Shown here: one piece after another, positions 1-64,000 of the stretch
Position numbering within the stretch: the first letter of the stretch is position 1
Layout of the letters: every line of letters begins with the position of its first letter
From: Gemmatimonadota bacterium
GTDB taxonomy: Bacteria > Gemmatimonadota > Gemmatimonadetes > Gemmatimonadales > GWC2-71-9
Length of the DNA stretch: 64,000 nt
Assembly: GCA_036679645.1 (NCBI GenBank)
Contig: JAZDCY010000013.1
Location: 48,419 to 112,418 of the forward strand
Direction: 5' to 3'
Program-made: the position numbers and the translations under genes
Notes under the pieces: model-generated
What the model was told of the DNA's origin: nothing
The model's database searches: none
What the model saw: the letters and a program-made list of their open reading frames with translations, nothing else

Positions 1-137
1 AACTGTCTTGGGCCGTGGGCGTCGCCCGTGTGCCAGGTACTCCGAGAGCGCCGTTCGGGCAATGCGCAGCAGCACCTGTCGATCGTCAGCCCCGAGCAGA
101 GGCCGTGACGAGTGCGCGGTATCCATCATGGGCTCCT

Positions 138-1208
138 CTAGGCAAACACCTCGGCGAGCCGTGCGAGATGCGCATCCGTGAGTCCCTCCATCTCGAAGCA
201 CGCAACGCCGGCGGCGCCCGCGTCGCGCGCCAGTTGCGCCGCCGCCCCCAGCTCGTCCGGAGTCAGGCTCGGCAGATAGAGCCCGGCGTGCAGCGGTGCC
301 CCTGACGCCAGCGCGCTCACTCCTGCGCGAGTCGCCTCGGCGATCCACGATACGGGTTCCTCGTAGAACGAGTGGTACTGCATGGGGAAGAACGCATCGA
401 GCGGCCACCGGTCCCACGCCTGCCGCACCAGCTGGCGAGCGATCGACGGCGTGGGGAAGACCGCGGCCGTGATCGTCTTTCCGCGCGCGTGTACCGCACG
501 AGCCAGCCCTTGCACGCATTCGGTCAACGTGTTCCAGCGGAACGTGCGCCAGGCAAGATGAGCGGGCGCATCGTCGAGTGTCATCGGGTCAACGCCGCTC
601 TGTGCCTGAAACGTGGCGCGGCACACATCGCAGTAGCAGAAATCGAACTCGGCGTGCTCCCGATCTTGTACCAGATCGTACTTCTCCCAGAGGCCAATCG
701 GGAGAATCACGTCGGAGAACCGAATGTAGTCTAGGTGCACCCCATCTACGCCCGGATGCTCGGCCACGCGGCCGACGAGATCCTGCAGGTAGGCGCGGAC
801 CGGGGGCCGCGTGGGACATACCCACTTGTAGTAGCCCACGTACGGCGGCTTCTCGAGCGTAGAGTCGCCGTTACGGCTGATCGTGAACCACTCCGGGTGG
901 TGCTCCTGCGCCCAGGCATCGCCGTTACGGTTCAGAATCCAGAGCCAGCGATGAAAGGTAAGCCCCGACGCGTGGGCGGCGTCGGCGAGGATTGCCGTAT
1001 CGCCTCCGGACACTAGTACGCCGGTGATTCCGCTTTCCCGCAGCCGGGCAAAGCGCTCGCGCCACTCGGCGGGCTCCCGCTCACGTCCACCGTGGACCCA
1101 GGTCCAGCCGGCGAACGTGCGCGATGGTCCGGCCATCGACTTGATGGGAACCACGCCCACCGCAGCCGCCGCTTGCGCGACCGTCCCGACGAACTCGCGT
1201 CGTCTCAT
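138..1208 (-). CDS. Tat-exported glycoside hydrolase-like protein (GHL10/DUF187 family)
   Basis: Twin-arginine signal MRRREFV; motifs HPEW and VDGVHLDYIR; TIM-barrel size. Confidence 0.8.
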   Translation of the reverse strand: MRRREFVGTVAQAAAAVGVVPIKSMAGPSRTFAGWTWVHGGREREPAEWRERFARLRESGITGVLVSGGDTAILADAAHASGLTFHRWLWILNRNGDAWAQEHHPEWFTISRNGDSTLEKPPYVGYYKWVCPTRPPVRAYLQDLVGRVAEHPGVDGVHLDYIRFSDVILPIGLWEKYDLVQDREHAEFDFCYCDVCRATFQAQSGVDPMTLDDAPAHLAWRTFRWNTLTECVQGLARAVHARGKTITAAVFPTPSIARQLVRQAWDRWPLDAFFPMQYHSFYEEPVSWIAEATRAGVSALASGAPLHAGLYLPSLTPDELGAAAQLARDAGAAGVACFEMEGLTDAHLARLAEVFA

Positions 1209-1942
1209 GACTCGCTCTCAGCGCGCAGCTCCGCCCGCAGCCGCTCCAGCTCACGTTTGGCCGTCTCGGCCTGGGGGTGCTCCGGGAACCGCTCGACGAG
1301 GAGCGCAAGTTCCGGCAGAGCCTTCCGCGGAGTGTCGAGCTTGTTGCGATACAGCTCGATGATCTCCTGTGAGACCATGAGGCGGCGACCCATGTCGATG
1401 GCCGCATCTACGCGAGCGCGCTTGAACCACTGGAGCGAACGCTCGTAGTCCTCGAGCCCATCGCGATACATCCGCGCAATGCGAATGTACGGGTCGGGGT
1501 CTTCCGGAAACTCGGCCACGGCCAGCTCGTACGCGTCCACCGCTTCCGAATACAGCCCGCGCTTGGAGAGACTCTGCGCGTGGGAGTACTCACGCACAGC
1601 GGGCGTCGATTTGCCGGAGGGATTATGGAGTTTCCCCGCGACGGCTGCGCCACCGCGGGAAATGTTCAACGATAAGATCGAGACAGCAACGCCGGCGAGT
1701 ACACCTCCAAGCCACATGTAGTAGATGACCGGTGGCCCTATACCGGCGATCGCTGCGGCGATGCTACTCACGAAGATGGTTATGGCCGCCACATAGGCAC
1801 CCCATACGATCCCCTGGAGGCGGAAGGCGCGTTCCGCCAAATTTGTGTCCTTCACCTTGCCTTTTGGGCGTTCCGTGAACGTCCGCTTCGGAGGTGGGAT
1901 GCGCGGTGGCACGTCTCTGGGCGTATCGGGCTCGGACATCAT
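1205..1942 (-). CDS. Membrane protein with C-terminal TPR region
   Basis: Two TM segments then TPR-like helices (YSEAVDAYELAVAEFPEDP; LVERFPEHPQA); start placed at the ATG after a GGAG RBS; stop overlaps the next start. Confidence 0.65.
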   Translation of the reverse strand: MMSEPDTPRDVPPRIPPPKRTFTERPKGKVKDTNLAERAFRLQGIVWGAYVAAITIFVSSIAAAIAGIGPPVIYYMWLGGVLAGVAVSILSLNISRGGAAVAGKLHNPSGKSTPAVREYSHAQSLSKRGLYSEAVDAYELAVAEFPEDPDPYIRIARMYRDGLEDYERSLQWFKRARVDAAIDMGRRLMVSQEIIELYRNKLDTPRKALPELALLVERFPEHPQAETAKRELERLRAELRAESES

Positions 1943-1966
1943 GGCTCCATTGGCGATGGCCCGCAC

Positions 1967-2740
1967 TCAAGATGCGCCCGCGCCGCGCGCCGCGCGAGCG
2001 GTACCGGGCCGGCCACGCCACAGCGTGAAGGGCCAGCCCCACAGCTCGCGCTGGCTGCACGGAGCAAACACCCGCCGTGACGCGTTGGACCCCATGATCA
2101 CGAACACGCCGTAGACGAGCAGCCCGGTCGCCATGAGCAGGACACCGGCCGCGTTCTGCATGGGCAGAAGATCCATGCGCCCGCTCGCGTTGAACGCCAT
2201 CCAGTCCCACAGGAAATGCCATGTCGTGGCAACGGTGGCGCATCCCACGAGCCACCAGGGCCACCGAGCCGCGCGCATCCTGGCCAGGCCAATCCCGAAG
2301 CACGCAATCCCGCCCAGCACGAGATGGCCGAGCACACGGACGACCTCGGTTGCCGGCAGCACGTCTGGAAGGACGGGCAGGTACATCATGCGGTCGACCG
2401 ATTCCGCCACCGCCATCCCGACACCCAGCACGGAGCCGTAGACCAGCCCGTCCATGGGATCGTTGAACTGCGACGGGACGAGGAACGCAAAGGCGCCTAC
2501 CAGGAGGAGTCGGAGTCCCTCCTCATGGGTGGCGGCGACGAGCGCCACCTGCGTCAGCGAGGGATCCGCGATTGCGCTAAGAGTGAGCTCCTCGAGCACC
2601 GCCGCCAACCACATCGCGGCAACACCGACGAGGGCGGTGATGACCAGCAGGAAGACAGGCTCCCGCTCGTACAGGTCGTAGCGGTACACGAGGAGCCCAG
2701 CGAGAAGGGCACAGCACAACAGGGTCAGATAGAGGATCAT
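1967..2740 (-). CDS. prsW: PrsW-family intramembrane glutamic protease
   Basis: YDLYEREP N-terminus, EExxR, DGLVYG..GMAVAES and HFLWD motifs; multiple TM segments. Confidence 0.8.
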   Translation of the reverse strand: MILYLTLLCCALLAGLLVYRYDLYEREPVFLLVITALVGVAAMWLAAVLEELTLSAIADPSLTQVALVAATHEEGLRLLLVGAFAFLVPSQFNDPMDGLVYGSVLGVGMAVAESVDRMMYLPVLPDVLPATEVVRVLGHLVLGGIACFGIGLARMRAARWPWWLVGCATVATTWHFLWDWMAFNASGRMDLLPMQNAAGVLLMATGLLVYGVFVIMGSNASRRVFAPCSQRELWGWPFTLWRGRPGTARAARGAGAS

Positions 2741-3984
2741 GTGACGGCCCGATCGCCACTACGCTCACCCATAAGTGCCTCGAGGAGACGTATCACCTCT
2801 TTGACCCCATCGACCCTTCCCAACTGAGAAGCGATGGCACGGGCGCGGCTCGCGTAGCCGTCGTTGCCGACGAGATCCCGCAGAAGTGTGGTGACTTGGC
2901 GCCGCCGGATGCGCTGCACCGGCACGCCGCGCGGCCCGATGCCCAGTACCCGAACACGATGGGCCCAGTAATACTGGTCGAGCAGGTGCGGGAGGATGAG
3001 CTGCGGTAGCCCTGCAAGCGCAACCGCTGTCGTCGTCCCTGCGCCGCCGTGGTGAACGACGGCGCGAACCCGCGGAAGAAGCTTCGTGTGCGGTGCCCGA
3101 CCGATCGTGCGGCACCCGTCTCCTAGATCCAGTTCGTCCGGGCGCATGCCAGTCCACCCCGTCTGCACGAGCAACCGGCAGCCGACGTCGCGAGCGGCAC
3201 GCGCAAAGAGGTGCATCACCTCACGGGCCCTGTCCGAGACCATGCTCCCGAACCCCAGCAGCACCGGTGCCGGACCGGCGTCGAGAAAACGCGCAAGATC
3301 GTCATCGAGGGCTTCCTCGGAGCGCAGCCGCAACGCACCCGTGACATGCACGTTGGCGGGGAAATCCGGTGGAGGAGTTGCCAGCACGGGCTCCGCCGCA
3401 AGCATGAGCGGAATTTCGGTCAGGTGCTCCATGACGTCCCCGATGCGTGGTAGGCCGAGGCGCTTCCGACCCCGACCGATCGCCTTCCCTAGCGCGCCTT
3501 TAGACATCACGCCAAACAGCCGCCAAAGCACCCGATTGATCGCGTGCGGCAGTCGCTGGTTTTTCACGAAGAACGGCGGATGGTAGGCGCTCGGGATCGT
3601 CACGGGTACGTACGCGACATACGCGTACGGCGTCCCCGACAGCTCGGCAACCGAGCGGGCGGCAAACTGGACTCCTGCTCCGACCACGAGGTCGGCGCCG
3701 TCACAGATCGCGGGCAACTTCTCGAAGTGCAGCGGAATCAGTTCCCGCACGAGATAGCCCGTCTGATAGACGAAGTTCGCCGCCGCATCGCCCACGTCGC
3801 GCATGAAGCGCTCAACGTCCGTGCCGACAGGCTCAAACGCCAGGCCTTGTGCCGTGGCCCATGCACCGAAGTTCTCCGGGCCAGCCAGCAGCACGTCGTG
3901 GCCACGCTCAACCAGGCCGCGGCCCAGCGCGATCATCGGCTGGATATCCCCACGTGTCCCAAAGGGTGCTAGAACGACTCTCAT
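2737..3984 (-). CDS. GT1 glycosyltransferase (GtfB/sterol glucosyltransferase-like)
   Basis: Starts MRVVLAPFGTRGDIQP; GFGSM and HHGGAGTT...DQYYW signature. Confidence 0.88.
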   Translation of the reverse strand: MRVVLAPFGTRGDIQPMIALGRGLVERGHDVLLAGPENFGAWATAQGLAFEPVGTDVERFMRDVGDAAANFVYQTGYLVRELIPLHFEKLPAICDGADLVVGAGVQFAARSVAELSGTPYAYVAYVPVTIPSAYHPPFFVKNQRLPHAINRVLWRLFGVMSKGALGKAIGRGRKRLGLPRIGDVMEHLTEIPLMLAAEPVLATPPPDFPANVHVTGALRLRSEEALDDDLARFLDAGPAPVLLGFGSMVSDRAREVMHLFARAARDVGCRLLVQTGWTGMRPDELDLGDGCRTIGRAPHTKLLPRVRAVVHHGGAGTTTAVALAGLPQLILPHLLDQYYWAHRVRVLGIGPRGVPVQRIRRRQVTTLLRDLVGNDGYASRARAIASQLGRVDGVKEVIRLLEALMGERSGDRAVT

Positions 3985-4106
3985 ACGCGGCCGAAAGATA
4001 CGTCGCTCGCCGCCCGATACGCGCCGCCTGCGTCGCGGAGATACCCGTTGGGTCACCCAGTCTTGGATCATCGCCTACCCGGAGGTAGACTCCCTCGAGC
4101 TACGTC

Positions 4107-5150
4107 ATGTACTCCACCTGTATCTTTTGTACCCGACCTCTCGGCAGCAACGAGCTCGTCGAGCACTTCCCCGTCGGCCGGCGTCTCGCGTTCGACCCGG
4201 CCAAAGGGCGCCTCTGGGTCGTGTGTAAGAGGTGTGAACGCTGGAATCTCTCGCCGCTGGAGGAGCGGTGGGAGGCATTCGAGGAGTGTGAGCGCCTCTT
4301 CCAAGGCACGCGCATGCGGATGTCGACAGACAACGTCGGGCTCGCGCGTTTCACAGAGGGACTCGAGCTAGTGCGCATCGGCGAACCGCTGCGGCCCGAG
4401 TTTGCCGCGTGGCGCTACGGCGATCAGTTCGGACGGCGGCGCAAGCGCGCGATGCTCTGGACCGGGGCGGGGATCGTGGCCTTTGGCGCCGTGGCTGTGG
4501 GCGCGGCCGCAGCAGGGGTCGGCGTGGGGATGATGGGGCAACTGCCGAACATGCTCATCAACATTCCCGTACGGGCCCGGATCCGCACGAAAGACGGTCG
4601 CGTGTTGAAGCTCCGCAACCAGAACCTCCAGAAGACGAGAATTCTCACCGAGTCGGACGCGGGAGAGTGGGCAATCAAGGTGAAGCACTCGAAAGGCACC
4701 GAGACATTTCATGGTGCGGAGGCACAGCATGTAGCGGGGATCATCCTGCCAAAGCTGAATTACATGGCTGGGTCGAAAAAGGTCGTGAAGAACGCGGTGG
4801 AGCGCATCGAGGCCGCCGGCGATCCGGAAGTGTACCTCGCGGGTCTCACCGACCAGGTACGCCGCATGGGAGAGTATCGGCCCGGAATACCCGCCGTCTC
4901 GAAGAGGAAGGTTGGTCTCGTCAGGTATCTCCCGCGGGACGCGCGGCTGGCCCTCGAGATGGCGCTCCACGAGGAGCAGGAACGTCTCGCTCTCGCGGGC
5001 GAACTGGTGGAGCTGGAACTCGCGTGGCGCGAGGCCGAGGAGATAGCGAACATCGCCGACAACATGTTCGTGCCCAAGAAACACGAGGAATTCATCGAGC
5101 AACACCGAGCGCCCCAGCAGACGGCCACCCCCGAGGGACCGGCGGAGTAG
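4107..5150 (+). CDS. Conserved hypothetical membrane protein with N-terminal Cys zinc-ribbon
   Basis: CIFC...CKRC, one TM segment, GGAGG RBS, coding-like bias. Confidence 0.7.
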   Translation: MYSTCIFCTRPLGSNELVEHFPVGRRLAFDPAKGRLWVVCKRCERWNLSPLEERWEAFEECERLFQGTRMRMSTDNVGLARFTEGLELVRIGEPLRPEFAAWRYGDQFGRRRKRAMLWTGAGIVAFGAVAVGAAAAGVGVGMMGQLPNMLINIPVRARIRTKDGRVLKLRNQNLQKTRILTESDAGEWAIKVKHSKGTETFHGAEAQHVAGIILPKLNYMAGSKKVVKNAVERIEAAGDPEVYLAGLTDQVRRMGEYRPGIPAVSKRKVGLVRYLPRDARLALEMALHEEQERLALAGELVELELAWREAEEIANIADNMFVPKKHEEFIEQHRAPQQTATPEGPAE

Positions 5151-5352
5151 ACCTTCGCCCCATCGGATTCACGCCGCACCCCTTGAGATCCCGCCATTCT
5201 GTCGCAGATTAGCCACGCTCCGGCCCGGGAGGCCGGGACGCCGGTGTCGAACCGCCGCCCCACCCCTTTCAGACGGTCGCGTCGGCGTGGGTGCCGGAAC
5301 GGCCCCGAAGTTGCCCTTTAATACGGGTTACTCGAACACGGAGTTGGAACAG

Positions 5353-5819
5353 GTGGTGGCAGGCGCACCGTTCAACACTCGCATCAGAGAATCGGCACTG
5401 TTCTTGGCAGCGGTGCTGGTGCTCACTGGTGCCCGGCCGGCAGCGAGCCAGGTGTCGGTCAACGCGACTGCGGGTGCCTCTGCGAATATCATCGGAGTCG
5501 TGCCGTTGGCGGCGACAACCGCCAACGATCTCGCATTCGGCCCCGTCACGGCGGGGACCGACGGCACCGTGGCCAACACCGATGGGGCCCGGTTTCAGAT
5601 CACGGGTGAGCCGGGGTTTCCGCTCAGCGTGACGTTTGCGCTTCCCGCTACGCTTGCGGGTCCTGGCGCGGCCACGATCCCCATTGCGTTTGGCAGCACG
5701 GATGGATTGCTCTGCTGACAGGGAACCTGGAGATCGGCATCAAGGGCACCGTGTCTCCACTCCTCAGCGTTCCCCCCGGGGCCTATACCGGCAGCATCAC
5801 CGTCACGGTGGCGTACTAA
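5353..5819 (+). pseudogene. DUF4402-like secreted beta-sandwich protein, broken near 5715 by a deletion/frameshift
   Basis: Signal peptide and DLAFG motif, then a stop at 5716-5718; another frame continues GNLEIGIKGTVSP...GAYTGSITVTVAY* (stop 5817-5819); start uncertain. Confidence 0.6.
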
Positions 5820-5911
5820 CCGACTGGCATCACCACCGTCAGCGTTTGCATCTGGTCAGCACGCGATGACCAACCCATATTGGTCCGCTAACTCGCACTC
5901 CGACGGTAAAC

Positions 5912-6679
5912 GTGTCGAAGACGATCGGTGACAAGCTGTTGATGATGGCCTCCCTCCTGCTCGTGGCGGGGGCGGTCTTCTATCTCGGCTGGTTGGGGCC
6001 GCGGCAACGCGCGGAGGCGATCGAGCGACTGCTCGCCGAGGCAGTGACGGCCTACCAGCAACGCGACTGCACGACCGCGGCGGAGCGGTTCGCCGGTGTG
6101 CACCGCCGACTCGGCAACGACACGCTGCCGCCAGAAGAAGCCGCGGTCGAGCAGGTCTGCACCGCGTTCCTGGAAGCGCCGGTCGGTGGGATCCGCCGGT
6201 TCCTCTCACACGCCGTGGCGTTGGTGTGCGCAGGGCGCCCGCTCTCGCTGACCGACGACCTCGGGCACACGTACGGCAGCGAGTTCTTCGGCATGATCGA
6301 CACGACCGCCGCGGCAATGTGGGGGGGCGAGCGCATAGACCCGTTCATCCCCGACGAATTCCGTACCGGTAATGTCCGCGATTTCCGGTACGCGGTGTGC
6401 TCGACCGTACAGGAGACGCGCGAGTTGGAGCGGTGCACGTACACGCTCTACCGCGGAGGCAACCCGACCGACGTCCAGCTCATCCGCGCGCAGCAGCTCT
6501 GGCGGGTCCGGCTCGTGGATATCACCCGCCGATCGGTGGTGGCAAGACGGAACTTCTGGGCGAGGAATCCCGGTTCGTGCGAGGAGAACCAATCCCTGTT
6601 GAACCGGGGAACCAGCGTGGTGACCGGGAGCGTCGATACGGCGCGTTTCGCCGCGTGGTTACGGGACCGCGTGCCCTAA
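5912..6679 (+). CDS. Hypothetical membrane-anchored protein
   Basis: 255-aa ORF with N-terminal TM segment and several Cys; coding-like bias. Confidence 0.6.
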   Translation: MSKTIGDKLLMMASLLLVAGAVFYLGWLGPRQRAEAIERLLAEAVTAYQQRDCTTAAERFAGVHRRLGNDTLPPEEAAVEQVCTAFLEAPVGGIRRFLSHAVALVCAGRPLSLTDDLGHTYGSEFFGMIDTTAAAMWGGERIDPFIPDEFRTGNVRDFRYAVCSTVQETRELERCTYTLYRGGNPTDVQLIRAQQLWRVRLVDITRRSVVARRNFWARNPGSCEENQSLLNRGTSVVTGSVDTARFAAWLRDRVP

Positions 6680-6748
6680 GGACGTTTGGTCACGAAACTC
6701 CCGTCAGTGCCCTCCCGTAGGGATCACTGACGCTTCAACGAGAAACCC

Positions 6749-6919
6749 ATGTTCGTCGTACTGAAACGTTTGCTGCAGGCCATCTTGAAGATCGGTCTGT
6801 ACGAATTCCTACGCCGCGTCGGCATGAAAGCGATCCTGCCGCTGATCATGATCGCCGTGGCAGTCGCTCTGATCGTGACCGTGGTGCTGGTCATGTTGAT
6901 CGGGATCGTGCTGTTGTGA
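6749..6919 (+). CDS. Small (56 aa) membrane protein not in the ORF track
   Basis: MFVVLKRLLQAILKIGLYEFLRRVGMKAILPLIMIAVAVALIVTVVLVMLIGIVLL*; strong GC3 bias; amphipathic helix plus TM helix. Confidence 0.65.
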   Translation: MFVVLKRLLQAILKIGLYEFLRRVGMKAILPLIMIAVAVALIVTVVLVMLIGIVLL

Positions 6920-6958
6920 ACGTCTAGCGTTGAGCGTTCACAGACGACCGCCTAGACG

Positions 6959-8269
6959 CTAGCGCCCACCATCGACCGTCATCAGCGTTCGAAGCAGCAC
7001 GTTCGCACCGGCCGTCACATGCTCGGGCGACGTGTACTCCATTGGGGAGTGGCTGATACCTTCGCGACTCGGCACGAAAACCATCCCCACCGGACCAAAC
7101 TGCGCTACGCTCTGCGCGTCGTGTCCCGCTCCACTCGGCATGCGCAGCGTCGTGAGATCGAGACCGCGCGCTTCGCGCTCGATCACGTCGCGCAGCCGGG
7201 GCGTCGTGGGTGCGGCGCGACTCGTGTAGTACCGCTCGAAGGCAACGCTCGTATCGGCCGCAGCCGCGAGCGCGATCGCTTCACCGCGAATCGCGTCGAA
7301 CACCACGTCGATTTTCTCCATCTCGAGGTCTCGGATCTCGAGCGTGAAGGTCACACGCCCCGGTATGACGTTCGCCGCACCTGGCTCCACCTCGAGCCGT
7401 CCTACTGTCGCGACCTGTCGACCCGGTGTCGCGCGCGCGATGCGGTAGACGGCGTCGATGATCCGCGCGGCAGCTACCAGGGCATCACGACGCTGATCCA
7501 TCGGTGTCGTGCCCGCATGGTTGGCGAGCCCGTCGACCGTCACCGTCCATCGCTTGATGCCCACGATCCCCTGCACGACACCGATGTCGATGTCTTCCCT
7601 CTCGAGGATGGCCCCCTGTTCGATGTGTAGTTCCAGATACGCCGCGATACTTCCCGGCCGGCGCACAACCTCGGCGAGCCGAGCCGGATCGCCTCCGATG
7701 CGGCGCGTGCCGTCAGCGATGGTGAAACCACTCGCGGTGACCACGTCGAGTTCAACGAGTTCGACTTCGCCGGATAGTGCTCGGCTGCCCGTCTTGCCAC
7801 CTTCCTCGTTCGACCAAATCACGAACTCGAGCGGATGCCGCGTGCGGTGATCGGAATCGCTGAATGTCATCGCGATCTCGAGAGCGGCCATGGACCCCAC
7901 CTGCCCATCGTAGTTGCCTCCCGACGGGACGGAATCGATGTGCGAGCCCAGCATCAGAGGTGGGAGAGTCGCGTCGTTGCCCGGGCGGCGACCGATGAGG
8001 TTGCCCGCGTAATCGACGGTGACATCCAATCCGGCTTCGCGCATGCGTGCTGTCACCCAGTCGCGGGCGGCCAGGTCGTCGTCACTGTAAGCTACTCGGC
8101 TGGTGCCTCCCTCAGACGTGCCGCCGAAACGAGCCAACTCGGTAAGCCGCCGGTTGAGGCGCACCCCGTCCACGAGCATGGAGCCCACTCGATCTCGCAA
8201 CCGCCACCTGACCCCGAAGGCTCCGATGACCACGGTTCCGCCAAGACGTGAGAAGTCTCTCCGGTTCAC
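6959..8269 (-). CDS. M20 Zn-dependent hydrolase (N-carbamoyl-L-amino acid/allantoate amidohydrolase-like)
   Basis: GSHIDSV, GNYDG, NEEG, ELHIEQG, NHAGT, SGAGHD and SHSP motifs; GTG start with Tat-like NRRDF. Confidence 0.88.
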   Translation of the reverse strand: MNRRDFSRLGGTVVIGAFGVRWRLRDRVGSMLVDGVRLNRRLTELARFGGTSEGGTSRVAYSDDDLAARDWVTARMREAGLDVTVDYAGNLIGRRPGNDATLPPLMLGSHIDSVPSGGNYDGQVGSMAALEIAMTFSDSDHRTRHPLEFVIWSNEEGGKTGSRALSGEVELVELDVVTASGFTIADGTRRIGGDPARLAEVVRRPGSIAAYLELHIEQGAILEREDIDIGVVQGIVGIKRWTVTVDGLANHAGTTPMDQRRDALVAAARIIDAVYRIARATPGRQVATVGRLEVEPGAANVIPGRVTFTLEIRDLEMEKIDVVFDAIRGEAIALAAAADTSVAFERYYTSRAAPTTPRLRDVIEREARGLDLTTLRMPSGAGHDAQSVAQFGPVGMVFVPSREGISHSPMEYTSPEHVTAGANVLLRTLMTVDGGR

Positions 8270-8300
8270 GAGCCGAACGGCATGGCGTATCCCAAGCCTC

Positions 8301-9539
8301 TCACGATCGCAGACCGACGGTTGCGTCAGGGGGCCGCGACCGGCCGAGCAATACCGCAACGGTCATGTCCGCCGTAACGTTCGCGGTCGTAATGAACATG
8401 TCGGGAATCAGGTCGAGGGCGATGAGCAGGCCGATCCCCTCGACCGGGAGGTTCAGGGCCACGTAAATTGGCGTCATGATGAACAGACCGCCACTTGGAA
8501 CGCCCGGCGAATAGAAGCTGAGCGCGGCAATCGCAGCGGTGATGGCGGCAATTTCCGCGGGACCGAGGTCGATGCCGTACAACCGTGCGATGAAGAACGT
8601 GCCCGTCATCCGGCCAATGGGCGAAGCGAACTTGAACAGCGAAGCGGCCACGGGGATCACGATCCCGCTCACGTGCGGGGCGAGCCGGAGATCGCGCTCC
8701 ACCCCATCCAACATCGCCGGGAGGGAGGCCAACGACGACCTGGTGCTGAAGGCCACCGCCTGCGCCGGAGCGCACGCGCGCGCGAACTGCCGCAGGGGAA
8801 CCCCGCCGCCCACCACCGCGATCGGATAGAGAGCCGCGAGCCCAAGCGAGACCAGACCACAGACGACCAGCAGGAAGACACCCAGGGCACCCACCAGTTC
8901 CGCGCCCGTGCGAGCCGCCAGCGGCAACACCAGGAAGAACACACCCACCGGTGCCACGAACAGAATCCATTCGACGATGACGATCATGGCCCGCGAAACG
9001 GCGTCGAAGAAACTCACCAACGGCCGTCGGTGCGCGGCATCCAGCCGCGTGACGGCTAGCGCCAGGGCGGACGTGAACACGATCAGCGGTAGCAAAGCGC
9101 CATCCGCCGCCGCTTTCACCGGGTTGGCGGGAATCAAGTTCACGATCCAGTCCCGGAAAGGTGGCAGTTCCACCTGCGCGCTGGGTGCCGCGTCCCGGAG
9201 GTGGGCGAACGCCTCCGCATCGAAATGCGCCAGCCCGAGCAGAGGCGGTGCAACCAGTGCGGTGATCAGGGCCCCACCGGCAACGAGCATCCCGAACAGC
9301 GCGAGTGCCCGGCCGCCGATACGCCCCCCCCGGCCGGCCGAACTGGAGGCGATCGCGGTGATGAGCAATGAGACGACGAGGGGAATCACCGTCATGCGGA
9401 TTGCATTGACCCACAGCGCACCGATGGGCTCGACCGTCGACACTACCCGGAGCAGCGTCGGGCTCTTCGCCCACGACACGGCCACGCCGGCAATGAGACC
9501 GGCGACCAACGCGGCGAGGACTCGGGACGTTTTCGACAT
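8301..9539 (-). CDS. Dicarboxylate/amino acid:cation symporter (DAACS, GltP-like)
   Basis: NLIPANP, AFSTRSSLASLP, GVPSG and DMFITTANVTAD motifs. Confidence 0.9.
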   Translation of the reverse strand: MSKTSRVLAALVAGLIAGVAVSWAKSPTLLRVVSTVEPIGALWVNAIRMTVIPLVVSLLITAIASSSAGRGGRIGGRALALFGMLVAGGALITALVAPPLLGLAHFDAEAFAHLRDAAPSAQVELPPFRDWIVNLIPANPVKAAADGALLPLIVFTSALALAVTRLDAAHRRPLVSFFDAVSRAMIVIVEWILFVAPVGVFFLVLPLAARTGAELVGALGVFLLVVCGLVSLGLAALYPIAVVGGGVPLRQFARACAPAQAVAFSTRSSLASLPAMLDGVERDLRLAPHVSGIVIPVAASLFKFASPIGRMTGTFFIARLYGIDLGPAEIAAITAAIAALSFYSPGVPSGGLFIMTPIYVALNLPVEGIGLLIALDLIPDMFITTANVTADMTVAVLLGRSRPPDATVGLRS

Positions 9540-9655
9540 GATGGGCGAGCGAGACCAAATGTGCGCTCAGTGTCCGCGGACCGTCAACGTTCCCCTGGCA
9601 GGGGCCCGTGCGCACCCGTACTCTTCCCTGGATACGCAGCCGAGGAGGTTGGAGT

Positions 9656-12481
9656 ATGCTTGCTGTTCGTCCAGCACGTGGAACGATAGTCGTCGCAGCG
9701 GCCCTGATCGCGATGGTCCCGGTAGGACGCGGTGTATCTACGTCCCTGTCCGCGCAGGAGCGACCCGGTCAGAACCATTACGCCATCGAGAACGCGCGAC
9801 TCGTTACCGTTTCCGGCCGGGTCATAGACCGCGGCACGATCGTGATCGAGCGCGGGATCATTACCGCCATCGGGACCCGCGTCGAGGTACCCGCGGGTGC
9901 CTGGGTGATCGACGGTTCAGGCCTCACCGTGTATCCGGGGCTCATCGATGCGATGACGACGTTGGGCCTGTCGCGACCGCCCAGCGCACGGGCGCCTGCG
10001 CAACCACGCCAGGGTGCCGCGCGGCCGGGGGGCGGGGGCGGGAGCGCCGGACAGTCACCCAGCACTCCATACTCCCGCGACCCCGCGGATCGGCCGGCCA
10101 CCTACACTTGGGTCAGTGCAGCCGATCAGCTCCAGCCAGACGACGACCAGCTAGCGCGCTGGCGCGCTGCCGGGTTCACGAGCGCAGTCGTCGTGCCCGA
10201 CCGAGGGTTTTTCCCGGGCCATGCCGCGCTGATCGATCTGGCAGGCGAGCGTCCCAACGACATGGTCGTGGCCACACCGGTGGCGCTGCGGGTGAACCTG
10301 CGGGGTGGTCAGGGCCATCGGGGCTATCCGTCCTCATTGATGGGTGCGTTCGCGTACATCAAACAGCTCTTTCTCGACGCAGACCACTACGCCACCGCAT
10401 GGGACATGTACGGCCGTAACCCGCGCGGACTCGAGCGGCCGCACTACGACCGCGCCCTGGCGCCTCTCGCGGCAGTGCGTGCAGGTGCTGAACCGCTCCT
10501 GTTCCCGGCCTCTTCCCTGGCCGAAATCCACCGGGCGCTCAACACGTCTGACGAGATCGGGGCACGACCCATTCTCTACGGCCTGCACGGCGGGTATCAG
10601 GCCGCCGCGCTACTCGCGGAGCGGAATGTCCCGGTCCTCGTGAGCCTGGATTGGCCCAAGGCGCCGCGAGATGGAGACCCGGAAGCGGAGACCTCGCTCG
10701 ACGATCTCAGGCTCCGATTGCTCGCGCCGACCACGCCGGCGGCACTCCATGACGCAGGTGTCGCGTTCGCGTTCTACTCCGACAGCATCGACGATCCGTC
10801 GGACGTGATCGCCGGCGCGCGCATGGCGGTGGAAGCGGGGCTCGACCATGATCTCGCGGTGCGCGCCATGACGCTTTCCGCCGCCGAGTTGTTTGGTGTG
10901 GCCGATCGAACAGGGAGCCTCGAGGAAGGCAAGCTCGCGAACCTCGTGGTGACCGACGGTGATCTGCTGGCCGAGAGTACCAAGGTACGCATCGTATTCG
11001 TGGACGGACGCCGATTCGAGCCCGATACCAATGCCGCTGGACCCGACCGCATGGCGCGCGGCGGTGCCGCCAGCTCACCGCGACGCGGACGGCGCGCCCC
11101 CGCCCCTGCCCCCGCCCCGGACGGGGCCGGAGCGGACCGGGATTCCACGGCAGCATCGCGGCCGTCGGACTCGGAGTTGCGGTCGCGCATCGGCCCCTCA
11201 TATCGTGGCCCGTACCGCGACGATCGCGTAACCGTTATCCAACATGCGACTATTCTTACCGTCACGAACGGAACGATCGAGAACGGATCGATACTGATTC
11301 GCGATGGCCGGATTGCGGATGTCGGTGCAGACATCTCGATCCCACGCGGCGCTCACGTGATAGATGCTTCCGGTCAGTATGTGATGCCCGGCATCGTCGA
11401 CGCCCATTCGCATATCGCCGGGGGAAGCAACGAAGGCAGCGTGTCCGTCTCGGCGATGGTCGGCATTCGTGACGTCATCAACCCCGACGACATCAACATC
11501 TACCGGGCACTTGCGGGCGGTGTCACCACGGTGAACGTGCTGCACGGTAGTGCGAATCCGATCGGCGGGCAAAACGTCGTGCTCAAGCTGCGCTGGGGCG
11601 CCGATGCCAGTGGGCTGGTCCTCGACGGAGCGGCACCGGGCATCAAGTTCGCCCTGGGCGAGAATCCCAAGCGCGACCGGAACCCCGACCGCTACCCCGC
11701 CACCCGCATGGGCGTGATGGACGTGATCCGCAGCGCGTTCGTCGAGGCGCGGGAGTACCAGGCCACCTGGGATCGGTACCGTGATAACGGAGAGCGCGGC
11801 ATCCCGCCCCGGCGCGACCTCAAGCTCGAGGCATTGGCTGAGATCCTGCGAGGCGAGCGGCTGGTGCACGCCCACTCGTATCGTGCCGACGAGATTCTGC
11901 AACTCATGCGCCTGGCCGAGGAGTTTGGCGTCCGTATCGCGACGTTCCAACACGTGCTCGAGGGATACAAGGTGGCCGATGAGCTCGCCGCACACGGAGC
12001 CGGCGCTTCCACTTTCTCGGATTGGTGGGCCTACAAGATCGAGGCGTACGACGCCATTCCATATAACGCGGCTCTCATGACCGAGCGGGGCGTCACGGTC
12101 TCGATCAACTCGGACAGCCCGGAAGAGATGCGGCATCTGAACGAGGAAGCGGCCAAGAGCGTCAAGTGGGGTGGTCTCTCTGAGGCCCAGGCCCTGTCAC
12201 TCATCACGATCAACCCGGCTCGCCAGCTTGGCGTTGACGATCGCATCGGGTCGATCGAGGTCGGAAAAGACGCGGACCTCGTCATTTACGATCGGCACCC
12301 GTTCGACACATTTGCTGTCGTGCAGAAGACGTTCGTCGACGGCAAGATATACTTCGACATAGACGGAGACCGCGAGCGCCAGCGCGCCATCGAAGAGGAA
12401 AAGGACACGCTCACCGAGGGCCGGCATCCGCAGGAGCCCCCTGTGACCACCGATGCAGCGGCCCCGGAGGTGATCAAGTGA
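9656..12481 (+). CDS. Secreted double-domain amidohydrolase family protein
   Basis: Two amidohydrolase modules; the second has DAHSH, KFALGENPK, HAH, QH and NSD ligands, the first lacks HxH; start at the ATG after GGAGG/GGAG. Confidence 0.85.
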   Translation: MLAVRPARGTIVVAAALIAMVPVGRGVSTSLSAQERPGQNHYAIENARLVTVSGRVIDRGTIVIERGIITAIGTRVEVPAGAWVIDGSGLTVYPGLIDAMTTLGLSRPPSARAPAQPRQGAARPGGGGGSAGQSPSTPYSRDPADRPATYTWVSAADQLQPDDDQLARWRAAGFTSAVVVPDRGFFPGHAALIDLAGERPNDMVVATPVALRVNLRGGQGHRGYPSSLMGAFAYIKQLFLDADHYATAWDMYGRNPRGLERPHYDRALAPLAAVRAGAEPLLFPASSLAEIHRALNTSDEIGARPILYGLHGGYQAAALLAERNVPVLVSLDWPKAPRDGDPEAETSLDDLRLRLLAPTTPAALHDAGVAFAFYSDSIDDPSDVIAGARMAVEAGLDHDLAVRAMTLSAAELFGVADRTGSLEEGKLANLVVTDGDLLAESTKVRIVFVDGRRFEPDTNAAGPDRMARGGAASSPRRGRRAPAPAPAPDGAGADRDSTAASRPSDSELRSRIGPSYRGPYRDDRVTVIQHATILTVTNGTIENGSILIRDGRIADVGADISIPRGAHVIDASGQYVMPGIVDAHSHIAGGSNEGSVSVSAMVGIRDVINPDDINIYRALAGGVTTVNVLHGSANPIGGQNVVLKLRWGADASGLVLDGAAPGIKFALGENPKRDRNPDRYPATRMGVMDVIRSAFVEAREYQATWDRYRDNGERGIPPRRDLKLEALAEILRGERLVHAHSYRADEILQLMRLAEEFGVRIATFQHVLEGYKVADELAAHGAGASTFSDWWAYKIEAYDAIPYNAALMTERGVTVSINSDSPEEMRHLNEEAAKSVKWGGLSEAQALSLITINPARQLGVDDRIGSIEVGKDADLVIYDRHPFDTFAVVQKTFVDGKIYFDIDGDRERQRAIEEEKDTLTEGRHPQEPPVTTDAAAPEVIK

Positions 12482-13788
12482 GCGCACGCACAATGATGTC
12501 AACCTGGACGCTGCTCGGTCTGCTCGTTGCCACGTCCGTACCGGCCAGAGCGCAGGATAACGAGACCTACGCCATCCAAGGTGGGACCGTGCATACCCTC
12601 GTGGGTGACCCAATCGAGAACGGTACGGTGATCGTCACCGCTGGCCGGATCACGGCTGTCGGACCCGACATACAAATCCCATCCGGCGCCACCGTGATCG
12701 ACGCGTCGGGCCGGCATGTTTATCCCGGGCTTTTCAACGCGTTCAGCCAGCTCGGCTTGCAGGAGATCAACGCCGTCGACGTCACCAACGACATGCGCGA
12801 GTTGGGGAGCTTCAACCCGCAACTCACGGCCGCTACCGCCATCCACCCGGCGAGCGAGCGGATTCCGGTCACGCGCGCAAACGGGATTACGCACGTCGTA
12901 TCCGCGCCCTCCACAGGCGCCGGTGGTATCGCGGGCCGTGCATCTGCCATTCACCTCGACGGCTGGACGATCGAAGACATGCTCATCGAGCCGGCCGTTG
13001 GCCTCGTGATCAACTGGCCCTCGATGCAGACTCGCCGGTTCAACCGTCAAACGTTCCGTGTCGAGAACCGTTCTTTCCGGGAGGTCCGGGAACAGTACGA
13101 GGAGGCGGTATCACAACTCGCCGATTGGCTCGAGGACGCCCGCGTCTACCGCCATGCGATGGAAGGTGGTGGAACTCCAGCGCGCGACCTGAAACTCGAG
13201 GCGTTGAGCACGGTCCTCACCGGAGCACTCCCGGTACTCGTCCTCGCCGACGAAGCGCGGGACATTCGTAACGCCGTGGCCTTCGCGGAGACAAACGGGC
13301 TGCGCATGATACTCGTGGGCGGCCGGGACGCCTGGAAAGAGACGGCGCTTCTCGTGGAGCACGACGTGCCCGTGCTCCTGCGGGCGACACAGAACCTGCC
13401 GCCTCAGCGAGACGACCCGTATTCTCGCGCGTTCAGCACACCGGCCTTGCTTTCGCAGGCGGGCGTCCGCTACGCGATCACCGGCTGGGCATCGTCGGGA
13501 CCCAACCCGCCCTCGCGGACGCTGCCGTACGAGGCTGCCAACGCAGTGAAGTTTGGTCTGTCCGCGGACGAAGCACTGAGAGCGATCACACGCTATCCTG
13601 CCGAGATTCTCGGACTCGGAGACGACCTCGGTACGATTCAGGATGGCAAGATCGGCAATCTCATTGTGACCGACGGAGACCCACTCCAGATCCGCACGCA
13701 GATCCTCCACGTGTTCGTCAACGGGCGACCTGTGGATCTGGACAACAAGCACCGAGCGCTCTACGAGCGCTACCGCGCAAGAGACTAG
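12478..13788 (+). CDS. Secreted amidohydrolase-fold protein (metal ligands degenerate)
   Basis: Signal peptide, VIDASGRHVYPG, GTIQDGKIGNLIV; no HxH; overlaps the upstream stop. Confidence 0.85.
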   Translation: MSARTMMSTWTLLGLLVATSVPARAQDNETYAIQGGTVHTLVGDPIENGTVIVTAGRITAVGPDIQIPSGATVIDASGRHVYPGLFNAFSQLGLQEINAVDVTNDMRELGSFNPQLTAATAIHPASERIPVTRANGITHVVSAPSTGAGGIAGRASAIHLDGWTIEDMLIEPAVGLVINWPSMQTRRFNRQTFRVENRSFREVREQYEEAVSQLADWLEDARVYRHAMEGGGTPARDLKLEALSTVLTGALPVLVLADEARDIRNAVAFAETNGLRMILVGGRDAWKETALLVEHDVPVLLRATQNLPPQRDDPYSRAFSTPALLSQAGVRYAITGWASSGPNPPSRTLPYEAANAVKFGLSADEALRAITRYPAEILGLGDDLGTIQDGKIGNLIVTDGDPLQIRTQILHVFVNGRPVDLDNKHRALYERYRARD

Positions 13789-13795
13789 TCGCTTC

Positions 13796-15700
13796 GTGGG
13801 GCGCTCAGTCCTCCTCTCGGCGCTCGCGCTTGGCGTGGTCGCATGCGGTGACGGCATCAACGACGCGCCCCCGCGAGAGGACGTCGAGGTTGCCATCGAC
13901 CTCAGCCAGATTCCCAACGTGACGACCCTCATCGTCGAGGTCGAGGCGGCGGATATTTCCGCGCCGCTCGTCTTCGACCTCACGGTGCGTAGCGGCACCG
14001 CGACGGGCACCATCGCCGTGCCCGTCGGACGCGACCGCACCATCACCGTCCGCGCCTTTGATGCCGACGGCCGCGAGACCCACCGCGGGAGCGCCACGGT
14101 CGACGTTATCGCCGGCACGACACCCCTCGTTACCATCCCGCTCACTCCTCTCGCCGGTGGGCCGATCGACTTCGACACCGTCACCATCGTTATCGTCCCA
14201 GAGGACGGCACGCTTCTCATCGGCGAATCGCTGCAACTTGGGGGAGCCGTGTTGACGATATCGGGCGACACGTTGTCCGACCCCCTCATCTGGTCTACGC
14301 CAGACTCTGCCGTGGCGGTCGTCGATACCGCAGGAATCGTGACCGGCGTGGGCCCGGGGGACGCGCGTATCTTCGCGACGTTCGGCGAGAAGACGAGTAC
14401 CGCGAACATCAGGGTCATGAACGCGGTCGCGACTGTCTCACCGACCGGCAACGCCCTCGTGTTCGGACTTCAGGTCGATGTGATACCTGAGGCGGCTATA
14501 GCAGTCGAGTACTGGACCGGAACCGAACCTCACCTCACCGTCGAGAGCCCCTCGGCAACCAGTCACCCACTGTTGCTCGCACGCCTGCTGTCGAGCACGA
14601 CATACGAGTACGCCGTGACCCTCACGGCGGGGACACGCGGTTCGCCAACGTTACTGACGGGGACGTTTACGACCGACACGCTGCCGGACGACCTCGAGGC
14701 GGTAAGGCTGACCTCGACCGGCGCATCGACCGCACAATTGGTGATGTTGGAACTGCGTATCCCCACGTTTCAGGGATTTGTCGCGGTCGATGCCATCGGC
14801 CGAGTGGTATGGTATCATCGAACCGGCGGCTCGTCTTGGGGCTGGACCAGGCGGGCGAACGGAAACTTCGTCTTTCTCGACACGCGCGATGGACTCACCG
14901 AGGTGACGCCGACCGGCGACGTCGTGGCGAACCTCACACGCGCCGGTGGGGAGGTGATCCATCACGACGTGATCGCCACGCCGGACAACACGCTCTACTT
15001 CATGACACGCCATTCGCAGGTCGCCGACGATGGCAAGACGTGGGTGGGGGAACGGATCTGGGAGTGGAACCCCGACTCCGGAGACCTCGAGATACGATGG
15101 AACGCGTTCGATTTTTTTTCGCCAGTGACCGATGCCGGGCCGTTGAGCAAACTCTCCGACTGGCTCCACGCCAACTCGCTGAACATCGGTGCATCGGGTA
15201 ACGTGCTCGTATCCAGCCCGTTTCTGAATCAAGTGATTGCACTCACGCCCGATTTCTCGACCATTGCATGGCGGCTGGGTGGGCCCAATGCGACATTCGT
15301 TCCCGATTCCCTCGCCACCTTTGCCTTTCAGCACTCGGCCTCCGAGGTAGCACCGGGACGGGTGCTCCTGTTCGACAATCGCGGCGGCCCCACCACCGCA
15401 GCGCCCTACTCACGCGCGCTCGAGTTGTCGCTCGGGCGCGGCATAGCCCAAGCGGGGTGGTCGTTTCGCGCACCGAACGACAACTACGCAGCGATCATCA
15501 GCTCGGCGCGCCGGATGGCCAACGGTCACACGATGGTCGCCTTTGGACCCGGCCCTGGCTTGCGCGGGTCGATAGGCCCAATCGAGGTCTACGAGGTCAT
15601 GCGTGATGGGACGATCCAGTGGCATCTGGTCGTGACCGGTCCCAACCACATGTACCGGGCGACGCCGTTCGATGATATTGCGGGAGAACGAGAGAAGTAG
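13796..15700 (+). CDS. Arylsulfotransferase (ASST) lipoprotein with Ig-like domains
   Basis: Lipobox VVAC, Big_2-like WSTPDSAVAVVD..G.VTG, ASST motifs HHD, DWLHANS, FQH and LLFDN. Confidence 0.8.
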   Translation: MGRSVLLSALALGVVACGDGINDAPPREDVEVAIDLSQIPNVTTLIVEVEAADISAPLVFDLTVRSGTATGTIAVPVGRDRTITVRAFDADGRETHRGSATVDVIAGTTPLVTIPLTPLAGGPIDFDTVTIVIVPEDGTLLIGESLQLGGAVLTISGDTLSDPLIWSTPDSAVAVVDTAGIVTGVGPGDARIFATFGEKTSTANIRVMNAVATVSPTGNALVFGLQVDVIPEAAIAVEYWTGTEPHLTVESPSATSHPLLLARLLSSTTYEYAVTLTAGTRGSPTLLTGTFTTDTLPDDLEAVRLTSTGASTAQLVMLELRIPTFQGFVAVDAIGRVVWYHRTGGSSWGWTRRANGNFVFLDTRDGLTEVTPTGDVVANLTRAGGEVIHHDVIATPDNTLYFMTRHSQVADDGKTWVGERIWEWNPDSGDLEIRWNAFDFFSPVTDAGPLSKLSDWLHANSLNIGASGNVLVSSPFLNQVIALTPDFSTIAWRLGGPNATFVPDSLATFAFQHSASEVAPGRVLLFDNRGGPTTAAPYSRALELSLGRGIAQAGWSFRAPNDNYAAIISSARRMANGHTMVAFGPGPGLRGSIGPIEVYEVMRDGTIQWHLVVTGPNHMYRATPFDDIAGEREK

Positions 15701-15885
15701 AGCGGATCGATTACTTGATGTGATTGGTGGTTTGGTGGACGGTGACCTCGCGCGCGCATGATGAGACCACGGTCGTCGCTAGGGTAGACTCGGTGCTCAC
15801 GAGGCGCCAGCGCGCTGGCGCCGACCGCGCGAGCGGACTAGCTTAGCGCGCCAACTCATCTCGTGGTACGCACCCACCCCGTTCG

Positions 15886-18800
15886 ATGGAGGTTGTCTCC
15901 GTGAGCCGCGCGCCCTGCCTCTGGAAGCCTTGGACCACGAGCGTGATTGGGGTCGCACTCCTGGTCGTCGCCGTGAGCGCTACCGCGCAGCAGATAGACA
16001 CGACCGCCTACGCCGGTCTGCAATACCGCTTCATAGGTCCGCCTGGCAATCGCGTGAGCGCGGTGGCGGGTGAACCGGGGAACGCAATGGTCGCGTATGT
16101 CGGCGCGGCGTCCGGAGGTGTGTTCAAGACCGACAATGGCGGCGTGAGCTGGCGGCCGGTCTTTGACGATCAGCCCGCCCAATCCATTGGCGCGTTGGCG
16201 GTATCGCTCTCGGAGCCGAACGTCGTGTGGGCCGGTACGGGTGAGACCTTCGTCATTCGATCGATGACGACCATTGGGAACGGCATCTACAGGTCGACCG
16301 ATGCCGGGCAGACATGGACGCACATGGGCCTCGAGCACAGCGGCCGGATCGGTCGCATCGTGATCCACCCCACCAACGCGGACATCGTCTTCGCCTGCGC
16401 GATGGGACACTCATTCGGGCCACAGGAGGAGCGCGGCATCTTCAAGACGACCGATGGCGGGACGACCTGGGAACGCGCGTTGTTCGTCGATGCGAACACG
16501 GGATGCGCCGACATCGCGATGGACCCCAACAATCCGCGCGTGCTCTTTGCCGGGATGTGGCAGCTCGAGATCAATACGTGGAACCTGAACAGCGGCGGTC
16601 CCGGCAGTGGCGTCTACGTCTCACGCGACGGCGGCGGGACGTGGGAGCGGTTGGCCGGGCACGGCCTGCCGGCAGCGGATCACCCGGTGGGGAAGATCGC
16701 GGTGGCGGTCGCTGCGAGTAACTCGAACCGCGTCTATGCGCTGATCGAGGACTCGGATCCCGCGTTTTACCGCTCAGACGACGGCGGTCGGACGTGGCGG
16801 CTCGTGAGCCACAATCACACCATGGCCGAGCGTGCGCCGTATTACGTACGCTTCGCCGTGGATCCGGATGACGAGAACCGGATCTACTTCGCATCCGTAC
16901 GATTCAGCCTGTCACGCGACGGCGGGAAGACACTTGCTGACGACCCGCCCCGGGGTGGAGGCGACAACCATGACCTATGGATCGATCCCACCAACGGTGA
17001 CCGGTTCATGGTGGGTCATGATGGCGGCGCGAGCATCACGCTCGACCACGGCCGGTCGTTCCAGCGCGTTGTCCTGCCGATTGCCCAGATGTACCATGCC
17101 CACCCCGACACCAAGATCCCGTACGACGTCTATGGCAACCGACAGGACAACGGGTCGTACGTGATGCCGAGCAACAGCCGCGCGCGTGGCATTCCGCCCG
17201 GGTTATGGCACTCGGTGGGTGGGTGCGAGAGCGGTTTCGGTTTGCCAGATACGGTCACCAACAACATCGTCTGGTCCGGCTGCTACGACGGCGGGCTTCA
17301 AGTCTACGATGCCACGACCGGACAGGCTCGCGACGTGCGCATATGGCCTGAGGGAGGATACGGCTGGCCGCCGGTGGACGTGCGGTACCGCTGGAATTGG
17401 ACGTTCCCCCTCGCGATCTCGCCGCACGACCACAACAAGGTGTACGCTGGCAGCCAGGTCGTGCACATGACCACCGACGGCGGGAGCAGCTGGACGGTGA
17501 TCAGTCCCGACCTCACGCGGAACGACACCACCCATCAACAGACCTCGGGCGGGGTCGGCGTCGATAACCTGATGACCTTCGACGGCGCCACGTTGCTCGC
17601 CATCGCAGAATCACCGCTGGAAGAGGGACTCCTCTGGGTAGGCAGTAACGATGGGTTGGTGCAACTTACGCGGGATGGCGGTGAGACGTGGACCAACGTC
17701 ACGTCGAACATCCGCCATCTTCCGGGGTGGGGGAAGATCAAGAACATCGAGCCGTCCCATTTCGATCCGGGCGCCGCGTACGTGGCCGTCGATTTCCACG
17801 AGATGGCCGACTTCGAGCCCTATATCTACAAGACGGAGGACTACGGCAGAAGCTGGCGCCGCATCGATGCCGGACTGCCACGGCATCCACTGGGTTTTGT
17901 GCACGTCGTGACGGAAGACCCCACACGACGCGGAATGCTGTATGCGGGGACCGAAAGCGATCTCTACTTCACGCTGGACGAGGGAGCACACTGGCAGCCG
18001 CTGCAGTTGAACCTGCCACACGCACCGGTGTCCTGGATCGCCGTGCAAGCGCATTTCCGCGATCTCGTCGTAAGCACGTACGGCCGCGGTGTATACATCC
18101 TGGACGATCTGACACCGCTTCGAGCATTGGCAACGGAGGTAATGGAGACACCAGTAACGTTCTTTACGCCGCGTGATGCCTACCGCTTCCGCCGGGTACA
18201 CGGTACCGCGAGCACAGGTGGATTCGTTCGCGGCCAGAATCCGCGTTACGGTGCTGACTTGAACTACTACTTGCAGGATTCGACGGTCACCGACAAGGTC
18301 GAGCTCACGGTGCTCGACGCAGCGGGTGATACGATCCGCACGTTCGATGGTACGACTAAGGCGGGGATCAACCGCGTGTGGTGGGACCTGCGCTACGAGC
18401 CGGCACGAAGAGCCGTGCTGCGGACACGACCCCCGGACGCCTCCTGGGTGCATCTCGACGATGATGGTACGCGACGACTCGTGAGTTGGGACCTGGACCT
18501 CTCCCAACGGGGGCCGTTAGCACCTCCCGGCACCTACACCGTACTACTCGACGTTGAGGACACGACATTCAGCCAGCCACTCACGGTGCTCAAGGATCCG
18601 CACTCCACCGGTACCTTGGACGACATAGATGCCCAGATAATCTTGGCCCTCGAGCTACGCGACGATCTCGACACGACAGTCGCAATGATCAACCGGACGG
18701 AGTGGGTACGGAAACAACTGGGTGACCTGGTCACGCAACTCGAGAGTGATCCCGCCCGGGCGGGCGACGAGACAGACTCCTTGGTGGAAGCGGCGCACGC

Positions 18801-19110
18801 ATTGGACGAGGCCGTGATCGCGGTGCAAGGGCAACTGTTCGACGTACATCTTACCGGTGCCAGGGAAGACTCCTTCCGCAACCCAATGCGGCTATTCGGA
18901 CACCTCTCGGCGTTGCTGAGTGATGTTGCGGAAAGCAGCGCAGACTTCGCGCCGACGTCACAACAGCGCGAAGTACATGACGTGCTGCGAGCGCGGCTGA
19001 TGGACGCCGCGGCGGCGTACACACGTTTGCTTCAACGGGACGTTGCGGCGTTCAAGGAGCGACTCCGGGTAGCAGATCTGGCGGACGTCATCTCCATGCG
19101 CTACCGGTGA
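15886..19110 (+). CDS. VPS10/sortilin-like BNR-repeat beta-propeller (glycosyl hydrolase-like)
   Basis: Many S/TxDGGxTW Asp-box repeats; RFIGP..NRV N-terminus; helical C-terminus. Confidence 0.85.
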   Translation: MEVVSVSRAPCLWKPWTTSVIGVALLVVAVSATAQQIDTTAYAGLQYRFIGPPGNRVSAVAGEPGNAMVAYVGAASGGVFKTDNGGVSWRPVFDDQPAQSIGALAVSLSEPNVVWAGTGETFVIRSMTTIGNGIYRSTDAGQTWTHMGLEHSGRIGRIVIHPTNADIVFACAMGHSFGPQEERGIFKTTDGGTTWERALFVDANTGCADIAMDPNNPRVLFAGMWQLEINTWNLNSGGPGSGVYVSRDGGGTWERLAGHGLPAADHPVGKIAVAVAASNSNRVYALIEDSDPAFYRSDDGGRTWRLVSHNHTMAERAPYYVRFAVDPDDENRIYFASVRFSLSRDGGKTLADDPPRGGGDNHDLWIDPTNGDRFMVGHDGGASITLDHGRSFQRVVLPIAQMYHAHPDTKIPYDVYGNRQDNGSYVMPSNSRARGIPPGLWHSVGGCESGFGLPDTVTNNIVWSGCYDGGLQVYDATTGQARDVRIWPEGGYGWPPVDVRYRWNWTFPLAISPHDHNKVYAGSQVVHMTTDGGSSWTVISPDLTRNDTTHQQTSGGVGVDNLMTFDGATLLAIAESPLEEGLLWVGSNDGLVQLTRDGGETWTNVTSNIRHLPGWGKIKNIEPSHFDPGAAYVAVDFHEMADFEPYIYKTEDYGRSWRRIDAGLPRHPLGFVHVVTEDPTRRGMLYAGTESDLYFTLDEGAHWQPLQLNLPHAPVSWIAVQAHFRDLVVSTYGRGVYILDDLTPLRALATEVMETPVTFFTPRDAYRFRRVHGTASTGGFVRGQNPRYGADLNYYLQDSTVTDKVELTVLDAAGDTIRTFDGTTKAGINRVWWDLRYEPARRAVLRTRPPDASWVHLDDDGTRRLVSWDLDLSQRGPLAPPGTYTVLLDVEDTTFSQPLTVLKDPHSTGTLDDIDAQIILALELRDDLDTTVAMINRTEWVRKQLGDLVTQLESDPARAGDETDSLVEAAHALDEAVIAVQGQLFDVHLTGAREDSFRNPMRLFGHLSALLSDVAESSADFAPTSQQREVHDVLRARLMDAAAAYTRLLQRDVAAFKERLRVADLADVISMRYR

Positions 19111-19112
19111 CG

Positions 19113-20804
19113 CTATTGGTTGGCTGACTCGCAGAAGGTGGGTGGCTCGTATGTCCAGCCGCGACGTAGCCGACGCTCCTCACGGCGCATCTTGAACCGC
19201 ACGTACCGTCCGGCGACGGAGCTGGCAATTCTCGCGCGGAGACCGAATTCCCGCTGAAGCTCCTTCAAGATGCCGCCAATCTTCTGTTTGAGCTGTGGAT
19301 CGTGACGAAACCGCTTCTTCGCCGCCCAGAGCAGTGCGGCCATGCCCCCGGGCAGATCACGGGCCTCCCACCGAATCCGACTCCTGATGCGCAAGTCGGG
19401 ATGAAACTTGTAGCGCTTCCATCCTTGCAGCATTGTCCGCGCCACCCGCACGATGCTTGGACCGTTGATCGCGAAGTCCTTGTTGAAGGCTTTCAGCAGG
19501 AAGGATTCCTCCTCGCCGGGTTCGAAGTGAGGATGTTTGTGCGCGAATCGATGCTGTCCGTGTCGATCGGCATCTGGACACTCGTCCCGATCGAGCAACG
19601 TGCCGTTACGCATGTGCTCCTCGTAGAGCGGCGTCCCCGCAACCGGCGTGTACAGCATGAACTGATGGAACTCCGTATCGTGACTCACCGCGTAGTCGAT
19701 CACGGCGTCCATGTTTTCCGGCGTGTGATCCTCGAGACCGATGATCGTCGATCCCAACACGCGAACGCCGTGCGACTGAAGCGTGCGTACCAGCTCGTGC
19801 GTGTCTGTGCCGCTGAGCTTGCGGTAGGAGGCGTGTTCCCCCTCGAGTCCCAACCAGACCCACGAGACGCCCAAGGCAACGAGCTGCTCGATCGTGTACT
19901 GGCGCAGAACATTGGCAGAACTGAACACGTACAGCGCCCAGGGTTTGTCGTGCTCGACCATCAGTTCCAGCAACCGGAGCGCTCGTTTCTTGTGTAAGAG
20001 GAAGTTCTCGTCCATCACGAAGAACGACTTGACCTGGAGCGCGTCCGCCAGCTCGCACATCACCTCGAACAGCTCGTCTCCCGTCTCGTAGAAGTGGACG
20101 AACTTGCCCTTCCCGCCAAACATCGCCGAGGTTGCACAGAAGTTGCAGCCTATGGGACACCCAACCGACGGAATCAGCGTGGCCGCCGTGTCGCCGGGCT
20201 TCCCCGACAGCGTGATGCCCATCACCCGCCCCCCGATCCCCGACCGGATGTGCGGGTGGTGTATGGGCCGGTGCTCGTCCTCACCGAGGAAACGACGCAT
20301 CCAGCGCACCCCCTCCCCCGTCACGATATGGTCCGCATCGATCTCGTCGGCGAGGTTGGGAATATTCGCCACGTGGCCGCCCACCACGATCGTGGCCTCC
20401 GGAAGGTGCTCGCGCACCAGCTCGCACATCTTCCGTACCTTACCCACGTTCGGCTGGATCGCCGAGATCCCCACGATGTCGTACCGCTTGGTGCTGATCT
20501 CGTGGACGAACCGATCCAGCGAAGGGAAGTCGAGCAACGTGGACGGGGCCTCGAGGTTGGCCTGAATCAGCATCAAGCCCCAGGACCGGTGAAACATCCG
20601 CAGCGAGAACGCGCCCTGCACGCGCGAAACCTGATTGTGATACAACTCCATCGGGTTCACGGCCCTGCTGCCGTATGCATCGTCCTGGGCGTACGGGCCA
20701 AACACGCTGGTCAGGAGTACACGGGGACGCCCGTTGCTGATGTCTGAGGCTGACAAACTGTGTGCGTGCCTTTCTTCTTCGGCGCATCTTCCGGTAACAG
20801 GCAC
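19113..20804 (-). CDS. B12-binding radical SAM protein
   Basis: B12-binding region (DIVGIS, IVVGGH, GEG), CPIGCNFC, MDENF and TPVAGTPL motifs. Confidence 0.88.
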   Translation of the reverse strand: MPVTGRCAEEERHAHSLSASDISNGRPRVLLTSVFGPYAQDDAYGSRAVNPMELYHNQVSRVQGAFSLRMFHRSWGLMLIQANLEAPSTLLDFPSLDRFVHEISTKRYDIVGISAIQPNVGKVRKMCELVREHLPEATIVVGGHVANIPNLADEIDADHIVTGEGVRWMRRFLGEDEHRPIHHPHIRSGIGGRVMGITLSGKPGDTAATLIPSVGCPIGCNFCATSAMFGGKGKFVHFYETGDELFEVMCELADALQVKSFFVMDENFLLHKKRALRLLELMVEHDKPWALYVFSSANVLRQYTIEQLVALGVSWVWLGLEGEHASYRKLSGTDTHELVRTLQSHGVRVLGSTIIGLEDHTPENMDAVIDYAVSHDTEFHQFMLYTPVAGTPLYEEHMRNGTLLDRDECPDADRHGQHRFAHKHPHFEPGEEESFLLKAFNKDFAINGPSIVRVARTMLQGWKRYKFHPDLRIRSRIRWEARDLPGGMAALLWAAKKRFRHDPQLKQKIGGILKELQREFGLRARIASSVAGRYVRFKMRREERRLRRGWTYEPPTFCESANQ

Positions 20805-21269
20805 TCAGTACGCAGCGCCACTGATGTAGTCCTTCAACAGCCGATTCTCATAGTTCGACTGTTCCACAAAAGCGCTCACGACGTCGCCGATCGAGATGAT
20901 GCCGGCGAGCTTGCCCGCATCCATTACCGGGAGATGCCTGATCCGGTTCTTCGTCATGACACCCATGACGTATGAGAGGTCGTCGTCGGGGACGCCAATG
21001 ATGAGATCCTTGCTCATAGCCTCTTCCACCTTGGACGGGCAACCCCGCTCGTCGGCCGGACCGCTGGCCAGCCGGCTGCACCGCTCTCCGCATTCCCGCA
21101 AGACATCACGCTCGGTGATGATCCCCACGGGCTCGCCTGTCCCAGAAACGACCACCAACGCCCCAATACGCTTCTGGTTCAGCCGGCCGATGGCCGCGTA
21201 TACGGTATCGTGTGGCCTGATCGTGAATACCGCCCTACCCTTCCGCTCGAGGATGCTGCTGATCCTCAT
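20805..21269 (-). CDS. CBS-domain pair protein
   Basis: GIITERD, RIRHLPV and GIISIGD motifs; AGGAGG RBS. Confidence 0.9.
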   Translation of the reverse strand: MRISSILERKGRAVFTIRPHDTVYAAIGRLNQKRIGALVVVSGTGEPVGIITERDVLRECGERCSRLASGPADERGCPSKVEEAMSKDLIIGVPDDDLSYVMGVMTKNRIRHLPVMDAGKLAGIISIGDVVSAFVEQSNYENRLLKDYISGAAY

Positions 21270-21361
21270 CGTACCCTCCTGAACGGACATCGCAGTTGGC
21301 TACGCGCGTGCGCGTGCCAGCTCTGCCCTTTTTCTCTACGAAGGAGGCCTAAGCCAAAGCC

Positions 21362-21400
21362 GTGAAGTACGTGTGAAGTTTTTCTGAAGATTTTGTGAAG
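21362..21400 (-). promoter_or_regulatory. Four direct repeats (CTTCAC/G) at 11-bp period upstream of the CBS gene
   Basis: + strand gtgaag at 21362, gtgaag 21373, ctgaag 21384, gtgaag 21395, with mostly T-rich spacers. Confidence 0.6.
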
Positions 21401-21436
21401 CTCGCACCGGCCGGCGCGCCGGGTCCGCAGATCGGA

Positions 21437-22684
21437 TCAGGGCAGCTCTGTCACAGCGTGATCGGCCATGGCGGGCTCCGGGATCATCTGTTTCATCGGC
21501 ACGGTTCGTGTGAACTGGCCGAAGTGGATGCACTCCTCGAGGCGACACGACCAGGCGAGGTCTCCATTCCAGACCGTCATGTCGGGACATCCGTCGCACA
21601 TGTCCTGGCGGCCATCGACGAGCACGTCGACAGGCGAGATGATCGTTATCGACTGGAAGCGCAGGCGACGAAACCACGTGGCTGGCGACCGCAATACGCG
21701 GCCGGCGATCCGGCGAATGCCTCGGTCGAACGGCCAAAGCCATAACATGGACCGTCCGCGACGGTGCACCGCTGGTGGCGCGTACGCCATGTATCGTCCC
21801 GTCGTAAGATGGTGCCATACCTGCGCCAGCTCCATCATCTTCCGTCCCACATAACCGTAGATCCGCTTGCGCGTGCCGATACGCCCGGCCAGGAGCCACT
21901 TGAACGAGTCCGCGCGTTCCGTGCCGTTCAGATAGGCACATGGCGTGAAGTCGGAGAATCGCTCACGAATCTTGGCCACCACGTCAGGAGCGGAGATGTC
22001 AATGCGCTGGCCGGTGCGCTCGTACGTTAGCGGTGCCATGTCAACCTTACGCCCCCCGGCGTAGTACTCGAACTCGTTGGGCTGGGCCGGTTCACGGTAG
22101 CAGATGAATACCATCACGTGGACGATGTCGATGTGCTCTTGCGCCCACGCAACTAGATCCGGGACGGCGTCGAGCGTGTCCTCGTAGACCGTGGCGTTGA
22201 ACGAACACGTGAGCCCTCCCACGCGCGCGACCATCTCGGCGTAGTGCAGGCGAAGCGCGTTGTGCTCCTGCTCGGTCTTGTCCTTCCAATGGGGGCGGTG
22301 TTGCTTGCTATCGATGTGAAACGTCAGGCCGAACAGCCCTTCACGCTTCAGCTCTTCCAACAGGTCCTCGGTCAGCGCGAGCCCATTTGTATTGAGGACT
22401 GGTTTCCAGCCACGCTGGGCAACCATACGGACGATGTCGGTGATCTGCGGATGTGTCAGCGGGTCTCCCCCGGCGATCGAGATCCCGTCGGTATTGCGAT
22501 ACCGTGTGAAGACATCGAGATCCGCCGCAACACCCGCCAGAGACTTGTGCTCGCTAACGTTCGCCCGGTAACACCCTTCGCACGCCAGATTGCACTTCCT
22601 TGTGGGCTCGAGCCACGCAATGGCGTTGTCCGGTAGGGTCCACGGGAGCCGATACAATTGACGGTGATCGAGCGCGACGGTCAT
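21437..22684 (-). CDS. Radical SAM protein with C-terminal Cys cluster
   Basis: CNLACEGC, GGDP, NTNG; C-terminal CDGC..C..C; GGAGG RBS before ATG 22684. Confidence 0.85.
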   Translation of the reverse strand: MTVALDHRQLYRLPWTLPDNAIAWLEPTRKCNLACEGCYRANVSEHKSLAGVAADLDVFTRYRNTDGISIAGGDPLTHPQITDIVRMVAQRGWKPVLNTNGLALTEDLLEELKREGLFGLTFHIDSKQHRPHWKDKTEQEHNALRLHYAEMVARVGGLTCSFNATVYEDTLDAVPDLVAWAQEHIDIVHVMVFICYREPAQPNEFEYYAGGRKVDMAPLTYERTGQRIDISAPDVVAKIRERFSDFTPCAYLNGTERADSFKWLLAGRIGTRKRIYGYVGRKMMELAQVWHHLTTGRYMAYAPPAVHRRGRSMLWLWPFDRGIRRIAGRVLRSPATWFRRLRFQSITIISPVDVLVDGRQDMCDGCPDMTVWNGDLAWSCRLEECIHFGQFTRTVPMKQMIPEPAMADHAVTELP

Positions 22685-22833
22685 TGGACGTCCTCCAAAG
22701 GCGATCGCTCGTATCCTCGCGAGCAATGCCTCGTCAAGAGCGGCGCCGGATGCCGATAGTTTCCGTCGTGATTCGCAAACGGAACAGCACGCCGACGAAA
22801 CGTCACCTAATAGCTGTGGAACGCACCGCACGG

Positions 22834-22847
22834 GCAAGATCGTTCCC
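22834..22847 (-). promoter_or_regulatory. Possible sigma54 -24/-12 promoter for the radical SAM gene
   Basis: Minus strand GG-gaacgatctt-GC (GG-N10-GC ending TTGC) with an AT-rich upstream tract. Confidence 0.3.
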
Positions 22848-22897
22848 GACGAAAGACGATTCTTGTTGTCGTGTTTTAGACTTACGCAGGAACTCGC

Positions 22898-22972
22898 ACA
22901 ACGGCCCGCGTCGATGCGACGCGAGCCCGTTGTAAACCTACACCCGCCGCGTTCTCACCTCAGGCGGCGGGT
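22898..22972 (-). terminator. Two tandem hairpins downstream of the Met-rich lipoprotein gene
   Basis: acaacgg..gcgtcg-atg-cgacgc..ccgttgt (22898-22933) and acccgccgc..gcggcgggt (22942-22972). Confidence 0.45.
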
Positions 22973-22980
22973 TACGGATC

Positions 22981-24612
22981 TTACGGGGACGGAAATCCGT
23001 TGATGTAGCGGTTGTGAAACCAGATCAACTCGGTGGACAGATGCATATTCCCCGCGGTATCCATGGTGCGCCCGCTCACCGTGTACTGGCCGTTGGCAAA
23101 ATTGATCGATGTGCCGAACACCGGAGCTACTCCCGCGAGCGGGGGCGGACTCACATCGGGATGCCCGTACCAACTGTCGGGGTCATTCGCTTCGTACATA
23201 CCCTTCAGTACGGGCGTCCCGTCGCCCAGCGCCTTGGGTGGTGCTGAAAGCTGTAGTGTCCTGGTGGTCGCCTCGAAGAACCCGAGGAGCAAACCTTCGG
23301 CTTCCGTAGTAAGGGCTTGCTGCTGATTGGGAGGAAACAGCCTCAGTGCATTCAGCGCGCCGAACATGACCGCCAAGTCCTCGGACGTAAAGGTCCGCTG
23401 GCTCACAAAACTCCCCGTTGCGCCATCGTAATCGGTCTTGATGTCCTCCCATAGCGACTCGATGTCAGGAGCGTAGTCCCCCAACCCCAACCTCTGAGCT
23501 TCCACCAACCCGCGCAGTTTGTGACTCATGTCCACCGCGTTGTCCGGAGTCGTGGCTGCCAACTGTGTGGCCAGCGTTGTCATGTCGGCGGTGGAACTTT
23601 GAATGAGGTTTTGCCAGGTCAGAGCTTGTATGGCGAGTGATATGTCGGCAGGGGTCACCAGCCTCGTGACATCCAGCGCTCCAACGATGTCGTTGGCCAT
23701 GGTTGCTCCCATCCCGGCGATCATGCCGGGAGCCATTCCCATCATCTGCTCCAGCTGCATTGCGACCATGCCATATCTACTGCTGGGATCTGAAGCCATC
23801 TGGTTCAGGTCCACCGCCGCGATCACCGTCGCCATGTTCCCGGCATGCGAGGCAGTGTACTTCGATCCGCTCATGTCTTCCATCATGTCCTTCGTCATCA
23901 TCACCGCTTCGGCGAAGAGGGCCATACCCATGAAGCGCTGTTGCGCACCAAAATCCTGATTGGGAGCGCCAAAGTGAGCTTCCACGTGGAAGAAACGGGC
24001 CCACTCGAGCAGCTTGGCAATGGTCCATCCTTGGGCGGCGTTGGAAAACGTTCCGCTGTTGTCCCCGTCCCCACCCATCATGACCGGAGTTGCCGACCAC
24101 CGCATCTTCGTAAAATCCAAGTTCACGATCCCATCGAGCACATCCCCGGCACTACCCTTCCATGTCGGGTTTCCGCTCGTGTACACCGATCGCAACATCA
24201 GAGGCATGATAGGCATCATGACGTGATCCCCGTCGCCGTACATCTCACTGGGCCTCATCATGCCATCCAACTTGGTAGGATCGAAGTCGGCATCCGCCAT
24301 GCCCATGAGCATCGGTGCCATAGCCATGAATTCGCCCATGGTCATGACGGCTCCTTGAGCGGTATCTCCGACACCAAGCTCTCCCATGCCGCTCATGAGC
24401 ATGAGGGTCATCATGTTGTACCGGGAGTACCAATAGCCCTCCATGACGACTTCCGGCTCGATCGAAGTGAGTCGAGCGTCTGCTAGAGGCGCAATCGGTG
24501 TAGGCTGTGGTTCGCTACCGGTGAGCGTCTCGCCCCGGTCGCAACCGGCACCCAGCACTAGACACACGACGAGGCCTGAGACCACGATCGGCGGGGTTCT
24601 TGGAGTCAACAT
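22981..24612 (-). CDS. Methionine-rich hypothetical lipoprotein
   Basis: Lipobox LGAGC; about 47 Met in 543 aa; GAGGTGAGG RBS. Confidence 0.75.
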   Translation of the reverse strand: MLTPRTPPIVVSGLVVCLVLGAGCDRGETLTGSEPQPTPIAPLADARLTSIEPEVVMEGYWYSRYNMMTLMLMSGMGELGVGDTAQGAVMTMGEFMAMAPMLMGMADADFDPTKLDGMMRPSEMYGDGDHVMMPIMPLMLRSVYTSGNPTWKGSAGDVLDGIVNLDFTKMRWSATPVMMGGDGDNSGTFSNAAQGWTIAKLLEWARFFHVEAHFGAPNQDFGAQQRFMGMALFAEAVMMTKDMMEDMSGSKYTASHAGNMATVIAAVDLNQMASDPSSRYGMVAMQLEQMMGMAPGMIAGMGATMANDIVGALDVTRLVTPADISLAIQALTWQNLIQSSTADMTTLATQLAATTPDNAVDMSHKLRGLVEAQRLGLGDYAPDIESLWEDIKTDYDGATGSFVSQRTFTSEDLAVMFGALNALRLFPPNQQQALTTEAEGLLLGFFEATTRTLQLSAPPKALGDGTPVLKGMYEANDPDSWYGHPDVSPPPLAGVAPVFGTSINFANGQYTVSGRTMDTAGNMHLSTELIWFHNRYINGFPSP

Positions 24613-24808
24613 ACCTCACCTCAGTCATTACAATTTGGACAGACGGCGCTTCCCGTAATTGAGAGAAGCAGCATCGTAATTTCGTATATGGAATAGGGCA
24701 CCGATCGTGTGGAAATGATGAAGCCTGCAACAAGAAAGATAACGGCCAGGGGTCGTCACCTTCGATCGCGCGTTGCTCAAGGACGAAGGCTTCCGGGCGC
24801 CGTAGCCC

Positions 24809-26221
24809 TCAGTCCGCTGGCCCGATCTCTACCTTGATGTGGCGCCACCGGCCCTGCCGGAATCGGATCATGCTCAACACCGAGCGCGTGACATGGCCCA
24901 GCACGATCGCGAGCCAGATGTGCCACGCCCGCAGTCCCCAGACCGATTGTATCACGGCGCACATCCCGAGCGGGACCAGGATCTGCGAGACGAGCGAGAT
25001 ATAGAGTGGACTCTTCGTGTCACCTGTCCCCTGGAGTCCGCCCGTATAGGCGAGCGCCACGGTAACGAAGAGCCCGGACACACTCAAGAATGCCAGCAGC
25101 TGCGTGCCGATATCCATCACCAACGGGTCTTCCATCCCGAAGAAGCCAAAGAGTACTCGTGGGAAGAGCAGGAACACCAGCCCCAGGCTGACCGCCACCC
25201 CCAGACCAATGCGCGCAGCGACGTGCACCCCATGGATCGCTCGCTCGGGATGCCCTGCTCCGAGGTTCTGCCCCGCTACCGCTGCGGCCGCGGCCATCAA
25301 CCCTACCGACGTCCACGTGATCAGGGAAAAGAGTTGCGTGTAGCCGACCGTGTAAGCGGCCTGTGCCTGCGCGCTCGTGGCGAGCGACCCGACAAACGCG
25401 AGCAACACGACCCCACCTACGTTCATCGCGACGCCCTGGAGTCCGGTCGGGATACCGAATCGGAAGAGCGCGCGAATGATCGACCAGTCGGGTCTCCAAT
25501 TCATGCCACGACGGAACTGTACCACCCATGTGTGCGAGAAGAACAAGCGGTACGCCGCCACGAGCGCGAGCACTCCGCCCGCGATCACCGTTCCCATCGC
25601 GGCGCCTTTGGTGCCGAACGCGGGAACGGGGCCGAGCCCTCGGATCAGGACGACGTTGAGCCCGAGGTTCAACAACGTGAGTGCAATGCCGTACCTCAGT
25701 GGCGTGCGGGCATCTCCCGCCGCACGCAGCGCCCCACCGACCATGTAGAACATCATCATCCCGAAACTGAAGACGAACAGGATGCGCAAGTACGGCAGCG
25801 CTTCGGCGCGCACGTCGGCGGTTGCGTTGACCAGCCCCAGTAGCGGTGGAGCGAGGAAATAACCAACGGGCGCCAGTATCACCACGGCCATGAGCATGGC
25901 GGTGAGGAACGCCTGGTATACAGTACGATTGACTTTGTCGGGTTCGTTGGCACCGGCGAACCGCGCGACGAGTACACCCATGCCCGAAAAGAGCGACATG
26001 ATGAACACCACGACCACCAGAAAGATCTGCCACGAGACCCCGATGGCGGCGTTCCCCGTGTAGCCCACGTAGTGCCCGACCATCACGTGATCCACGATGC
26101 CTTGGAGCCCCCCGATGACGTTCTGCAGCATCGTGGGCCAGGCGAGTTTCCAGACGGCTCGCCCGATCGGTCCCTCGACGATCGAGCGGTCGAATGGCTT
26201 GGGTTTGGTTTCGTCGGGCAT
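24809..26221 (-). CDS. MATE family efflux transporter
   Basis: LAWP...DHVMVG, GDARTPL, GQNLGAG and GDTKSPL motifs; about 12 TM segments. Confidence 0.92.
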   Translation of the reverse strand: MPDETKPKPFDRSIVEGPIGRAVWKLAWPTMLQNVIGGLQGIVDHVMVGHYVGYTGNAAIGVSWQIFLVVVVFIMSLFSGMGVLVARFAGANEPDKVNRTVYQAFLTAMLMAVVILAPVGYFLAPPLLGLVNATADVRAEALPYLRILFVFSFGMMMFYMVGGALRAAGDARTPLRYGIALTLLNLGLNVVLIRGLGPVPAFGTKGAAMGTVIAGGVLALVAAYRLFFSHTWVVQFRRGMNWRPDWSIIRALFRFGIPTGLQGVAMNVGGVVLLAFVGSLATSAQAQAAYTVGYTQLFSLITWTSVGLMAAAAAVAGQNLGAGHPERAIHGVHVAARIGLGVAVSLGLVFLLFPRVLFGFFGMEDPLVMDIGTQLLAFLSVSGLFVTVALAYTGGLQGTGDTKSPLYISLVSQILVPLGMCAVIQSVWGLRAWHIWLAIVLGHVTRSVLSMIRFRQGRWRHIKVEIGPAD

Positions 26222-26304
26222 TGACCTCACAGAACTCAGAACGTCCAACAATGAAAGTCAAACGGCGAAGGGATGTTCCCTATTCACCCATTCGATGCGG
26301 GGCA

Positions 26305-28970
26305 CTACTGGTCGTACTCCGACAGTAGCCGGCGTGCCTCCACGTTCAGGGGGTCCAGCTCGAGAGCAGCCTCGAGCGCAGCGCGGGCCCGCTGTATACC
26401 CGGGTCACGGGCCTCGTAGGACTTGGCGAGGGCTACGAGTCCGGGTGGGCCCCGGACCGAACCCAGCGGCGTTTCGGCACGGCCGAAGATCATCCGCGAG
26501 TTGGGGCTGCTGGTATCGATATGCAAAGCCAGCGGCGCCGCGTACTCGATGCGCATGTTGTCGTCTGTGTTCAGGCCTTCGTCGCCAACCAGCACGCGAA
26601 TTCGCTCGGTGCCCAGCATGTAAAGACTGAGCATCATCTCGGGCTCGACGAAGCCGATTCGCTCGAGGTCCTCGAGCACGGCAGGGTTGCTGCCGTAGTT
26701 GCGCCGCATCGTTGACGCGTCGAGCGGCAGGGGTGCGTCGCTGGCGATGACTATCAGATCTCCGGCGGTCACGCGGAACAGCCGGAGATGTCGGAAGACG
26801 GCGCCCATCGTTCCGAGGAGCGAGCGTAGGTCCTCAGGATTCATACCGTAGGTCTGAATCCACTGGGCCCAGACGCCGCCGGGGCGCATCTTGCGTTTCC
26901 CAAGTTGGAAAAACTCGAGCGTGAAGAGATTGGACACACCGCTCAGCCACGGATTCGAGGGCTCGGAGCCAACCATATCGTAGGTGCCGTCCTCCGTCAG
27001 CAGAAGGTGGTTGCGGGCATCGTTCAGATGGAGCCGGACGCGAGGATCTTCGAGCGGCTCGTGGTTGTGCTCTCGGAAGAAACGGCTCGCTTCGATCACC
27101 GCCGGCTCGATCTCCACGATGTCAATCCGCTTGGGTGACTGGTGCAGAGTAACAGCGCCTAGAGAGATGCCGCTCGCCAGGCCGATAGCCAGGACGTTCT
27201 CGGCATCGGGCCTGAAGGCGAACGGAAGGTGGCCCAGCAGCAGCTCGGTCTCCAGATCCGTGTGCGACGAGGCGTCTACCTTGCCGTTGTTGGCGAGCCA
27301 AATGTCGCGTCCGTTCTTTACTTGAGCGACCGTCACTACTGAGGAGAGGCCCTCGTCGTAGAACAGCAGCTCGAACGGTTCGACCGCGAACTTCATTACG
27401 CCGCTACGAGTCCTGTCCTCCAAGACGGCGACGTAGGTGAACATACCGGCGGTCATCAACAGGGGGTTCCAGGCCGGCGTCACCCAGAGGGGCAACGCGA
27501 CTCCGGCAGCCAGAAGAGTCACTCTGACGAGCCGTCGCGGGTCGAAGACGTCGCCATCCTTGGCAGCCAGTACCACGATCAGGCCCGCGCCCGCGAAGTT
27601 GACGACGATCCCCAGGGACACGCTGCCCTGAATGTTGAGAGCCGGGAGCAGGATCAGGCCGCCAAGCGAGGCGCCCAGAATCGCCCCCACTGTGTTGCTT
27701 CCGTAGAGCAGCCCGACCGGCCGGCTGAGCTCCTGTGCGCTGCCCTCCGCCGCCGATCTCTCGGCGAGGGCTCGGACCAGGAACGGGAATGTTGCGCCCA
27801 TCAAGATCGCCGGGGGCAGCATGATCGCCAAACCGAGCCCGAGCTGTGCCAGCCAGAAACCCATGGGAGCGTCCTGGAAGCGATCGAACATCACGGTGAA
27901 GGCAAATGGCAGCTCGCCGTAGAGGTACATCGCGATCCACGACAGCCCGCCCACTCCGACCTGGAGTAGCGCCAGATTGCGAAGCAGGCGCTTCAATCCC
28001 CCGCGCTCGAGGCTGCGATCGGCGATGGCCCCGCCTCCCCAACCCCCCAGCCCGATCCCCAGAAGAAAGGCGAGCAGCATCAACGAGAACGAGTAGGCGC
28101 TACCGCCTAGGATCAGCGTCAGCAGACGGAACCAGGCCACCTCGTAGAGCAGGCTCGAGAATCCGGCCAGGAAGGCGACCGTCAGTAGCGCGGCCCCCGT
28201 GAGGCCGATCAGTTGACGTCTCTTGTCCGCCTCCTCCTCCTTGGGCGCGATGGCGGCGAGCGCGGCGTTGCGCCGGGCGAGGGTCCAGGCCACGGCGGCG
28301 AGGAGGAAGTTCGCGAGGGCCGCGACCAGGGTGGTCATGTGGAGACCGAGACCGGGGAGGAGGTAGAAGCCGGCAAGCCCGGTACCGATCACTGCGCCGA
28401 TCGTATTCGCACCGTAGAGACGGCCGATCCACCGCCCGATCTCGTCCCGCTGGGCACCGACGAATCGCGCGAGAAGCGGCAGTGTAGCTCCCATGCAGAC
28501 CGTCGGAGGCAGGAGCGCCAGGCCCCGACCAGGAGAAGCTGGAAAGTCGCAAAGGCCAAGGGCGACGGGTCCACCGCTCGGAAGAAAGCCAAATACAGCG
28601 CTTGCATGAGCCCGAGAAGCAACGGAAAGACGAGAGCGTAGAGGCCGATGAAGGCCTCGAGCATGGCATAGGCCGCCAACGGCCTGCGCACTCGCGCGGC
28701 CCACCTGGCGGCGCCGAGACTGCCTACGGCCAGCCCCGCCATGAAAGCCGCGAGCACCGTGCTGATCGCTACCTGGCTCGTCCCGAAGACGAGGTGGAGC
28801 TGGCGGGCCCAGAGGTTCTCGTAGACCAGCGAAGTGGCACCGCTGGCCACGAACAGAAGCACCAGCGCGAACAGGCCTCGACGGCCTCTCGCCGAGGCGG
28901 CCCTGGCCAGCCTCCCTGCCCTGGGCGTCTTCCTCGCCTTCCCGCGCCTCTTCCTCGCCTTCCTGCTCAT
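26305..28970 (-). pseudogene. Fused membrane domain/spermidine-synthase-like protein with a frameshift near 28524 (possibly a sequencing error)
   Basis: N-terminal ORF (SGATSLVYE..W.R.L) joins the C-terminal ORF (LLPPT.CMGATLP...NGKVDAS, GLASG, DARN, SEPSNPW) if one G is added to a G4 run. Confidence 0.8.
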
Positions 28971-29061
28971 GGGCTCATACTCCAAAACAAGAGGCTCCCC
29001 GAACCCAAAGATCCGGGGAGCCCGTAGACCGCGAAGTGACGAAGGGCTAGGCGGAAGCCCC

Positions 29062-30270
29062 TCAGATATCCGGCGTAAAGTCGACCAACGATAGACTCCC
29101 GAATTGGTCGCCCAGCTCGAGAGGCTGCGAGCAGGAGGTGTGGAACTTCACCGACTGCAGCAGCGTGCCGTCCAGGGCGTAGATGTGCACCCAGGTATTG
29201 GCCTTGAGCCGGTTCGCGCCCGCATTCGTCGCGTCGATACCGAATGTACCGTTGAGCGCCACGGTGCCGTCGAACCATGTCTTGGCCCTGGTATCGTCGG
29301 GGTTTTCCTTGTCCGACGCGACAATTCGGACGGTAGCCGGGAGCACCCCGAAGTCCGCGCAGCTGATTTTTGTCGGATCCTGTGAGTTGCTGGTCGCGGA
29401 GCAATCCGCGCCGGTGAACTCCATCATAGCGACCCGTGGCTTGCCCGCGTCGCAAAGGTCGTCGCAGTCCTCCTCTTGACCCGCGGGACACACGCGCCCA
29501 CCGTCCTTGCTGAATGCCTCGACAACCTCGAAATCACCGAACACCGATCCCGGTCCGATGGGGCGCGAGCAGCTCGTGTGGATCTTCGTCTCGGGGCCGC
29601 CGTTGGCCCTGATCTTGATCTCCTTGCCCAACTTGTTGTCACGGCCCTGCCCGACAAACGAGAACTCTGCGCCCGCGGCCACAAACTCATCGAACACGAT
29701 CTTCTTCCCGGCCTTCACTTGGATGACGGCATCTGGACCGTTGTTCCGCAAGGTGAGCTCCGTGACGCCACCTCTACAATCGCTGCACGGGAGTTCGGGC
29801 TCGGGGACGTTGTGGAAGATCGCGACACATCCAAGCTTGGAAGCCGTGATCTCGCCGGAGACCCCCGGCCCGGGCCGGATCACCGATGTGACGGTTCCCT
29901 GCCCATCGATACCGAGCACCTCGACAAAGTCCAGCGAGAATCCCGTCGGGATGATCTCCGTGATGGTCACGACGTCGCTCAGCCCATCGGTGTCCGTATG
30001 GACCACCTTGCACTCGCCGTCGAGGAGTCGCTCAGTCTTCGTGATGACGGTAGATCCATGGAAGGGGTTGTTGGCCACGATCTCGATCTCGAAATCCGCC
30101 GCCGAGCCCACCTTGCAGATCTCGAACACGCCTGTCTGCGGCACACCACTAACGACATTGAGCGCCGGAAGGGCACCGGGTGATTCGGGGGGGCCGTTAG
30201 CGTCGCTGCACGCGACGGCCACAGCGCCAGCGAGAAGTACAAACCAGTGGGAGCGAAGACGGGCACGCAT
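29062..30270 (-). CDS. Cys-rich lipoprotein with two HTSCS-containing repeat domains
   Basis: Lipobox AVAC; IHTSCSRPI and FHTSCSQPL repeats. Confidence 0.7.
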   Translation of the reverse strand: MRARLRSHWFVLLAGAVAVACSDANGPPESPGALPALNVVSGVPQTGVFEICKVGSAADFEIEIVANNPFHGSTVITKTERLLDGECKVVHTDTDGLSDVVTITEIIPTGFSLDFVEVLGIDGQGTVTSVIRPGPGVSGEITASKLGCVAIFHNVPEPELPCSDCRGGVTELTLRNNGPDAVIQVKAGKKIVFDEFVAAGAEFSFVGQGRDNKLGKEIKIRANGGPETKIHTSCSRPIGPGSVFGDFEVVEAFSKDGGRVCPAGQEEDCDDLCDAGKPRVAMMEFTGADCSATSNSQDPTKISCADFGVLPATVRIVASDKENPDDTRAKTWFDGTVALNGTFGIDATNAGANRLKANTWVHIYALDGTLLQSVKFHTSCSQPLELGDQFGSLSLVDFTPDI

Positions 30271-30520
30271 GGCAGGATCTCCTAGAGCATAGGTACGACC
30301 AGTAGGATGCGTCAAACACTGGAAGACCCGTGCCTTTGGGTGATCTACGTCACAGACGGCGCCGCACCGCGGTTTTCACGCTGGCGGGCGACAAGGGCGT
30401 CGCTCGTGCCCCACGGATGTCGCGATCCGACAGTGGCACCCGTAGTGATTCCGACACACCGATCCAGAATCCGCCGGGCGCGGACTGGGGCCACCGACCA
30501 AACCCACGTCCGGGCCCCTT

Positions 30521-32284
30521 CTAGCGAAGTTGTACGGTCGTCTCGACCGTTCCGCCTTTGAGCGCCGAGTAGCGTACGGTCATCGACCCGCTACCGCGAA
30601 CGAGGTACTCGATAGTCCGTGTCGTGCGCCCGGGATGTCCGCTACGAATCAGGATACGATCCAGCCCCTCCTGATCGATCATCTCCGTGGGGCCGGGGCG
30701 GAACTTGTTCTCTACCCATCCCGCCGCGATGATCTCGACATCGCCATCGACCGAGAGAATGTCCGGTCGGACCACGCGATTGCGTCGCCCGCGTTCAGTG
30801 ATCGTGGGAATCAGACGCTCGTTCCTGATATCGACCCGCACCCGGAACGTGTTGCCACCCACGCGCTCCACCGTACTCTCGTTCATCGTCATGAGCGGCA
30901 TCTGGTCGGCGTGATAAAGCGTGAACGCCATGTTGCGATGAAACAGCTCCATGCTCATGAATCGCGGGTTCACGCGGCGTGACAACTTCTTCCACCCGCC
31001 CAACTCGACCGCACCGAACTGTGGGTGGTCGTACGGTGCCCATTCGACGAACTGATCGCCCAACTCGAGAAAGTCGTCAAAGAAGAACCGGGACCTTTGT
31101 CCGGAGATCGGTGAACGTGGATTCTCCTGTTGCCGCTGGAGCAGCGGGCTGTTGAAGTACTGTCCGCCGTTCCACAGCTCGTTGGAGAACGAGATGATCC
31201 CCAACCCGTCGTTGGTCCAGTCGATCGATCCGCCGTGCACTGAGTAGAGGCCACGCCAGATCACGTAGTAGTTGTAATAAGGAAGAATTCGCTCACCGGT
31301 CTCGCCCAACTCGTCGTACACGCGGATATCCGACCGGGGATACGTGCCGTGCCACGCCGTACCCGGACCGCGGAGAATCATCCCACCCGAGTTATGGAAC
31401 GACTGCATGCCGGCGATGTTGGGTCGCGCCATCATGAAGTCGTTCAACGCGCGGGCCTCTGGAAGCTCGAACGGGTAATTCATCGAGCCACGCTGTATGT
31501 AGTTGGGCTGCCAATCGGACGCGTAGTTGCGGTTGGGATCGTAACCGCCCACCGGATCTTCGTTCACGCGACCGTCACCGTCATTGTCGATCCCCTCGCT
31601 GCCCAACAGGATCCAGTCCCCGAACTCGCCCGGTGGAACGCGTTCCATTATGCGAGGATCGTCGTGACTGATACGATGCGTGCCTTCCCCGGGTACGTAT
31701 TTGCGAATCTGCTCGATGACGCCGTTACCATTCAGGTCGTCGGGGCCATCTTCGTCGGCCACCCCGTCGCCGTCGCTGTCCACGGGCACGTGACCGGTAC
31801 GCGCGCCGGAGCCGGCCTCGTCGAGGAAATAGTCACGTCCATCGGGGTTCACGCTCGGCACTAGGTAGAACACGCGCTCGTCCACCAAACGCGTCACGTC
31901 CTCAATGCGACCGTAGTTCTCCATCAGGTACCAGATCGTGTAGAGCGTCACCTCCGCGCCCTGGATCTCGTTACCGTGGACGTTGGCCTCGATGTACATG
32001 GCCGCCTTGTCCCGCTCGGCGCCCGTGCGTGGATTGTTGATCGTCATCACCCACATCTCTCGGCCGCCGTGGCTATTGCCCGCTGATTGCAGCGTCAGGA
32101 ACTCGGGCCACGTACGCTGCATCAATCGGAGGCGCTCGCCGATCTCATCGTGATCGAGCCAGCGATCCCACGTGAGGGAAAGTCTGTGCTCGGGATCAGA
32201 CCCGCGTCCCTCCTGCGCGGTGAGCCCGCGTGCCACTCCAACCGTCGCCGCAACGAGACCGATAATAAGGAATAGGCGCGTCAT
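30521..32284 (-). CDS. M14 zinc carboxypeptidase (active-site residues intact)
   Basis: NVHGNE, NPDG, DPNRN, SFHN and SNELW motifs; DxDGDG Ca-binding loops; signal peptide. Confidence 0.88.
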   Translation of the reverse strand: MTRLFLIIGLVAATVGVARGLTAQEGRGSDPEHRLSLTWDRWLDHDEIGERLRLMQRTWPEFLTLQSAGNSHGGREMWVMTINNPRTGAERDKAAMYIEANVHGNEIQGAEVTLYTIWYLMENYGRIEDVTRLVDERVFYLVPSVNPDGRDYFLDEAGSGARTGHVPVDSDGDGVADEDGPDDLNGNGVIEQIRKYVPGEGTHRISHDDPRIMERVPPGEFGDWILLGSEGIDNDGDGRVNEDPVGGYDPNRNYASDWQPNYIQRGSMNYPFELPEARALNDFMMARPNIAGMQSFHNSGGMILRGPGTAWHGTYPRSDIRVYDELGETGERILPYYNYYVIWRGLYSVHGGSIDWTNDGLGIISFSNELWNGGQYFNSPLLQRQQENPRSPISGQRSRFFFDDFLELGDQFVEWAPYDHPQFGAVELGGWKKLSRRVNPRFMSMELFHRNMAFTLYHADQMPLMTMNESTVERVGGNTFRVRVDIRNERLIPTITERGRRNRVVRPDILSVDGDVEIIAAGWVENKFRPGPTEMIDQEGLDRILIRSGHPGRTTRTIEYLVRGSGSMTVRYSALKGGTVETTVQLR

Positions 32285-32289
32285 CGCGT

Positions 32290-34221
32290 TCACCTCAGGG
32301 TCACGGTTGCAGTGGCGGTACCGCCCTTTTGGGAACGGACACGAATCTCGACCGACGTTCCGGCACGGGCGCTGATCACCCACGTGACTTCCTCGCGTCC
32401 ACCCGAGCCCTCGAGTCGCTGCACCCTGCTGGTCTTGTCATCACCGGTCAGCACCGCATCGGGCGGAACCTGTATCTGAACTACAGTAGGCTGTACCGAG
32501 CGCGACACAACGCCGTGGCGCAGCGCGGTCGGGAAGTATCCCGTGTTCTCGATCTCGACCGACACGGTGAAGACACCGCCGCCGTGATTCGTGACGTCAG
32601 TGCCGACAATACGAACGCGCGGGAGCATCCCGGCGAGACGGACGGCGAACGCGCCGTGCGCTCTGCCCAGTTCGGGCAAGTCTTCAGCGGGCGGATTCAC
32701 TACGGCATGTGGCCGGAAGCCACCGATCTCGACCGCACCCAGATCCGGATGTGAGAACGGCGTCCAGTCCACGAATGCGTCGATCCCCGCACTGTCCAGC
32801 GCCGTCAGTACCGTAGAGTCCGCTCCGGCTCGCTTGGATGCGTCCGGTCGCGCACCGCTGCGCGCCCTTTCGCCTCCGCCTCCCGGGGGACGGGCAGGAC
32901 GCCGACGCGCGGCGGGCGGCGTCGAGTCGTCGGCCGCCGGTCTCGCGGGCAAACCCCAGCCCGCCGTGCTGAATGACGGTACCCCGTACTGGAAGTAACC
33001 GAACTGGAAGAACGCGCCCTTCGCTTCGCGGTTGGTTCCCAATCGTGAAATACCTGTGATCTCCTTATACGCGCGCGACACCGACTCGAAATACGTGCGA
33101 TCGGCGGCATTCACTGTGGTCGCGGGTCGGCGACCGGCACTCGGGTCGTTGTCCCGGCCGGGCTGCGCACCCCGCAACCGCGGAAGACCGCCCCCGCCCC
33201 CGCCAAAGCCGAACCCTGCGAATCCGCCGGGCTGGTCGGCGTCGAATATGCCCTTCTCCCACAGCTCGTCATACGACGCAATCGCGAACGCCGGCAGATC
33301 GAGCGCAAGCTCGTCGGCCAGCTTGCCGCGGTTGTCGGGTGGGGTCACGAGATTATCCGAGTGTCCGAACGTGAGGATCGCCCCGATATTCCGGTGCGCC
33401 ACGACGAAATCCATCAGCGCGCGGCTCTCGGGCTCACTCACCATGTAGGGACCGGCGTCCCGCTCCCAGTAGGGATAGGCGTGCTGGAAATTGCGGTCGA
33501 GGTCAACACCACCCGGACCGTCCTCGCTCACCCACCCGTCGCCATCGGAGTCGCGTCCCTCGATGTAGATCGAGTACGCACCCGATTCGCCCTTGCTCGG
33601 ATCAGCACGTCGCATGAGACGGGCGTCGTCCGGGTGGATCATGTAGTCGCCTGACGGATCGGCCACGCGCATCACCGTGATGAGCCCGTCGCCGTTCAGG
33701 TCTCGAGGTGGATCCTCGTCGATGCGGCCGTCGTTGTCGTCGTCGAAGGCGCGACCGTTACGCCGCCGGTCGTACCGCACGCTTGCGAACATCGCTTCGG
33801 CGCCATCCGGATTGAGACGAGGCACCACGTACACGACGCGTTCGCTGAGCACGGAGTCGGGATTGGCCGTGCTGTCGCCTCCCGTCAGGAGAAAGCGGAT
33901 GGTCTCCAACGCAAGCGCGCTCCCAATGACGTGATCGCCCGAGAGGTTCCCAACGATCAGCAGCCCCGGACGCGAGTCCAGCGGTGCGCCGGTCGGGTTC
34001 CCGATCTCGACGAGCCAGATATCCCTGCCCTCGTGCGAAGTGCCGAGCGAACGCATCGAAGCGCTACTCGACCCCTCCACCAGAGATCGCAGCTCGCGAG
34101 TGAGCGCGTCGTGGTTCAGGTAGGATGCCGACTGCGCGCCAAGGTTGCCGGCCGGCATGCCGAGCGCCAGCATCATGACGACAGCCGCTACTTCATGGCT
34201 GCATATCCCTGCGATCCGCAC
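32290..34221 (-). CDS. M14 carboxypeptidase paralog with degenerate active site
   Basis: NPDG and DLDRNF kept, but NLSGDH replaces HxxE, TFGH replaces SFH and STAGW replaces SNELW; GTG start after AAGGAGG. Confidence 0.82.
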   Translation of the reverse strand: MRIAGICSHEVAAVVMMLALGMPAGNLGAQSASYLNHDALTRELRSLVEGSSSASMRSLGTSHEGRDIWLVEIGNPTGAPLDSRPGLLIVGNLSGDHVIGSALALETIRFLLTGGDSTANPDSVLSERVVYVVPRLNPDGAEAMFASVRYDRRRNGRAFDDDNDGRIDEDPPRDLNGDGLITVMRVADPSGDYMIHPDDARLMRRADPSKGESGAYSIYIEGRDSDGDGWVSEDGPGGVDLDRNFQHAYPYWERDAGPYMVSEPESRALMDFVVAHRNIGAILTFGHSDNLVTPPDNRGKLADELALDLPAFAIASYDELWEKGIFDADQPGGFAGFGFGGGGGGLPRLRGAQPGRDNDPSAGRRPATTVNAADRTYFESVSRAYKEITGISRLGTNREAKGAFFQFGYFQYGVPSFSTAGWGLPARPAADDSTPPAARRRPARPPGGGGERARSGARPDASKRAGADSTVLTALDSAGIDAFVDWTPFSHPDLGAVEIGGFRPHAVVNPPAEDLPELGRAHGAFAVRLAGMLPRVRIVGTDVTNHGGGVFTVSVEIENTGYFPTALRHGVVSRSVQPTVVQIQVPPDAVLTGDDKTSRVQRLEGSGGREEVTWVISARAGTSVEIRVRSQKGGTATATVTLR

Positions 34222-34399
34222 TATCCCCTCCTTGGGGTGGTGGTATCCTCGTGAAAGGTCTCTTCTAAGTGCGCGCTCCGCTAGCTGTGTGCAGTCTCGG
34301 TTGCTCGGGAAGGTCGGATCCACCGGGGGTTCCATGACGCTCGTCACAGATGGAGATTGCGCAGTCGGCCCGATCCCACGAGCACAAGGAGCCTAGCTC

Positions 34400-35524
34400 A
34401 TGCGTCGCCCGCGAATCCACGTTTCCCCGCTTGTTCTAGCCGCAGGACTGTTTCTCGCTCCCGCGACCAGCCGGCCGCCCGCAACGGTGCCGGTCGCGTC
34501 GGATTCATTGGACGACGGCCCGCACGTGTACTGGGAAGACGGCGAGCACGCGATCGTCTTCTACCTGTGCGGCGACTCGGTGCCCGCCACGCGCTTCGAG
34601 GCGAGGGACACGCTCGCCTTCGCCGGGCTCTGCACCGACTCCAGCACCGTGTACCGTCTCCCCGCCGGCCCTCCCGAGCCAGCACAAGATACGTGGGAAG
34701 ACGTGTCGCGCATCCTCGCGATCAGCGACATCCACGGCGAGTACGACGCCATGGTCACGTTCCTGGAACGGGCCGGTGTGATCGACGCCGCCGGCCGCTG
34801 GACCTGGGGCGACGGACACCTGGTGGTGGTCGGCGACGTGCTCGACCGGGGCGGGCGCGTGACCGAGTGTCTGTGGTTCCTGTATCGCCTCGAGCAGGAG
34901 GCGGAGCTTGCGGGCGGGCGCGTGCACGTCACGCTGGGGAACCACGAGATGATGGTGATGCGAGACGACGTGCGGTACGTGAACAGCAAATACACCGGGG
35001 GGATTGTCAGGTATCTGGGCGTCCGCTACCAGGACCTGTTCGGTCCCGACATGGAACTGGGCCGGTGGCTCCGCAGCAAGCCATTCCTCCTCAAACTCAA
35101 CGACATCGTGTTCGTCCACGGCGGACTCGGGCCGGAACTAGTGACACGCGGCCTCGACATCCAGACCGTGAACACGATCGGCCGAGAGAGCCTCGACCTC
35201 TCGTCAGTCGCGCTCACATTCAGCGACGTGCCGGAATTCCTGCTGGGCAGCACAGGACCGCTGTGGTACCGGGGCTACTTCCTGGCCGGCGACGACTACA
35301 CCATGGCCTCTTCGGAAGAGGTGGATACCATGCTGCGTTTCTACGGCGCGACAGCCGTAGTGGTGGGACACACCGAGATCGGCCAGGTGGGACGATTCTA
35401 TGACGGGCGGGTGTTCGCGATCGACGTCTCGCTCGAGATGCTCGGCTCGTTCCAGGGATTGCTCTGGGAGAACGGGGAGTTCAGTGTGGTGACCGGGACG
35501 GGAAGCGTCGTGCCGCTGAACTGA
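34400..35524 (+). CDS. Secreted metallophosphoesterase (Shewanella-like phosphatase)
   Basis: DIHG, GDVLDRG, GNHE, FVHGG, GPLWYR, VGHT and IDV motifs. Confidence 0.9.
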   Translation: MRRPRIHVSPLVLAAGLFLAPATSRPPATVPVASDSLDDGPHVYWEDGEHAIVFYLCGDSVPATRFEARDTLAFAGLCTDSSTVYRLPAGPPEPAQDTWEDVSRILAISDIHGEYDAMVTFLERAGVIDAAGRWTWGDGHLVVVGDVLDRGGRVTECLWFLYRLEQEAELAGGRVHVTLGNHEMMVMRDDVRYVNSKYTGGIVRYLGVRYQDLFGPDMELGRWLRSKPFLLKLNDIVFVHGGLGPELVTRGLDIQTVNTIGRESLDLSSVALTFSDVPEFLLGSTGPLWYRGYFLAGDDYTMASSEEVDTMLRFYGATAVVVGHTEIGQVGRFYDGRVFAIDVSLEMLGSFQGLLWENGEFSVVTGTGSVVPLN

Positions 35525-35534
35525 GGCACGCCCG

Positions 35535-36626
35535 CTATCGCACGCCTCCCTCCGCCCGGCACCGACCGATCAATTCGCGGCGCAGTTTCCGGGGGTCGTC
35601 GATCACGTCGTAAAACTCGTCCAGGTAGCGCTGCGTGTCGCGGACGTAGCGCGCCGAGAGACCCGGCAGGTTCTCGTACAGCGCGTAGATCGCTTCTCGC
35701 CGTTCGCGGAACGGCGCGAGTACCGCGTTCCATTGCTCCTCGCTCAGACATCTCCCGCGGTACAGACGTTGGCGCACGGTCCTGATCGGCAGCCGGGAGT
35801 CGGGGACCGCGTATGACGTGTTCACGATCCCCGTCCAATCGAAGTCATACGTGACCGGGTAGTAGACGGCCCGCTGCATGTCCTGCACCAACTCGATGTT
35901 GTGCAGGCCACCCAACGACCAGTCCGTACCGCCAATCATGTACAGGAATACCGCGACGAGTCCGAGTTCGAGCGGATCCACGTCTTCGAACCGGGCACCG
36001 AGCGTCTCGAGCAGCATGCCGTCGTTGCGCACGGCCATCTGCTCCGCATGCTCGAGCAGAAACGTGTACACCGTGAGCGAGTCCTCGCGCTCACTCGTGT
36101 CCACGTAGGTGGTGCGGGCCAGACGCACACGGAGGCTGTGCGGGGTGAGCAGGTTGTAGATCTTGTAGGCGACGTATTCCCTCAAGACGTACTCCTCATA
36201 CACGTCTCGGCCCGGGCGACAGGGCGTCACCAGCTTGAGCTTGTCCTGATTCGCAAAGACCGTCCCGCCGACTCTGCTCCGTGGGAAGTTCAGCCGGAGC
36301 GGCGGAAAGTCGCAGTTGCGCCGCTGGCGCCGCCAGTGTCCCCGGGTCTTCAGCTTGACGTCCAGCGCCACGGGCTCCGCATCCCCGACCCGGTACGAGA
36401 GTGTGGCCTCGTGCTCCTCCGCCTCCAGCGAGTCCCTGTCATTGATCAGCGTCCGCAGGTCCACTTCGATCCACAGCTGGAGGGGGACGTCCGAGTCGAA
36501 GAGGACGGCGTGGGTGGAATCTGGCTGTGTGTCGGGCGACTGGCCGCGCGCGGCCGTGCCGGTGACTCCCAGCACCAACAGCGTCGTGATGACCGAGACG
36601 ACCGCGTGTCGAGACACCGCAATCAC
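35535..36626 (-). CDS. Secreted CotH-kinase-like protein
   Basis: KTRG, PPLRLNF, EYVAYKIY, IGGTDW, HNIEL and YDFD resemble CotH-fold motifs; signal peptide. Confidence 0.65.
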   Translation of the reverse strand: MIAVSRHAVVSVITTLLVLGVTGTAARGQSPDTQPDSTHAVLFDSDVPLQLWIEVDLRTLINDRDSLEAEEHEATLSYRVGDAEPVALDVKLKTRGHWRRQRRNCDFPPLRLNFPRSRVGGTVFANQDKLKLVTPCRPGRDVYEEYVLREYVAYKIYNLLTPHSLRVRLARTTYVDTSEREDSLTVYTFLLEHAEQMAVRNDGMLLETLGARFEDVDPLELGLVAVFLYMIGGTDWSLGGLHNIELVQDMQRAVYYPVTYDFDWTGIVNTSYAVPDSRLPIRTVRQRLYRGRCLSEEQWNAVLAPFRERREAIYALYENLPGLSARYVRDTQRYLDEFYDVIDDPRKLRRELIGRCRAEGGVR

Positions 36627-36651
36627 CGGTGACTTCCGATGACGTGCAACG

Positions 36652-37689
36652 TCAATCCAATTCCGCCCCGACGATCGCCGTGGGTACGACGTTCTTCTTG
36701 AACTGGACCGCGTACTCGATCACGTGTGTGCCGTCATCTTCGTGCACGACGCTGCCCAACGTCCAGCGCTTGGTATACTGGCCCAGCAGCAGCTCCGCGA
36801 CCTGCTTCGCGGCGGCCACGTCCGTGGCCCGAACCCGGAGCAGCGATTCCAACTCCACGGACTCGCTATCCGGTACGTTGCGCTTGCGGCGTCGCGAGGC
36901 TCGTTCCGCCAGGGCCTCGAGCTGTTCGCCCGACATGGCCTTCAGGATTTCGTCATCGAGCTGCTGCACGAACCCGCTCGGACGGTTCACGTGGGCGCGT
37001 GCCTCCTCTAGGCGCCGCCGGGCGATCGCTCCCTCGAGCGCCGCCGAGCTGCGGCCGAGGTCCGAGTACCAGAGCAAGAGGACCACGATGTTGAAGATGA
37101 TCGAGAGGGCGATCGCTACCGGCAGGTCGACGCCGGCCGCCAGGCCAATCCCCGTCGCGACGAAGATGTGCACGGCGTCCTTGCTGTCCTCCAGCGTGTT
37201 GCGGAACCGCACGGCTGCCACGATGCCCGCCAGGCTGAACGCCAGGGCCAGGCTGTTCTTCACGAGCACGACAACCCCTGCGACCACCACGGGCAGCATG
37301 ACCAGGGAGTGCACCAGCGATTGGCGGAAGCCTTTCTTGCGCCGGGTGAGGATGTACACCCACGCCACGGGAAGCGCGAAGAGTCCGGCCACGACCATGG
37401 CGGCGGTCGCCGACCACATGTCGGTCGACCATTCGGCACCGAAGAGCGGCTGCGCGATGACCTCATCGAACGTGCTGGGCCCGGTCGGTCTGCCGGCCGA
37501 GGCATCGCGCAGCAGGTCTCCCGTCAGGAGCCGCATCTGTGTCGGAAACCATCGCCACAGCGCGGCACCCGCGCCGAGTAGCAGCACGTAGTACGCGGCA
37601 GTCCTGACGATCAGGTTCTGCCACGCCTTTTGCAGCCGGGTTCTCCGCTTGCCCGGCTCTGTGGTGCTGAGACTGCCTGGCTCTGTCAT
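36652..37689 (-). CDS. DUF4956 domain membrane protein
   Basis: NSLALAFSLAGIVAAVRFRNTLEDSKD signature. Confidence 0.85.
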   Translation of the reverse strand: MTEPGSLSTTEPGKRRTRLQKAWQNLIVRTAAYYVLLLGAGAALWRWFPTQMRLLTGDLLRDASAGRPTGPSTFDEVIAQPLFGAEWSTDMWSATAAMVVAGLFALPVAWVYILTRRKKGFRQSLVHSLVMLPVVVAGVVVLVKNSLALAFSLAGIVAAVRFRNTLEDSKDAVHIFVATGIGLAAGVDLPVAIALSIIFNIVVLLLWYSDLGRSSAALEGAIARRRLEEARAHVNRPSGFVQQLDDEILKAMSGEQLEALAERASRRRKRNVPDSESVELESLLRVRATDVAAAKQVAELLLGQYTKRWTLGSVVHEDDGTHVIEYAVQFKKNVVPTAIVGAELD

Positions 37690-37889
37690 GCCTTATCCCC
37701 CCGAGCCTGCGCAAGGCATACGATAGGGGTTGCGCGACGCCAGGGCTAGTTCGGAGGCGCAACGAGCGGCGGTCGCCTTCTCCACGGATGGCATTTGCGT
37801 GAACTACCTAAAGGAAAACAGACGAGGAGCCTGCGCGCCATCGCAGGCCCCTCGTGTCTTGACCACGCCAATCGTAACGGCGGTTTGCG

Positions 37890-38726
37890 CTATTGCTTCT
37901 GGAACACCGCCCGGAGTGACGCCGGCTCCTCGGTTCCGTTGTCGTCGAAGTCGAACTCGTCGTCGCCGGTCGTGAGGGTCAGCGTGTTGCCTGACAGACT
38001 GAACGCGAAGACCTCCACACTGGTCTGGCCCGTCTCCGACAACGTGAGCGTATTCCCGTTGATCGCGATCGTTCCCTCCTCGACACTCTGCGCCTCCATA
38101 GGCTCATCGACCGTCAGTGTGTAATCGCCGTTGGCCATTATGGTCAGGACGATCGTGGCGCCCTCCACGATCAGGTCGACCTTTTCTGTAGTGTTCGCCT
38201 GATTCGTGAACTCCACGACCGTTGCATTCCAAGTTCCGGCGAGGTCGACGACCGCAACGCCAGTCCCAACATCGCTCGACTGGAACACCGCCCGGAGTGA
38301 CGCCGGCTCCTCGGTTCCGTCGTCGTCAAAGTCGAACTCGTCGTCGTCGGTCGTGAGGGTCAGCGTGTTGCCTGACAGATTGAACGTGAAGGCATCCGCG
38401 CTGCTCTCGCCCGTCCCCGACAACGTGAGCGTATTCCCGTCAATCGTGATTGTTCCCACCTCGACACTCGGCGCCTCCATAGGCTCATCGACCGTCAGTG
38501 CGTAATCGCCGTTGGCCATTATGGTCAGGACGATCGTGGCGCCCTCCGCGATAAGATCGATCTTTTCCGATGCGTTCGCCTGATTCGTGAACTCCACGAC
38601 CGTCGCATTCCAGGTTCCGGCGAGGTCGACAACCTCGGGGACGTTCCCAACTCCGGTCGAATCGCCGCACGCGGCAACCGACGCGGCTACGGCCAGTACA
38701 GCCACACCACTGCGCTTCCAGTCCAT
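37890..38726 (-). CDS. Lipoprotein with two near-identical lipocalin-like domains
   Basis: Start MDWKRSG after GAGGAG; lipobox VAAC; DLAGTW occurs twice. Confidence 0.8.
   Translation of the reverse strand: MDWKRSGVAVLAVAASVAACGDSTGVGNVPEVVDLAGTWNATVVEFTNQANASEKIDLIAEGATIVLTIMANGDYALTVDEPMEAPSVEVGTITIDGNTLTLSGTGESSADAFTFNLSGNTLTLTTDDDEFDFDDDGTEEPASLRAVFQSSDVGTGVAVVDLAGTWNATVVEFTNQANTTEKVDLIVEGATIVLTIMANGDYTLTVDEPMEAQSVEEGTIAINGNTLTLSETGQTSVEVFAFSLSGNTLTLTTGDDEFDFDDNGTEEPASLRAVFQKQ
37899..38630. repeat. Intragenic tandem duplication, ~350-bp copies at 381-bp period
   Basis: 37899-38249 matches 38280-38630 with few substitutions. Confidence 0.95.
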
Positions 38727-38867
38727 TGACACTCCTCGTGGATAAGACACGACGTCTCCGCGAGAAGATCTCACGGAGACGCCGATTGGCTCAGATAAGT
38801 GAGTAAAGTAGTCGGATTGTCCAATAATGGAACCGTCGGATCTGGTGGCTGGCGTCTCGTGCGTGGT

Positions 38868-38903
38868 CGCCTTAAAACCCGCGAAGAACTTCTCGACCAC
38901 GAC
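38868..38903 (-). pseudogene. Remnant of the C-terminus of a kinase/PD40 propeller gene
   Basis: Reads VVVEKFFAGFKA, compared with VAVENFFAELKA and IVVENFFEELKA in the kinases at 43062 and 61021. Confidence 0.55.
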
Positions 38904-38970
38904 TCCGTGCCGCACCGACCTCAGCGAGTAGCGCCCGGTGCGACCCACGGATCGCGCGAAGCCAGATTAG

Positions 38971-39123
38971 ACGCCTTTAGCAGCGCGGCGAACGGTGGAT
39001 CTGGACGCAGGGCGCTCGGACGTCAACGCCAGAATCCGGAACGGCTACACCGCGCTCAAGGGTGCAGAGCAACGTAGGCACCCCGACGTGGCATTGATCC
39101 TGAGGGCGGCGGGAGCAAGATAG
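38971..39123 (+). pseudogene. Ankyrin-repeat gene remnant
   Basis: LDAGRSDVNARIRNGYTALKGAEQRRHPDVALILRAAGAR* matches a terminal ankyrin repeat; in-frame stop just upstream. Confidence 0.65.
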
Positions 39124-39138
39124 AAGAGGGTCTGCTGC

Positions 39139-40068
39139 CTAGGGCTCCCGCCGACCTCGCCCGAGCCGATCGAACAGTGCAGCCGCTCTCGCCAGCGCGT
39201 TCGGTGGATTGGTTTCGAAAACCCAGAAACGTTCGAGGTCACCCGCATTCATGAGAAGCTGCATGGTTCCCTGCGACTTGTGCTCAGCGATGAGCCAGTT
39301 GACGACGATCTGGTAGTTGAGGCGATTGTTGGGACCGAAGGACGCCAATCTGTCGACAATGAATGGCTCATCGGCGTTCACAACGCGTGTAATGGGGTAG
39401 CCGTCGTGCTCGATGTACGAAAATGAGTACGTGCTATCCGTCCGGCTCCCGACAAAACTCCCGAGCACGACAGGGCGATGGTCGGCAGCAACCGCACGAG
39501 CCGCTTCGAGCGCAAGTATGGTGGCTGCCTTGTGGTGCGCGTGAAAATGCGGAATTGGCAAGTGCACGAAGACGAAGTCGTAGTCCGTGCGGTCCATGAT
39601 CTGCTGTAATCGCATCCGGACATCATCGGCATCCCACACCGATTGCAAGACGGTGTCGATATTCTCCGTGTACGCGTCATCGAGCGCGTCCAGGAAAAAG
39701 TAGTTACGGATTCCCACGATCCGGCCACCCGCCATGAGTTCCCGTTTCCGGATGGCCGGCAGATGTGTTCGCGCCACGGCTTCATTTGTGAGATCGATGC
39801 CATAGATCGGCTCCGCCAGTTCCGAGTAGCGGAACCCGCCGCTGCCGTCCGTGACGAGTGCAAGATCGACGGCGCCGTGGAGTTCGTGCGTGATACGGTA
39901 GACCGTCGCGGCGAACATCGCATCGTCGTCGGGATGCGCCGTCACGATCAATACGCTTGGTGCCGCCTCCTGCTGTGCCCGCGCGGGTGACGCGACGACG
40001 AACAAGACCAACAGGAACACAGCGGCAACAGTACGCCCTGCCCGGTAGAGATAGTATTGGCTCGGCAT
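39139..40068 (-). CDS. PIG-L/LmbE family deacetylase, secreted
   Basis: AHPDDD, TDG, RKRE, HAHH and HKSQ motifs; signal peptide. Confidence 0.88.
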   Translation of the reverse strand: MPSQYYLYRAGRTVAAVFLLVLFVVASPARAQQEAAPSVLIVTAHPDDDAMFAATVYRITHELHGAVDLALVTDGSGGFRYSELAEPIYGIDLTNEAVARTHLPAIRKRELMAGGRIVGIRNYFFLDALDDAYTENIDTVLQSVWDADDVRMRLQQIMDRTDYDFVFVHLPIPHFHAHHKAATILALEAARAVAADHRPVVLGSFVGSRTDSTYSFSYIEHDGYPITRVVNADEPFIVDRLASFGPNNRLNYQIVVNWLIAEHKSQGTMQLLMNAGDLERFWVFETNPPNALARAAALFDRLGRGRREP

Positions 40069-40112
40069 GGCTCTCGAGTCGATGGTGTGTCCGCGGGCGC
40101 CGCTCAGCGGCG

Positions 40113-40236
40113 AGTCCTGCCCTTTCGCCGAAGGCTCAGCACCAGGCGATGCGTGGCTCCGGACGAAAGGTACCAGATGGGTGGCGGAACCGAACCGGTG
40201 TGGGCCCCTGGCGGGCACGAGTTGTTCTAACGCAAC
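40113..40236 (+). pseudogene. Eroded PD40/TolB propeller fragment of a kinase gene (opposite strand)
   Basis: SPALSP, then in another frame RYQMGGGTEPVWAPGGHELF*RN, compared with GGTEPVWAHSGRELFYR in the intact kinase. Confidence 0.65.
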
Positions 40237-40430
40237 GTAGCCTTCAGGAGTGGCTCCCGCCGGCGTTCCTGGGATCCCCGAAGCCTCTAGGGCGCAATCC
40301 GGCTACGGCTCGCATGATTCTGGTCCTTCCCACCGATCCAGCATGACCCACCCAATGGCGCGCTTGACGTGCAGGACCCCACGGGTAGCTTCGCCCCAGA
40401 TCCAACAACAACCGTCCCGGGAGGACCCAT

Positions 40431-40910
40431 ATGACGTACGCGTCTCTTCGCCGCGCCTCGAGCGTCGTTGCCTTCGTCAGCATCTTCGCGGCTTGCGCCG
40501 CACAAGCACCCGCAGGCCTCACCGACTCCGATCGAGCGGCCATACAAGCTGTGAGCGACGAATTCGAGGAGCATTTTCTAGCCGGCAACTTTGCCGGCGT
40601 CGCGTCGTTGTACACCGAGGACGCGGTACTCCTGCCTCCGAACGCGCCGAGCCAGACGGGCCGCGCGGCAATCGAAGAGTTCATCACCAACTTCCCGCCC
40701 ATGACGCAGTTCGATCTCACGAACGTGACTGTCGAAGGCTCAGGAGATATGGCCTACGTGCACGGAACGCTGCACATGGTCATGACTGGCCCGGACGGGA
40801 GCACCATCGAGGATACGGGCAAGTACATCGAGATCCGACACAAGGTCGGTGACCGCTGGCTACTCGCATACGACATCTTCAACTCGGATCTGCCTTTGCC
40901 GACTCCATAG
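40431..40910 (+). CDS. SnoaL/DUF4440 (NTF2-like) lipoprotein
   Basis: Lipobox FAAC; LYTEDAVLLPP, GRAAI, SGDMAY and GKY..W motifs. Confidence 0.88.
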   Translation: MTYASLRRASSVVAFVSIFAACAAQAPAGLTDSDRAAIQAVSDEFEEHFLAGNFAGVASLYTEDAVLLPPNAPSQTGRAAIEEFITNFPPMTQFDLTNVTVEGSGDMAYVHGTLHMVMTGPDGSTIEDTGKYIEIRHKVGDRWLLAYDIFNSDLPLPTP

Positions 40911-40999
40911 CCGTCCGGGCGGTAGGACGTTGTCGTGCGCGGGATGTTATCATTTGAAACCCGTTACGCGCCCGCCACGTCGAGGTGTAGGGAGACACC

Positions 41000-41713
41000 A
41001 TGAAGCACTACGATAGGCTCACGATCCTGAGGAATCGCCATCGCGTGCGCGATCTCCGCGTATTCCGCGAGCTGGTCGTGGCCTACTACGAGCGATCGGA
41101 GTACGACGCGGACGACCTCCAGATGGACTGGGAGGGTGCGCAGGCTGCCCGCGCGCAGATCAACCGCATGCTCCCGCGGATCGCAGACGTGGTTGAGGCG
41201 GCGAGAATCGGGACGGCCGCTGCCACAGGGAATCCTGGCATTGCCGTGGGCAAGCCCGATGCCTTGCAGCACATCTTCACTGACCGGTATGTGAGCACAG
41301 GGGGTCAGGAAGTCCTCGACATCATCGACATGACGATCGGCGTGTATGAGGCCAGCCGGTTCGGTGCACTGGCCCGCACCGTCAACCCGTTGTACTACGT
41401 CGGCACGCTACTCGGGTTCGTCTTCGGTCTCCCCAAGCAGTTCTTCAATGCGCTCGGATTCGGACGTCCGTCCCATCTTCCGCGCATACAGGCGGAAGAC
41501 GTCAAACGGCTAGAAGCGGCGGCGGCGCGCTTGGCTGAGACCGAAGACTTGATCGAGATGCGGTTTTCGGAGTTACGCGAGCGGCAGGCGCGGCAGGTAG
41601 CGGAGCACGCCCAGCAACTGACGGAGCTGGCCGAGCGTCTCGATTTTGCGGAACGCGTGTTAACGCAACAGCGAGCGCTCCCCAACCCGCCCGACGCCAC
41701 CACTCCCGTCTAA
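41000..41713 (+). CDS. Hypothetical membrane protein with C-terminal coiled coil
   Basis: GGGAGA RBS; one TM segment; ELAERLDFAERVL tail. Confidence 0.7.
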   Translation: MKHYDRLTILRNRHRVRDLRVFRELVVAYYERSEYDADDLQMDWEGAQAARAQINRMLPRIADVVEAARIGTAAATGNPGIAVGKPDALQHIFTDRYVSTGGQEVLDIIDMTIGVYEASRFGALARTVNPLYYVGTLLGFVFGLPKQFFNALGFGRPSHLPRIQAEDVKRLEAAAARLAETEDLIEMRFSELRERQARQVAEHAQQLTELAERLDFAERVLTQQRALPNPPDATTPV

Positions 41714-41719
41714 CAGGAC

Positions 41720-43060
41720 CTAGTGGGCGCGCACCCTGTCGATCAGCTCGCCGAGTGCCGCGCTGTCGAACCACTGCCCGCCAAGCATCACACCGACCGG
41801 CCTCCGCAGTGTGGCGAGGCCTTCGAGCGGATTGTTCCCCACGAGCACGAGATCCGCGACATACCCTTCTGAAACCTTCCCCAACTCACCTGGTACACCG
41901 AGCATTTCCGCCGCACCTGTCGTCACCGTACGGAGTGCCGACACCGGATCCAGCCCAACGTCCTCCACCAGGAGTTGCAGCTCGTCGTGGATGGAGAAAC
42001 CCGGTATGAGAAGGAGGTTGGGTGTGTCCGTTCCCGCTACGATCGTGACGCCGGCGTCGTACAGCGCGCGCGTGAGCGCCACCTGTGCATCGTAGAAGTT
42101 TCTTCGTCGTGCGAGTCGTTCTTCGCTCGGCGGCTCGCTGCGGAAGGTGTTCCACCAGTCCCTGACACCCTGATCGACGAGCGCCATTTCCGGGCGGGCA
42201 TACAACGAATCGGACCACGATGTGCCACGTGCCATGAGGACCTTCATCCCGAACAGAGTCGATGTGAAGCACGTCTCATGTCCCGCGAACGCCTCGGCGA
42301 TGGCGGTTGCCTCCTCGGCGGTCACCTCCATGGACGCCTGGCGTCCATATGTCGAATAGATGAGCTGGTCGGCGTGGTCGATGCAGTGTTGACCAGCATC
42401 CAGCACGCCGGCGAGCCCCACGTCATCGGGCGTGTGTCCTATGAAGCGAATCCCTATCTCCGTTGCGGCGGCGGCGAGCCCGTCATACGCCGCCAAGCTC
42501 AGGAAATCGTAGACTTTGATGAAGTCGTAGCCGGCCGCGACCTGTTCGCGCACCCGCACGTCCGCCTCTGCCGCAGACGTTGCGACGACGTGCGGCCAGT
42601 GGATCTCGCGCCCCGCGATCATTGGGCCGGTGGTGTAAATCCTGGGCGCCAGCAACTCACCGCGCCGCGCGCGCGCGCGCCACGTGAGCGTCGTGGTGTC
42701 ACCATGCTTGAAGAGCACCGTCGTGACGCCTGCTGTGAGATAGAGCGGGAAGTCGCGCTCCTCGGTGTGGACGTGCAGGTCAATGAGTCCGGGGATCACG
42801 TAGGCGTTGCCGCCGTCGATCACCGCCGCCGGGATGTCAGTCGGCACATCTAGCCCGCTGCCGATCCAATCGATCCGGCCGTCGCGCACGGCGATCGCCC
42901 GATTGGGCTCGACCGTGCCCGTTTCTACCGATACAACCGCAACATTGGTAATAACGGTCTCGACGCCGTCCCATCCGCCGGCAGGCGCACCCCTGCCGCA
43001 GCCGAAGGCGAGAATAGCGATACCGAAGAGCACGCTTCGCGCGACCCGATGACGACTCAT
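41720..43060 (-). CDS. Amidohydrolase family lipoprotein
   Basis: PGLIDLHVH, DFIKVY, GH, DH and AGTD motifs; lipobox AFGC; starts 1 nt after the kinase stop. Confidence 0.88.
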   Translation of the reverse strand: MSRHRVARSVLFGIAILAFGCGRGAPAGGWDGVETVITNVAVVSVETGTVEPNRAIAVRDGRIDWIGSGLDVPTDIPAAVIDGGNAYVIPGLIDLHVHTEERDFPLYLTAGVTTVLFKHGDTTTLTWRARARRGELLAPRIYTTGPMIAGREIHWPHVVATSAAEADVRVREQVAAGYDFIKVYDFLSLAAYDGLAAAATEIGIRFIGHTPDDVGLAGVLDAGQHCIDHADQLIYSTYGRQASMEVTAEEATAIAEAFAGHETCFTSTLFGMKVLMARGTSWSDSLYARPEMALVDQGVRDWWNTFRSEPPSEERLARRRNFYDAQVALTRALYDAGVTIVAGTDTPNLLLIPGFSIHDELQLLVEDVGLDPVSALRTVTTGAAEMLGVPGELGKVSEGYVADLVLVGNNPLEGLATLRRPVGVMLGGQWFDSAALGELIDRVRAH

Positions 43061-43061
43061 C

Positions 43062-45746
43062 CTAGTTCTCCACCTTCGCCTTCAACTCTGCAAAGAAATT
43101 CTCAACCGCGACCAGCTCTTGCCGATCCGTATCGATGATTCGGCGTACCATGATGAAGCGCCGATCGTCCGGGGTGACATCGTACATCTGTCGGTAGATG
43201 AAGCCGACATAGTCTCGCACCGAGAAGAGCACCCGAGGCTCTCCGTAGATGAAGGTCGATCCTTGCGTGATCTCCACGCTGACCAGTTCGTCGCTCCCGC
43301 TGCGGTAGAACAGCTCCCGCCCACTGTGTGCCCATACCGGCTCGGTACCGCCGGCCTCCGATACCTGCCACCGTCCGTCCACGGTGTTCGGAAACGGTCG
43401 GACCCACACCTCCGGTCGCCCGGTCGCGAGGGACACGTACGCCAACCATCGCCCGCCAGGCGAGAGTGCCGGCTGCGTCTCCTGTTCGTACGACACTACC
43501 AATGGGACCGGTACGCTGTCCACGCCGAGATGGACCCCATAGAGGTCGCTGTTACCGCCACCGCCCACCCGATACACCGCCCACCTGCCATCGTCCGAGA
43601 GTTGCCCTTCCAGTATCTGTGGCTCGTGATCGAGGAGTAGGTCGGCCGACCCAGTCCCGTCGGCACGCCTCCAATAGACGTTGTTGTGTCCGTCCCGATC
43701 GGTCGTAAACCCGATCGCCGTCCCGTCGGGCGTCCAGAACGGGCGATTGCCACCTTCAAACGTGAGCTTGGATGTTGGCCCGCCGTCGAGCTGCCTTATC
43801 CAGACTTGCCCGCTATGCGAAAACGCCAATCGGGATCCATCCGGAGAGAGAGCGAGCCCCTGTTCGAGCTGATCGGTCCAATCGGGATCGACTACGCGGA
43901 CGGCCCCGGCGCGCGTCACCCACACCGCTTCGGTGGAATCTCGCAGCCCCGTGCGGTTCATGTACATCAACGTCCCGCTGGTCGATACTACGATGTCGGG
44001 AACCCAGTCGGGTGCCCCGATAGTCGCGAGGAGCATTCCTTCGACGAGGACTGCTGCTTCGCCGGTGAGTGTCCGGGTACCGAGATCGAACCCTTGGGCC
44101 ATCAGGGTGCCTTCCCGGGTCACATAGAGGAGGTGTCCGGACGCAGCGTACCGGGCGTAGATCCCGGGCACCAGCATCGTGTGACGTCCGGTGGACACAT
44201 CGGCGACGGCGATCTGAGAGCTGAACGGGTTGTCCCGGAACTTGACGACGAACAATACGCCCCTGCCCTCCGGTAACGCCTCGGGCCAAACATGGTCCAC
44301 CTCCCCATTGGCCGAGTCCAACGTGGTGAACCACTCCGGCGTGCCCCCGGCCGCGGCCACTCGCACGAGGCTCGACTGGCCCTGGGCGTCGGCATAGATG
44401 AACCCATCCGTTCCCCATGACGCGCCCGCGACGCCCACGAGCGAGTCGGTGAGTCTGACGGCTTCGCCACCGCCGACCGAAGCGATTCGGATCGCGCCCC
44501 GTGGGCTGAAGAAACCCACCTGGTTGCCGTCCGGTGAGAAGAACGGTGCCTCCGCTCCCTCGGTACCTGCCATCGGTGTGCCATGCAGTTGATCCCGTGA
44601 CCGCATCCACAACTGACGCCCGCCGTCATCGTGCACGCCCAAGTACACCAGTCGCGAGCCATCGGGGGACAGCGCCAGCCGCGTGAACCAGCCGGCGATC
44701 TCTTCTCCCTTGGGAAACGCCATGGCGTACCGCAAGACCTGTGAAGTCGGCTCGACACGAGGACGCAGCCAGCCCCAGGCGGCGAGTGCGAGCGCGAGCA
44801 CGACGGTAGCGGCAAGTGCGGGTGGGAGGGCGGAACGGCGGAATGGCGGAAGGGCGGAAGGACTCGTGCCTGCGGCGCCGATGGTCGCGGCAAAGGCGGG
44901 ATCACCCAGCGCCTCGGCGAATTCCTTGGCGCTTGCGAACCGATCGGCGGCGAGCTTTTCCAGCGACTGCGCAACCGCCGCCGCCACGTTGGGTGGCACG
45001 GACTTCCGCAGCTTGGTAACGGGCTGGGCATCTTCCGTCACGATCTTCATGATGATCTGCTGCGCCGAGTTCCCCATGTGCGGCGGTTCGCCCGTCAGCA
45101 TCTCGTAGAGTACGCTGCCGAGTGAGTAGATGTCCGACCGGTTGGTGAGATCCTTCTCTGCCGTGGCCTGCTCGGGCGACATGTAGTGTGGCGTGCCCAG
45201 CGAGAGTCCGGTCTCGGTCATGCGACCCCCCGCCGCCGCACTCACAGCCAGCGCGATACCGAAGTCAGCTACCATGGGCCGGCCATCGTGCAACAGAATG
45301 TTCTCTGGCTTGATGTCGCGATGGATGACGCTGTTGCGGTGGGCGTAGTCGAGCGCGTCAGCGACGTCGGTCGTGATCCGTACCGCTTCGTCTATGCTGA
45401 GCTGCGTCTCGCGATCCAGCTTTTCGCGCAGCGTCTCGCCGTCGACATACGGCATTACGTAATAGAGGAACTCCGTCTCGCCATCCCGCCTTCCCGCCGT
45501 CCCACTGTCGAACAACGGCAGGATGTGCGGGTGCTGGAGACTTGCCGTGGTCGTGATTTCCTGCACGAAGCGTTCGGCGCCGAGCACAGCAGCGAGTTCC
45601 GGTCGCAGCACTTTGACCGCGACCTTACGTTTGTGTTTCAGGTCCTCGGCGAGATAGACCGTGGCCATACCGCCTTCGCCGAGGAGGCGCTCGATCTGGT
45701 AGCGATCGGCGAGGGCGGTGGAGAGCTTGGCGGTGACATCAGACAT
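43062..45746 (-). CDS. Receptor-like Ser/Thr protein kinase (Hanks type) with TM helix and TolB/PD40 propellers (kinase 1)
   Basis: GEGGMA, VAVK, HRDIKPEN, DFG, SPE; TM segment; many SPDG repeats. Confidence 0.93.
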   Translation of the reverse strand: MSDVTAKLSTALADRYQIERLLGEGGMATVYLAEDLKHKRKVAVKVLRPELAAVLGAERFVQEITTTASLQHPHILPLFDSGTAGRRDGETEFLYYVMPYVDGETLREKLDRETQLSIDEAVRITTDVADALDYAHRNSVIHRDIKPENILLHDGRPMVADFGIALAVSAAAGGRMTETGLSLGTPHYMSPEQATAEKDLTNRSDIYSLGSVLYEMLTGEPPHMGNSAQQIIMKIVTEDAQPVTKLRKSVPPNVAAAVAQSLEKLAADRFASAKEFAEALGDPAFAATIGAAGTSPSALPPFRRSALPPALAATVVLALALAAWGWLRPRVEPTSQVLRYAMAFPKGEEIAGWFTRLALSPDGSRLVYLGVHDDGGRQLWMRSRDQLHGTPMAGTEGAEAPFFSPDGNQVGFFSPRGAIRIASVGGGEAVRLTDSLVGVAGASWGTDGFIYADAQGQSSLVRVAAAGGTPEWFTTLDSANGEVDHVWPEALPEGRGVLFVVKFRDNPFSSQIAVADVSTGRHTMLVPGIYARYAASGHLLYVTREGTLMAQGFDLGTRTLTGEAAVLVEGMLLATIGAPDWVPDIVVSTSGTLMYMNRTGLRDSTEAVWVTRAGAVRVVDPDWTDQLEQGLALSPDGSRLAFSHSGQVWIRQLDGGPTSKLTFEGGNRPFWTPDGTAIGFTTDRDGHNNVYWRRADGTGSADLLLDHEPQILEGQLSDDGRWAVYRVGGGGNSDLYGVHLGVDSVPVPLVVSYEQETQPALSPGGRWLAYVSLATGRPEVWVRPFPNTVDGRWQVSEAGGTEPVWAHSGRELFYRSGSDELVSVEITQGSTFIYGEPRVLFSVRDYVGFIYRQMYDVTPDDRRFIMVRRIIDTDRQELVAVENFFAELKAKVEN
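44828..44859. repeat. Octamer tandem repeat (NGGCGGAA x4) in the kinase 1 linker
   Basis: gggcggaa cggcggaa tggcggaa gggcggaa. Confidence 0.85.
45473..45504. repeat. Octamer tandem repeat (CCNTCCCG-like x4) inside the kinase 1 N-lobe
   Basis: ccgtctcg ccatcccg ccttcccg ccgtccca; gives DSGTAGRRDGETEFLYY versus DSGEADGFLYY in the paralogs. Confidence 0.8.
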
Positions 45747-45750
45747 TGTT

Positions 45751-45787
45751 GGCAAAGATAGGGTTCGCTGCACGACACGGCGAGAAC
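45751..45787 (-). promoter_or_regulatory. Conserved kinase promoter, copy 1
   Basis: Minus strand gttctcgccgtgtcg...cccTATCTTtgcc, with the hexamer 8 nt before the ATG; recurs five times in the window. Confidence 0.75.
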
Positions 45788-45811
45788 ACTATCTCATCAA
45801 AGAGCGGTCAG

Positions 45812-46432
45812 CTAAGGCGCCCAACGCCGGACCTCCTCCTCGAGTCGAGCTCGGATGCCCGGCCAGCCGACCTTGTGGAGCATCCGCGGCATGGGCTCCT
45901 CCTCGGCATCCTCGAAGTAGACCAGGCTCCGGAGTAAATGGATCGCGTTGAACGAGACATTCGCATAGCGCCGTCGTACAATCTCCATCAATCCCGGGAA
46001 ATCACCGCCGACCTCCAGATAGGCGTACAGATCGACGAAATCCTTGCGGCTTCCCCGCCCGGCAATGGCGATGATCTTCATCGCCGCGATGTCCCGAGGA
46101 TCCGCCAGTCGCAGGCCGCGATACTGAAGAGGCGGATAAAGAAACGGTGTCTCTGAGCAAAGATAGCTCAGGTGAATCCCGTTCAGCCGGACATGCAGCG
46201 TGTTCTCGTTCTGGTATTGGATCTCGAGTGCACCGAGAGGCGTGAGTGATCTCCGCAACTCGCCGACGTCGAACCCGTCATCGTTGAAGAAACCGAGATC
46301 AATGGAGACTCGGTGACCGAGCTGCAGGGCCAATCCGGTTCCCCCCGCGAGAGTCCAGGGCTCGAGGAGTCCCGCCCCGTCGAGCTGGCGCACGAGCTTC
46401 CAGACCTCCTTGGGCAGGACGCGCGGATTCAC
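45812..46432 (-). CDS. AbiEii/AbiGii-family nucleotidyltransferase toxin (second catalytic Asp replaced by Gly)
   Basis: LAGGTGLAL.LGHR.S.DLGFF and MK...RG.RKDF.DLY; GTGA overlap with the antitoxin. Confidence 0.85.
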   Translation of the reverse strand: MNPRVLPKEVWKLVRQLDGAGLLEPWTLAGGTGLALQLGHRVSIDLGFFNDDGFDVGELRRSLTPLGALEIQYQNENTLHVRLNGIHLSYLCSETPFLYPPLQYRGLRLADPRDIAAMKIIAIAGRGSRKDFVDLYAYLEVGGDFPGLMEIVRRRYANVSFNAIHLLRSLVYFEDAEEEPMPRMLHKVGWPGIRARLEEEVRRWAP

Positions 46433-46929
46433 GGACGCGCCCGGGTCGGACCCAGGATCACGTGCCACAGCCGGCGGGTGCGGGCATCCATGGAACGATG
46501 GGCTGCCGCATCACGGACCGCATCGTCGCCGAAATGCATTCGTACCCGTCGCACGGCCAGCCAATCCCCGAATCGCAGAACCCGGCGCAGGACCCATTGC
46601 GGATTCTCGTCCAGATGTTCGGGCTTCAGATCGACGTCCCAGAAGAGGGGCCGCAGCTTCCGGACGAGTTGAGCCGGCGATGCATGGTCAGCGGAGCCGT
46701 CGGGGCGAAGAGGATCTAGGCTGATGTCCAGCCGGGCATCGAGCGCGGCGGCAAGACGGCGCAGCGTGCGCAGCTCGAATCGCCCCCAGCCACTCTCGTA
46801 GCGGTGTATTGCCGAGACACTGCTGCCGATCTTATCAGCCAACTCCTTGAGGGATAGTCCCTTACGCTGGCGCAAACTCCTGAGACGTGGACCCAGCAGG
46901 GGACCGGTGCTCCCTGAAATAGTTCTCAT
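46429..46929 (-). CDS. Xre-HTH plus DUF6922-like antitoxin
   Basis: LRQRKGLSLKELA..IG.S.S.I.RYESG; LFWDVD...VLRRVLRFGDW. Confidence 0.82.
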   Translation of the reverse strand: MRTISGSTGPLLGPRLRSLRQRKGLSLKELADKIGSSVSAIHRYESGWGRFELRTLRRLAAALDARLDISLDPLRPDGSADHASPAQLVRKLRPLFWDVDLKPEHLDENPQWVLRRVLRFGDWLAVRRVRMHFGDDAVRDAAAHRSMDARTRRLWHVILGPTRARP

Positions 46930-46966
46930 ATATGAGAATATATGTTAGGGCGCTCGTCTCAATCAA
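46923..46966 (-). promoter_or_regulatory. Promoter and palindromic operator of the Xre/AbiEii pair
   Basis: Perfect 16-bp palindrome TTCTCATATATGAGAA (46923-46938) over the start codon; TTGATT-N18-TATATT on the minus strand. Confidence 0.7.
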
Positions 46967-46995
46967 GCCACGTTGACGAAAGCCGAGCGGCACTC

Positions 46996-49662
46996 TCACC
47001 GCCCTTTCAACTCCTCGAGCCAATTGAAGACGACGACCAAGCTCGAAGTCGCCTCAGCGGAGCGGATCATGAGGAACCGCTGATCATCCGGTGCGACGTC
47101 GTACGCGTGGTGACTGTTATCAGTCTTGTAGGGAGACGCGTCGAAGAGTACCTCAACGTCACCGAACCGAATCGTCTCATCATCGATCTCGACCGACCGT
47201 GATGCCAGCTCACCGCGCGGCGTGCGGTAGAAGATCTCCTGCCCGCTGTGTGCCCAGCGTGGTTCCGCGCCTCCACTCAACGACACGAGCCATTTGGCGC
47301 GCTCCGTGTCCGGGAACGGGCGCACGTACACCTCTTCCCGGCCCGACTCGTTGGCGACGTAGGCGATCCACCTGCCATCCGGTGCAATGGCCGGCGCGCG
47401 CTCGAAGGCCGGTGATCCCACGAACACTCGGGCGGACGAGTCGATGCCGGGCCGCAAACCCATTATGTCCGGAGAGCCGCCGGCCCCCGAGCTCGATCGA
47501 AACACGAGCCACTGCCCATCAGGCGACCACGTCGCCGAGAGGGGAGGCGGGTCGTGCCGGAGCAGCAGCGTCGGCACACCGCTTCCATCGGCCGGACTGC
47601 TCCACAGCTCCGAACGTTGCTCCAACCCGCCGACAAACACGAGCGATCGCCCGTCCGGCATCCAAGCGGAGCGGAAACTGATCTGGTCACCGAACGTGAT
47701 GCGGATCATTGGACCCCTGTCGAGTTCCTTGACCCAAACGAAGGTGCCTCCTGGATCGTTCACCGTCACCGCGAGACGGGACCCATCCGGCGACAACGCG
47801 GGGTCACCGAAATCCCCAATCCACCCCGAGTCCACCGGAACCGCTTCCCCCGCGCGATCCACCCAGACGACCCGTTCGCTTCCCGCTCCCGCAGACCGAT
47901 GGTAGACCAGCCTGCCGTCATGCGACACCGCGAAGACGCCGACACCGGCGAACAGGTCGGTGTAGACGCCCTCTTCAACGATCACCGGCGACGCAGCGAA
48001 CGCCATGGCGCTCGGATCGAACGGTGCCACGAGCAGCTGCCGTTCCATGGTCGCGTATATCACGTCGCCGTTATCGAGGAACCGGCCGTTCAGACCGTCC
48101 GCCAGCGTATGGACCGCTCCGGTTTCGAGTGACACCACGCCGATCTGCGTCTGCGTGACGGCGGAGTACCAGATCTGGATGAGGACGAACTTCCCGTTCG
48201 GATGCAGATGGGGATACTCGTGAAACGTCTCGCCCCGGCTGGTGTCGGGACTCGACACCACCTCCACCGGCCCGCCTCGCGCCGGCATCCGCACCAGGCG
48301 CCCGCCCATGATGGTGACATAGAGATGTCCATCACGCCCCCAATCCCCACCCCACGGCACGGCCGAGTCGGCCAACACCGTCTGCACCGGACCGCCGGCC
48401 ACAGGCACGACCCTCACGTCACCCGGATCCCCGCTGAAGAACGCAACGAACTCCCCGTCGGGCGAAAAGAACGGTGCCCTCGCCTGCTCGGTTCCTGGGA
48501 TCGGCCGGCCCGCGTGATGACTCAGCTCGCGCACCCATAGCTGGTCTCCCCCCCGTCCCGCTTGATCGGGCCCCACGTATACGATCCTGGATCCGTCCGG
48601 AGAGATGGCCACCGGATGCGTCGTTGCCGAAACCAGCATTTCCCCTTGGGGAAAGACGATCCCGAGCCGGAGCACTTCACTTGGCACCGGCCGGAGCCAG
48701 CCCCACGAGGCCACGACCGCCAGGAGCCCAACTGTCACAGCCAACGCTACGAGGATTGTTCGCCCCGTCGCACGCGCAGGGAAGGGCGCCGCCGCGGCGT
48801 GGGCCACGCTCGCCGCCGTCCCGGCGAACGCTGGATCGACCAGCACCTCAGCAAAGTGCGCGGCTGACGAAAACCGGTCGGCCGGCAGTTTCTCGAGCGA
48901 TGTCGCGACCGCGGCCGCCACGTGAGGCGGCACGGACTTGCGCACATTCGTGACCGGCAGTGCTTCTTCCGTCACGATCTTCATGATGATTTGCTGCGCC
49001 GATGAGCCCACGTGCGGCGGGCTACCGGTCAGCATCTCGTACAGCACGCTGCCCAACGAGTAGATGTCCGACCGATTGGTGAGATCCTTCTCCGCCGTCG
49101 CCTGCTCTGGACTCATGTAGTGCGGCGTGCCCAGCGAGAGTCCGGTTTCCGTCATCCGTCCGCCCGCCGCCGCGCTCACCGCCAGCGCGATACCGAAGTC
49201 CGCGATCATTGGGCGCCCGTCGTGCAGCAGTATGTTCTCGGGCTTGATGTCGCGATGGATCACGCCGTTACGATGTGCGTGGTCGAGCGCGTCGGCGACA
49301 TCCGTCGTGATCTTCACCGCTTCATCGATGCCGAGTTGCGTTTCGCGATCGAGCTTCTGGCGCAACGTCTCGCCCTTGATGTACGGCATGACGTAATAGA
49401 GGAAGCCGTCGGCTTCACCCGAATCGAAGAGCGGGAGGATGTTGGGGTGTTGGAGACTTGCCGTGGTCGTGATTTCCTGCACGAAGCGCTCGGCGCCGAG
49501 CACGGCGGCGAGTTCCGGTCGCAGCACTTTGACCGCGACTTTGCGTTTGTGCTTCAGGTCTTGGGCCAAGTAGACGGTGGCCATACCGCCTTCGCCGAGG
49601 CGGCGTTCGATCTGGTAGCGATCGGCTAGTGCGGTCGAGAGCTTGGCGGTGACGTCAGACAT
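46996..49662 (-). CDS. Receptor-like Ser/Thr protein kinase with TM helix and TolB/PD40 propellers (kinase 2)
   Basis: Kinase domain almost identical to kinase 1; divergent propeller. Confidence 0.93.
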   Translation of the reverse strand: MSDVTAKLSTALADRYQIERRLGEGGMATVYLAQDLKHKRKVAVKVLRPELAAVLGAERFVQEITTTASLQHPNILPLFDSGEADGFLYYVMPYIKGETLRQKLDRETQLGIDEAVKITTDVADALDHAHRNGVIHRDIKPENILLHDGRPMIADFGIALAVSAAAGGRMTETGLSLGTPHYMSPEQATAEKDLTNRSDIYSLGSVLYEMLTGSPPHVGSSAQQIIMKIVTEEALPVTNVRKSVPPHVAAAVATSLEKLPADRFSSAAHFAEVLVDPAFAGTAASVAHAAAAPFPARATGRTILVALAVTVGLLAVVASWGWLRPVPSEVLRLGIVFPQGEMLVSATTHPVAISPDGSRIVYVGPDQAGRGGDQLWVRELSHHAGRPIPGTEQARAPFFSPDGEFVAFFSGDPGDVRVVPVAGGPVQTVLADSAVPWGGDWGRDGHLYVTIMGGRLVRMPARGGPVEVVSSPDTSRGETFHEYPHLHPNGKFVLIQIWYSAVTQTQIGVVSLETGAVHTLADGLNGRFLDNGDVIYATMERQLLVAPFDPSAMAFAASPVIVEEGVYTDLFAGVGVFAVSHDGRLVYHRSAGAGSERVVWVDRAGEAVPVDSGWIGDFGDPALSPDGSRLAVTVNDPGGTFVWVKELDRGPMIRITFGDQISFRSAWMPDGRSLVFVGGLEQRSELWSSPADGSGVPTLLLRHDPPPLSATWSPDGQWLVFRSSSGAGGSPDIMGLRPGIDSSARVFVGSPAFERAPAIAPDGRWIAYVANESGREEVYVRPFPDTERAKWLVSLSGGAEPRWAHSGQEIFYRTPRGELASRSVEIDDETIRFGDVEVLFDASPYKTDNSHHAYDVAPDDQRFLMIRSAEATSSLVVVFNWLEELKGR

Positions 49663-49666
49663 GGTC

Positions 49667-49703
49667 GGCAAAGATAGGGTCCAGCTAGCGACACGGCGAG
49701 AAC
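49667..49703 (-). promoter_or_regulatory. Conserved kinase promoter, copy 2
   Basis: + strand ggcaaagatagggt...cgacacggcgagaac. Confidence 0.75.
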
Positions 49704-49799
49704 GCCCCTGGCCCCTTCACACGAAAAGGAATGGATGACGGCGACGAGCGGCAAGGAGATGTGCAGACAACATGAGCGCCTTCGCCAAGCAGATCGGCA

Positions 49800-50972
49800 T
49801 CAGCCGATCGCGATCCCCATCAGGAATCCGACGAGGAGCGCCACGCCGCTAACGACGACGACGAGGGTGCGGTGCACACCCGAGGAGCCCTCACGGTACG
49901 CGGTCAACTGCCGCGTGCTGCGGAACGTCACCATCTCGAGGGCGCTCTGCAGCTCCTTTGCGGTAGAGAACCGATCCCAAGGATCTTTTTCCAAGCATCG
50001 CATGAGTGCATCCGCGAACTCCTTTGGAATCGTGGGGTTGATGTCGCGGATGGGTACCGGGGCCTCCCCGACGTGCTTCTCGAGAATCTCCGTGGCGTTG
50101 CCACCGCTGAACGGGGGCCGCCCCATGAGCATGCGGTATCCGAGGGCGCCCAGTGAATAGATGTCCGACCGGTGGTCGATGTCCGGCAGTCCGCGGGCCT
50201 GCTCCGGCGACATGTACTCGGGGGTCCCCACCACCGGTCCTTCCGACGCTTCCGGGACCTCCGCGGTGAGGGCAACTGCGGTCCCGAAATCCATCAACAG
50301 CACCTTTTGGAGGTCTCCCTCCAGGAACACGTTGGCCGGTTTGATGTCCAGGTGGACCATGTTGGCCCGATGGGCTGCCGACAGGGCGTCCGTCAGTTCG
50401 CTGAGGATGCGCCTCGACTCGTAGGGCGGCAGTCGGCCCCGGGCCAGCCGAGCCTCGAGGGTCGTCCCCTCGACGTGCGGCATGACGTAGTAGATCAATC
50501 CGCCTCGTTCACGGATGTCGTAGATCGGCACGATCGCGGGGTGCCGGAGCTTGGCCAGAGCGATGCCTTCGTTCCGGAAGCTCTCCATGAACAGCTTCGT
50601 CCCGATCAGATTGGGCCGAATGACCTTGATGGCGACGTCCCGATCGAGTCGCCGGTCTCGTGCCTTGTACACGCGGGCGAAACCGCCCTGGCCGAGCAAG
50701 GAGAGAATCTCGTACTCCTCGCTCACTAGCTCGCTGAACCAGGAATTGAAGGCGGTCCGCGAGACTGGCGGCGGCGATTCCGGCACCTTCTTGGGGACGG
50801 CCACTTCTCGATCGGCGCCCCGCGAATCGCCGACTTCGGAGCCTGCTCCCAAGACAACCGTGGCTTCGGGATCGACGTTGACGGGCGTCGGCGCGCCGCA
50901 CGTGGGACAAAACTGGTGGTCCCGGCCCAGAGGCCCGTCGCAGCCGGTACAGCGTGGGGTGAAGTCGCTCAT
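49800..50972 (-). CDS. Zinc-ribbon Ser/Thr protein kinase with C-terminal TM helix
   Basis: CTGC..CPTC; GQGGFA, VAIK, HLDIKPAN, DFG and SPE motifs; terminal TM segment. Confidence 0.9.
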   Translation of the reverse strand: MSDFTPRCTGCDGPLGRDHQFCPTCGAPTPVNVDPEATVVLGAGSEVGDSRGADREVAVPKKVPESPPPVSRTAFNSWFSELVSEEYEILSLLGQGGFARVYKARDRRLDRDVAIKVIRPNLIGTKLFMESFRNEGIALAKLRHPAIVPIYDIRERGGLIYYVMPHVEGTTLEARLARGRLPPYESRRILSELTDALSAAHRANMVHLDIKPANVFLEGDLQKVLLMDFGTAVALTAEVPEASEGPVVGTPEYMSPEQARGLPDIDHRSDIYSLGALGYRMLMGRPPFSGGNATEILEKHVGEAPVPIRDINPTIPKEFADALMRCLEKDPWDRFSTAKELQSALEMVTFRSTRQLTAYREGSSGVHRTLVVVVSGVALLVGFLMGIAIG

Positions 50973-51093
50973 GCTTCCAAATGAAACCTCGGGGCAGTCG
51001 GACCAGCGTCCTAGTTGACGGTACCATCACGTGCAGGAACGTGAGCACAAGATCTTGGTCACGGCATGGCACCGCTAGGGTGCCACCCGCCGA

Positions 51094-51132
51094 GGTGTTC
51101 TCCGGTTTCGTGTCACGGAGGACGATGTCATG
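51094..51132 (-). pseudogene. Kinase catalytic-loop remnant
   Basis: Reads HDIVLRDTKPENT, compared with VIHRDIKPENI. Confidence 0.55.
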
Positions 51133-51212
51133 TGGAGGGGAGTGCGATGCCCCATGGACGAGGACGTGATACCGAGGCTTGTCTTTGGACCGATATTTAC
51201 GTTGCAGTTAGT

Positions 51213-51226
51213 TGCCAATTATGGCA
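51213..51226 (+). promoter_or_regulatory. Palindromic operator upstream of abiEi
   Basis: TGCCA-ATTA-TGGCA ending 9 nt before the ATG. Confidence 0.55.
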
Positions 51227-51235
51227 TTTTCTGCC

Positions 51236-51877
51236 ATGAAATTTGCGAAACTCCTGGACACAGTCGGAGACCTGCCGCTGTTCCGTGGCAGCCTCCTCCT
51301 GGCGGGCGACGTGGACCCAGCGGACGTGAGGCGGCAACTCGCCCGGTGGAAGGCGTCCGGCAAGGTACTCCAGCTGCGCCGCAACCTTTACGTCCTCGCC
51401 CCCCCGTGGCGACGCGTCCAGCCTCATCCGTTCTTGATTGCCAACGAACTCCAGCGTCCCTCCTATGTGAGCCTCCAGTCCGCCTTGGCCCACTACGGTA
51501 TGATTCCGGAAGCCGTTCCGGTGACCACGTCCGTCACCACAGGCCGTCCGTTCCGATGCGAGACGCCGCTCGGCCAATACATCTATCGTCACATCGCTCC
51601 GCCCGCCTTCTTCGGATACGGCCAAGTGCCCGTGCTACGCGACCAGCATGCTCTCGTCGCGGACGCCGCCAAGGCACTGCTCGATCTGGTGTATCTGACA
51701 CCGGGCGGGGAATCCCCGGAGCACCTGAGATCGCTCCGCCTGGAAGATCTCAGTACCATCCCGCGGCAATCGTTGTGCGACCACGCCCGCCGATGGGGCA
51801 AGCCCAAGGTCAGCAGGGCGATTGCACGCATCGTGGGGATGCAGGAAGCGGTTACGGCAGAGGACGTTCGCTCGTGA
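51236..51877 (+). CDS. abiEi: Type IV TA antitoxin (AbiEi-like)
   Basis: wHTH QLARW..SGKVLQLRRNLY; PSYVSLQSALAHYGMIPE; KALLD.VY. Confidence 0.85.
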   Translation: MKFAKLLDTVGDLPLFRGSLLLAGDVDPADVRRQLARWKASGKVLQLRRNLYVLAPPWRRVQPHPFLIANELQRPSYVSLQSALAHYGMIPEAVPVTTSVTTGRPFRCETPLGQYIYRHIAPPAFFGYGQVPVLRDQHALVADAAKALLDLVYLTPGGESPEHLRSLRLEDLSTIPRQSLCDHARRWGKPKVSRAIARIVGMQEAVTAEDVRS

Positions 51878-52695
51878 GGGAGCAACTGCTCGACATCGTG
51901 CGGCGTACCGAGAACCCCGTACTCGGTCGGAACCTGGCGCGCGAATACCTCCAGGCGCGGCTCCTGCTGGCCCTCCAGGAAGCAGGGGCCATGATTCCTC
52001 TGGCGTTCCAGGGCGGCACGGCCTTGCGGTTCCTTTTTGGCCTGCCGCGTTTCTCGGAGGATTTGGATTTCGCCCTCCAGCGATTCCACCGCGGCGGTTT
52101 CGACTTCGCGAGGACGGGTGAACGCGTGACCGCGCAACTCAGGAGCGAAGGTTACGAACTCGTGACGAGACGCAAGACCGGGCACGTGATCGAGAGCCTC
52201 ATGATCGGCTTCACCGGACTGTTGCACGAGGCGGGGCTCTCACCTCGCGCTTCGCAGCGGATGAGCATTCGGATCGAGGTCGATACGAAACCGCCGGCGG
52301 GGGCGCATCTCGCAACCAGCATCGTGCGTCGCCACGCGCTGCTCAACGTGCAGCACCACGACCGTGCCTCTCTACTCGCCGGGAAATTGCACGCGATTCT
52401 CCAGCGCGCCTGGGCCAAGGGTCGTGACCTCTTCGACCTGTTCTGGTACCTGAGCGATGCGAGGTGGCCGGGTCCCAACCTCCTTTTGCTGAACAACGCG
52501 CTGCGGCAAACGGGGTGGGAAGGGCCTTCGCTGGATGAGTCGACGTGGAGATCGGTGATTCGCGACCGGGTCGCATCGGTGGACTGGAAGACTGCGGAGC
52601 GAGACGTGGCGCCGTTCCTCGAGCCGGATCCCGCCGTCCGCCTCTTCGGGAAGCAGCGTCTGCTGGAACTGCTGGACGCTTCGCGTGCGACGTAG
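51874..52695 (+). CDS. abiEii: Type IV TA nucleotidyltransferase toxin (AbiEii-like)
   Basis: FQGGTALR...RFSEDLDF and K..A..R...RDLFDL; GTGA overlap with the antitoxin. Confidence 0.88.
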   Translation: MREQLLDIVRRTENPVLGRNLAREYLQARLLLALQEAGAMIPLAFQGGTALRFLFGLPRFSEDLDFALQRFHRGGFDFARTGERVTAQLRSEGYELVTRRKTGHVIESLMIGFTGLLHEAGLSPRASQRMSIRIEVDTKPPAGAHLATSIVRRHALLNVQHHDRASLLAGKLHAILQRAWAKGRDLFDLFWYLSDARWPGPNLLLLNNALRQTGWEGPSLDESTWRSVIRDRVASVDWKTAERDVAPFLEPDPAVRLFGKQRLLELLDASRAT

Positions 52696-52904
52696 CCCTG
52701 GCGTTCCCGTCACCCGCCCTATCCGCTTTCGACCACGCCCGCAGCGCGCTACCCCTTCGGCCGCAGCAACCTGCTGGAACGGCGGGTAGTCACGAAGGGA
52801 CTCCAGGGTAGCCGCAAATCTACGTCCCGAAATGGTACACGAAGGACAACAACGGAATCGGGAAGCCTTTAAGCTCTTGTCCTCCTCACCGAACGTCCCC
52901 ACAG

Positions 52905-53313
52905 ACGTCGCTCGCAATGCTGGTGGCATCGTCGATCGTGAGTTGCTTCTCCCGATTCAGACGATCCCGGAAGGTTTCGCCCTCCACATACGGCATGACG
53001 TAATACAAGAACCCGCCGGCTTCGCCGGAATCATAGAGCGCGAGAAGGTGGGGATGGTGGAGATTGGCGGCGACCTGGATCTCCCGGAGGAACCGCTCCC
53101 AGGGGATGGCGGTGGCCAGCTCGGGCCTCAGCACCTTGAGCGCGACCCTGCGTTGGTGCTTCAGATCGTCCGCCAGAAAACCCCACTCCCGCCCTCACTC
53201 CCCACGATCGGATCGGGCCGTCATTGGCACGTGAAGCGACCGTCATCTGACCGTCATCTGAAAGAGGGTTCGCGTAGAGGCGGCGGTCGGCGAGTGTGGT
53301 TAATTTCGGGCAT
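52905..53313 (-). pseudogene. Degenerate kinase gene, 5' part
   Basis: ATG CCC GAA ATT...LADR at 53313; ~100 bp of unrelated sequence replaces the Gly loop; then FLADDLKHQRRVALKVLRPE...TSIASDV. Confidence 0.8.
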
Positions 53314-53317
53314 GGGG

Positions 53318-53386
53318 GCCAAACATAGGGTTCGTCCTGGCGACCGGCGAGTAACGTCACCGCAACATGGCACCCTACTGGCACAC
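53318..53386 (-). promoter_or_regulatory. Kinase promoter copy 3 plus TGGCAC direct-repeat pair
   Basis: gccaaacatagggttcg..cgaccggcgagtaac and tggcaccctactggcacac (53368-53386). Confidence 0.7.
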
Positions 53387-53458
53387 GAGCGCAAAGACTG
53401 AGCGGCGGGGGGCTTTGAACTTCCTAGCCTCCGGCATCGCGTGTGGAGAGGGTTTCCG

Positions 53459-54421
53459 ATGAGTGCTCGGATCCTGAATGAGACAGAATTGCGGCAGGCG
53501 GTCGGCATCAATGACGAAGCCCTCGCGGCTGTCGAGGCGGCGTTCAGTTGGCTGCAACAGGATCGAGTCAGCATGCCGCCGATCATGCACATCTCTGCGA
53601 AGGACCAAAACGGCGACATCGATGTAAAGAGCGCCTACGTAAAAGGTATGCCGTATATCGCCATCAAGATCGCTTCCGGCTTTTACGACAATCCGGCGAA
53701 GGGGTTGCCGGCGGGCAGCGCCATGATGGTATTGCTGAACGCAGAGACCGGTTTTTGCGAAGCAATCCTGCTGGATAACAGCTACCTCACCGACTTGCGG
53801 ACCGGCCTTGCCGGAGCCGTAGCCGCCAAATACTTGGCGCCATCTGCTGTCGATACCGTCGGCGTTATCGGCACCGGCGTGCAAGCGCGCTACCAAGTGG
53901 AATGTCTGGCGCTACTACGAGAGTTCAAGAGCGTACTGGTGTGGGGTCGGTCCCGGGAGAAAGCGCAGACATACGCCGCCGAAATGACCGCGACGCATGG
54001 TCTAGACGTTCGGGTCAGTGATTCGCCTAGTGATGTTGTCGCGGCCAGTCAGGTTGTGATTACAGCAACCGCCAGCGACCGGCCACTGATCACGGCCGAT
54101 GACCTGCATGCGGGCCTGCATATCACCGCGGTCGGTGCCGACTTCCCCGGTAAGCAGGAGCTGGATTCAGAGCTGTTGTTGAAGGCGGACAAACTGGTCT
54201 GCGACACCCTGTCACAATGTCGTGCCAATGGGGAAGTTCAGCATCTGTTGCAGGATGGCGAACTCCCCGCCGGTCTCGACATCATCGAGTTGGGAGAACT
54301 GACCATCGGTGCGCGGAAGGGACGTGCGGCGGATGACGAAATCACCATTTGCGACCTGACCGGAACGGGCGTGCAGGACACCGCGATCGCCAATCTCGCG
54401 TATAAAGCTGCGACGCAATAA
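53459..54421 (+). CDS. Ornithine cyclodeaminase/mu-crystallin family protein (EutC-like)
   Basis: KIASGFYDN, LTDLRT, GTGVQA, GAD..K.E and DLTGTGVQD motifs. Confidence 0.9.
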   Translation: MSARILNETELRQAVGINDEALAAVEAAFSWLQQDRVSMPPIMHISAKDQNGDIDVKSAYVKGMPYIAIKIASGFYDNPAKGLPAGSAMMVLLNAETGFCEAILLDNSYLTDLRTGLAGAVAAKYLAPSAVDTVGVIGTGVQARYQVECLALLREFKSVLVWGRSREKAQTYAAEMTATHGLDVRVSDSPSDVVAASQVVITATASDRPLITADDLHAGLHITAVGADFPGKQELDSELLLKADKLVCDTLSQCRANGEVQHLLQDGELPAGLDIIELGELTIGARKGRAADDEITICDLTGTGVQDTAIANLAYKAATQ

Positions 54422-54469
54422 GTCACCGTTTTCGCGCGGTCGACATCTACTCCTTGGCCCTCTTGTTGT

Positions 54470-55447
54470 TCAACACCGAATGATCCGTTTGAACACTTCC
54501 AGATCGACGTTTCGTCCGCAGACGACGGCCACAACTTTCTTCCCCTTGAATCGCTCTCTCCGTTTGAGAAGACCCCCAACACCCAAGGCTCCCGAACCTT
54601 CGACCACCAGGCGATGCTGCTCGAAGAGAAGGCGAATGGATTCCTCGATCTCTGACTCGCTGAGCAAAACAATTTCCTCCACGTATCGCTGACATAGCTC
54701 TAGAGTGATGCTGTCCAGATCCACGCCGCCACCGCAGGTGTCAGCAAGCGTTGGATAGGTTTCCATCTCGACCATCTTCTTGGCCCGCATGGACTCATAC
54801 ATTACTGGGGAATTCTCGGGGGAGACGCCGAAGGCCTGTACGTTGGGGTTATGGCACTTCAGCCACCCCGCCGACCCGGTCAGCAAGCCCCCCGCTCCGC
54901 AAGCGAAGAGGGCTGCGTCCAGATCGGGGAGTTGCTTGGAGATCTCGTACCCGCACGTGCCTTGTCCGCCGATCACGATGGGGTCGTTGTAGGGTGACAC
55001 ATAGATCTTGTCTTCCTCCCCCGCAACCCGTCTGGCCTCCCTCTCCGCGTCCCAGGCACGTTCGCCGTGAATGACCAGATCCAAGCCATGGGCCCGCAAC
55101 AGCTCCAGACGCGACGGCTCGATATCCTCGGCCACGTAGATTGTGGCGCGGCGTTTTCGAATTCCCACTGCCTCGGCAACCGCCAAGGCGTAGTTCCCTG
55201 TCGAGGCGGAGACGACCCCCTTGTCGAGTTCAGACTCGGTGAGTGAGAGGATCTTGTTGAGGGCTCCACGGAACTTGAAGGAAGAGGTTCGTTGCATCGA
55301 GTCCAACTTGAGCCAGACCTCGCCCTCGATCTCCTCGCTCAGATACATCGAGTATTCGAGAGGAGTGGGTGAAAGGTGGCCCTTGCATCTTTCGTTGGCT
55401 TCCAGGACCAATTGCGGCACGTCCAAGGGTTGTTCACCGGTCGTCAC
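54470..55447 (-). CDS. PLP-dependent threonine/serine dehydratase family protein
   Basis: SFKFRGA, ASTGN, GQGT, GAGGL and CGRN motifs. Confidence 0.9.
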   Translation of the reverse strand: MTTGEQPLDVPQLVLEANERCKGHLSPTPLEYSMYLSEEIEGEVWLKLDSMQRTSSFKFRGALNKILSLTESELDKGVVSASTGNYALAVAEAVGIRKRRATIYVAEDIEPSRLELLRAHGLDLVIHGERAWDAEREARRVAGEEDKIYVSPYNDPIVIGGQGTCGYEISKQLPDLDAALFACGAGGLLTGSAGWLKCHNPNVQAFGVSPENSPVMYESMRAKKMVEMETYPTLADTCGGGVDLDSITLELCQRYVEEIVLLSESEIEESIRLLFEQHRLVVEGSGALGVGGLLKRRERFKGKKVVAVVCGRNVDLEVFKRIIRC

Positions 55448-55519
55448 GATCGTTCCCTCACTCGCGGAGGTGCGTCACCGAGAACATTCGCCTTCTTCGC
55501 GACTCGGCGACCGGTGCGC

Positions 55520-56177
55520 CTAACAAACGCTTCCGAGCGCGACGCGAACGGCTTCGCCGCTGACGCCGCTCGACTCTTCCGACGCGAAGAAAGCGATCAT
55601 CTCGGCGACCTCCTGAGGCGTGGCGACGCGGCCCGGTGGATACAGGGCAGCCCGGTCCTGCCATAATGCCGTGCGTGCCCGCGTCCTGTGCTATCGATCG
55701 CATCAATCCGATTAATCCGTGTTTGGCTACCGTGTATGCGCTTCCCGCGTATTCGGCGACCAGGCCGGCCGTCGAACTGGTGTAGACGAGACGTCCGTAG
55801 CTGCGTTCGACCATGCCGCGCAGCACCAACCGCGAGAGGTGAAAGGGTCCGTCGAGGTTGATCTGCATCGTCTCGCTCCAGACCTTCGGATCCTGCTCCC
55901 AGATCACCCGCTCGTGGGCCGAGCCGATACCGTGATTGCAGACGAGGATGTCGATCGGTCCCAAGCAGCGCTCGGTTTCCGCTACGGCAAGCGCACAACC
56001 ATCGGGCGTACCGAGATCCGCTACCGTGTACTCGAGACCGAGCGCGGCCAACTCCTGTTCGCTGCGCGAGATGCCCATGACCCGAGCGCCACGCGCCGCC
56101 AGCAGCTCCGCGACCGCGCGCCCAATGCCTCTGCCTGCGCCCGTGACGAGCGCGATCCGGCCCTCGACTCCTGCCAT
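55520..56177 (-). pseudogene. SDR oxidoreductase with internal deletion and frameshift near 55664
   Basis: TGAGRGIG and YTVAK present; the NAxxPG segment is missing; the C-terminus GRVATPQEVA...SGVSGEAVRV is in another frame. Confidence 0.8.
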
Positions 56178-56434
56178 ACTCCGAACCTCCATTGTGTGCG
56201 AGACATCCACTCCAAGTAGTCTAGCACTCACGATCACCGCCGGAGGGGATGGACGGTGTTCGGAGAAGCACGACTCAAACGATCAGGCTGCCAATATGTA
56301 CTATAGACAATCCGGCGGACAAAGAAGTTGGCGAGCAAGGAACGGCTAAGGGACCGTGCTGGTCGGCTCGTGTCTGGCAGGGTTATTCTTGCTGCTGTGC
56401 GTGGAACTACTGACCCCTCAGCGAGGACGTCGTC

Positions 56435-58312
56435 ATGCTTGCGTCGCTTCTTGTCATTGCCGCCCTGCAGTCTGCCACTCAGCAGGTGCAGGACACGTCG
56501 CCCTTCCGGGCGCTCGACCTGCCCGCGCCCAACGCCTACCGCGCCGCCGACGGCCGCCCGGGGCCCGACTACTGGCAGCAACGCGTGGACTACCAGATTG
56601 CGGCGACCCTCGATCCCGCGACCCAGGTACTCACCGGAACCGAGACGATCCGCTACGGGAACAACTCGCCGCACGCGCTGCCTTATCTGTGGATCTTGCT
56701 CGACCAGAACATCTGCGACCCGGGAAGTATCACGAATCAATTGAATCAGCCGCCGCTCGTGTTCGAGGACGTTACGTTCGATTTCTCGTGTCAGGGGTTC
56801 GAGGGCGGCATCACGCTGCGGCACCTGCGTAGCGGAGGCGCCGACCTGGCGCACTCGGTCTACGGCACGACGATGCGAGTGGAATTGCCGGCGCCGCTGC
56901 AGCCGGGCGCTACGTTCTCCCTCGAGATCGGCTGGACCTTCCGCGTACCCGAGATGGGAGCCGGCCGCATGGGTCGTGACGGGACGCTGTACGAGATCGC
57001 CTGGTGGTATCCGCGGATGGTCGTGTACGACGACGTGCGCGGCTGGAACCACGATCCTTTCATCGGCGGGGGCGAATTCTACCTCGAGTACGGCGGGTTC
57101 GACGTCACGATCGAGCTCCCCGCGGACTACGTCGTGGCCGCGACGGGCGTGCTCCAGAACCCGGCGGACGTGCTGACGGCGGTGCAGCGTGAGCGGCTTG
57201 CCCGTGCGGTGCGGTCCAGCACGCCGGTGGCCATCATAGCGGCGGACGAGGCCGGATCACCGCAGACGCGACCTACGCGAGGCGGTACGCGCTCCTGGCA
57301 CTTCGTGGCCGACAGCGTGCGCGACTTCGCCTTTGCCGCCGCTCCCAACTTCCGCTGGGATGCCGTCGGCTGGGACGGCATCCTCATCGAGACACTCTAC
57401 CGGCCTGGGGCGGCGGGCTGGGAGGAGGCCATCCGCATGGCGGAGCATGCCATCCGCCACTTCAGCGAACGGGTGTACCGCTATCCATACCCGCATGCCA
57501 CCACCATCGAGGGACCGATAGCCGGGATGGAATACCCGATGCTCACGTTCGTCGCGGGCACCGATCGGGAGAACCTCTACTTCACCTTGATGCACGAGTT
57601 AGGGCATGAGTGGTATCCCATGCTGGTCGGATCGAACGAGCGGTTCTATCCGTGGATGGACGAAGGATTCAACATGTTCATCGACATCGGTGCCACCGAG
57701 GACTACTTCCGCGGCACGCCGTACGGGGACGGCTACGCGCAGGGGCTGGTGGAGGCCTACCCGCAGCACGCCGTCCCCGGACTCGAGCAGCCGTTGATTA
57801 CCCGCCCGGTGGAGTCACGCGACCTCTGGTCGACCGCGTATACCAAACCCGCGTTGATGTTGAACCTGTTGCGCAGGGAAGTACTGGGCGAGCAGCGATT
57901 CGACGATGCGTTCCGCGCCTATACTCGTGCATGGGCGTTCAAGCATCCCACCCCAGCCGATTTTTTTCGTGTCATGCGAAACGAGACCGGCATGGATCTC
58001 GACTGGTTCTGGCGCGGCTGGATCTACACCACGGCGCGGCTGGATCAGGCCATCGATTCCGTGACCGCCGGCGCCGACGGTCCGGAGATCCACCTCAGCA
58101 ACCGCGGGAGGATGGTGATGCCGGCTGAGCTGGCCGTCACCTTCGCAGACGGGACCCGGGATACGGTCCGGCTGCCAGTGGAGATGTGGAATCTCGGCTC
58201 CCGGTTTACCTACCGGGTGCAAGGCGGCCGTGGGATGCCTACGACTGTCGCACTCGATCCGCGTGCGGTGTATCCAGACGCGGACCGATCCAACAACCGC
58301 TGGCCCCGGTAG
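56435..58312 (+). CDS. M1 family metallo-aminopeptidase, secreted
   Basis: GMEYP, HELGHEW...WMDEG and AYTKP motifs. Confidence 0.92.
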   Translation: MLASLLVIAALQSATQQVQDTSPFRALDLPAPNAYRAADGRPGPDYWQQRVDYQIAATLDPATQVLTGTETIRYGNNSPHALPYLWILLDQNICDPGSITNQLNQPPLVFEDVTFDFSCQGFEGGITLRHLRSGGADLAHSVYGTTMRVELPAPLQPGATFSLEIGWTFRVPEMGAGRMGRDGTLYEIAWWYPRMVVYDDVRGWNHDPFIGGGEFYLEYGGFDVTIELPADYVVAATGVLQNPADVLTAVQRERLARAVRSSTPVAIIAADEAGSPQTRPTRGGTRSWHFVADSVRDFAFAAAPNFRWDAVGWDGILIETLYRPGAAGWEEAIRMAEHAIRHFSERVYRYPYPHATTIEGPIAGMEYPMLTFVAGTDRENLYFTLMHELGHEWYPMLVGSNERFYPWMDEGFNMFIDIGATEDYFRGTPYGDGYAQGLVEAYPQHAVPGLEQPLITRPVESRDLWSTAYTKPALMLNLLRREVLGEQRFDDAFRAYTRAWAFKHPTPADFFRVMRNETGMDLDWFWRGWIYTTARLDQAIDSVTAGADGPEIHLSNRGRMVMPAELAVTFADGTRDTVRLPVEMWNLGSRFTYRVQGGRGMPTTVALDPRAVYPDADRSNNRWPR

Positions 58313-58326
58313 CAATCGGTTCGCGG

Positions 58327-58377
58327 CCCCGCGCCGAGTTCGCGTTCGATTCGGTAGCGGTCGGCGAGGGCGCTGGA
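58327..58377 (-). pseudogene. Kinase N-terminal remnant
   Basis: SSALADRYRIERELGAG, ending in the Gly-rich loop. Confidence 0.75.
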
Positions 58378-58386
58378 CTTCCCCCG

Positions 58387-58406
58387 GGTCGGGACGGCCG
58401 GATTCG
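58387..58406 (-). repeat. tRNA-Pro 3'-end copy (att-like, from the T-loop)
   Basis: cgaatccggccgtcccgac is identical to 63833-63851. Confidence 0.85.
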
Positions 58407-58418
58407 TGACCTCGCCCA

Positions 58419-59816
58419 CTACCGGTTTTCCAGCCCCCGAATCATCTGTACAACGTCTCTGGCGAGTTCGTTGGGTATCGGGATGGTCAGGTGGTACTGC
58501 GTGATTCTCCATTCGTCGACGACGAGGCGCAGGACTCCCGTCCCGCGGGTCTCACCGTAGTTCTCGTTATCCAGAATCTCATCGAACCACGCGACCGAGC
58601 CACTGGGATCGAAGTCGATGTTCCGGCCACCGTCGCGTAGCGCGTAGGTCCAACCCTGTCCGCGCTCGAAGGACGGGTGGGCGTAGGAACGGAATTCCTC
58701 CACTGTCCAACGTTCCGACGCGTCGGTGCCAAAGAACACACCTTCGGGAGCGAACAACGCGAAATAAGATTCCTCGTTGGCAATGGACGCGTTGTGGTGC
58801 AGCGCGTCGAGCACGCTTGAGACGCCGGACGTCGCCTCGGCGCGGTCGAACGCCACCGATTCCCGGTCGCCGGCGTTGGTGCGCGCCACACCGGTTGCCG
58901 TCGCCAGTTCTTCCAGAATGCCGTGCTCGACCAGGAAATCCATGATGGTCGCATACGCACGCATCGACTGCTCAGCGTTGAAGCCACCGTGACCACCACC
59001 GGGGATCGTCACGAGACGGTTCGCCACCCCCGCCGCGTCGAGCGCCTCCTGCAAGCGCGTAGCGTGCGAATAGGGAACGACGCCATCCGCGTCGCCGTGA
59101 ATCGTGATCGTGGGAGGCAATCCGCTCCGGATGTAGGTGAGCGGGGATACCCGCCGGGCGATGGCGTCCCGATCGGGCATGCTGCTGAGCCAAGCCACCG
59201 CATAGCTCTTGGTGTTGGGCCCGTCGATCAGATCGGCCACGTCGGTAATACCGTACCAATTAATGATCGCCGCCACGCTCACGTCGTCGAGCCCGACGCA
59301 CTGCCGATCGAGCCCCGCAGACGCTGGTAGCATCCCGGTCGTCAGCGAAAGGTGCCCACCCGCCGAATGACCGGTCACGACGATGCGACTAGTATCGATA
59401 CCATAGTCGTCGGCGTGCCGTCGTACCCACCGTAACGCGCACCGCGTGTCCTCCACCGCCGCGGGCGCGAGAGAGACGCGACCCAGCCGGTATTGTACGT
59501 TTACAGCAACAAAACCGTTCGCCAGGTAGGGCAGAAGGGCGAAGGCCGACCGCTCCTTGCTTCCCCCAACCCACCCACCGCCGTGGATGTAGATCACCGT
59601 CGGTTGCGGACCTTGCACGCCGCGCGGCTGGTAGATGTCGAGTGTCAGCTGGAAGTTGTTGGCGGTCAGGTAGGGAATATTGGAATGGATACGGTATCCC
59701 CGCCCGAGATCGACGGCCCATTGCGTGCGCTCATCCAATTGAGCGCCGGCAGGGGCTGCAACGACTACAAGCGCGATAGTAACGAGTGCCACCATAGCAT
59801 CAAAACGACGTGTCAT
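58419..59816 (-). CDS. Secreted alpha/beta hydrolase (BD-FAE-like esterase) fused to a SnoaL/NTF2 domain
   Basis: HGGGW, GHSAGG, HGDAD and GGGHG; C-terminal GTDASERW..VAWFDE..RGTGVL. Confidence 0.88.
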   Translation of the reverse strand: MTRRFDAMVALVTIALVVVAAPAGAQLDERTQWAVDLGRGYRIHSNIPYLTANNFQLTLDIYQPRGVQGPQPTVIYIHGGGWVGGSKERSAFALLPYLANGFVAVNVQYRLGRVSLAPAAVEDTRCALRWVRRHADDYGIDTSRIVVTGHSAGGHLSLTTGMLPASAGLDRQCVGLDDVSVAAIINWYGITDVADLIDGPNTKSYAVAWLSSMPDRDAIARRVSPLTYIRSGLPPTITIHGDADGVVPYSHATRLQEALDAAGVANRLVTIPGGGHGGFNAEQSMRAYATIMDFLVEHGILEELATATGVARTNAGDRESVAFDRAEATSGVSSVLDALHHNASIANEESYFALFAPEGVFFGTDASERWTVEEFRSYAHPSFERGQGWTYALRDGGRNIDFDPSGSVAWFDEILDNENYGETRGTGVLRLVVDEWRITQYHLTIPIPNELARDVVQMIRGLENR

Positions 59817-59856
59817 CAGACCTCTCCTGGGGATATCACCTTGTTGTCACTGTCAG

Positions 59857-59931
59857 GCCTTCGCCGAGGCGGCGTTCAATCTGGTAACGGTTAGCTAGGG
59901 CGGTTGAGCGCCTGGCAGTAACGTCAGCCAC
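59857..59931 (-). pseudogene. Kinase N-terminal remnant (25 codons)
   Basis: VADVTARRSTALANRYQIERRLGEG followed by unrelated sequence. Confidence 0.85.
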
Positions 59932-59935
59932 GGTC

Positions 59936-60092
59936 GGCAAAGATAGGGTTGGATTCGCGACACGGCGAGAAACGCGATTTGGAATCTGGCACACTATTGG
60001 CACACAACGACACGGAATGGGCAGACCAAACGGGCCGCCTATTTCGTAACTACGTCTGCTTGTTCAGCTTGCCCGAGGACATCCGAATTCGA
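59936..60092 (-). repeat. Module copy: degenerate tRNA end, hairpin, TGGCACAC repeats, kinase promoter (copy 4)
   Basis: Colinear with 63576-63732; tggcacactattggcacac at 59987-60005; ggacatccgaattcga at 60077-60092 (13/16 match to the tRNA end). Confidence 0.8.
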
Positions 60093-60219
60093 TGACTCCG
60101 GCATTGTTGTGGTGACGGTCCCCTCTGCGTACGGCCGCATAGTGGGTGGGTCATGACCCCACGGCTATCCCACAGGAGCAATACCGAGCGCCCGGCTCGC
60201 CGAGCCGTGACCGTAACGT

Positions 60220-60248
60220 TTGACGTTAATAACGCTATGCGTTATTAT
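60220..60248 (+). promoter_or_regulatory. higBA sigma70 promoter with operator
   Basis: TTGACG-N17-TATTAT ending 5 nt before the GTG; palindrome TAATAACGC-tat-GCGTTATTA. Confidence 0.85.
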
Positions 60249-60253
60249 TCTTC

Positions 60254-60535
60254 GTGATCAAGAGCTTCCGGGACAGGCTCACCCAGAAGGTCTTTGAGCG
60301 CCAGCGCGTGCGCCATCTACCGCGTGGCGTGCATCGCGCAGCCTTGCGGAAGCTCGTGATCCTCGATGCCGCGGAAGAACTCGGTGACCTGCGGATCCCA
60401 CCGGGGAACCGGCTCGAGAAGCTTTCGGGCAAGCGGGCGGGACAGTACAGCATCCGGATCAACGAGCAGTGGCGGATCTGTTTCCGGTGGGACCGCGGGG
60501 ACGCCTACGACGTGGAGATCGTCGACTATCACTAG
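60254..60535 (+). CDS. higB: HigB (RelE-family) toxin
   Basis: MIKSF, PPGNRLEKL.G and YSIRIN.QWRICF.W..VEIVDYH. Confidence 0.93.
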   Translation: MIKSFRDRLTQKVFERQRVRHLPRGVHRAALRKLVILDAAEELGDLRIPPGNRLEKLSGKRAGQYSIRINEQWRICFRWDRGDAYDVEIVDYH

Positions 60536-60544
60536 GAGCTATTG

Positions 60545-60844
60545 ATGGCGCCCAAGAAACAGTCGCCCGTGCACCCTGGGGAGGTGCTTCTTGCCGAGTT
60601 TCTCGAGCCAATGGAACTCAGCCAGTATCGTGTTGCCAAAGACATTAGCGTACCGGCACGGCGCATTAATGAGATTGTCCACGGAAGCCGAACGATAACG
60701 GCGGATACGGCGCTGCGCTTGGCGCGCTACTTCGGGACATCGGAGCGTTTCTGGCTCAATCTGCAGACCCGCTACGATCTCGAGGTCGAGAAGGATCGCC
60801 TGGGTCGCCGGCTAGAAGAAGAGGTGTTGCGCCGCGCGGTCTAG
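60545..60844 (+). CDS. higA: HigA antitoxin
   Basis: HPGEVL, RINEIV.G.R.ITADTALRL and FWLNLQ..YD. Confidence 0.93.
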   Translation: MAPKKQSPVHPGEVLLAEFLEPMELSQYRVAKDISVPARRINEIVHGSRTITADTALRLARYFGTSERFWLNLQTRYDLEVEKDRLGRRLEEEVLRRAV

Positions 60845-60852
60845 TGGGTCAG

Positions 60853-60939
60853 TTCGGATCATGGGCCGCGACCCATCAGGCGAGCGGCGGACGGCGGGGT
60901 GGTGGTGAGTGGGGTGGCCGTCAACCGGCGACCCCCTGA
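60853..60939 (-). repeat. Degenerate copy of the tRNA fragment and downstream spacer
   Basis: 60923-60939 is identical to 63852-63868 (17 bp); 60853-60889 matches 63729-63765 at 33/37. Confidence 0.85.
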
Positions 60940-61020
60940 TGCGATGCCGGAGCGCAGCGACGGCGAGCACGAGCGCCATCGCCACATGATGGCGATGTGC
61001 GGTCAACCCCATGGTCGCCC

Positions 61021-63571
61021 CTACTTCCCCACCTTCGCCTTCAACTCCTCGAAGAAGTTCTCGACCACGATGAGCTGCAGGTCGTCGGCTGCGTCCCCTC
61101 CCAGAACGCGGATCATCACGAAGCGCTGCCCGTCCGGCGTGACGTCGTACATCTGATGATAGATGTCGGCCCGGTACGCCTGTGCGTCGAACAGGGTTCG
61201 TTGTGCACCCGTCACAAACGCTTCGCCTGGCAGCACCTCCACGGCCACGAGCCGTTGCGCACCATCCCGGTAGAACAATTCGCGGCCACTGTGCGCCCAC
61301 ACTGGCTCCGAGCCACCGCTGGTCGATACCAACCACCGACCATCTGCGACGTTGGGAAAGGGCCGCACGTAGACTTCTGACCCACCTGTTTCGTTGGATA
61401 CGTACGCCAGCCAGCGGCCGTCGGGAGAGACTGCGGGTGCAGTCTCCTGAAATTCGGTGGCAACTAGGGGAACCATCGCGCTGTCGCCAGCCGTGCGAAT
61501 AGCATAAAGGTCCGCGGAAGGTCCCCCGCCCTACCGATTCACGAGCCACGAACCGTCGCGCGTGAAGCGGGCCTCGTGGACTGCGCGTTCTACGTCTAGC
61601 ACCAGCTCAGCATCCGCGGTGCCGTCGGCACGACGCTGGGCGATATCGCGGTCCCCCTGCCGGTTGCTCACGAAGGCTACCGACCGGCCATCGGGGGTCC
61701 AGTCCGGCCTGTAATTCAGCACGCCCTGGAACGTCAACTTCGACGCAGTTCCCCTCGCGAGCTGTCTGACCCATAGCTGTTCCTCCCCGCCGGCGGCGAT
61801 GGAGACGGCGAGCTGGGTCCCATCACCCGAAAGCGCGAGGCTTGTAACAGCATCTGTCCAGTCGGCTGCCACCGCCTCGGCCCTCCCGTCTCGATCCACC
61901 CAGACCGGCTCGCCACCCACTGAGGTAGAACCGCCAACTGTGTACGCCAGCGTCCCGTTACGCGACACTGCCAGATCCGGAACACTGAGCGTCCTCAGGG
62001 CGATCCCATCGATCAGAGCCGTGGGATCGCCCGTGATCGCCATAGCATCCTGATCGAACGGCACCGCCATCAGCGTTCCGTCGGCCGTCACGTACAGCAG
62101 ATGTCCAGAGGCCGCGTACCTTGCGTAGTTGCCACGAAGGAGCACCTCGTGGGTGCCAGTTGCCGTGTTGGCGATCGCGATATTCGACTCGCTGGAGCTC
62201 GTTCCGGGCCCGACGGTGAACACCACCCCTTTTCCGTTGGGCAACGCGTCGGGGAAGAGGTGATCGATCTCTCCGCTCGCCGAGTCAAGCACCGTAAACC
62301 ACTCGGGCGCGCCCCCTGCGGCCCGAACCCTTACGAGTGCGGTCGCACCATCGCCGTCAGTATAGATGAAGCCATCCGGTCCCCAGGATCCGCCCGCAGC
62401 GCCCACCAGCGAGTCGGTCACCCTAACCGGAGGTCCGCCCCGTAACGGAGGCGATCTTGAGACCGTCGCCTAAGAATCCCACGTGGTCCCCGTCGGGAGA
62501 AAAGAACGGTGCGAACGCTCCCTCCGTACCTGCGAGCGCCGTCGCGTCCAGCTGATCGCGCGGCCGAACCGAGAGCTGGAACTGACCGCCGTCACCTTGA
62601 GTGACGTAGACCAACTGCGACCCATCCGGCGACAGCGCGATTCTCGCGAAGAACCCGGCGATCACCTGGCCCTCCGGCAGCAACACGCTGTATCGCGACA
62701 CGGGCTTGGGCGGTGCCGGTCGCGTCATCGACCATGCCGCGACGCCCGTCATCACGACCAGTCCCGCAGCGAAACCGATCGTCCAACGGTTCCACTGAGA
62801 TGCGGCCGGCGGCGCAACCACCTGCGCGGCTTGCGTCGTCGGAAGCGTGAACGCTGGATTGGTCAGCGCCTCGGCGAACTTTGCCGCACTCTCGAACCGA
62901 TCTGCTGCAAGCCGCTCCAACGACTTCGCCGTGGCCGCCGCAACATGGGGTGGCACCGACTTGCGCAACTCTGTGACCGGGCGTGCGTCATCGGTCACGA
63001 TTTTCATGATGATCGCCTGCGCCGACCCACCGATGTGCGGCGGCTCGCCCGTCAGCATTTCGTACAGCACACTACCCAACGAGTAGATGTCCGAACGGTT
63101 GGTCAGGTCCTTCTCCGCCGTCGCCTGTTCGGGCGACATGTAGTGCGGGGTGCCGAGTGAGAGACCAGTCTCGGTCATCCGCCCACCCGCTGCCGCACTC
63201 ACCGCCAAGGCGATACCGAAGTCCGCCACCATCGGACGACCATCGTGGAGGAGAAGGTTCTCGGGCTTGATATCACGGTGGATCACATTGTTCCGATGCG
63301 CGTAGTCGAGCGCGTCCGCGATGGCGGTGGTAATGCTGACTGCCTCGTCGATGGAGAGTTGCGTTTCGCGGTTCAGCTTGTCCCTGAGCGTCTCGCCTTC
63401 GATGTACGGCATGACGTAGTACAGGAACCCGTCGGCCTCGCCCGAATCAAACAGGGGCAGGATGTGGGGGTGTTGGAGATTGGCGGTGGTCTTGATCTCC
63501 TGCACGAGGCGGCGCTCGATCTTGTATCGGTCGGCAAGGGCGGTCGAGAGCCTGGCAGTCACGTCAGTCAT
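61021..63571 (-). pseudogene. Receptor-like Ser/Thr kinase with PD40 propellers, pseudogene
   Basis: In-frame deletion of the Gly loop and VAVK (IERRL|VQEI); extra G at 62438-62441; in-frame TAG at 61531-61533. Confidence 0.9.
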
Positions 63572-63575
63572 GGTC

Positions 63576-63732
63576 GGCAAACATAGGCTGCGATTCGCGA
63601 CACGGCGAGAACGCCATTTGAATTTGGCACACTATTGGCACACAAGGACAAGAAATGAGCGGCCACTCACAGACCGCTCATTTCTAAGTAGTTGTTGCCT
63701 TTCAGGTTACGTAGTCGGGACGGCCGGATTCG
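63576..63732 (-). repeat. Module copy: tRNA-Pro 3' end, 12-bp hairpin, TGGCACAC repeats, kinase promoter (copy 5)
   Basis: tRNA end 63713-63732; stem agaaatgagcgg/ccgctcatttct 63651-63685; direct repeats 63625-63643. Confidence 0.85.
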
Positions 63733-63789
63733 GATCATGAGCCGCGAGCCGCCAGGCGAGCGGCGTTGACGAAAGCCGGGCGGCCCAGC

Positions 63790-63831
63790 CACAGACAAGA
63801 AAAGCGGGCACCGCCCGCTTTCTTGTCTGTG
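63790..63831 (-). terminator. Long hairpin terminator directly after the tRNA fragment
   Basis: cacagacaagaaa(a)gcgggc-acc-gcccgctttcttgtctgtg. Confidence 0.8.
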
Positions 63832-63832
63832 A

Positions 63833-63877
63833 GTCGGGACGGCCGGATTCGAACCGGCGACCCCCTGAACCCCATTC
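63833..63877 (-). tRNA. 3' half of tRNA-Pro(GGG), partial; probable att site
   Basis: gaATGGGGTtcagg gggtc gccggTTCGAATccggc cgtcccgA covers anticodon loop to acceptor; no D-arm or 5' acceptor strand upstream. Confidence 0.85.
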
Positions 63878-64000
63878 GCGTTGATGTGTCACCGAACACC
63901 CAAAACCGGCCACTGAGGAACACTTCAAAAGCGGCCACCGCAGGGAGCGGTACGGTTAATATCTACCGTTCTCATTCCCCTCATGCAATGCTCACTCAGA

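Follow-up and report, generated by a model that had tools for sequence, protein, structure and literature searches.

The 64,000-nt stretch of DNA analysed here (the window, on contig C6) is, in our reading and with moderate confidence, the far end, now decayed, of an island stack at tRNA-Pro(GGG). One family of island left ends carries a predicted promoter and a kinase start, probably a landing pad at which kinase genes are exchanged by homologous recombination. The features of the window are listed in Table 1.

Table 1. Features of the tRNA-Pro-associated array in the window
Feature	Positions	Strand	Remark
Insertion-sequence end at the contig break, presumably IS21-like	63887..64000	+	From sequence; one copy in the assembly
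att core, nt 31-75 of tRNA-Pro(GGG), beginning in the anticodon arm	63833..63877	-	93% to the intact tRNA on C7
Hairpin and mini-repeat, ending in a second copy of T-loop/3' end	63714..63832	-	91% identity to the att/mini-repeat C7:1086-1252
Island left end: spacer, terminator-like hairpin, TGTGCC direct-repeat pair (likely arm site)	63625..63713	-	
Predicted leaderless promoter, CTCGCC...TATSTT, 8-9 nt 5' of ATG	63572..63624	-	Putative function
Kinase-TM-PD40 pseudogene	61021..63571	-	
att core interrupted by hairpin inserts, 8 nt past the kinase stop	60853..61012	-	Without right arm
HigB/HigA toxin-antitoxin pair	60254..60844	+	Flanked by two att-derived pieces
Degenerate att piece, repeat pair (59987), promoter and kinase stub (codons 1-25)	59857..60090	-	
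Cargo: esterase (BD-FAE) and SnoaL	58419..59816	-	Immediately behind the stub of 59857..60090
18-nt att piece joined to kinase stub (approximately codons 11-24)	58330..58405	-	
Cargo: M1 peptidase, broken short-chain dehydrogenase, PLP enzyme, ornithine cyclodeaminase family	53441..58312	.	
Degenerate repeat pair (53368), promoter (53313) and decayed kinase N-lobe	52886..53385	-	
AbiEi/AbiEii type IV toxin-antitoxin pair	51245..52695	+	
Zinc-ribbon-kinase-TM gene, 390 aa	49800..50972	-	Unrelated, other subfamily
Promoter and intact kinase-TM-PD40 gene K2, 888 aa	46996..49710	-	
HTH-DUF6922 and AbiEii-family nucleotidyltransferase pair	45812..46929	-	
Promoter and intact kinase-TM-PD40 gene K1, 894 aa	43062..45790	-	

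Repeated elements in the window

A preliminary description of this DNA had listed three kinds of repeated parts, all of which we recovered. The promoter with the kinase start matches exactly at 45746, 49662, 53313, 59931 and 63571; the 4.05-Mb genome holds six matches in total, the sixth lying 5' of another kinase on contig C19. The direct-repeat pair GTGCCA-N5-GTGCCA is present at 53368, 59987 and 63625 and has no further match anywhere else in the genome. Five pieces of tRNA-Pro(GGG) lie at 63833-63877, 63714-63731, 58388-58405, 60853-61012 and 60073-60090. The second and third of these correspond to the T-loop up to the 3' end, while the last is degenerate and is recognised solely by its register with the module. 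The hairpin inserts splitting the piece at 60853-61012 are also present in genomes G002 and G044. The hairpins behind the tRNA pieces outfold shuffled sequences with z values of -4.6 and -5.9, the split piece reaching only -0.7.

These parts had been described as one recurring module. The parts themselves stand, but the complete order of tRNA piece, hairpin, repeats, promoter and kinase start exists only once, at 63571, where it leads into a pseudogene with an in-frame loss of approximately codons 21-60, a frame break near 62440 and a stop near 61531. The promoters at 59931 and 53313 run into kinase stubs, and an additional, sixth stub is located directly behind the tRNA piece at 58388. K1 (45746) and K2 (49662) have kept the promoter and are without repeat pair and tRNA piece. 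A right-hand arm is missing from every unit of the window, and decay has affected most of them. Between them lie toxin-antitoxin (TA) pairs and enzyme cargo, as first reported, and the TA pairs could be identified as HigBA, AbiEi/AbiEii and HTH-DUF6922/AbiEii.

There is no sign of a collapsed misassembly of kinase paralogues, since contigs of run X1, which is possibly the source sample and hence not independent, span the unique parts of the window at a depth of 94-105 without a single difference and also run across the junctions at 53368, 58388 and 59987-61012. Excised circles and attP junctions, proposed earlier as a check, were not seen in contigs, which drop rare forms: there was no excised form and no in-register joint. 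The only joint on C7 (1233 -> 3883, side 20 nt) was rejected as an excision event because it lies 22 nt off the register of the att repeat; the joints in the X1 contigs were rejected because they are located in kinase coding parts and are compatible with other paralogues.

The tRNA-Pro(GGG) hotspot

The expected intact tRNA-Pro(GGG) and adjoining tyrosine integrase both exist in this genome, on the separate contig C7, which carries the tRNA, a PF00589 integrase gene and an island right end. Fragments of the tRNA 3' end sit on C7 as well as in the window, and both contigs terminate in IS-like sequence; C7 is presumably the contig next to C6. Synteny was rejected as an argument for this adjacency because the MatE gene (24809-26251), the last conserved gene left of the array, is not tRNA-proximal in G001 and G002. 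In closed relatives the att clusters are 200-550 kb away from the tRNA, and G002 has the same region upstream of tRNA-Pro.

Integrase homologues are found at the same tRNA in G032, G033, G042 and G044, and relatives have several att copies there. The content at this tRNA differs between relatives, in line with the preliminary description, and one genome of the same genus has no kinases at this site. Thus, the hallmarks of an integration hotspot, namely displaced tRNA 3' fragments, a linked tyrosine integrase and variable content in relatives, are all present.

Island ends in other genomes

Two repeat sequences were considered as candidate integrase arm sites, TGTGCC and GTGCCGTTT. In G041 and G031, two relatives, tRNA-Pro islands with an integrase have a TGTGC repeat pair at either end, so the TGTGCC pair is likely an integrase arm site, and the direct repeats, judged by sequence, behave as had been proposed. 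The integrase gene of G041 is located at L086:16388-17473. The right ends of the islands are alignable as one family with a mean column identity of 70%. A transcription-factor operator is less likely, because the pair is also present at right ends that have no promoter. An integrase matching the TGTGCC arms is not contained in this assembly, and the cognate integrase is rare (9 of 201 genomes at E<=1e-40, two with more than 50% identity), whereas the ends are common.

We collected 40 distinct island left ends from public data. The predicted promoter of the window with a kinase start at an offset of 66-71 was found in nine (score >=45; 7 of 600 windows in the null) and a weak kinase stub at the same offset in six more, which gives 15 of 40, several of the 15 being close relatives. 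Four left ends have a full kinase domain and 25 carry other cargo. The kinase-bearing left ends show a fixed geometry across genera. Integrase-free kinase units of 3.0-5.8 kb with both ends are present in G044 and G045; L083 has two kinases and matching arms, while L052 and L046 have hybrid arms from different families. Depending on the genome, the same left end is preceded by the right ends of at least three island families or by an intact tRNA, which requires repeated site-specific events.

The kinase family and its mosaic 5' ends

K1 and K2 have kept the motifs GxGG, VAVK, HRDIKPEN and DFG, a hydrophobic helix at approximately 303-327 and, by sequence, a PD40/TolB-like part. K1 consists of a PknB-like kinase, one helix and an all-beta C-terminal part, and a structure model (pLDDT 90.8) yielded matches to PknB-like kinases and to TolB/LRP6-like propellers. 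Both proteins are predicted to be Hanks-type receptor kinases that sit in the membrane and expose a beta-propeller sensor on the outside. A role in defence, considered because of PADLOC matches to the PD-T4-6 kinase, was rejected, as these are generic kinase-domain matches.

The genome contains 36 full-length kinase-PD40 copies, most of them in arrays without tRNA pieces. PIN genes lie within 1 kb of a kinase start in 10 of 26 cases (6% expected). Since the family is distributed genome-wide, since its largest array has no tRNA, and since TA neighbours occur elsewhere too, tRNA-Pro did not build the repertoire, contrary to what had been assumed; the interleaving of kinases with TA genes is likewise genome-wide and mostly tRNA-independent. 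Seven of 44 stubs, a number that includes misclassed divergent kinases, are situated less than 500 nt from an ARAGORN call, a zone that makes up 1.1% of the genome. A similar layout of att, repeat, promoter and kinase exists at two tRNA-Lys sites of this genome. The strict tRNA-Lys repeat pattern was found in none of 200 other genomes, and a kinase start behind tRNA-Lys(TTT) in none of 28 relatives (best 30 loci of 61 matching genomes).

K1 and K2 are 91% identical over codons 1-22 and 88% in the kinase domain, while their sensor domains share 40% and rank only 8th and 12th of 39 for each other. The closest match of the pseudogene at 63571 is on contig C8 (61-70%). A non-coding handle of 144 nt is 95% identical between G044 and G045, yet it precedes a TPR-type kinase in one and a PD40-type kinase in the other, with bodies of 60% identity. 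Between genera the handle identity is 67-81%, compared to 49-73% at recA third positions of those genera; selection on a vertically inherited locus or spread could each account for this conservation. In codons 1-22, handle-type kinases of different body clades, with the kinase tree in a quick version, have an identity of 0.78 against 0.65 in the null (p=0.0007, permutation test on six genes that include K1 and K2, which have the promoter and no arm, kin being not independent). The mosaic pattern is also seen on contigs C4, C7 and C24, and a -10-like motif precedes 15 of 54 kinase starts versus 0.2% of all ATGs. The 3' limits of 28 hand-picked stubs are scattered over codons 16-147 (18 of them at 16-30). 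This scatter without a single site led us to reject site-specific recombination within the kinase gene. The mosaic 5' ends suggest that homologous recombination acts as a second driving force, one that was absent from the earlier reading.

Proposed mechanism and alternatives

We suggest that island families with tyrosine integrases insert serially at the tRNA 3' half and leave att cores and arm repeats behind, as can be seen in relatives and probably also happened in the window. An island with TGTGCC arms would have picked up a kinase gene, placed 71 nt past the left arm, and this left end may then have spread or been inherited across genera. Crossovers at approximately codons 15-45 would exchange the kinase body with its PD40 or TPR sensor, because dozens of paralogues in the genome share a conserved 5' end, and deletions or insertions would leave promoter-plus-stub slots ahead of TA pairs and enzymes. 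Loss of integrase and right arm would immobilise most units, and those with two ends may move only in cis or with the help of an integrase that arrives from outside.

Alternatively, as proposed in the preliminary description, small non-autonomous kinase elements could be excised as circles, be re-inserted by an integrase acting in trans and actively build the repertoire at tRNA-Pro. Complete integrase-free units in G044 and G045, the fixed geometry across genera, the rarity of the cognate integrase at common ends and the related layout at the tRNA-Lys sites are in line with such elements. However, every window unit is without a right arm and most are decayed, two of the three complete units combine arms from separate families, the contigs have no in-register excision joint, most full-length paralogues reside away from tRNA pieces, the tRNA-Lys(TTT) layout was not seen in the 28 relatives, and the arm pattern gave 0 matches in viral contigs. 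We regard this explanation as unlikely. It is quite improbable that a single ancient promoter capture behind an island end was followed by RecA-type recombination only, with the att pieces as vertically inherited passengers: the left end follows different island families or an intact tRNA, and it is missing at this tRNA in a genome of the same genus, although stubs, mosaics and TA neighbours throughout the genome, the absence of the cognate integrase from this assembly and a G044/G045 handle identity on par with that of recA (96%) would fit. Local tandem duplication of one kinase gene with subsequent decay would explain the common promoter and similar 5' ends of K1 and K2, but it is largely refuted by their divergent sensors, the match of the pseudogene on C8 and the unrelated cargo between the units, and we consider it highly improbable.

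Beyond the preferred reading of a decayed island stack with homologous kinase swapping, it is tempting to speculate that Gemmatimonadota diversify receptors in two tiers: integrase-free ends with promoter and kinase 5' handle may travel via borrowed tyrosine integrases, and recombination may plug in any of thousands of sensor ectodomains. This is a tentative and somewhat doubtful proposal; if true, it would describe a mobile expression slot for signalling receptors. The stacking of islands at tRNAs is already known. An island end furnished with a standing promoter and the gene start of a whole signalling family would, if true, connect site-specific mobility with the shuffling of domains in receptor kinases. 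With 36 full-length copies here and 15,186 clusters of the sensor domain at 50% identity (E<=1e-30), a mechanism for such turnover would account for an extensive signalling repertoire, so far undescribed, of a phylum whose members are mostly uncultured.

Comparison with known systems

Integrons are arrays of variable cassettes with TA pairs, which resembles the array described here; in contrast to them, the att cores are tRNA-derived and accompanied by arm repeats, and the units bring their own promoter. No integron integrase or attC was identified, the linked integrases being far below the NCBIfam IntI cut-off, and an Rfam search gave no match of note. In Rhs/CdiA/MafB orphan-module arrays, recombination in the conserved part of the gene exchanges a variable C-terminal domain, and a similar swap is proposed here. 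What those arrays retain are silent 3' modules, and what varies is a toxin; here, 5' stubs with promoters are left, and the variation concerns a predicted sensor. Phage-type genes were absent among the scanned ORFs, and conjugation genes were not seen. This system was not described in the literature searched, which lay outside subscription journals and preprint supplements.

Additive flexible genomic islands share the tRNA hotspot, the variable number and nature of cassettes and the partial tRNA repeats, and in the portions of the source used here they are not described with a promoter/gene-start handle (Lopez-Perez and Rodriguez-Valera 2016, PMC4898812). CIMEs, as characterised in the sections drawn on, are units that lack an integrase, keep att sites and accumulate in stacks at the 3' end of a tRNA; the stacks include chimeric junctions as well as decayed members (Guedon et al. 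2017, PMC5704250). The units described here and in relatives resemble them in these features. Integration and transfer genes are lacking (no PF00589 match on C6; Pfam scan of the ORFs analysed), and att cores bound some window units, none with a right arm, both ends being kept in L083, L052 and L046. Unlike in CIMEs as presented there, the left end bears a fixed promoter together with the first part of a gene that belongs to a family of paralogues, and the body of the cargo is a mosaic. The ssrA arrays of Dehalococcoides are, in the excerpted account, tandem islands bounded by repeats of the target 3' end, many without integration module; 15 islands hold 38 rdhA genes, and integration modules and cargo have discordant histories (McMurdie et al. 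2011, PMC3146451). Tandem islands with an expanded paralogue family are common to both systems, but the part of that account used here concerns serine recombinase modules, ssrA and catabolic cargo instead of tyrosine integrases, arm repeats, tRNA-Pro and signalling kinases, and most paralogues here lie outside the island stack. CIMEs and the ssrA/rdhA stacks are the closest known systems, and accretion at tRNA-Pro combined with homologous swapping at the kinase 5' end is the best reading of the array.

Kinase modules at the end of the contig

A recurrent module of tRNA-Pro pieces, repeats, a promoter and kinase starts had been reported in the preliminary description of the window, which covers the final 64 kb of its contig (C6), and every coordinate was reproduced on re-examination. 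The promoter-plus-start motif lies at 45746, 49662, 53313, 59931 and 63571 and has one further match in the genome, upstream of another kinase; the TGTGCC repeat pair is present at 53368, 59987 and 63625, with no other copy in the genome. The TA pairs and enzyme cargo were also found as claimed (HigBA, AbiEi/AbiEii and HTH/AbiEii pairs). Only two kinase-TM-PD40 genes of the window are intact, K1 (894 aa) and K2 (888 aa), and both lack any tRNA piece or repeat pair upstream. The single complete module leads into a kinase pseudogene, and the kinase starts at 59931 and 53313 and an additional piece at 58373 are stubs. Unique parts of the window showed a depth of 94-105 and zero differences in contigs of one run, which is possibly the source itself.

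K1 has the complete set of catalytic motifs. Its model (pLDDT 90.8) shows a PknB-like kinase and, after it, a helix at 308-327; the C-terminal part is all-beta, with sequence matches to TolB and fold matches to tandem LRP6 propellers; we infer a receptor function.

To the left of the array, a lipocalin-like gene contains a 300-nt tandem duplication (37899-38579, 91%), and its 3' end is similar to the last codons of kinase genes. Since the genes at 26300-43060 show no synteny in two same-genus genomes, the variable region may reach about 17 kb beyond the array on this side.

Features of the window, of other contigs (C) of its assembly and of extracted loci (L)
Feature	Position	Remark
tRNA-Pro(GGG) piece	window 63833-63877	
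tRNA-Pro(GGG) piece	window 63714-63731	
tRNA-Pro(GGG) piece	window 58388-58405	
tRNA-Pro(GGG) piece	window 60853-61012	split
tRNA-Pro(GGG) piece	window 60073-60090	degenerate
tRNA-Pro(GGG)	C7:3879-3953	intact
tRNA-Pro 5' halves	L066:3979-4434; L021, L024, L034	repeated upstream of intact gene
Mini-repeat	window 63714-63832; C7:1086-1206, C28:30368, C7:240183, C50:3001; L021, L029, L086	
Kinase copies with in-frame loss	window 63571 gene; C75:28776; L082	
Kinase arrays behind tRNA-Lys(TTT) and tRNA-Lys(CTT) fragment	C24:27345-33219 (L067); C7:159502-187478 (L068-L069)	
tRNA-free kinase arrays	C8:46881-83289; C75:49906-55839; C4:100270-110306	
tRNA-like cloverleaves	C11:12621-12709; C32:56781-56866; C7:211519-211607; C47:754-841; C59:8760-8848	ARAGORN Val/Ala calls
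Integrase-free unit	L083	two kinases, 5.8 kb, arms match
Integrase-free units	L052, L046	one kinase each; right end of C7-integrase family

The tRNA-Pro(GGG) hotspot and its integrases

Behind the intact tRNA gene on C7, a GGGGTGCCGTTT repeat pair is followed by the gene for a tyrosine integrase (PF00589) and by cargo; then come a second pair and an att piece that bears a mini-repeat. This att/mini-repeat stretch is 91% identical to window 63714-63877. A C7-C6 join is compatible with contig orientation, and synteny left the gap unclosed; both contigs terminate in what we take to be IS-like sequence. In two closed relatives att clusters lie 200-550 kb away from the tRNA. The gene is a hotspot in relatives: several of them harbor at least two copies of att, along with integrases homologous to that of C7. 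The same-genus genome G002 shares the genes upstream of tRNA-Pro with the window's genome, and no kinase was found within 12 kb behind the tRNA, i.e. as far as its contig end.

The mini-repeat (approximately 100-120 nt after tRNA 3' ends) consists of a hairpin, an imperfect inverted copy, a GCTCGC hairpin and a second T-loop/3'-end copy. It is present at 3 of 50 tRNA calls of the assembly and tandemly amplified in G041, a relative. In the repeated tRNA-Pro 5' halves, hairpin inserts break the D- or anticodon loop.

A tRNA-Pro 3' end with a TGTGCC pair was detected at 25 loci in genome contigs and 19 in metagenome contigs; the pair alone gave no match in viral contigs. In G041, a 14.8 kb island begins at the intact tRNA and comprises, in this order, a TGTGCC left end, restriction-modification cargo, a tyrosine integrase and a right end, where the pair recurs together with an att remnant. 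A similar island is present in G031, whose integrase is 55% identical to that of G041, and five right ends align as a single family. Because the pair stands at both ends of such islands and the right ends are alignable, it is read as a putative arm-type site. Of 201 genomes of the order, 9 were found to carry this integrase type, two of them at more than 50% identity; it is not found in the window's assembly (best matches 27-30%).

A kinase handle at island left ends

We compiled 40 distinct left ends after duplicate removal, a set including two chance matches outside the phylum. A kinase start with a score of at least 45 lies 66-71 nt from the repeat in nine of them, compared to 7 of 600 random windows, and weak stubs occur at this offset in a further six. 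Of these 15 kinase-linked ends, several of which are close kin, four carry a full kinase domain and one is truncated at the contig end; the remaining 25 left ends precede ECF sigma factors, restriction, transport and other genes. Three integrase-free units with both ends were found (Table). In locus L053, as at window 61021, the att core directly follows the kinase stop.

The handle, the non-coding segment before the kinase start, is 67-81% identical across genera at kinase-linked ends; recA third positions of these genera are 49-73% identical. Between the relatives G044 and G045 it is 95% identical (recA 96%), and precedes a TPR-type versus a PD40-type kinase, with bodies 60% identical. Codons 1-22 of six handle-type genes from different body clades have an identity of 0.78, versus 0.65 in random draws (p=0.0007; a small, non-independent set), and identity falls beyond about codons 15-45. 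The motif [CT]ATCTT is located 5-11 nt upstream of 15 of 54 kinase starts but of only 0.2% of all ATGs, and this enrichment suggests a leaderless promoter.

Kinase arrays elsewhere in the genome

The genome contains 36 full-length kinase-PD40 genes, which form 13 groups. With 11 genes, the group on C8 is the largest, and this contig has neither a tRNA call nor a listed fragment. Kinase 5' stubs are frequent and end at scattered codons, mosaics exist also on C4, C7, C8 and C24, and 10 of 26 PIN toxin genes have a kinase start at most 1 kb away (expected 6%). Thus neither the mixing of kinases with TA genes nor the birth and death of kinases requires tRNA-Pro, and the earlier proposal that insertions at this tRNA build the repertoire is not needed. 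Local tandem duplication was rejected: the sensor domains of K1 and K2 are 40% identical, and each has closer relatives elsewhere. At two tRNA-Lys sites the genome has a repeat-promoter-kinase layout resembling the tRNA-Pro one. Its strict repeat pattern was found in none of 200 other genomes, nor a kinase start behind tRNA-Lys(TTT) in any of 28 relatives (best 30 loci of 61 matching genomes).

The tRNA-Lys arrays contain a GGGCCCCAAA repeat pair and a promoter of their own, recurring inside the array. The tRNA-free arrays show the order stub-TA-stub-kinase, with REP-like or heptamer repeats between genes. Three separate kinase copies have lost approximately codons 20-60 (glycine loop, catalytic lysine) in frame. 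Kinase stubs also occur near the tRNA-like cloverleaves, of which at least the first three (C11, C32, C7) have behind them a sequence that is complementary to their own anticodon arm and a terminator hairpin, presumably a C4/CI antisense-like arrangement.

Mechanism and comparison with known systems

The att cores, the arms and the variability between strains would result from site-specific island accretion at tRNA-Pro. Homologous recombination at the conserved 5' end of the kinases would account for the mosaics, the stubs and some cargo turnover, and decay for the present state of the locus. No excision was observed in the contigs examined. The locus does not qualify as an integron. It appears to operate like the accretion of CIMEs (integrase-less elements retaining att sites) described in PMC5704250. 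Two intact ends, as expected of a CIME, are doubtful for the window's units: att cores bound some of them, and no right arm is present. The Dehalococcoides ssrA/rdhA stacks (PMC3146451) and additive islands (PMC4898812) are close parallels. A fixed promoter-and-gene-start handle within an island end was not described in the literature searched. The present tests add an integrase family presumed to be cognate to the arms, complete units that lack an integrase, and discordance between handle and body.

Follow-up and report, generated by a model that had tools for sequence, protein, structure and literature searches.

A higBA toxin–antitoxin (TA) pair splits a worn copy of a tRNA-Pro attachment module at the T-loop, in a tandem att array at one end of contig C6 of genome G000. 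The window – the whole 64,000-nt stretch of DNA analysed here, which forms that end of the contig – also holds an empty copy of the same module, so the locus lets gene docking be tested with two alleles, one filled and one empty, separated by 3 kb. We tentatively favour a one-off capture of a higBA fragment at a recurrent GGTT/CR breakpoint in the T-loop (the slash marks the bond) in the ancestor of a narrow clade. TA pairs in decayed tRNA-island arrays are ordinary, and the exact bond is the unusual part: in many relatives, hairpin inserts without genes have entered at the same GGTT/CR position, and no enzyme is known for the process. Should it also be able to dock genes, it would be a new gene-capture route at tRNA sites; should the segment be a deletion residue, it would only be a neat case of a TA pair outlasting its island.

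No whole tRNA gene lies within the window, and the tRNA fragments in it are pieces of tRNA-Pro(GGG), whose parent gene is on contig C7 with a tyrosine integrase gene adjoining it (PF00589, E 2e-14). Because the start of C7 carries a 91% copy of the reference (empty) module, C6 and C7 are probably neighbours in the genome. Together, C7 and the window hold seven tRNA-Pro pieces, all on the minus strand, and these form a tandem att array, with the following pieces and associated features (window coordinates unless C7 is given):

C7 1206-1252 and 1086-1105, minus strand: tRNA-Pro pieces.
63832-63877, minus strand: tRNA-Pro 3′ half from the anticodon loop, the attR-type fragment of the reference copy (93% to the C7 tRNA-Pro(GGG) gene).
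63713-63732, minus strand: tRNA-Pro 3′ end of the empty copy, displaced but intact.
63625-63643, no strand: arm-type repeat of the empty copy.
60923-60938, minus strand: tRNA-Pro piece of copy 2, from the 3′ strand of the anticodon stem to the T-loop GGTT (exact match to 63852-63867).
60077-60092, minus strand: degenerate displaced tRNA-Pro(GGG) 3′ end of copy 2, starting at the T-loop (12/15 to 63718-63732, colinear; flank aligns to G086).
59987-60005, no strand: direct-repeat motif TGGCACACTATTGGCACAC, likely integrase arm-type sites (identical at 63625-63643; same position in relatives).
59865-59935, minus strand: residual start of a Ser/Thr kinase gene, with homology to 63505-63575.
58388-58406, minus strand: additional tRNA-Pro 3′ end, likewise from the T-loop, closing a 1.67-kb hydrolase unit (19/19).

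The position of the TGGCACACTATTGGCACAC motif makes it a likely arm-type site. The array is rich in decayed units, including a split kinase, kinase-start remnants and further TA pairs. TA-type loci in or near it include two AbiEii-type nucleotidyltransferase genes and a hipBA pair (window 45812-46929 and 51130-52695; L339 on C7, 7392-8955). A gene encoding a Ser/Thr kinase and PD40 propeller is broken into three ORFs (61021-63580), and 62423-63580 appears to have lost internal sequence close to its start as well. The kinase starts at 45680, 49596, 53311, 58330 and 59865 share one upstream motif, and given these recurring starts att-linked units may spread Ser/Thr kinases.

Several other features of the array and its surroundings are of note. 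The lone tRNA-Pro end at 58388-58421 begins at the T-loop, and 12 nt separate it from the stop codon of the hydrolase gene. Both that gene and higA have TAG TGGG past the coding end and GTCA near the T-loop, a similarity that may be chance; the related X2 allele (see below) does not have those letters after higA. On C7 (L339, 3950-4430), the tRNA-Pro 5′ part is present in three tandem copies upstream of the tRNA-Pro gene, each with a hairpin insert of ~100 nt in the D-loop region that starts after GGT and ends near GCGT. G000 also has five long-arm tRNA-like genes (C7 211519, C59 8760, C47 754, C11 12621 and C32 56781), which ARAGORN calls Ala or Val and which have Leu-like bodies and odd anticodon loops. 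In a same-genus tRNA-Pro array (L260 of G002, 8900-20000) one tRNA copy carries two inserts, and integrase stumps occur together with numerous TA genes or gene fragments, which from their translations probably include AbiE-like and HTH_37 genes.

The initial annotation described 59936-60939 as a colinear degenerate copy of 63576-63868. This second copy is real, and its homology extends further than claimed, with 85% identity over 158 nt on the arm side (63505-63660 versus 59865-60022) and 33/37 in the spacer (63729-63765 versus 60853-60889). In an unconstrained global alignment the left flank was spread across the insert, leaving the left junction unplaced. A single-breakpoint scan puts the junction anywhere within TTCG (reference 63729-63732), with a 765-bp insert and a score of 129; the insert is bounded by TTCG at 60088-60091 and at 60853-60856, at the T-loop. 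An alternative break at reference 63708-63711, 20 nt away, scores 128 versus 129, and the window alone would thus favour the T-loop break narrowly.

The left junction is settled by comparison with other genomes. Matches as good as that of 60077-60091 to the tRNA end (12/15) occur at five places in the window, and a 12/15 match within 6 nt of a given position has a frequency of 0.0005; the anchored extension at 60077 is reached by 0.1% of 2000 random places. Window 59981-60092 aligns with an intact junction of arm and tRNA end in G086 (72% over 118 columns, E 5e-12), and a tRNA-like G is present at both 60081 and 60082 in X1 and X2; from these we conclude that 60077-60092 is a worn tRNA-Pro end. 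The split of spacer from tRNA end by some 760 bp carrying higBA, the position at the T-loop and the polarity are all borne out, and the tRNA match is better than chance. The TTCGAA predicted at the empty site is absent, however; the site reads GATCCGAAT (tRNA strand, GATC-CGAAT), and the repeat in the window is only 4 nt long. The higB-side junction reads T/CGAAT, the bond at which hairpin inserts enter, and the higA-side junction adjoins a hairpin insert.

The insert has the following organization:

60092-60856, no strand: the 765 bp inserted by comparison with the empty copy, counting one repeat (breakpoint scan; present in X1 record 2 and X2 record 10).
60088-60091, plus strand: TTCG direct repeat, higB side (sequence; breakpoint scan).
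60853-60856, plus strand: TTCG direct repeat, higA side (sequence; breakpoint scan; same junction in X2 record 10).
60093-60211, no strand: 118-bp leader (no significant fold; matches no hairpin-insert model).
60220-60248, plus strand: sigma-70-type promoter TTGACG-17-TATTAT (same layout upstream of most higB relatives).
60254-60535, plus strand: higB toxin gene, 93 aa, open frame (PF05015 78.4 bits, cut-off 27; PDB 6f8s_B, E 4e-25).
60545-60844, plus strand: higA antitoxin gene, 99 aa, open frame (TIGR02607 111.3 bits, cut-off 47.7; HTH_3).

As proposed in the initial annotation, higB and higA are the only genes in the insert, and a search of 60092-60856 for a recombinase or integrase gene, an arm repeat or an attC gave nothing. 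The HigB-like toxin gene lies upstream of the HigA antitoxin gene and both score above curated cut-offs; the pair looks intact, and neutralization of the toxin by the antitoxin is predicted. A 9-bp palindrome (60227-60247) overlaps the promoter and is likely the HigA operator, giving, on sequence features, the promoter with putative operator of an autoregulated HigBA operon. The higA stop lies 8 nt from the right TTCG repeat. The leader folds no better than its shuffles (z -0.6 and -1.0), and was rejected as a decayed hairpin insert after failing HMM tests with both the T-loop and the anticodon models. In 400 other class genomes it gave just two weak matches of 26-29 nt, and the search otherwise matched the promoter ten times and the arm with the tRNA end once. 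The end of the leader resembles the ends of anticodon inserts over 9 nt (background 0.0024), a likeness spotted after the fact and a lead only.

The spacer of the module belongs to a family of gene-free hairpin inserts located in tRNA-Pro ends at GGTT/CRAAT across the GTDB family. The relevant features of the two copies are:

63733-63831, minus strand: reference spacer, with a terminator-like hairpin, an inverted worn tRNA end and a hairpin-insert end (fold z -4.87; 91% copy on C7; copies in relatives).
60857-60922, minus strand: 66-nt T-loop hairpin insert of copy 2, an apparent fusion of two insert types (33/37 to the reference spacer; 5′ part a weak model match).
60939-61004, minus strand: 66-nt anticodon-loop hairpin insert (42 bits with a model built from relatives, compared with 5.3 for the best shuffle).
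61005-61012, minus strand: anticodon-loop remnant ATGGGGTT, the start of the copy-2 att fragment.

A broken-T-loop pattern is present in 26 of 401 family genomes, with none in the reversed control. These include 30 loci, 22 of which have a gene-free insert of 16-158 nt followed by the tRNA end, two have no insert, and six (including that in the window) have no tRNA end in view. All but one of the 22 distinct T-loop inserts (21/22) start with GA. A second type of T-loop insert, exemplified by 63733-63831, repeats the tRNA end and adds a terminator-like hairpin and a worn copy in inverted orientation. Inserts in the anticodon loop lie at GGTT/CAGG and have ends G...T; there are 15 distinct examples, from 18 rows less three tandem duplications. 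Among 40 segments, 23 end in GCGT before a C that belongs to the tRNA. From the insert models and the spacer match, copy 2 consists of a tRNA fragment, an anticodon insert and a fused T-loop insert, followed by higBA. The anticodon insert was missing from the initial annotation. At 60890-60922, a T-loop hairpin insert, of which this would be the 5′ half, is weakly preferred over a degenerate tRNA end (3.5 bits, reached by 0/300 shuffles).

These inserts are not repeats of wide distribution in the genome: a genome-wide nhmmer search gave no match with the T-loop model and one with the anticodon model, and nothing in Rfam came close to a gathering score. In a search for an enzyme, four Y1 transposase and five GIY-YIG matches were found in the genome, none of them in the array, and five of their contexts on inspection held no such hairpin inserts. 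The specific spacer pattern gave no stretch in metagenome contigs, and the junction and module patterns gave none in viral contigs. A loose spacer pattern gave at least 120 stretches in GTDB, mainly chance or an alphaproteobacterial repeat, with at least 5 of 121 matches flagged as T-loop-like by script. That repeat is free-standing, with three hairpins in ~85 nt and no tRNA, and occurs in many Alphaproteobacteria (L052, L059, L060, L071, L072 and others); it has in common with the T-loop spacer the CCGCTCGC...GCTCGCGGC hairpin and the TCRAA that follows. The spacer-end pattern matches 48 of 401 family genomes, near the reversed-control level, and at the genuine module ends inspected among them a tRNA end comes next, never genes.

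Filled and empty alleles are both present elsewhere. In run X9 (share 0.99, source-like), a single contig spans 59220-61054 with zero differences, and among the joints listed none skips or joins across the insert and none represents an empty or circular form, in contig data from which rare forms drop out. The filled allele is found in two other studies. X1 record 2 covers 63516-63666 and then 60032-60860 (78 differences, 12 gaps), and X2 record 10 covers 63728-63849, seven other letters and 60213-60844, plus 60034-60156. In X2, therefore, a reference-type spacer runs directly to higBA, joined to higA over the seven letters; the higA-side repeat there is apparently ~9-10 nt as read from alignment tables, with at least 5 nt directly aligned. 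X2 record 8 also contains the 58389-58907 junction at similar depth, so that the junction at the 58388-58406 tRNA-Pro end recurs as well. Because junctions and neighbourhood are shared, including this neighbouring junction, we regard the X1, X2 and window arrays as orthologous, and the filled alleles look like one event inherited by descent in a narrow clade. In X3, just a 100-nt higB piece is among the pieces listed. Empty alleles with the module, a whole tRNA end and the arm repeat are present in G197, G094, G086 and G015, and the filled state is thus derived. Of the two forms that the initial annotation led us to look for, empty alleles were recovered in family genomes, and the segment itself was found here and in two close relatives, at no second target.

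The suggestion of repeatable, site-specific insertion of a cassette did not hold. All three filled alleles have one junction and one neighbourhood, with no second target, arm sites or recombinase, and with only one event specificity of insertion cannot be shown; there is no sign so far of mobility as a cassette, and a site-specific mobile cassette is unproven. Relatives of higBA occur in 43 of 400 other family genomes, and none of the matches listed extends into the module. Neither the 29 family loci inspected nor the 80 metagenome loci listed (62-74% HigB identity) have the leader, module or a tRNA-Pro end at the junction, giving 0/109 at a comparable site; a few such loci are near whole tRNA genes or attC-like sites. 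An integron-like array (L004, G001 C16, 1400-1650) contains, between the starts of two attC-like sites, the 3′ third of a gene closely related to higA. A plasmid blastn search returned 21 records, none covering 80% of the query, and the 15 listed match the higBA part only. No other gene-bearing insert at the GGTT/CR bond was found in relatives. Two candidates were rejected: a tRNA end near higBA in L285 is a 3-mismatch match inside an ORF, and L313, where a gene comes after the module, lacks a second tRNA end within its contig of 4.5 kb. The literature searched, largely open journals and main texts, held no account of TA-only T-loop cassettes or of these hairpin inserts.

Capture by the process that makes hairpin inserts is favoured because the higB-side junction lies on the insert bond and the higA side adjoins an insert. 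The T-loop bond would be the cut or strand-switch point of that process, and a higBA-bearing fragment with 118 bp of donor flank would have been captured at one such break with a 4-10-bp duplication, after which both tRNA-end copies decayed. HigB/HigA addiction probably helps to retain an otherwise decaying stretch, and the segment would be a passenger able to leave only when an integrase in trans excises neighbours along with it. Since tRNA ends cut at 10-16 nt are common, simple deletion may account for the higA-side junction. Against capture, the enzyme search was blank in the array and the leader matches neither insert model. A broader proposal, which we consider unlikely, is that the GGTT/CR hairpin inserts are footprints of a new insertion system able to carry genes; its gene-loaded cassettes would include the higBA segment and perhaps the 1.67-kb hydrolase unit that ends at the T-loop at 58406, and the spent att sites behind tRNA-Pro would act as an integron-like docking array that has no attC.

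The segment could instead be the residue of a larger tyrosine-integrase island, from which deletions took the integrase, the arms and most of both att copies while the TA pair survived by addiction. This is a possible though less probable origin, and the decayed units of the array, with its other TA pairs, are consistent with it, as are the many TA fragments between att pieces in the same-genus G002 array. Erosion from both sides is evident in relatives: the tRNA end behind a module is shortened to 10-16 nt at 8 of 45 junctions, in three genomes (L278, L381 and L395) nothing but a module stump precedes a lone tRNA end, and the ~9-10-nt repeat of X2, a table reading, resembles the truncated tRNA ends in length. 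Accretion and decay to CIMEs (cis-mobilizable elements) have been described (PMC5704250). Deletion on the higB side would nevertheless have had to stop exactly on the T-loop bond, as also at 58406; the leader bears no trace of an anticodon-type att fragment or module, and no longer version of the segment was found in 400 family and 400 class genomes. An integron gene cassette, misinserted or captured and then stripped of its attC, is a very improbable source. By eye, several higBA relatives (L003, L190, L231 and L304) have an attC-like site at their end, the higA stop falling within TAAC, and the window higA ends at the homologous position, but no attC follows it and neither junction has GTTRRRY, the integron core site; such an origin could account for the donor and not for the site. 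The initial annotation's cassette, read as a minimal mobile TA unit that has a short core in the T-loop, was integrated there site-specifically through an integrase acting in trans, and can still be excised, is doubtful. It has in its favour a direct repeat at each end, a self-contained operon, the integrase beside the C7 tRNA-Pro gene, and T-loop crossover sites being a known class (PMC4383910). Yet the repeat is just 4 nt here, internal arm sites are absent, the site is a single orthologous one, and no joint across the insert is among those listed for X9. Moreover, comparison with relatives shows that the anticodon loop, rather than the T-loop, is where att fragments of the resident integrase elements start, and the resident integrase type is therefore a poor candidate for a T-loop crossover.

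The operon resembles type II HigBA operons (PF05015, TIGR02607, PDB 6f8s) in its toxin-first order, RelE-like toxin, XRE antitoxin and palindrome over the promoter; the proteins are ordinary and the location alone is unusual. It is like integron TA cassettes in being a compact higBA with its own promoter, with relatives beside attC-like sites, but its junctions have neither attC nor integron core, higA being followed by 8 nt, TTCG and a hairpin insert. Concentration of TA pairs in variable regions has been reported (PMC3119797). The hairpin inserts are similar to REP and CGTC-tagged palindromic repeats (PMC3733652) in being short imperfect hairpins, many ending in GCGT before CR, with no linked transposase; they differ in occupying fixed bonds in tRNA-Pro copies rather than occurring at high copy between genes, and the accessible part of PMC3733652 does not mention tRNA-loop targeting for such repeats. 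Crossover subsites in tRNA genes fall into classes (PMC4383910), and the segment is like the T-loop or J-crossover tyrosine-integrase islands of Islander in its T-loop boundary and in a displaced 3′ fragment downstream in the same orientation. Unlike those islands, it has no integrase within the unit and restores no tRNA end, only 4 nt following the upstream junction, and its target is a non-functional fragment. The segment also resembles CIMEs and tandem accretion at tRNA 3′ ends (PMC5704250), in which units are stacked at one tRNA target with att fragments between them, most have no integrase, and TA genes are cargo; the higBA unit is in tandem with other elements at one target, given the probable adjacency of C6 and C7, and lacks an integrase. 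It departs from the CIMEs described there in having no arm sites or either arm motif within the insert, just a 4-10-nt repeat on one side (4 nt here, apparently ~9-10 nt by table reading in X2), and a junction at the T-loop where the att fragments of the array start from the anticodon loop, with hairpin inserts interrupting the att copies. The higBA segment works like a CIME-type passenger in an accretion array rather than like an integrase island or an integron cassette.
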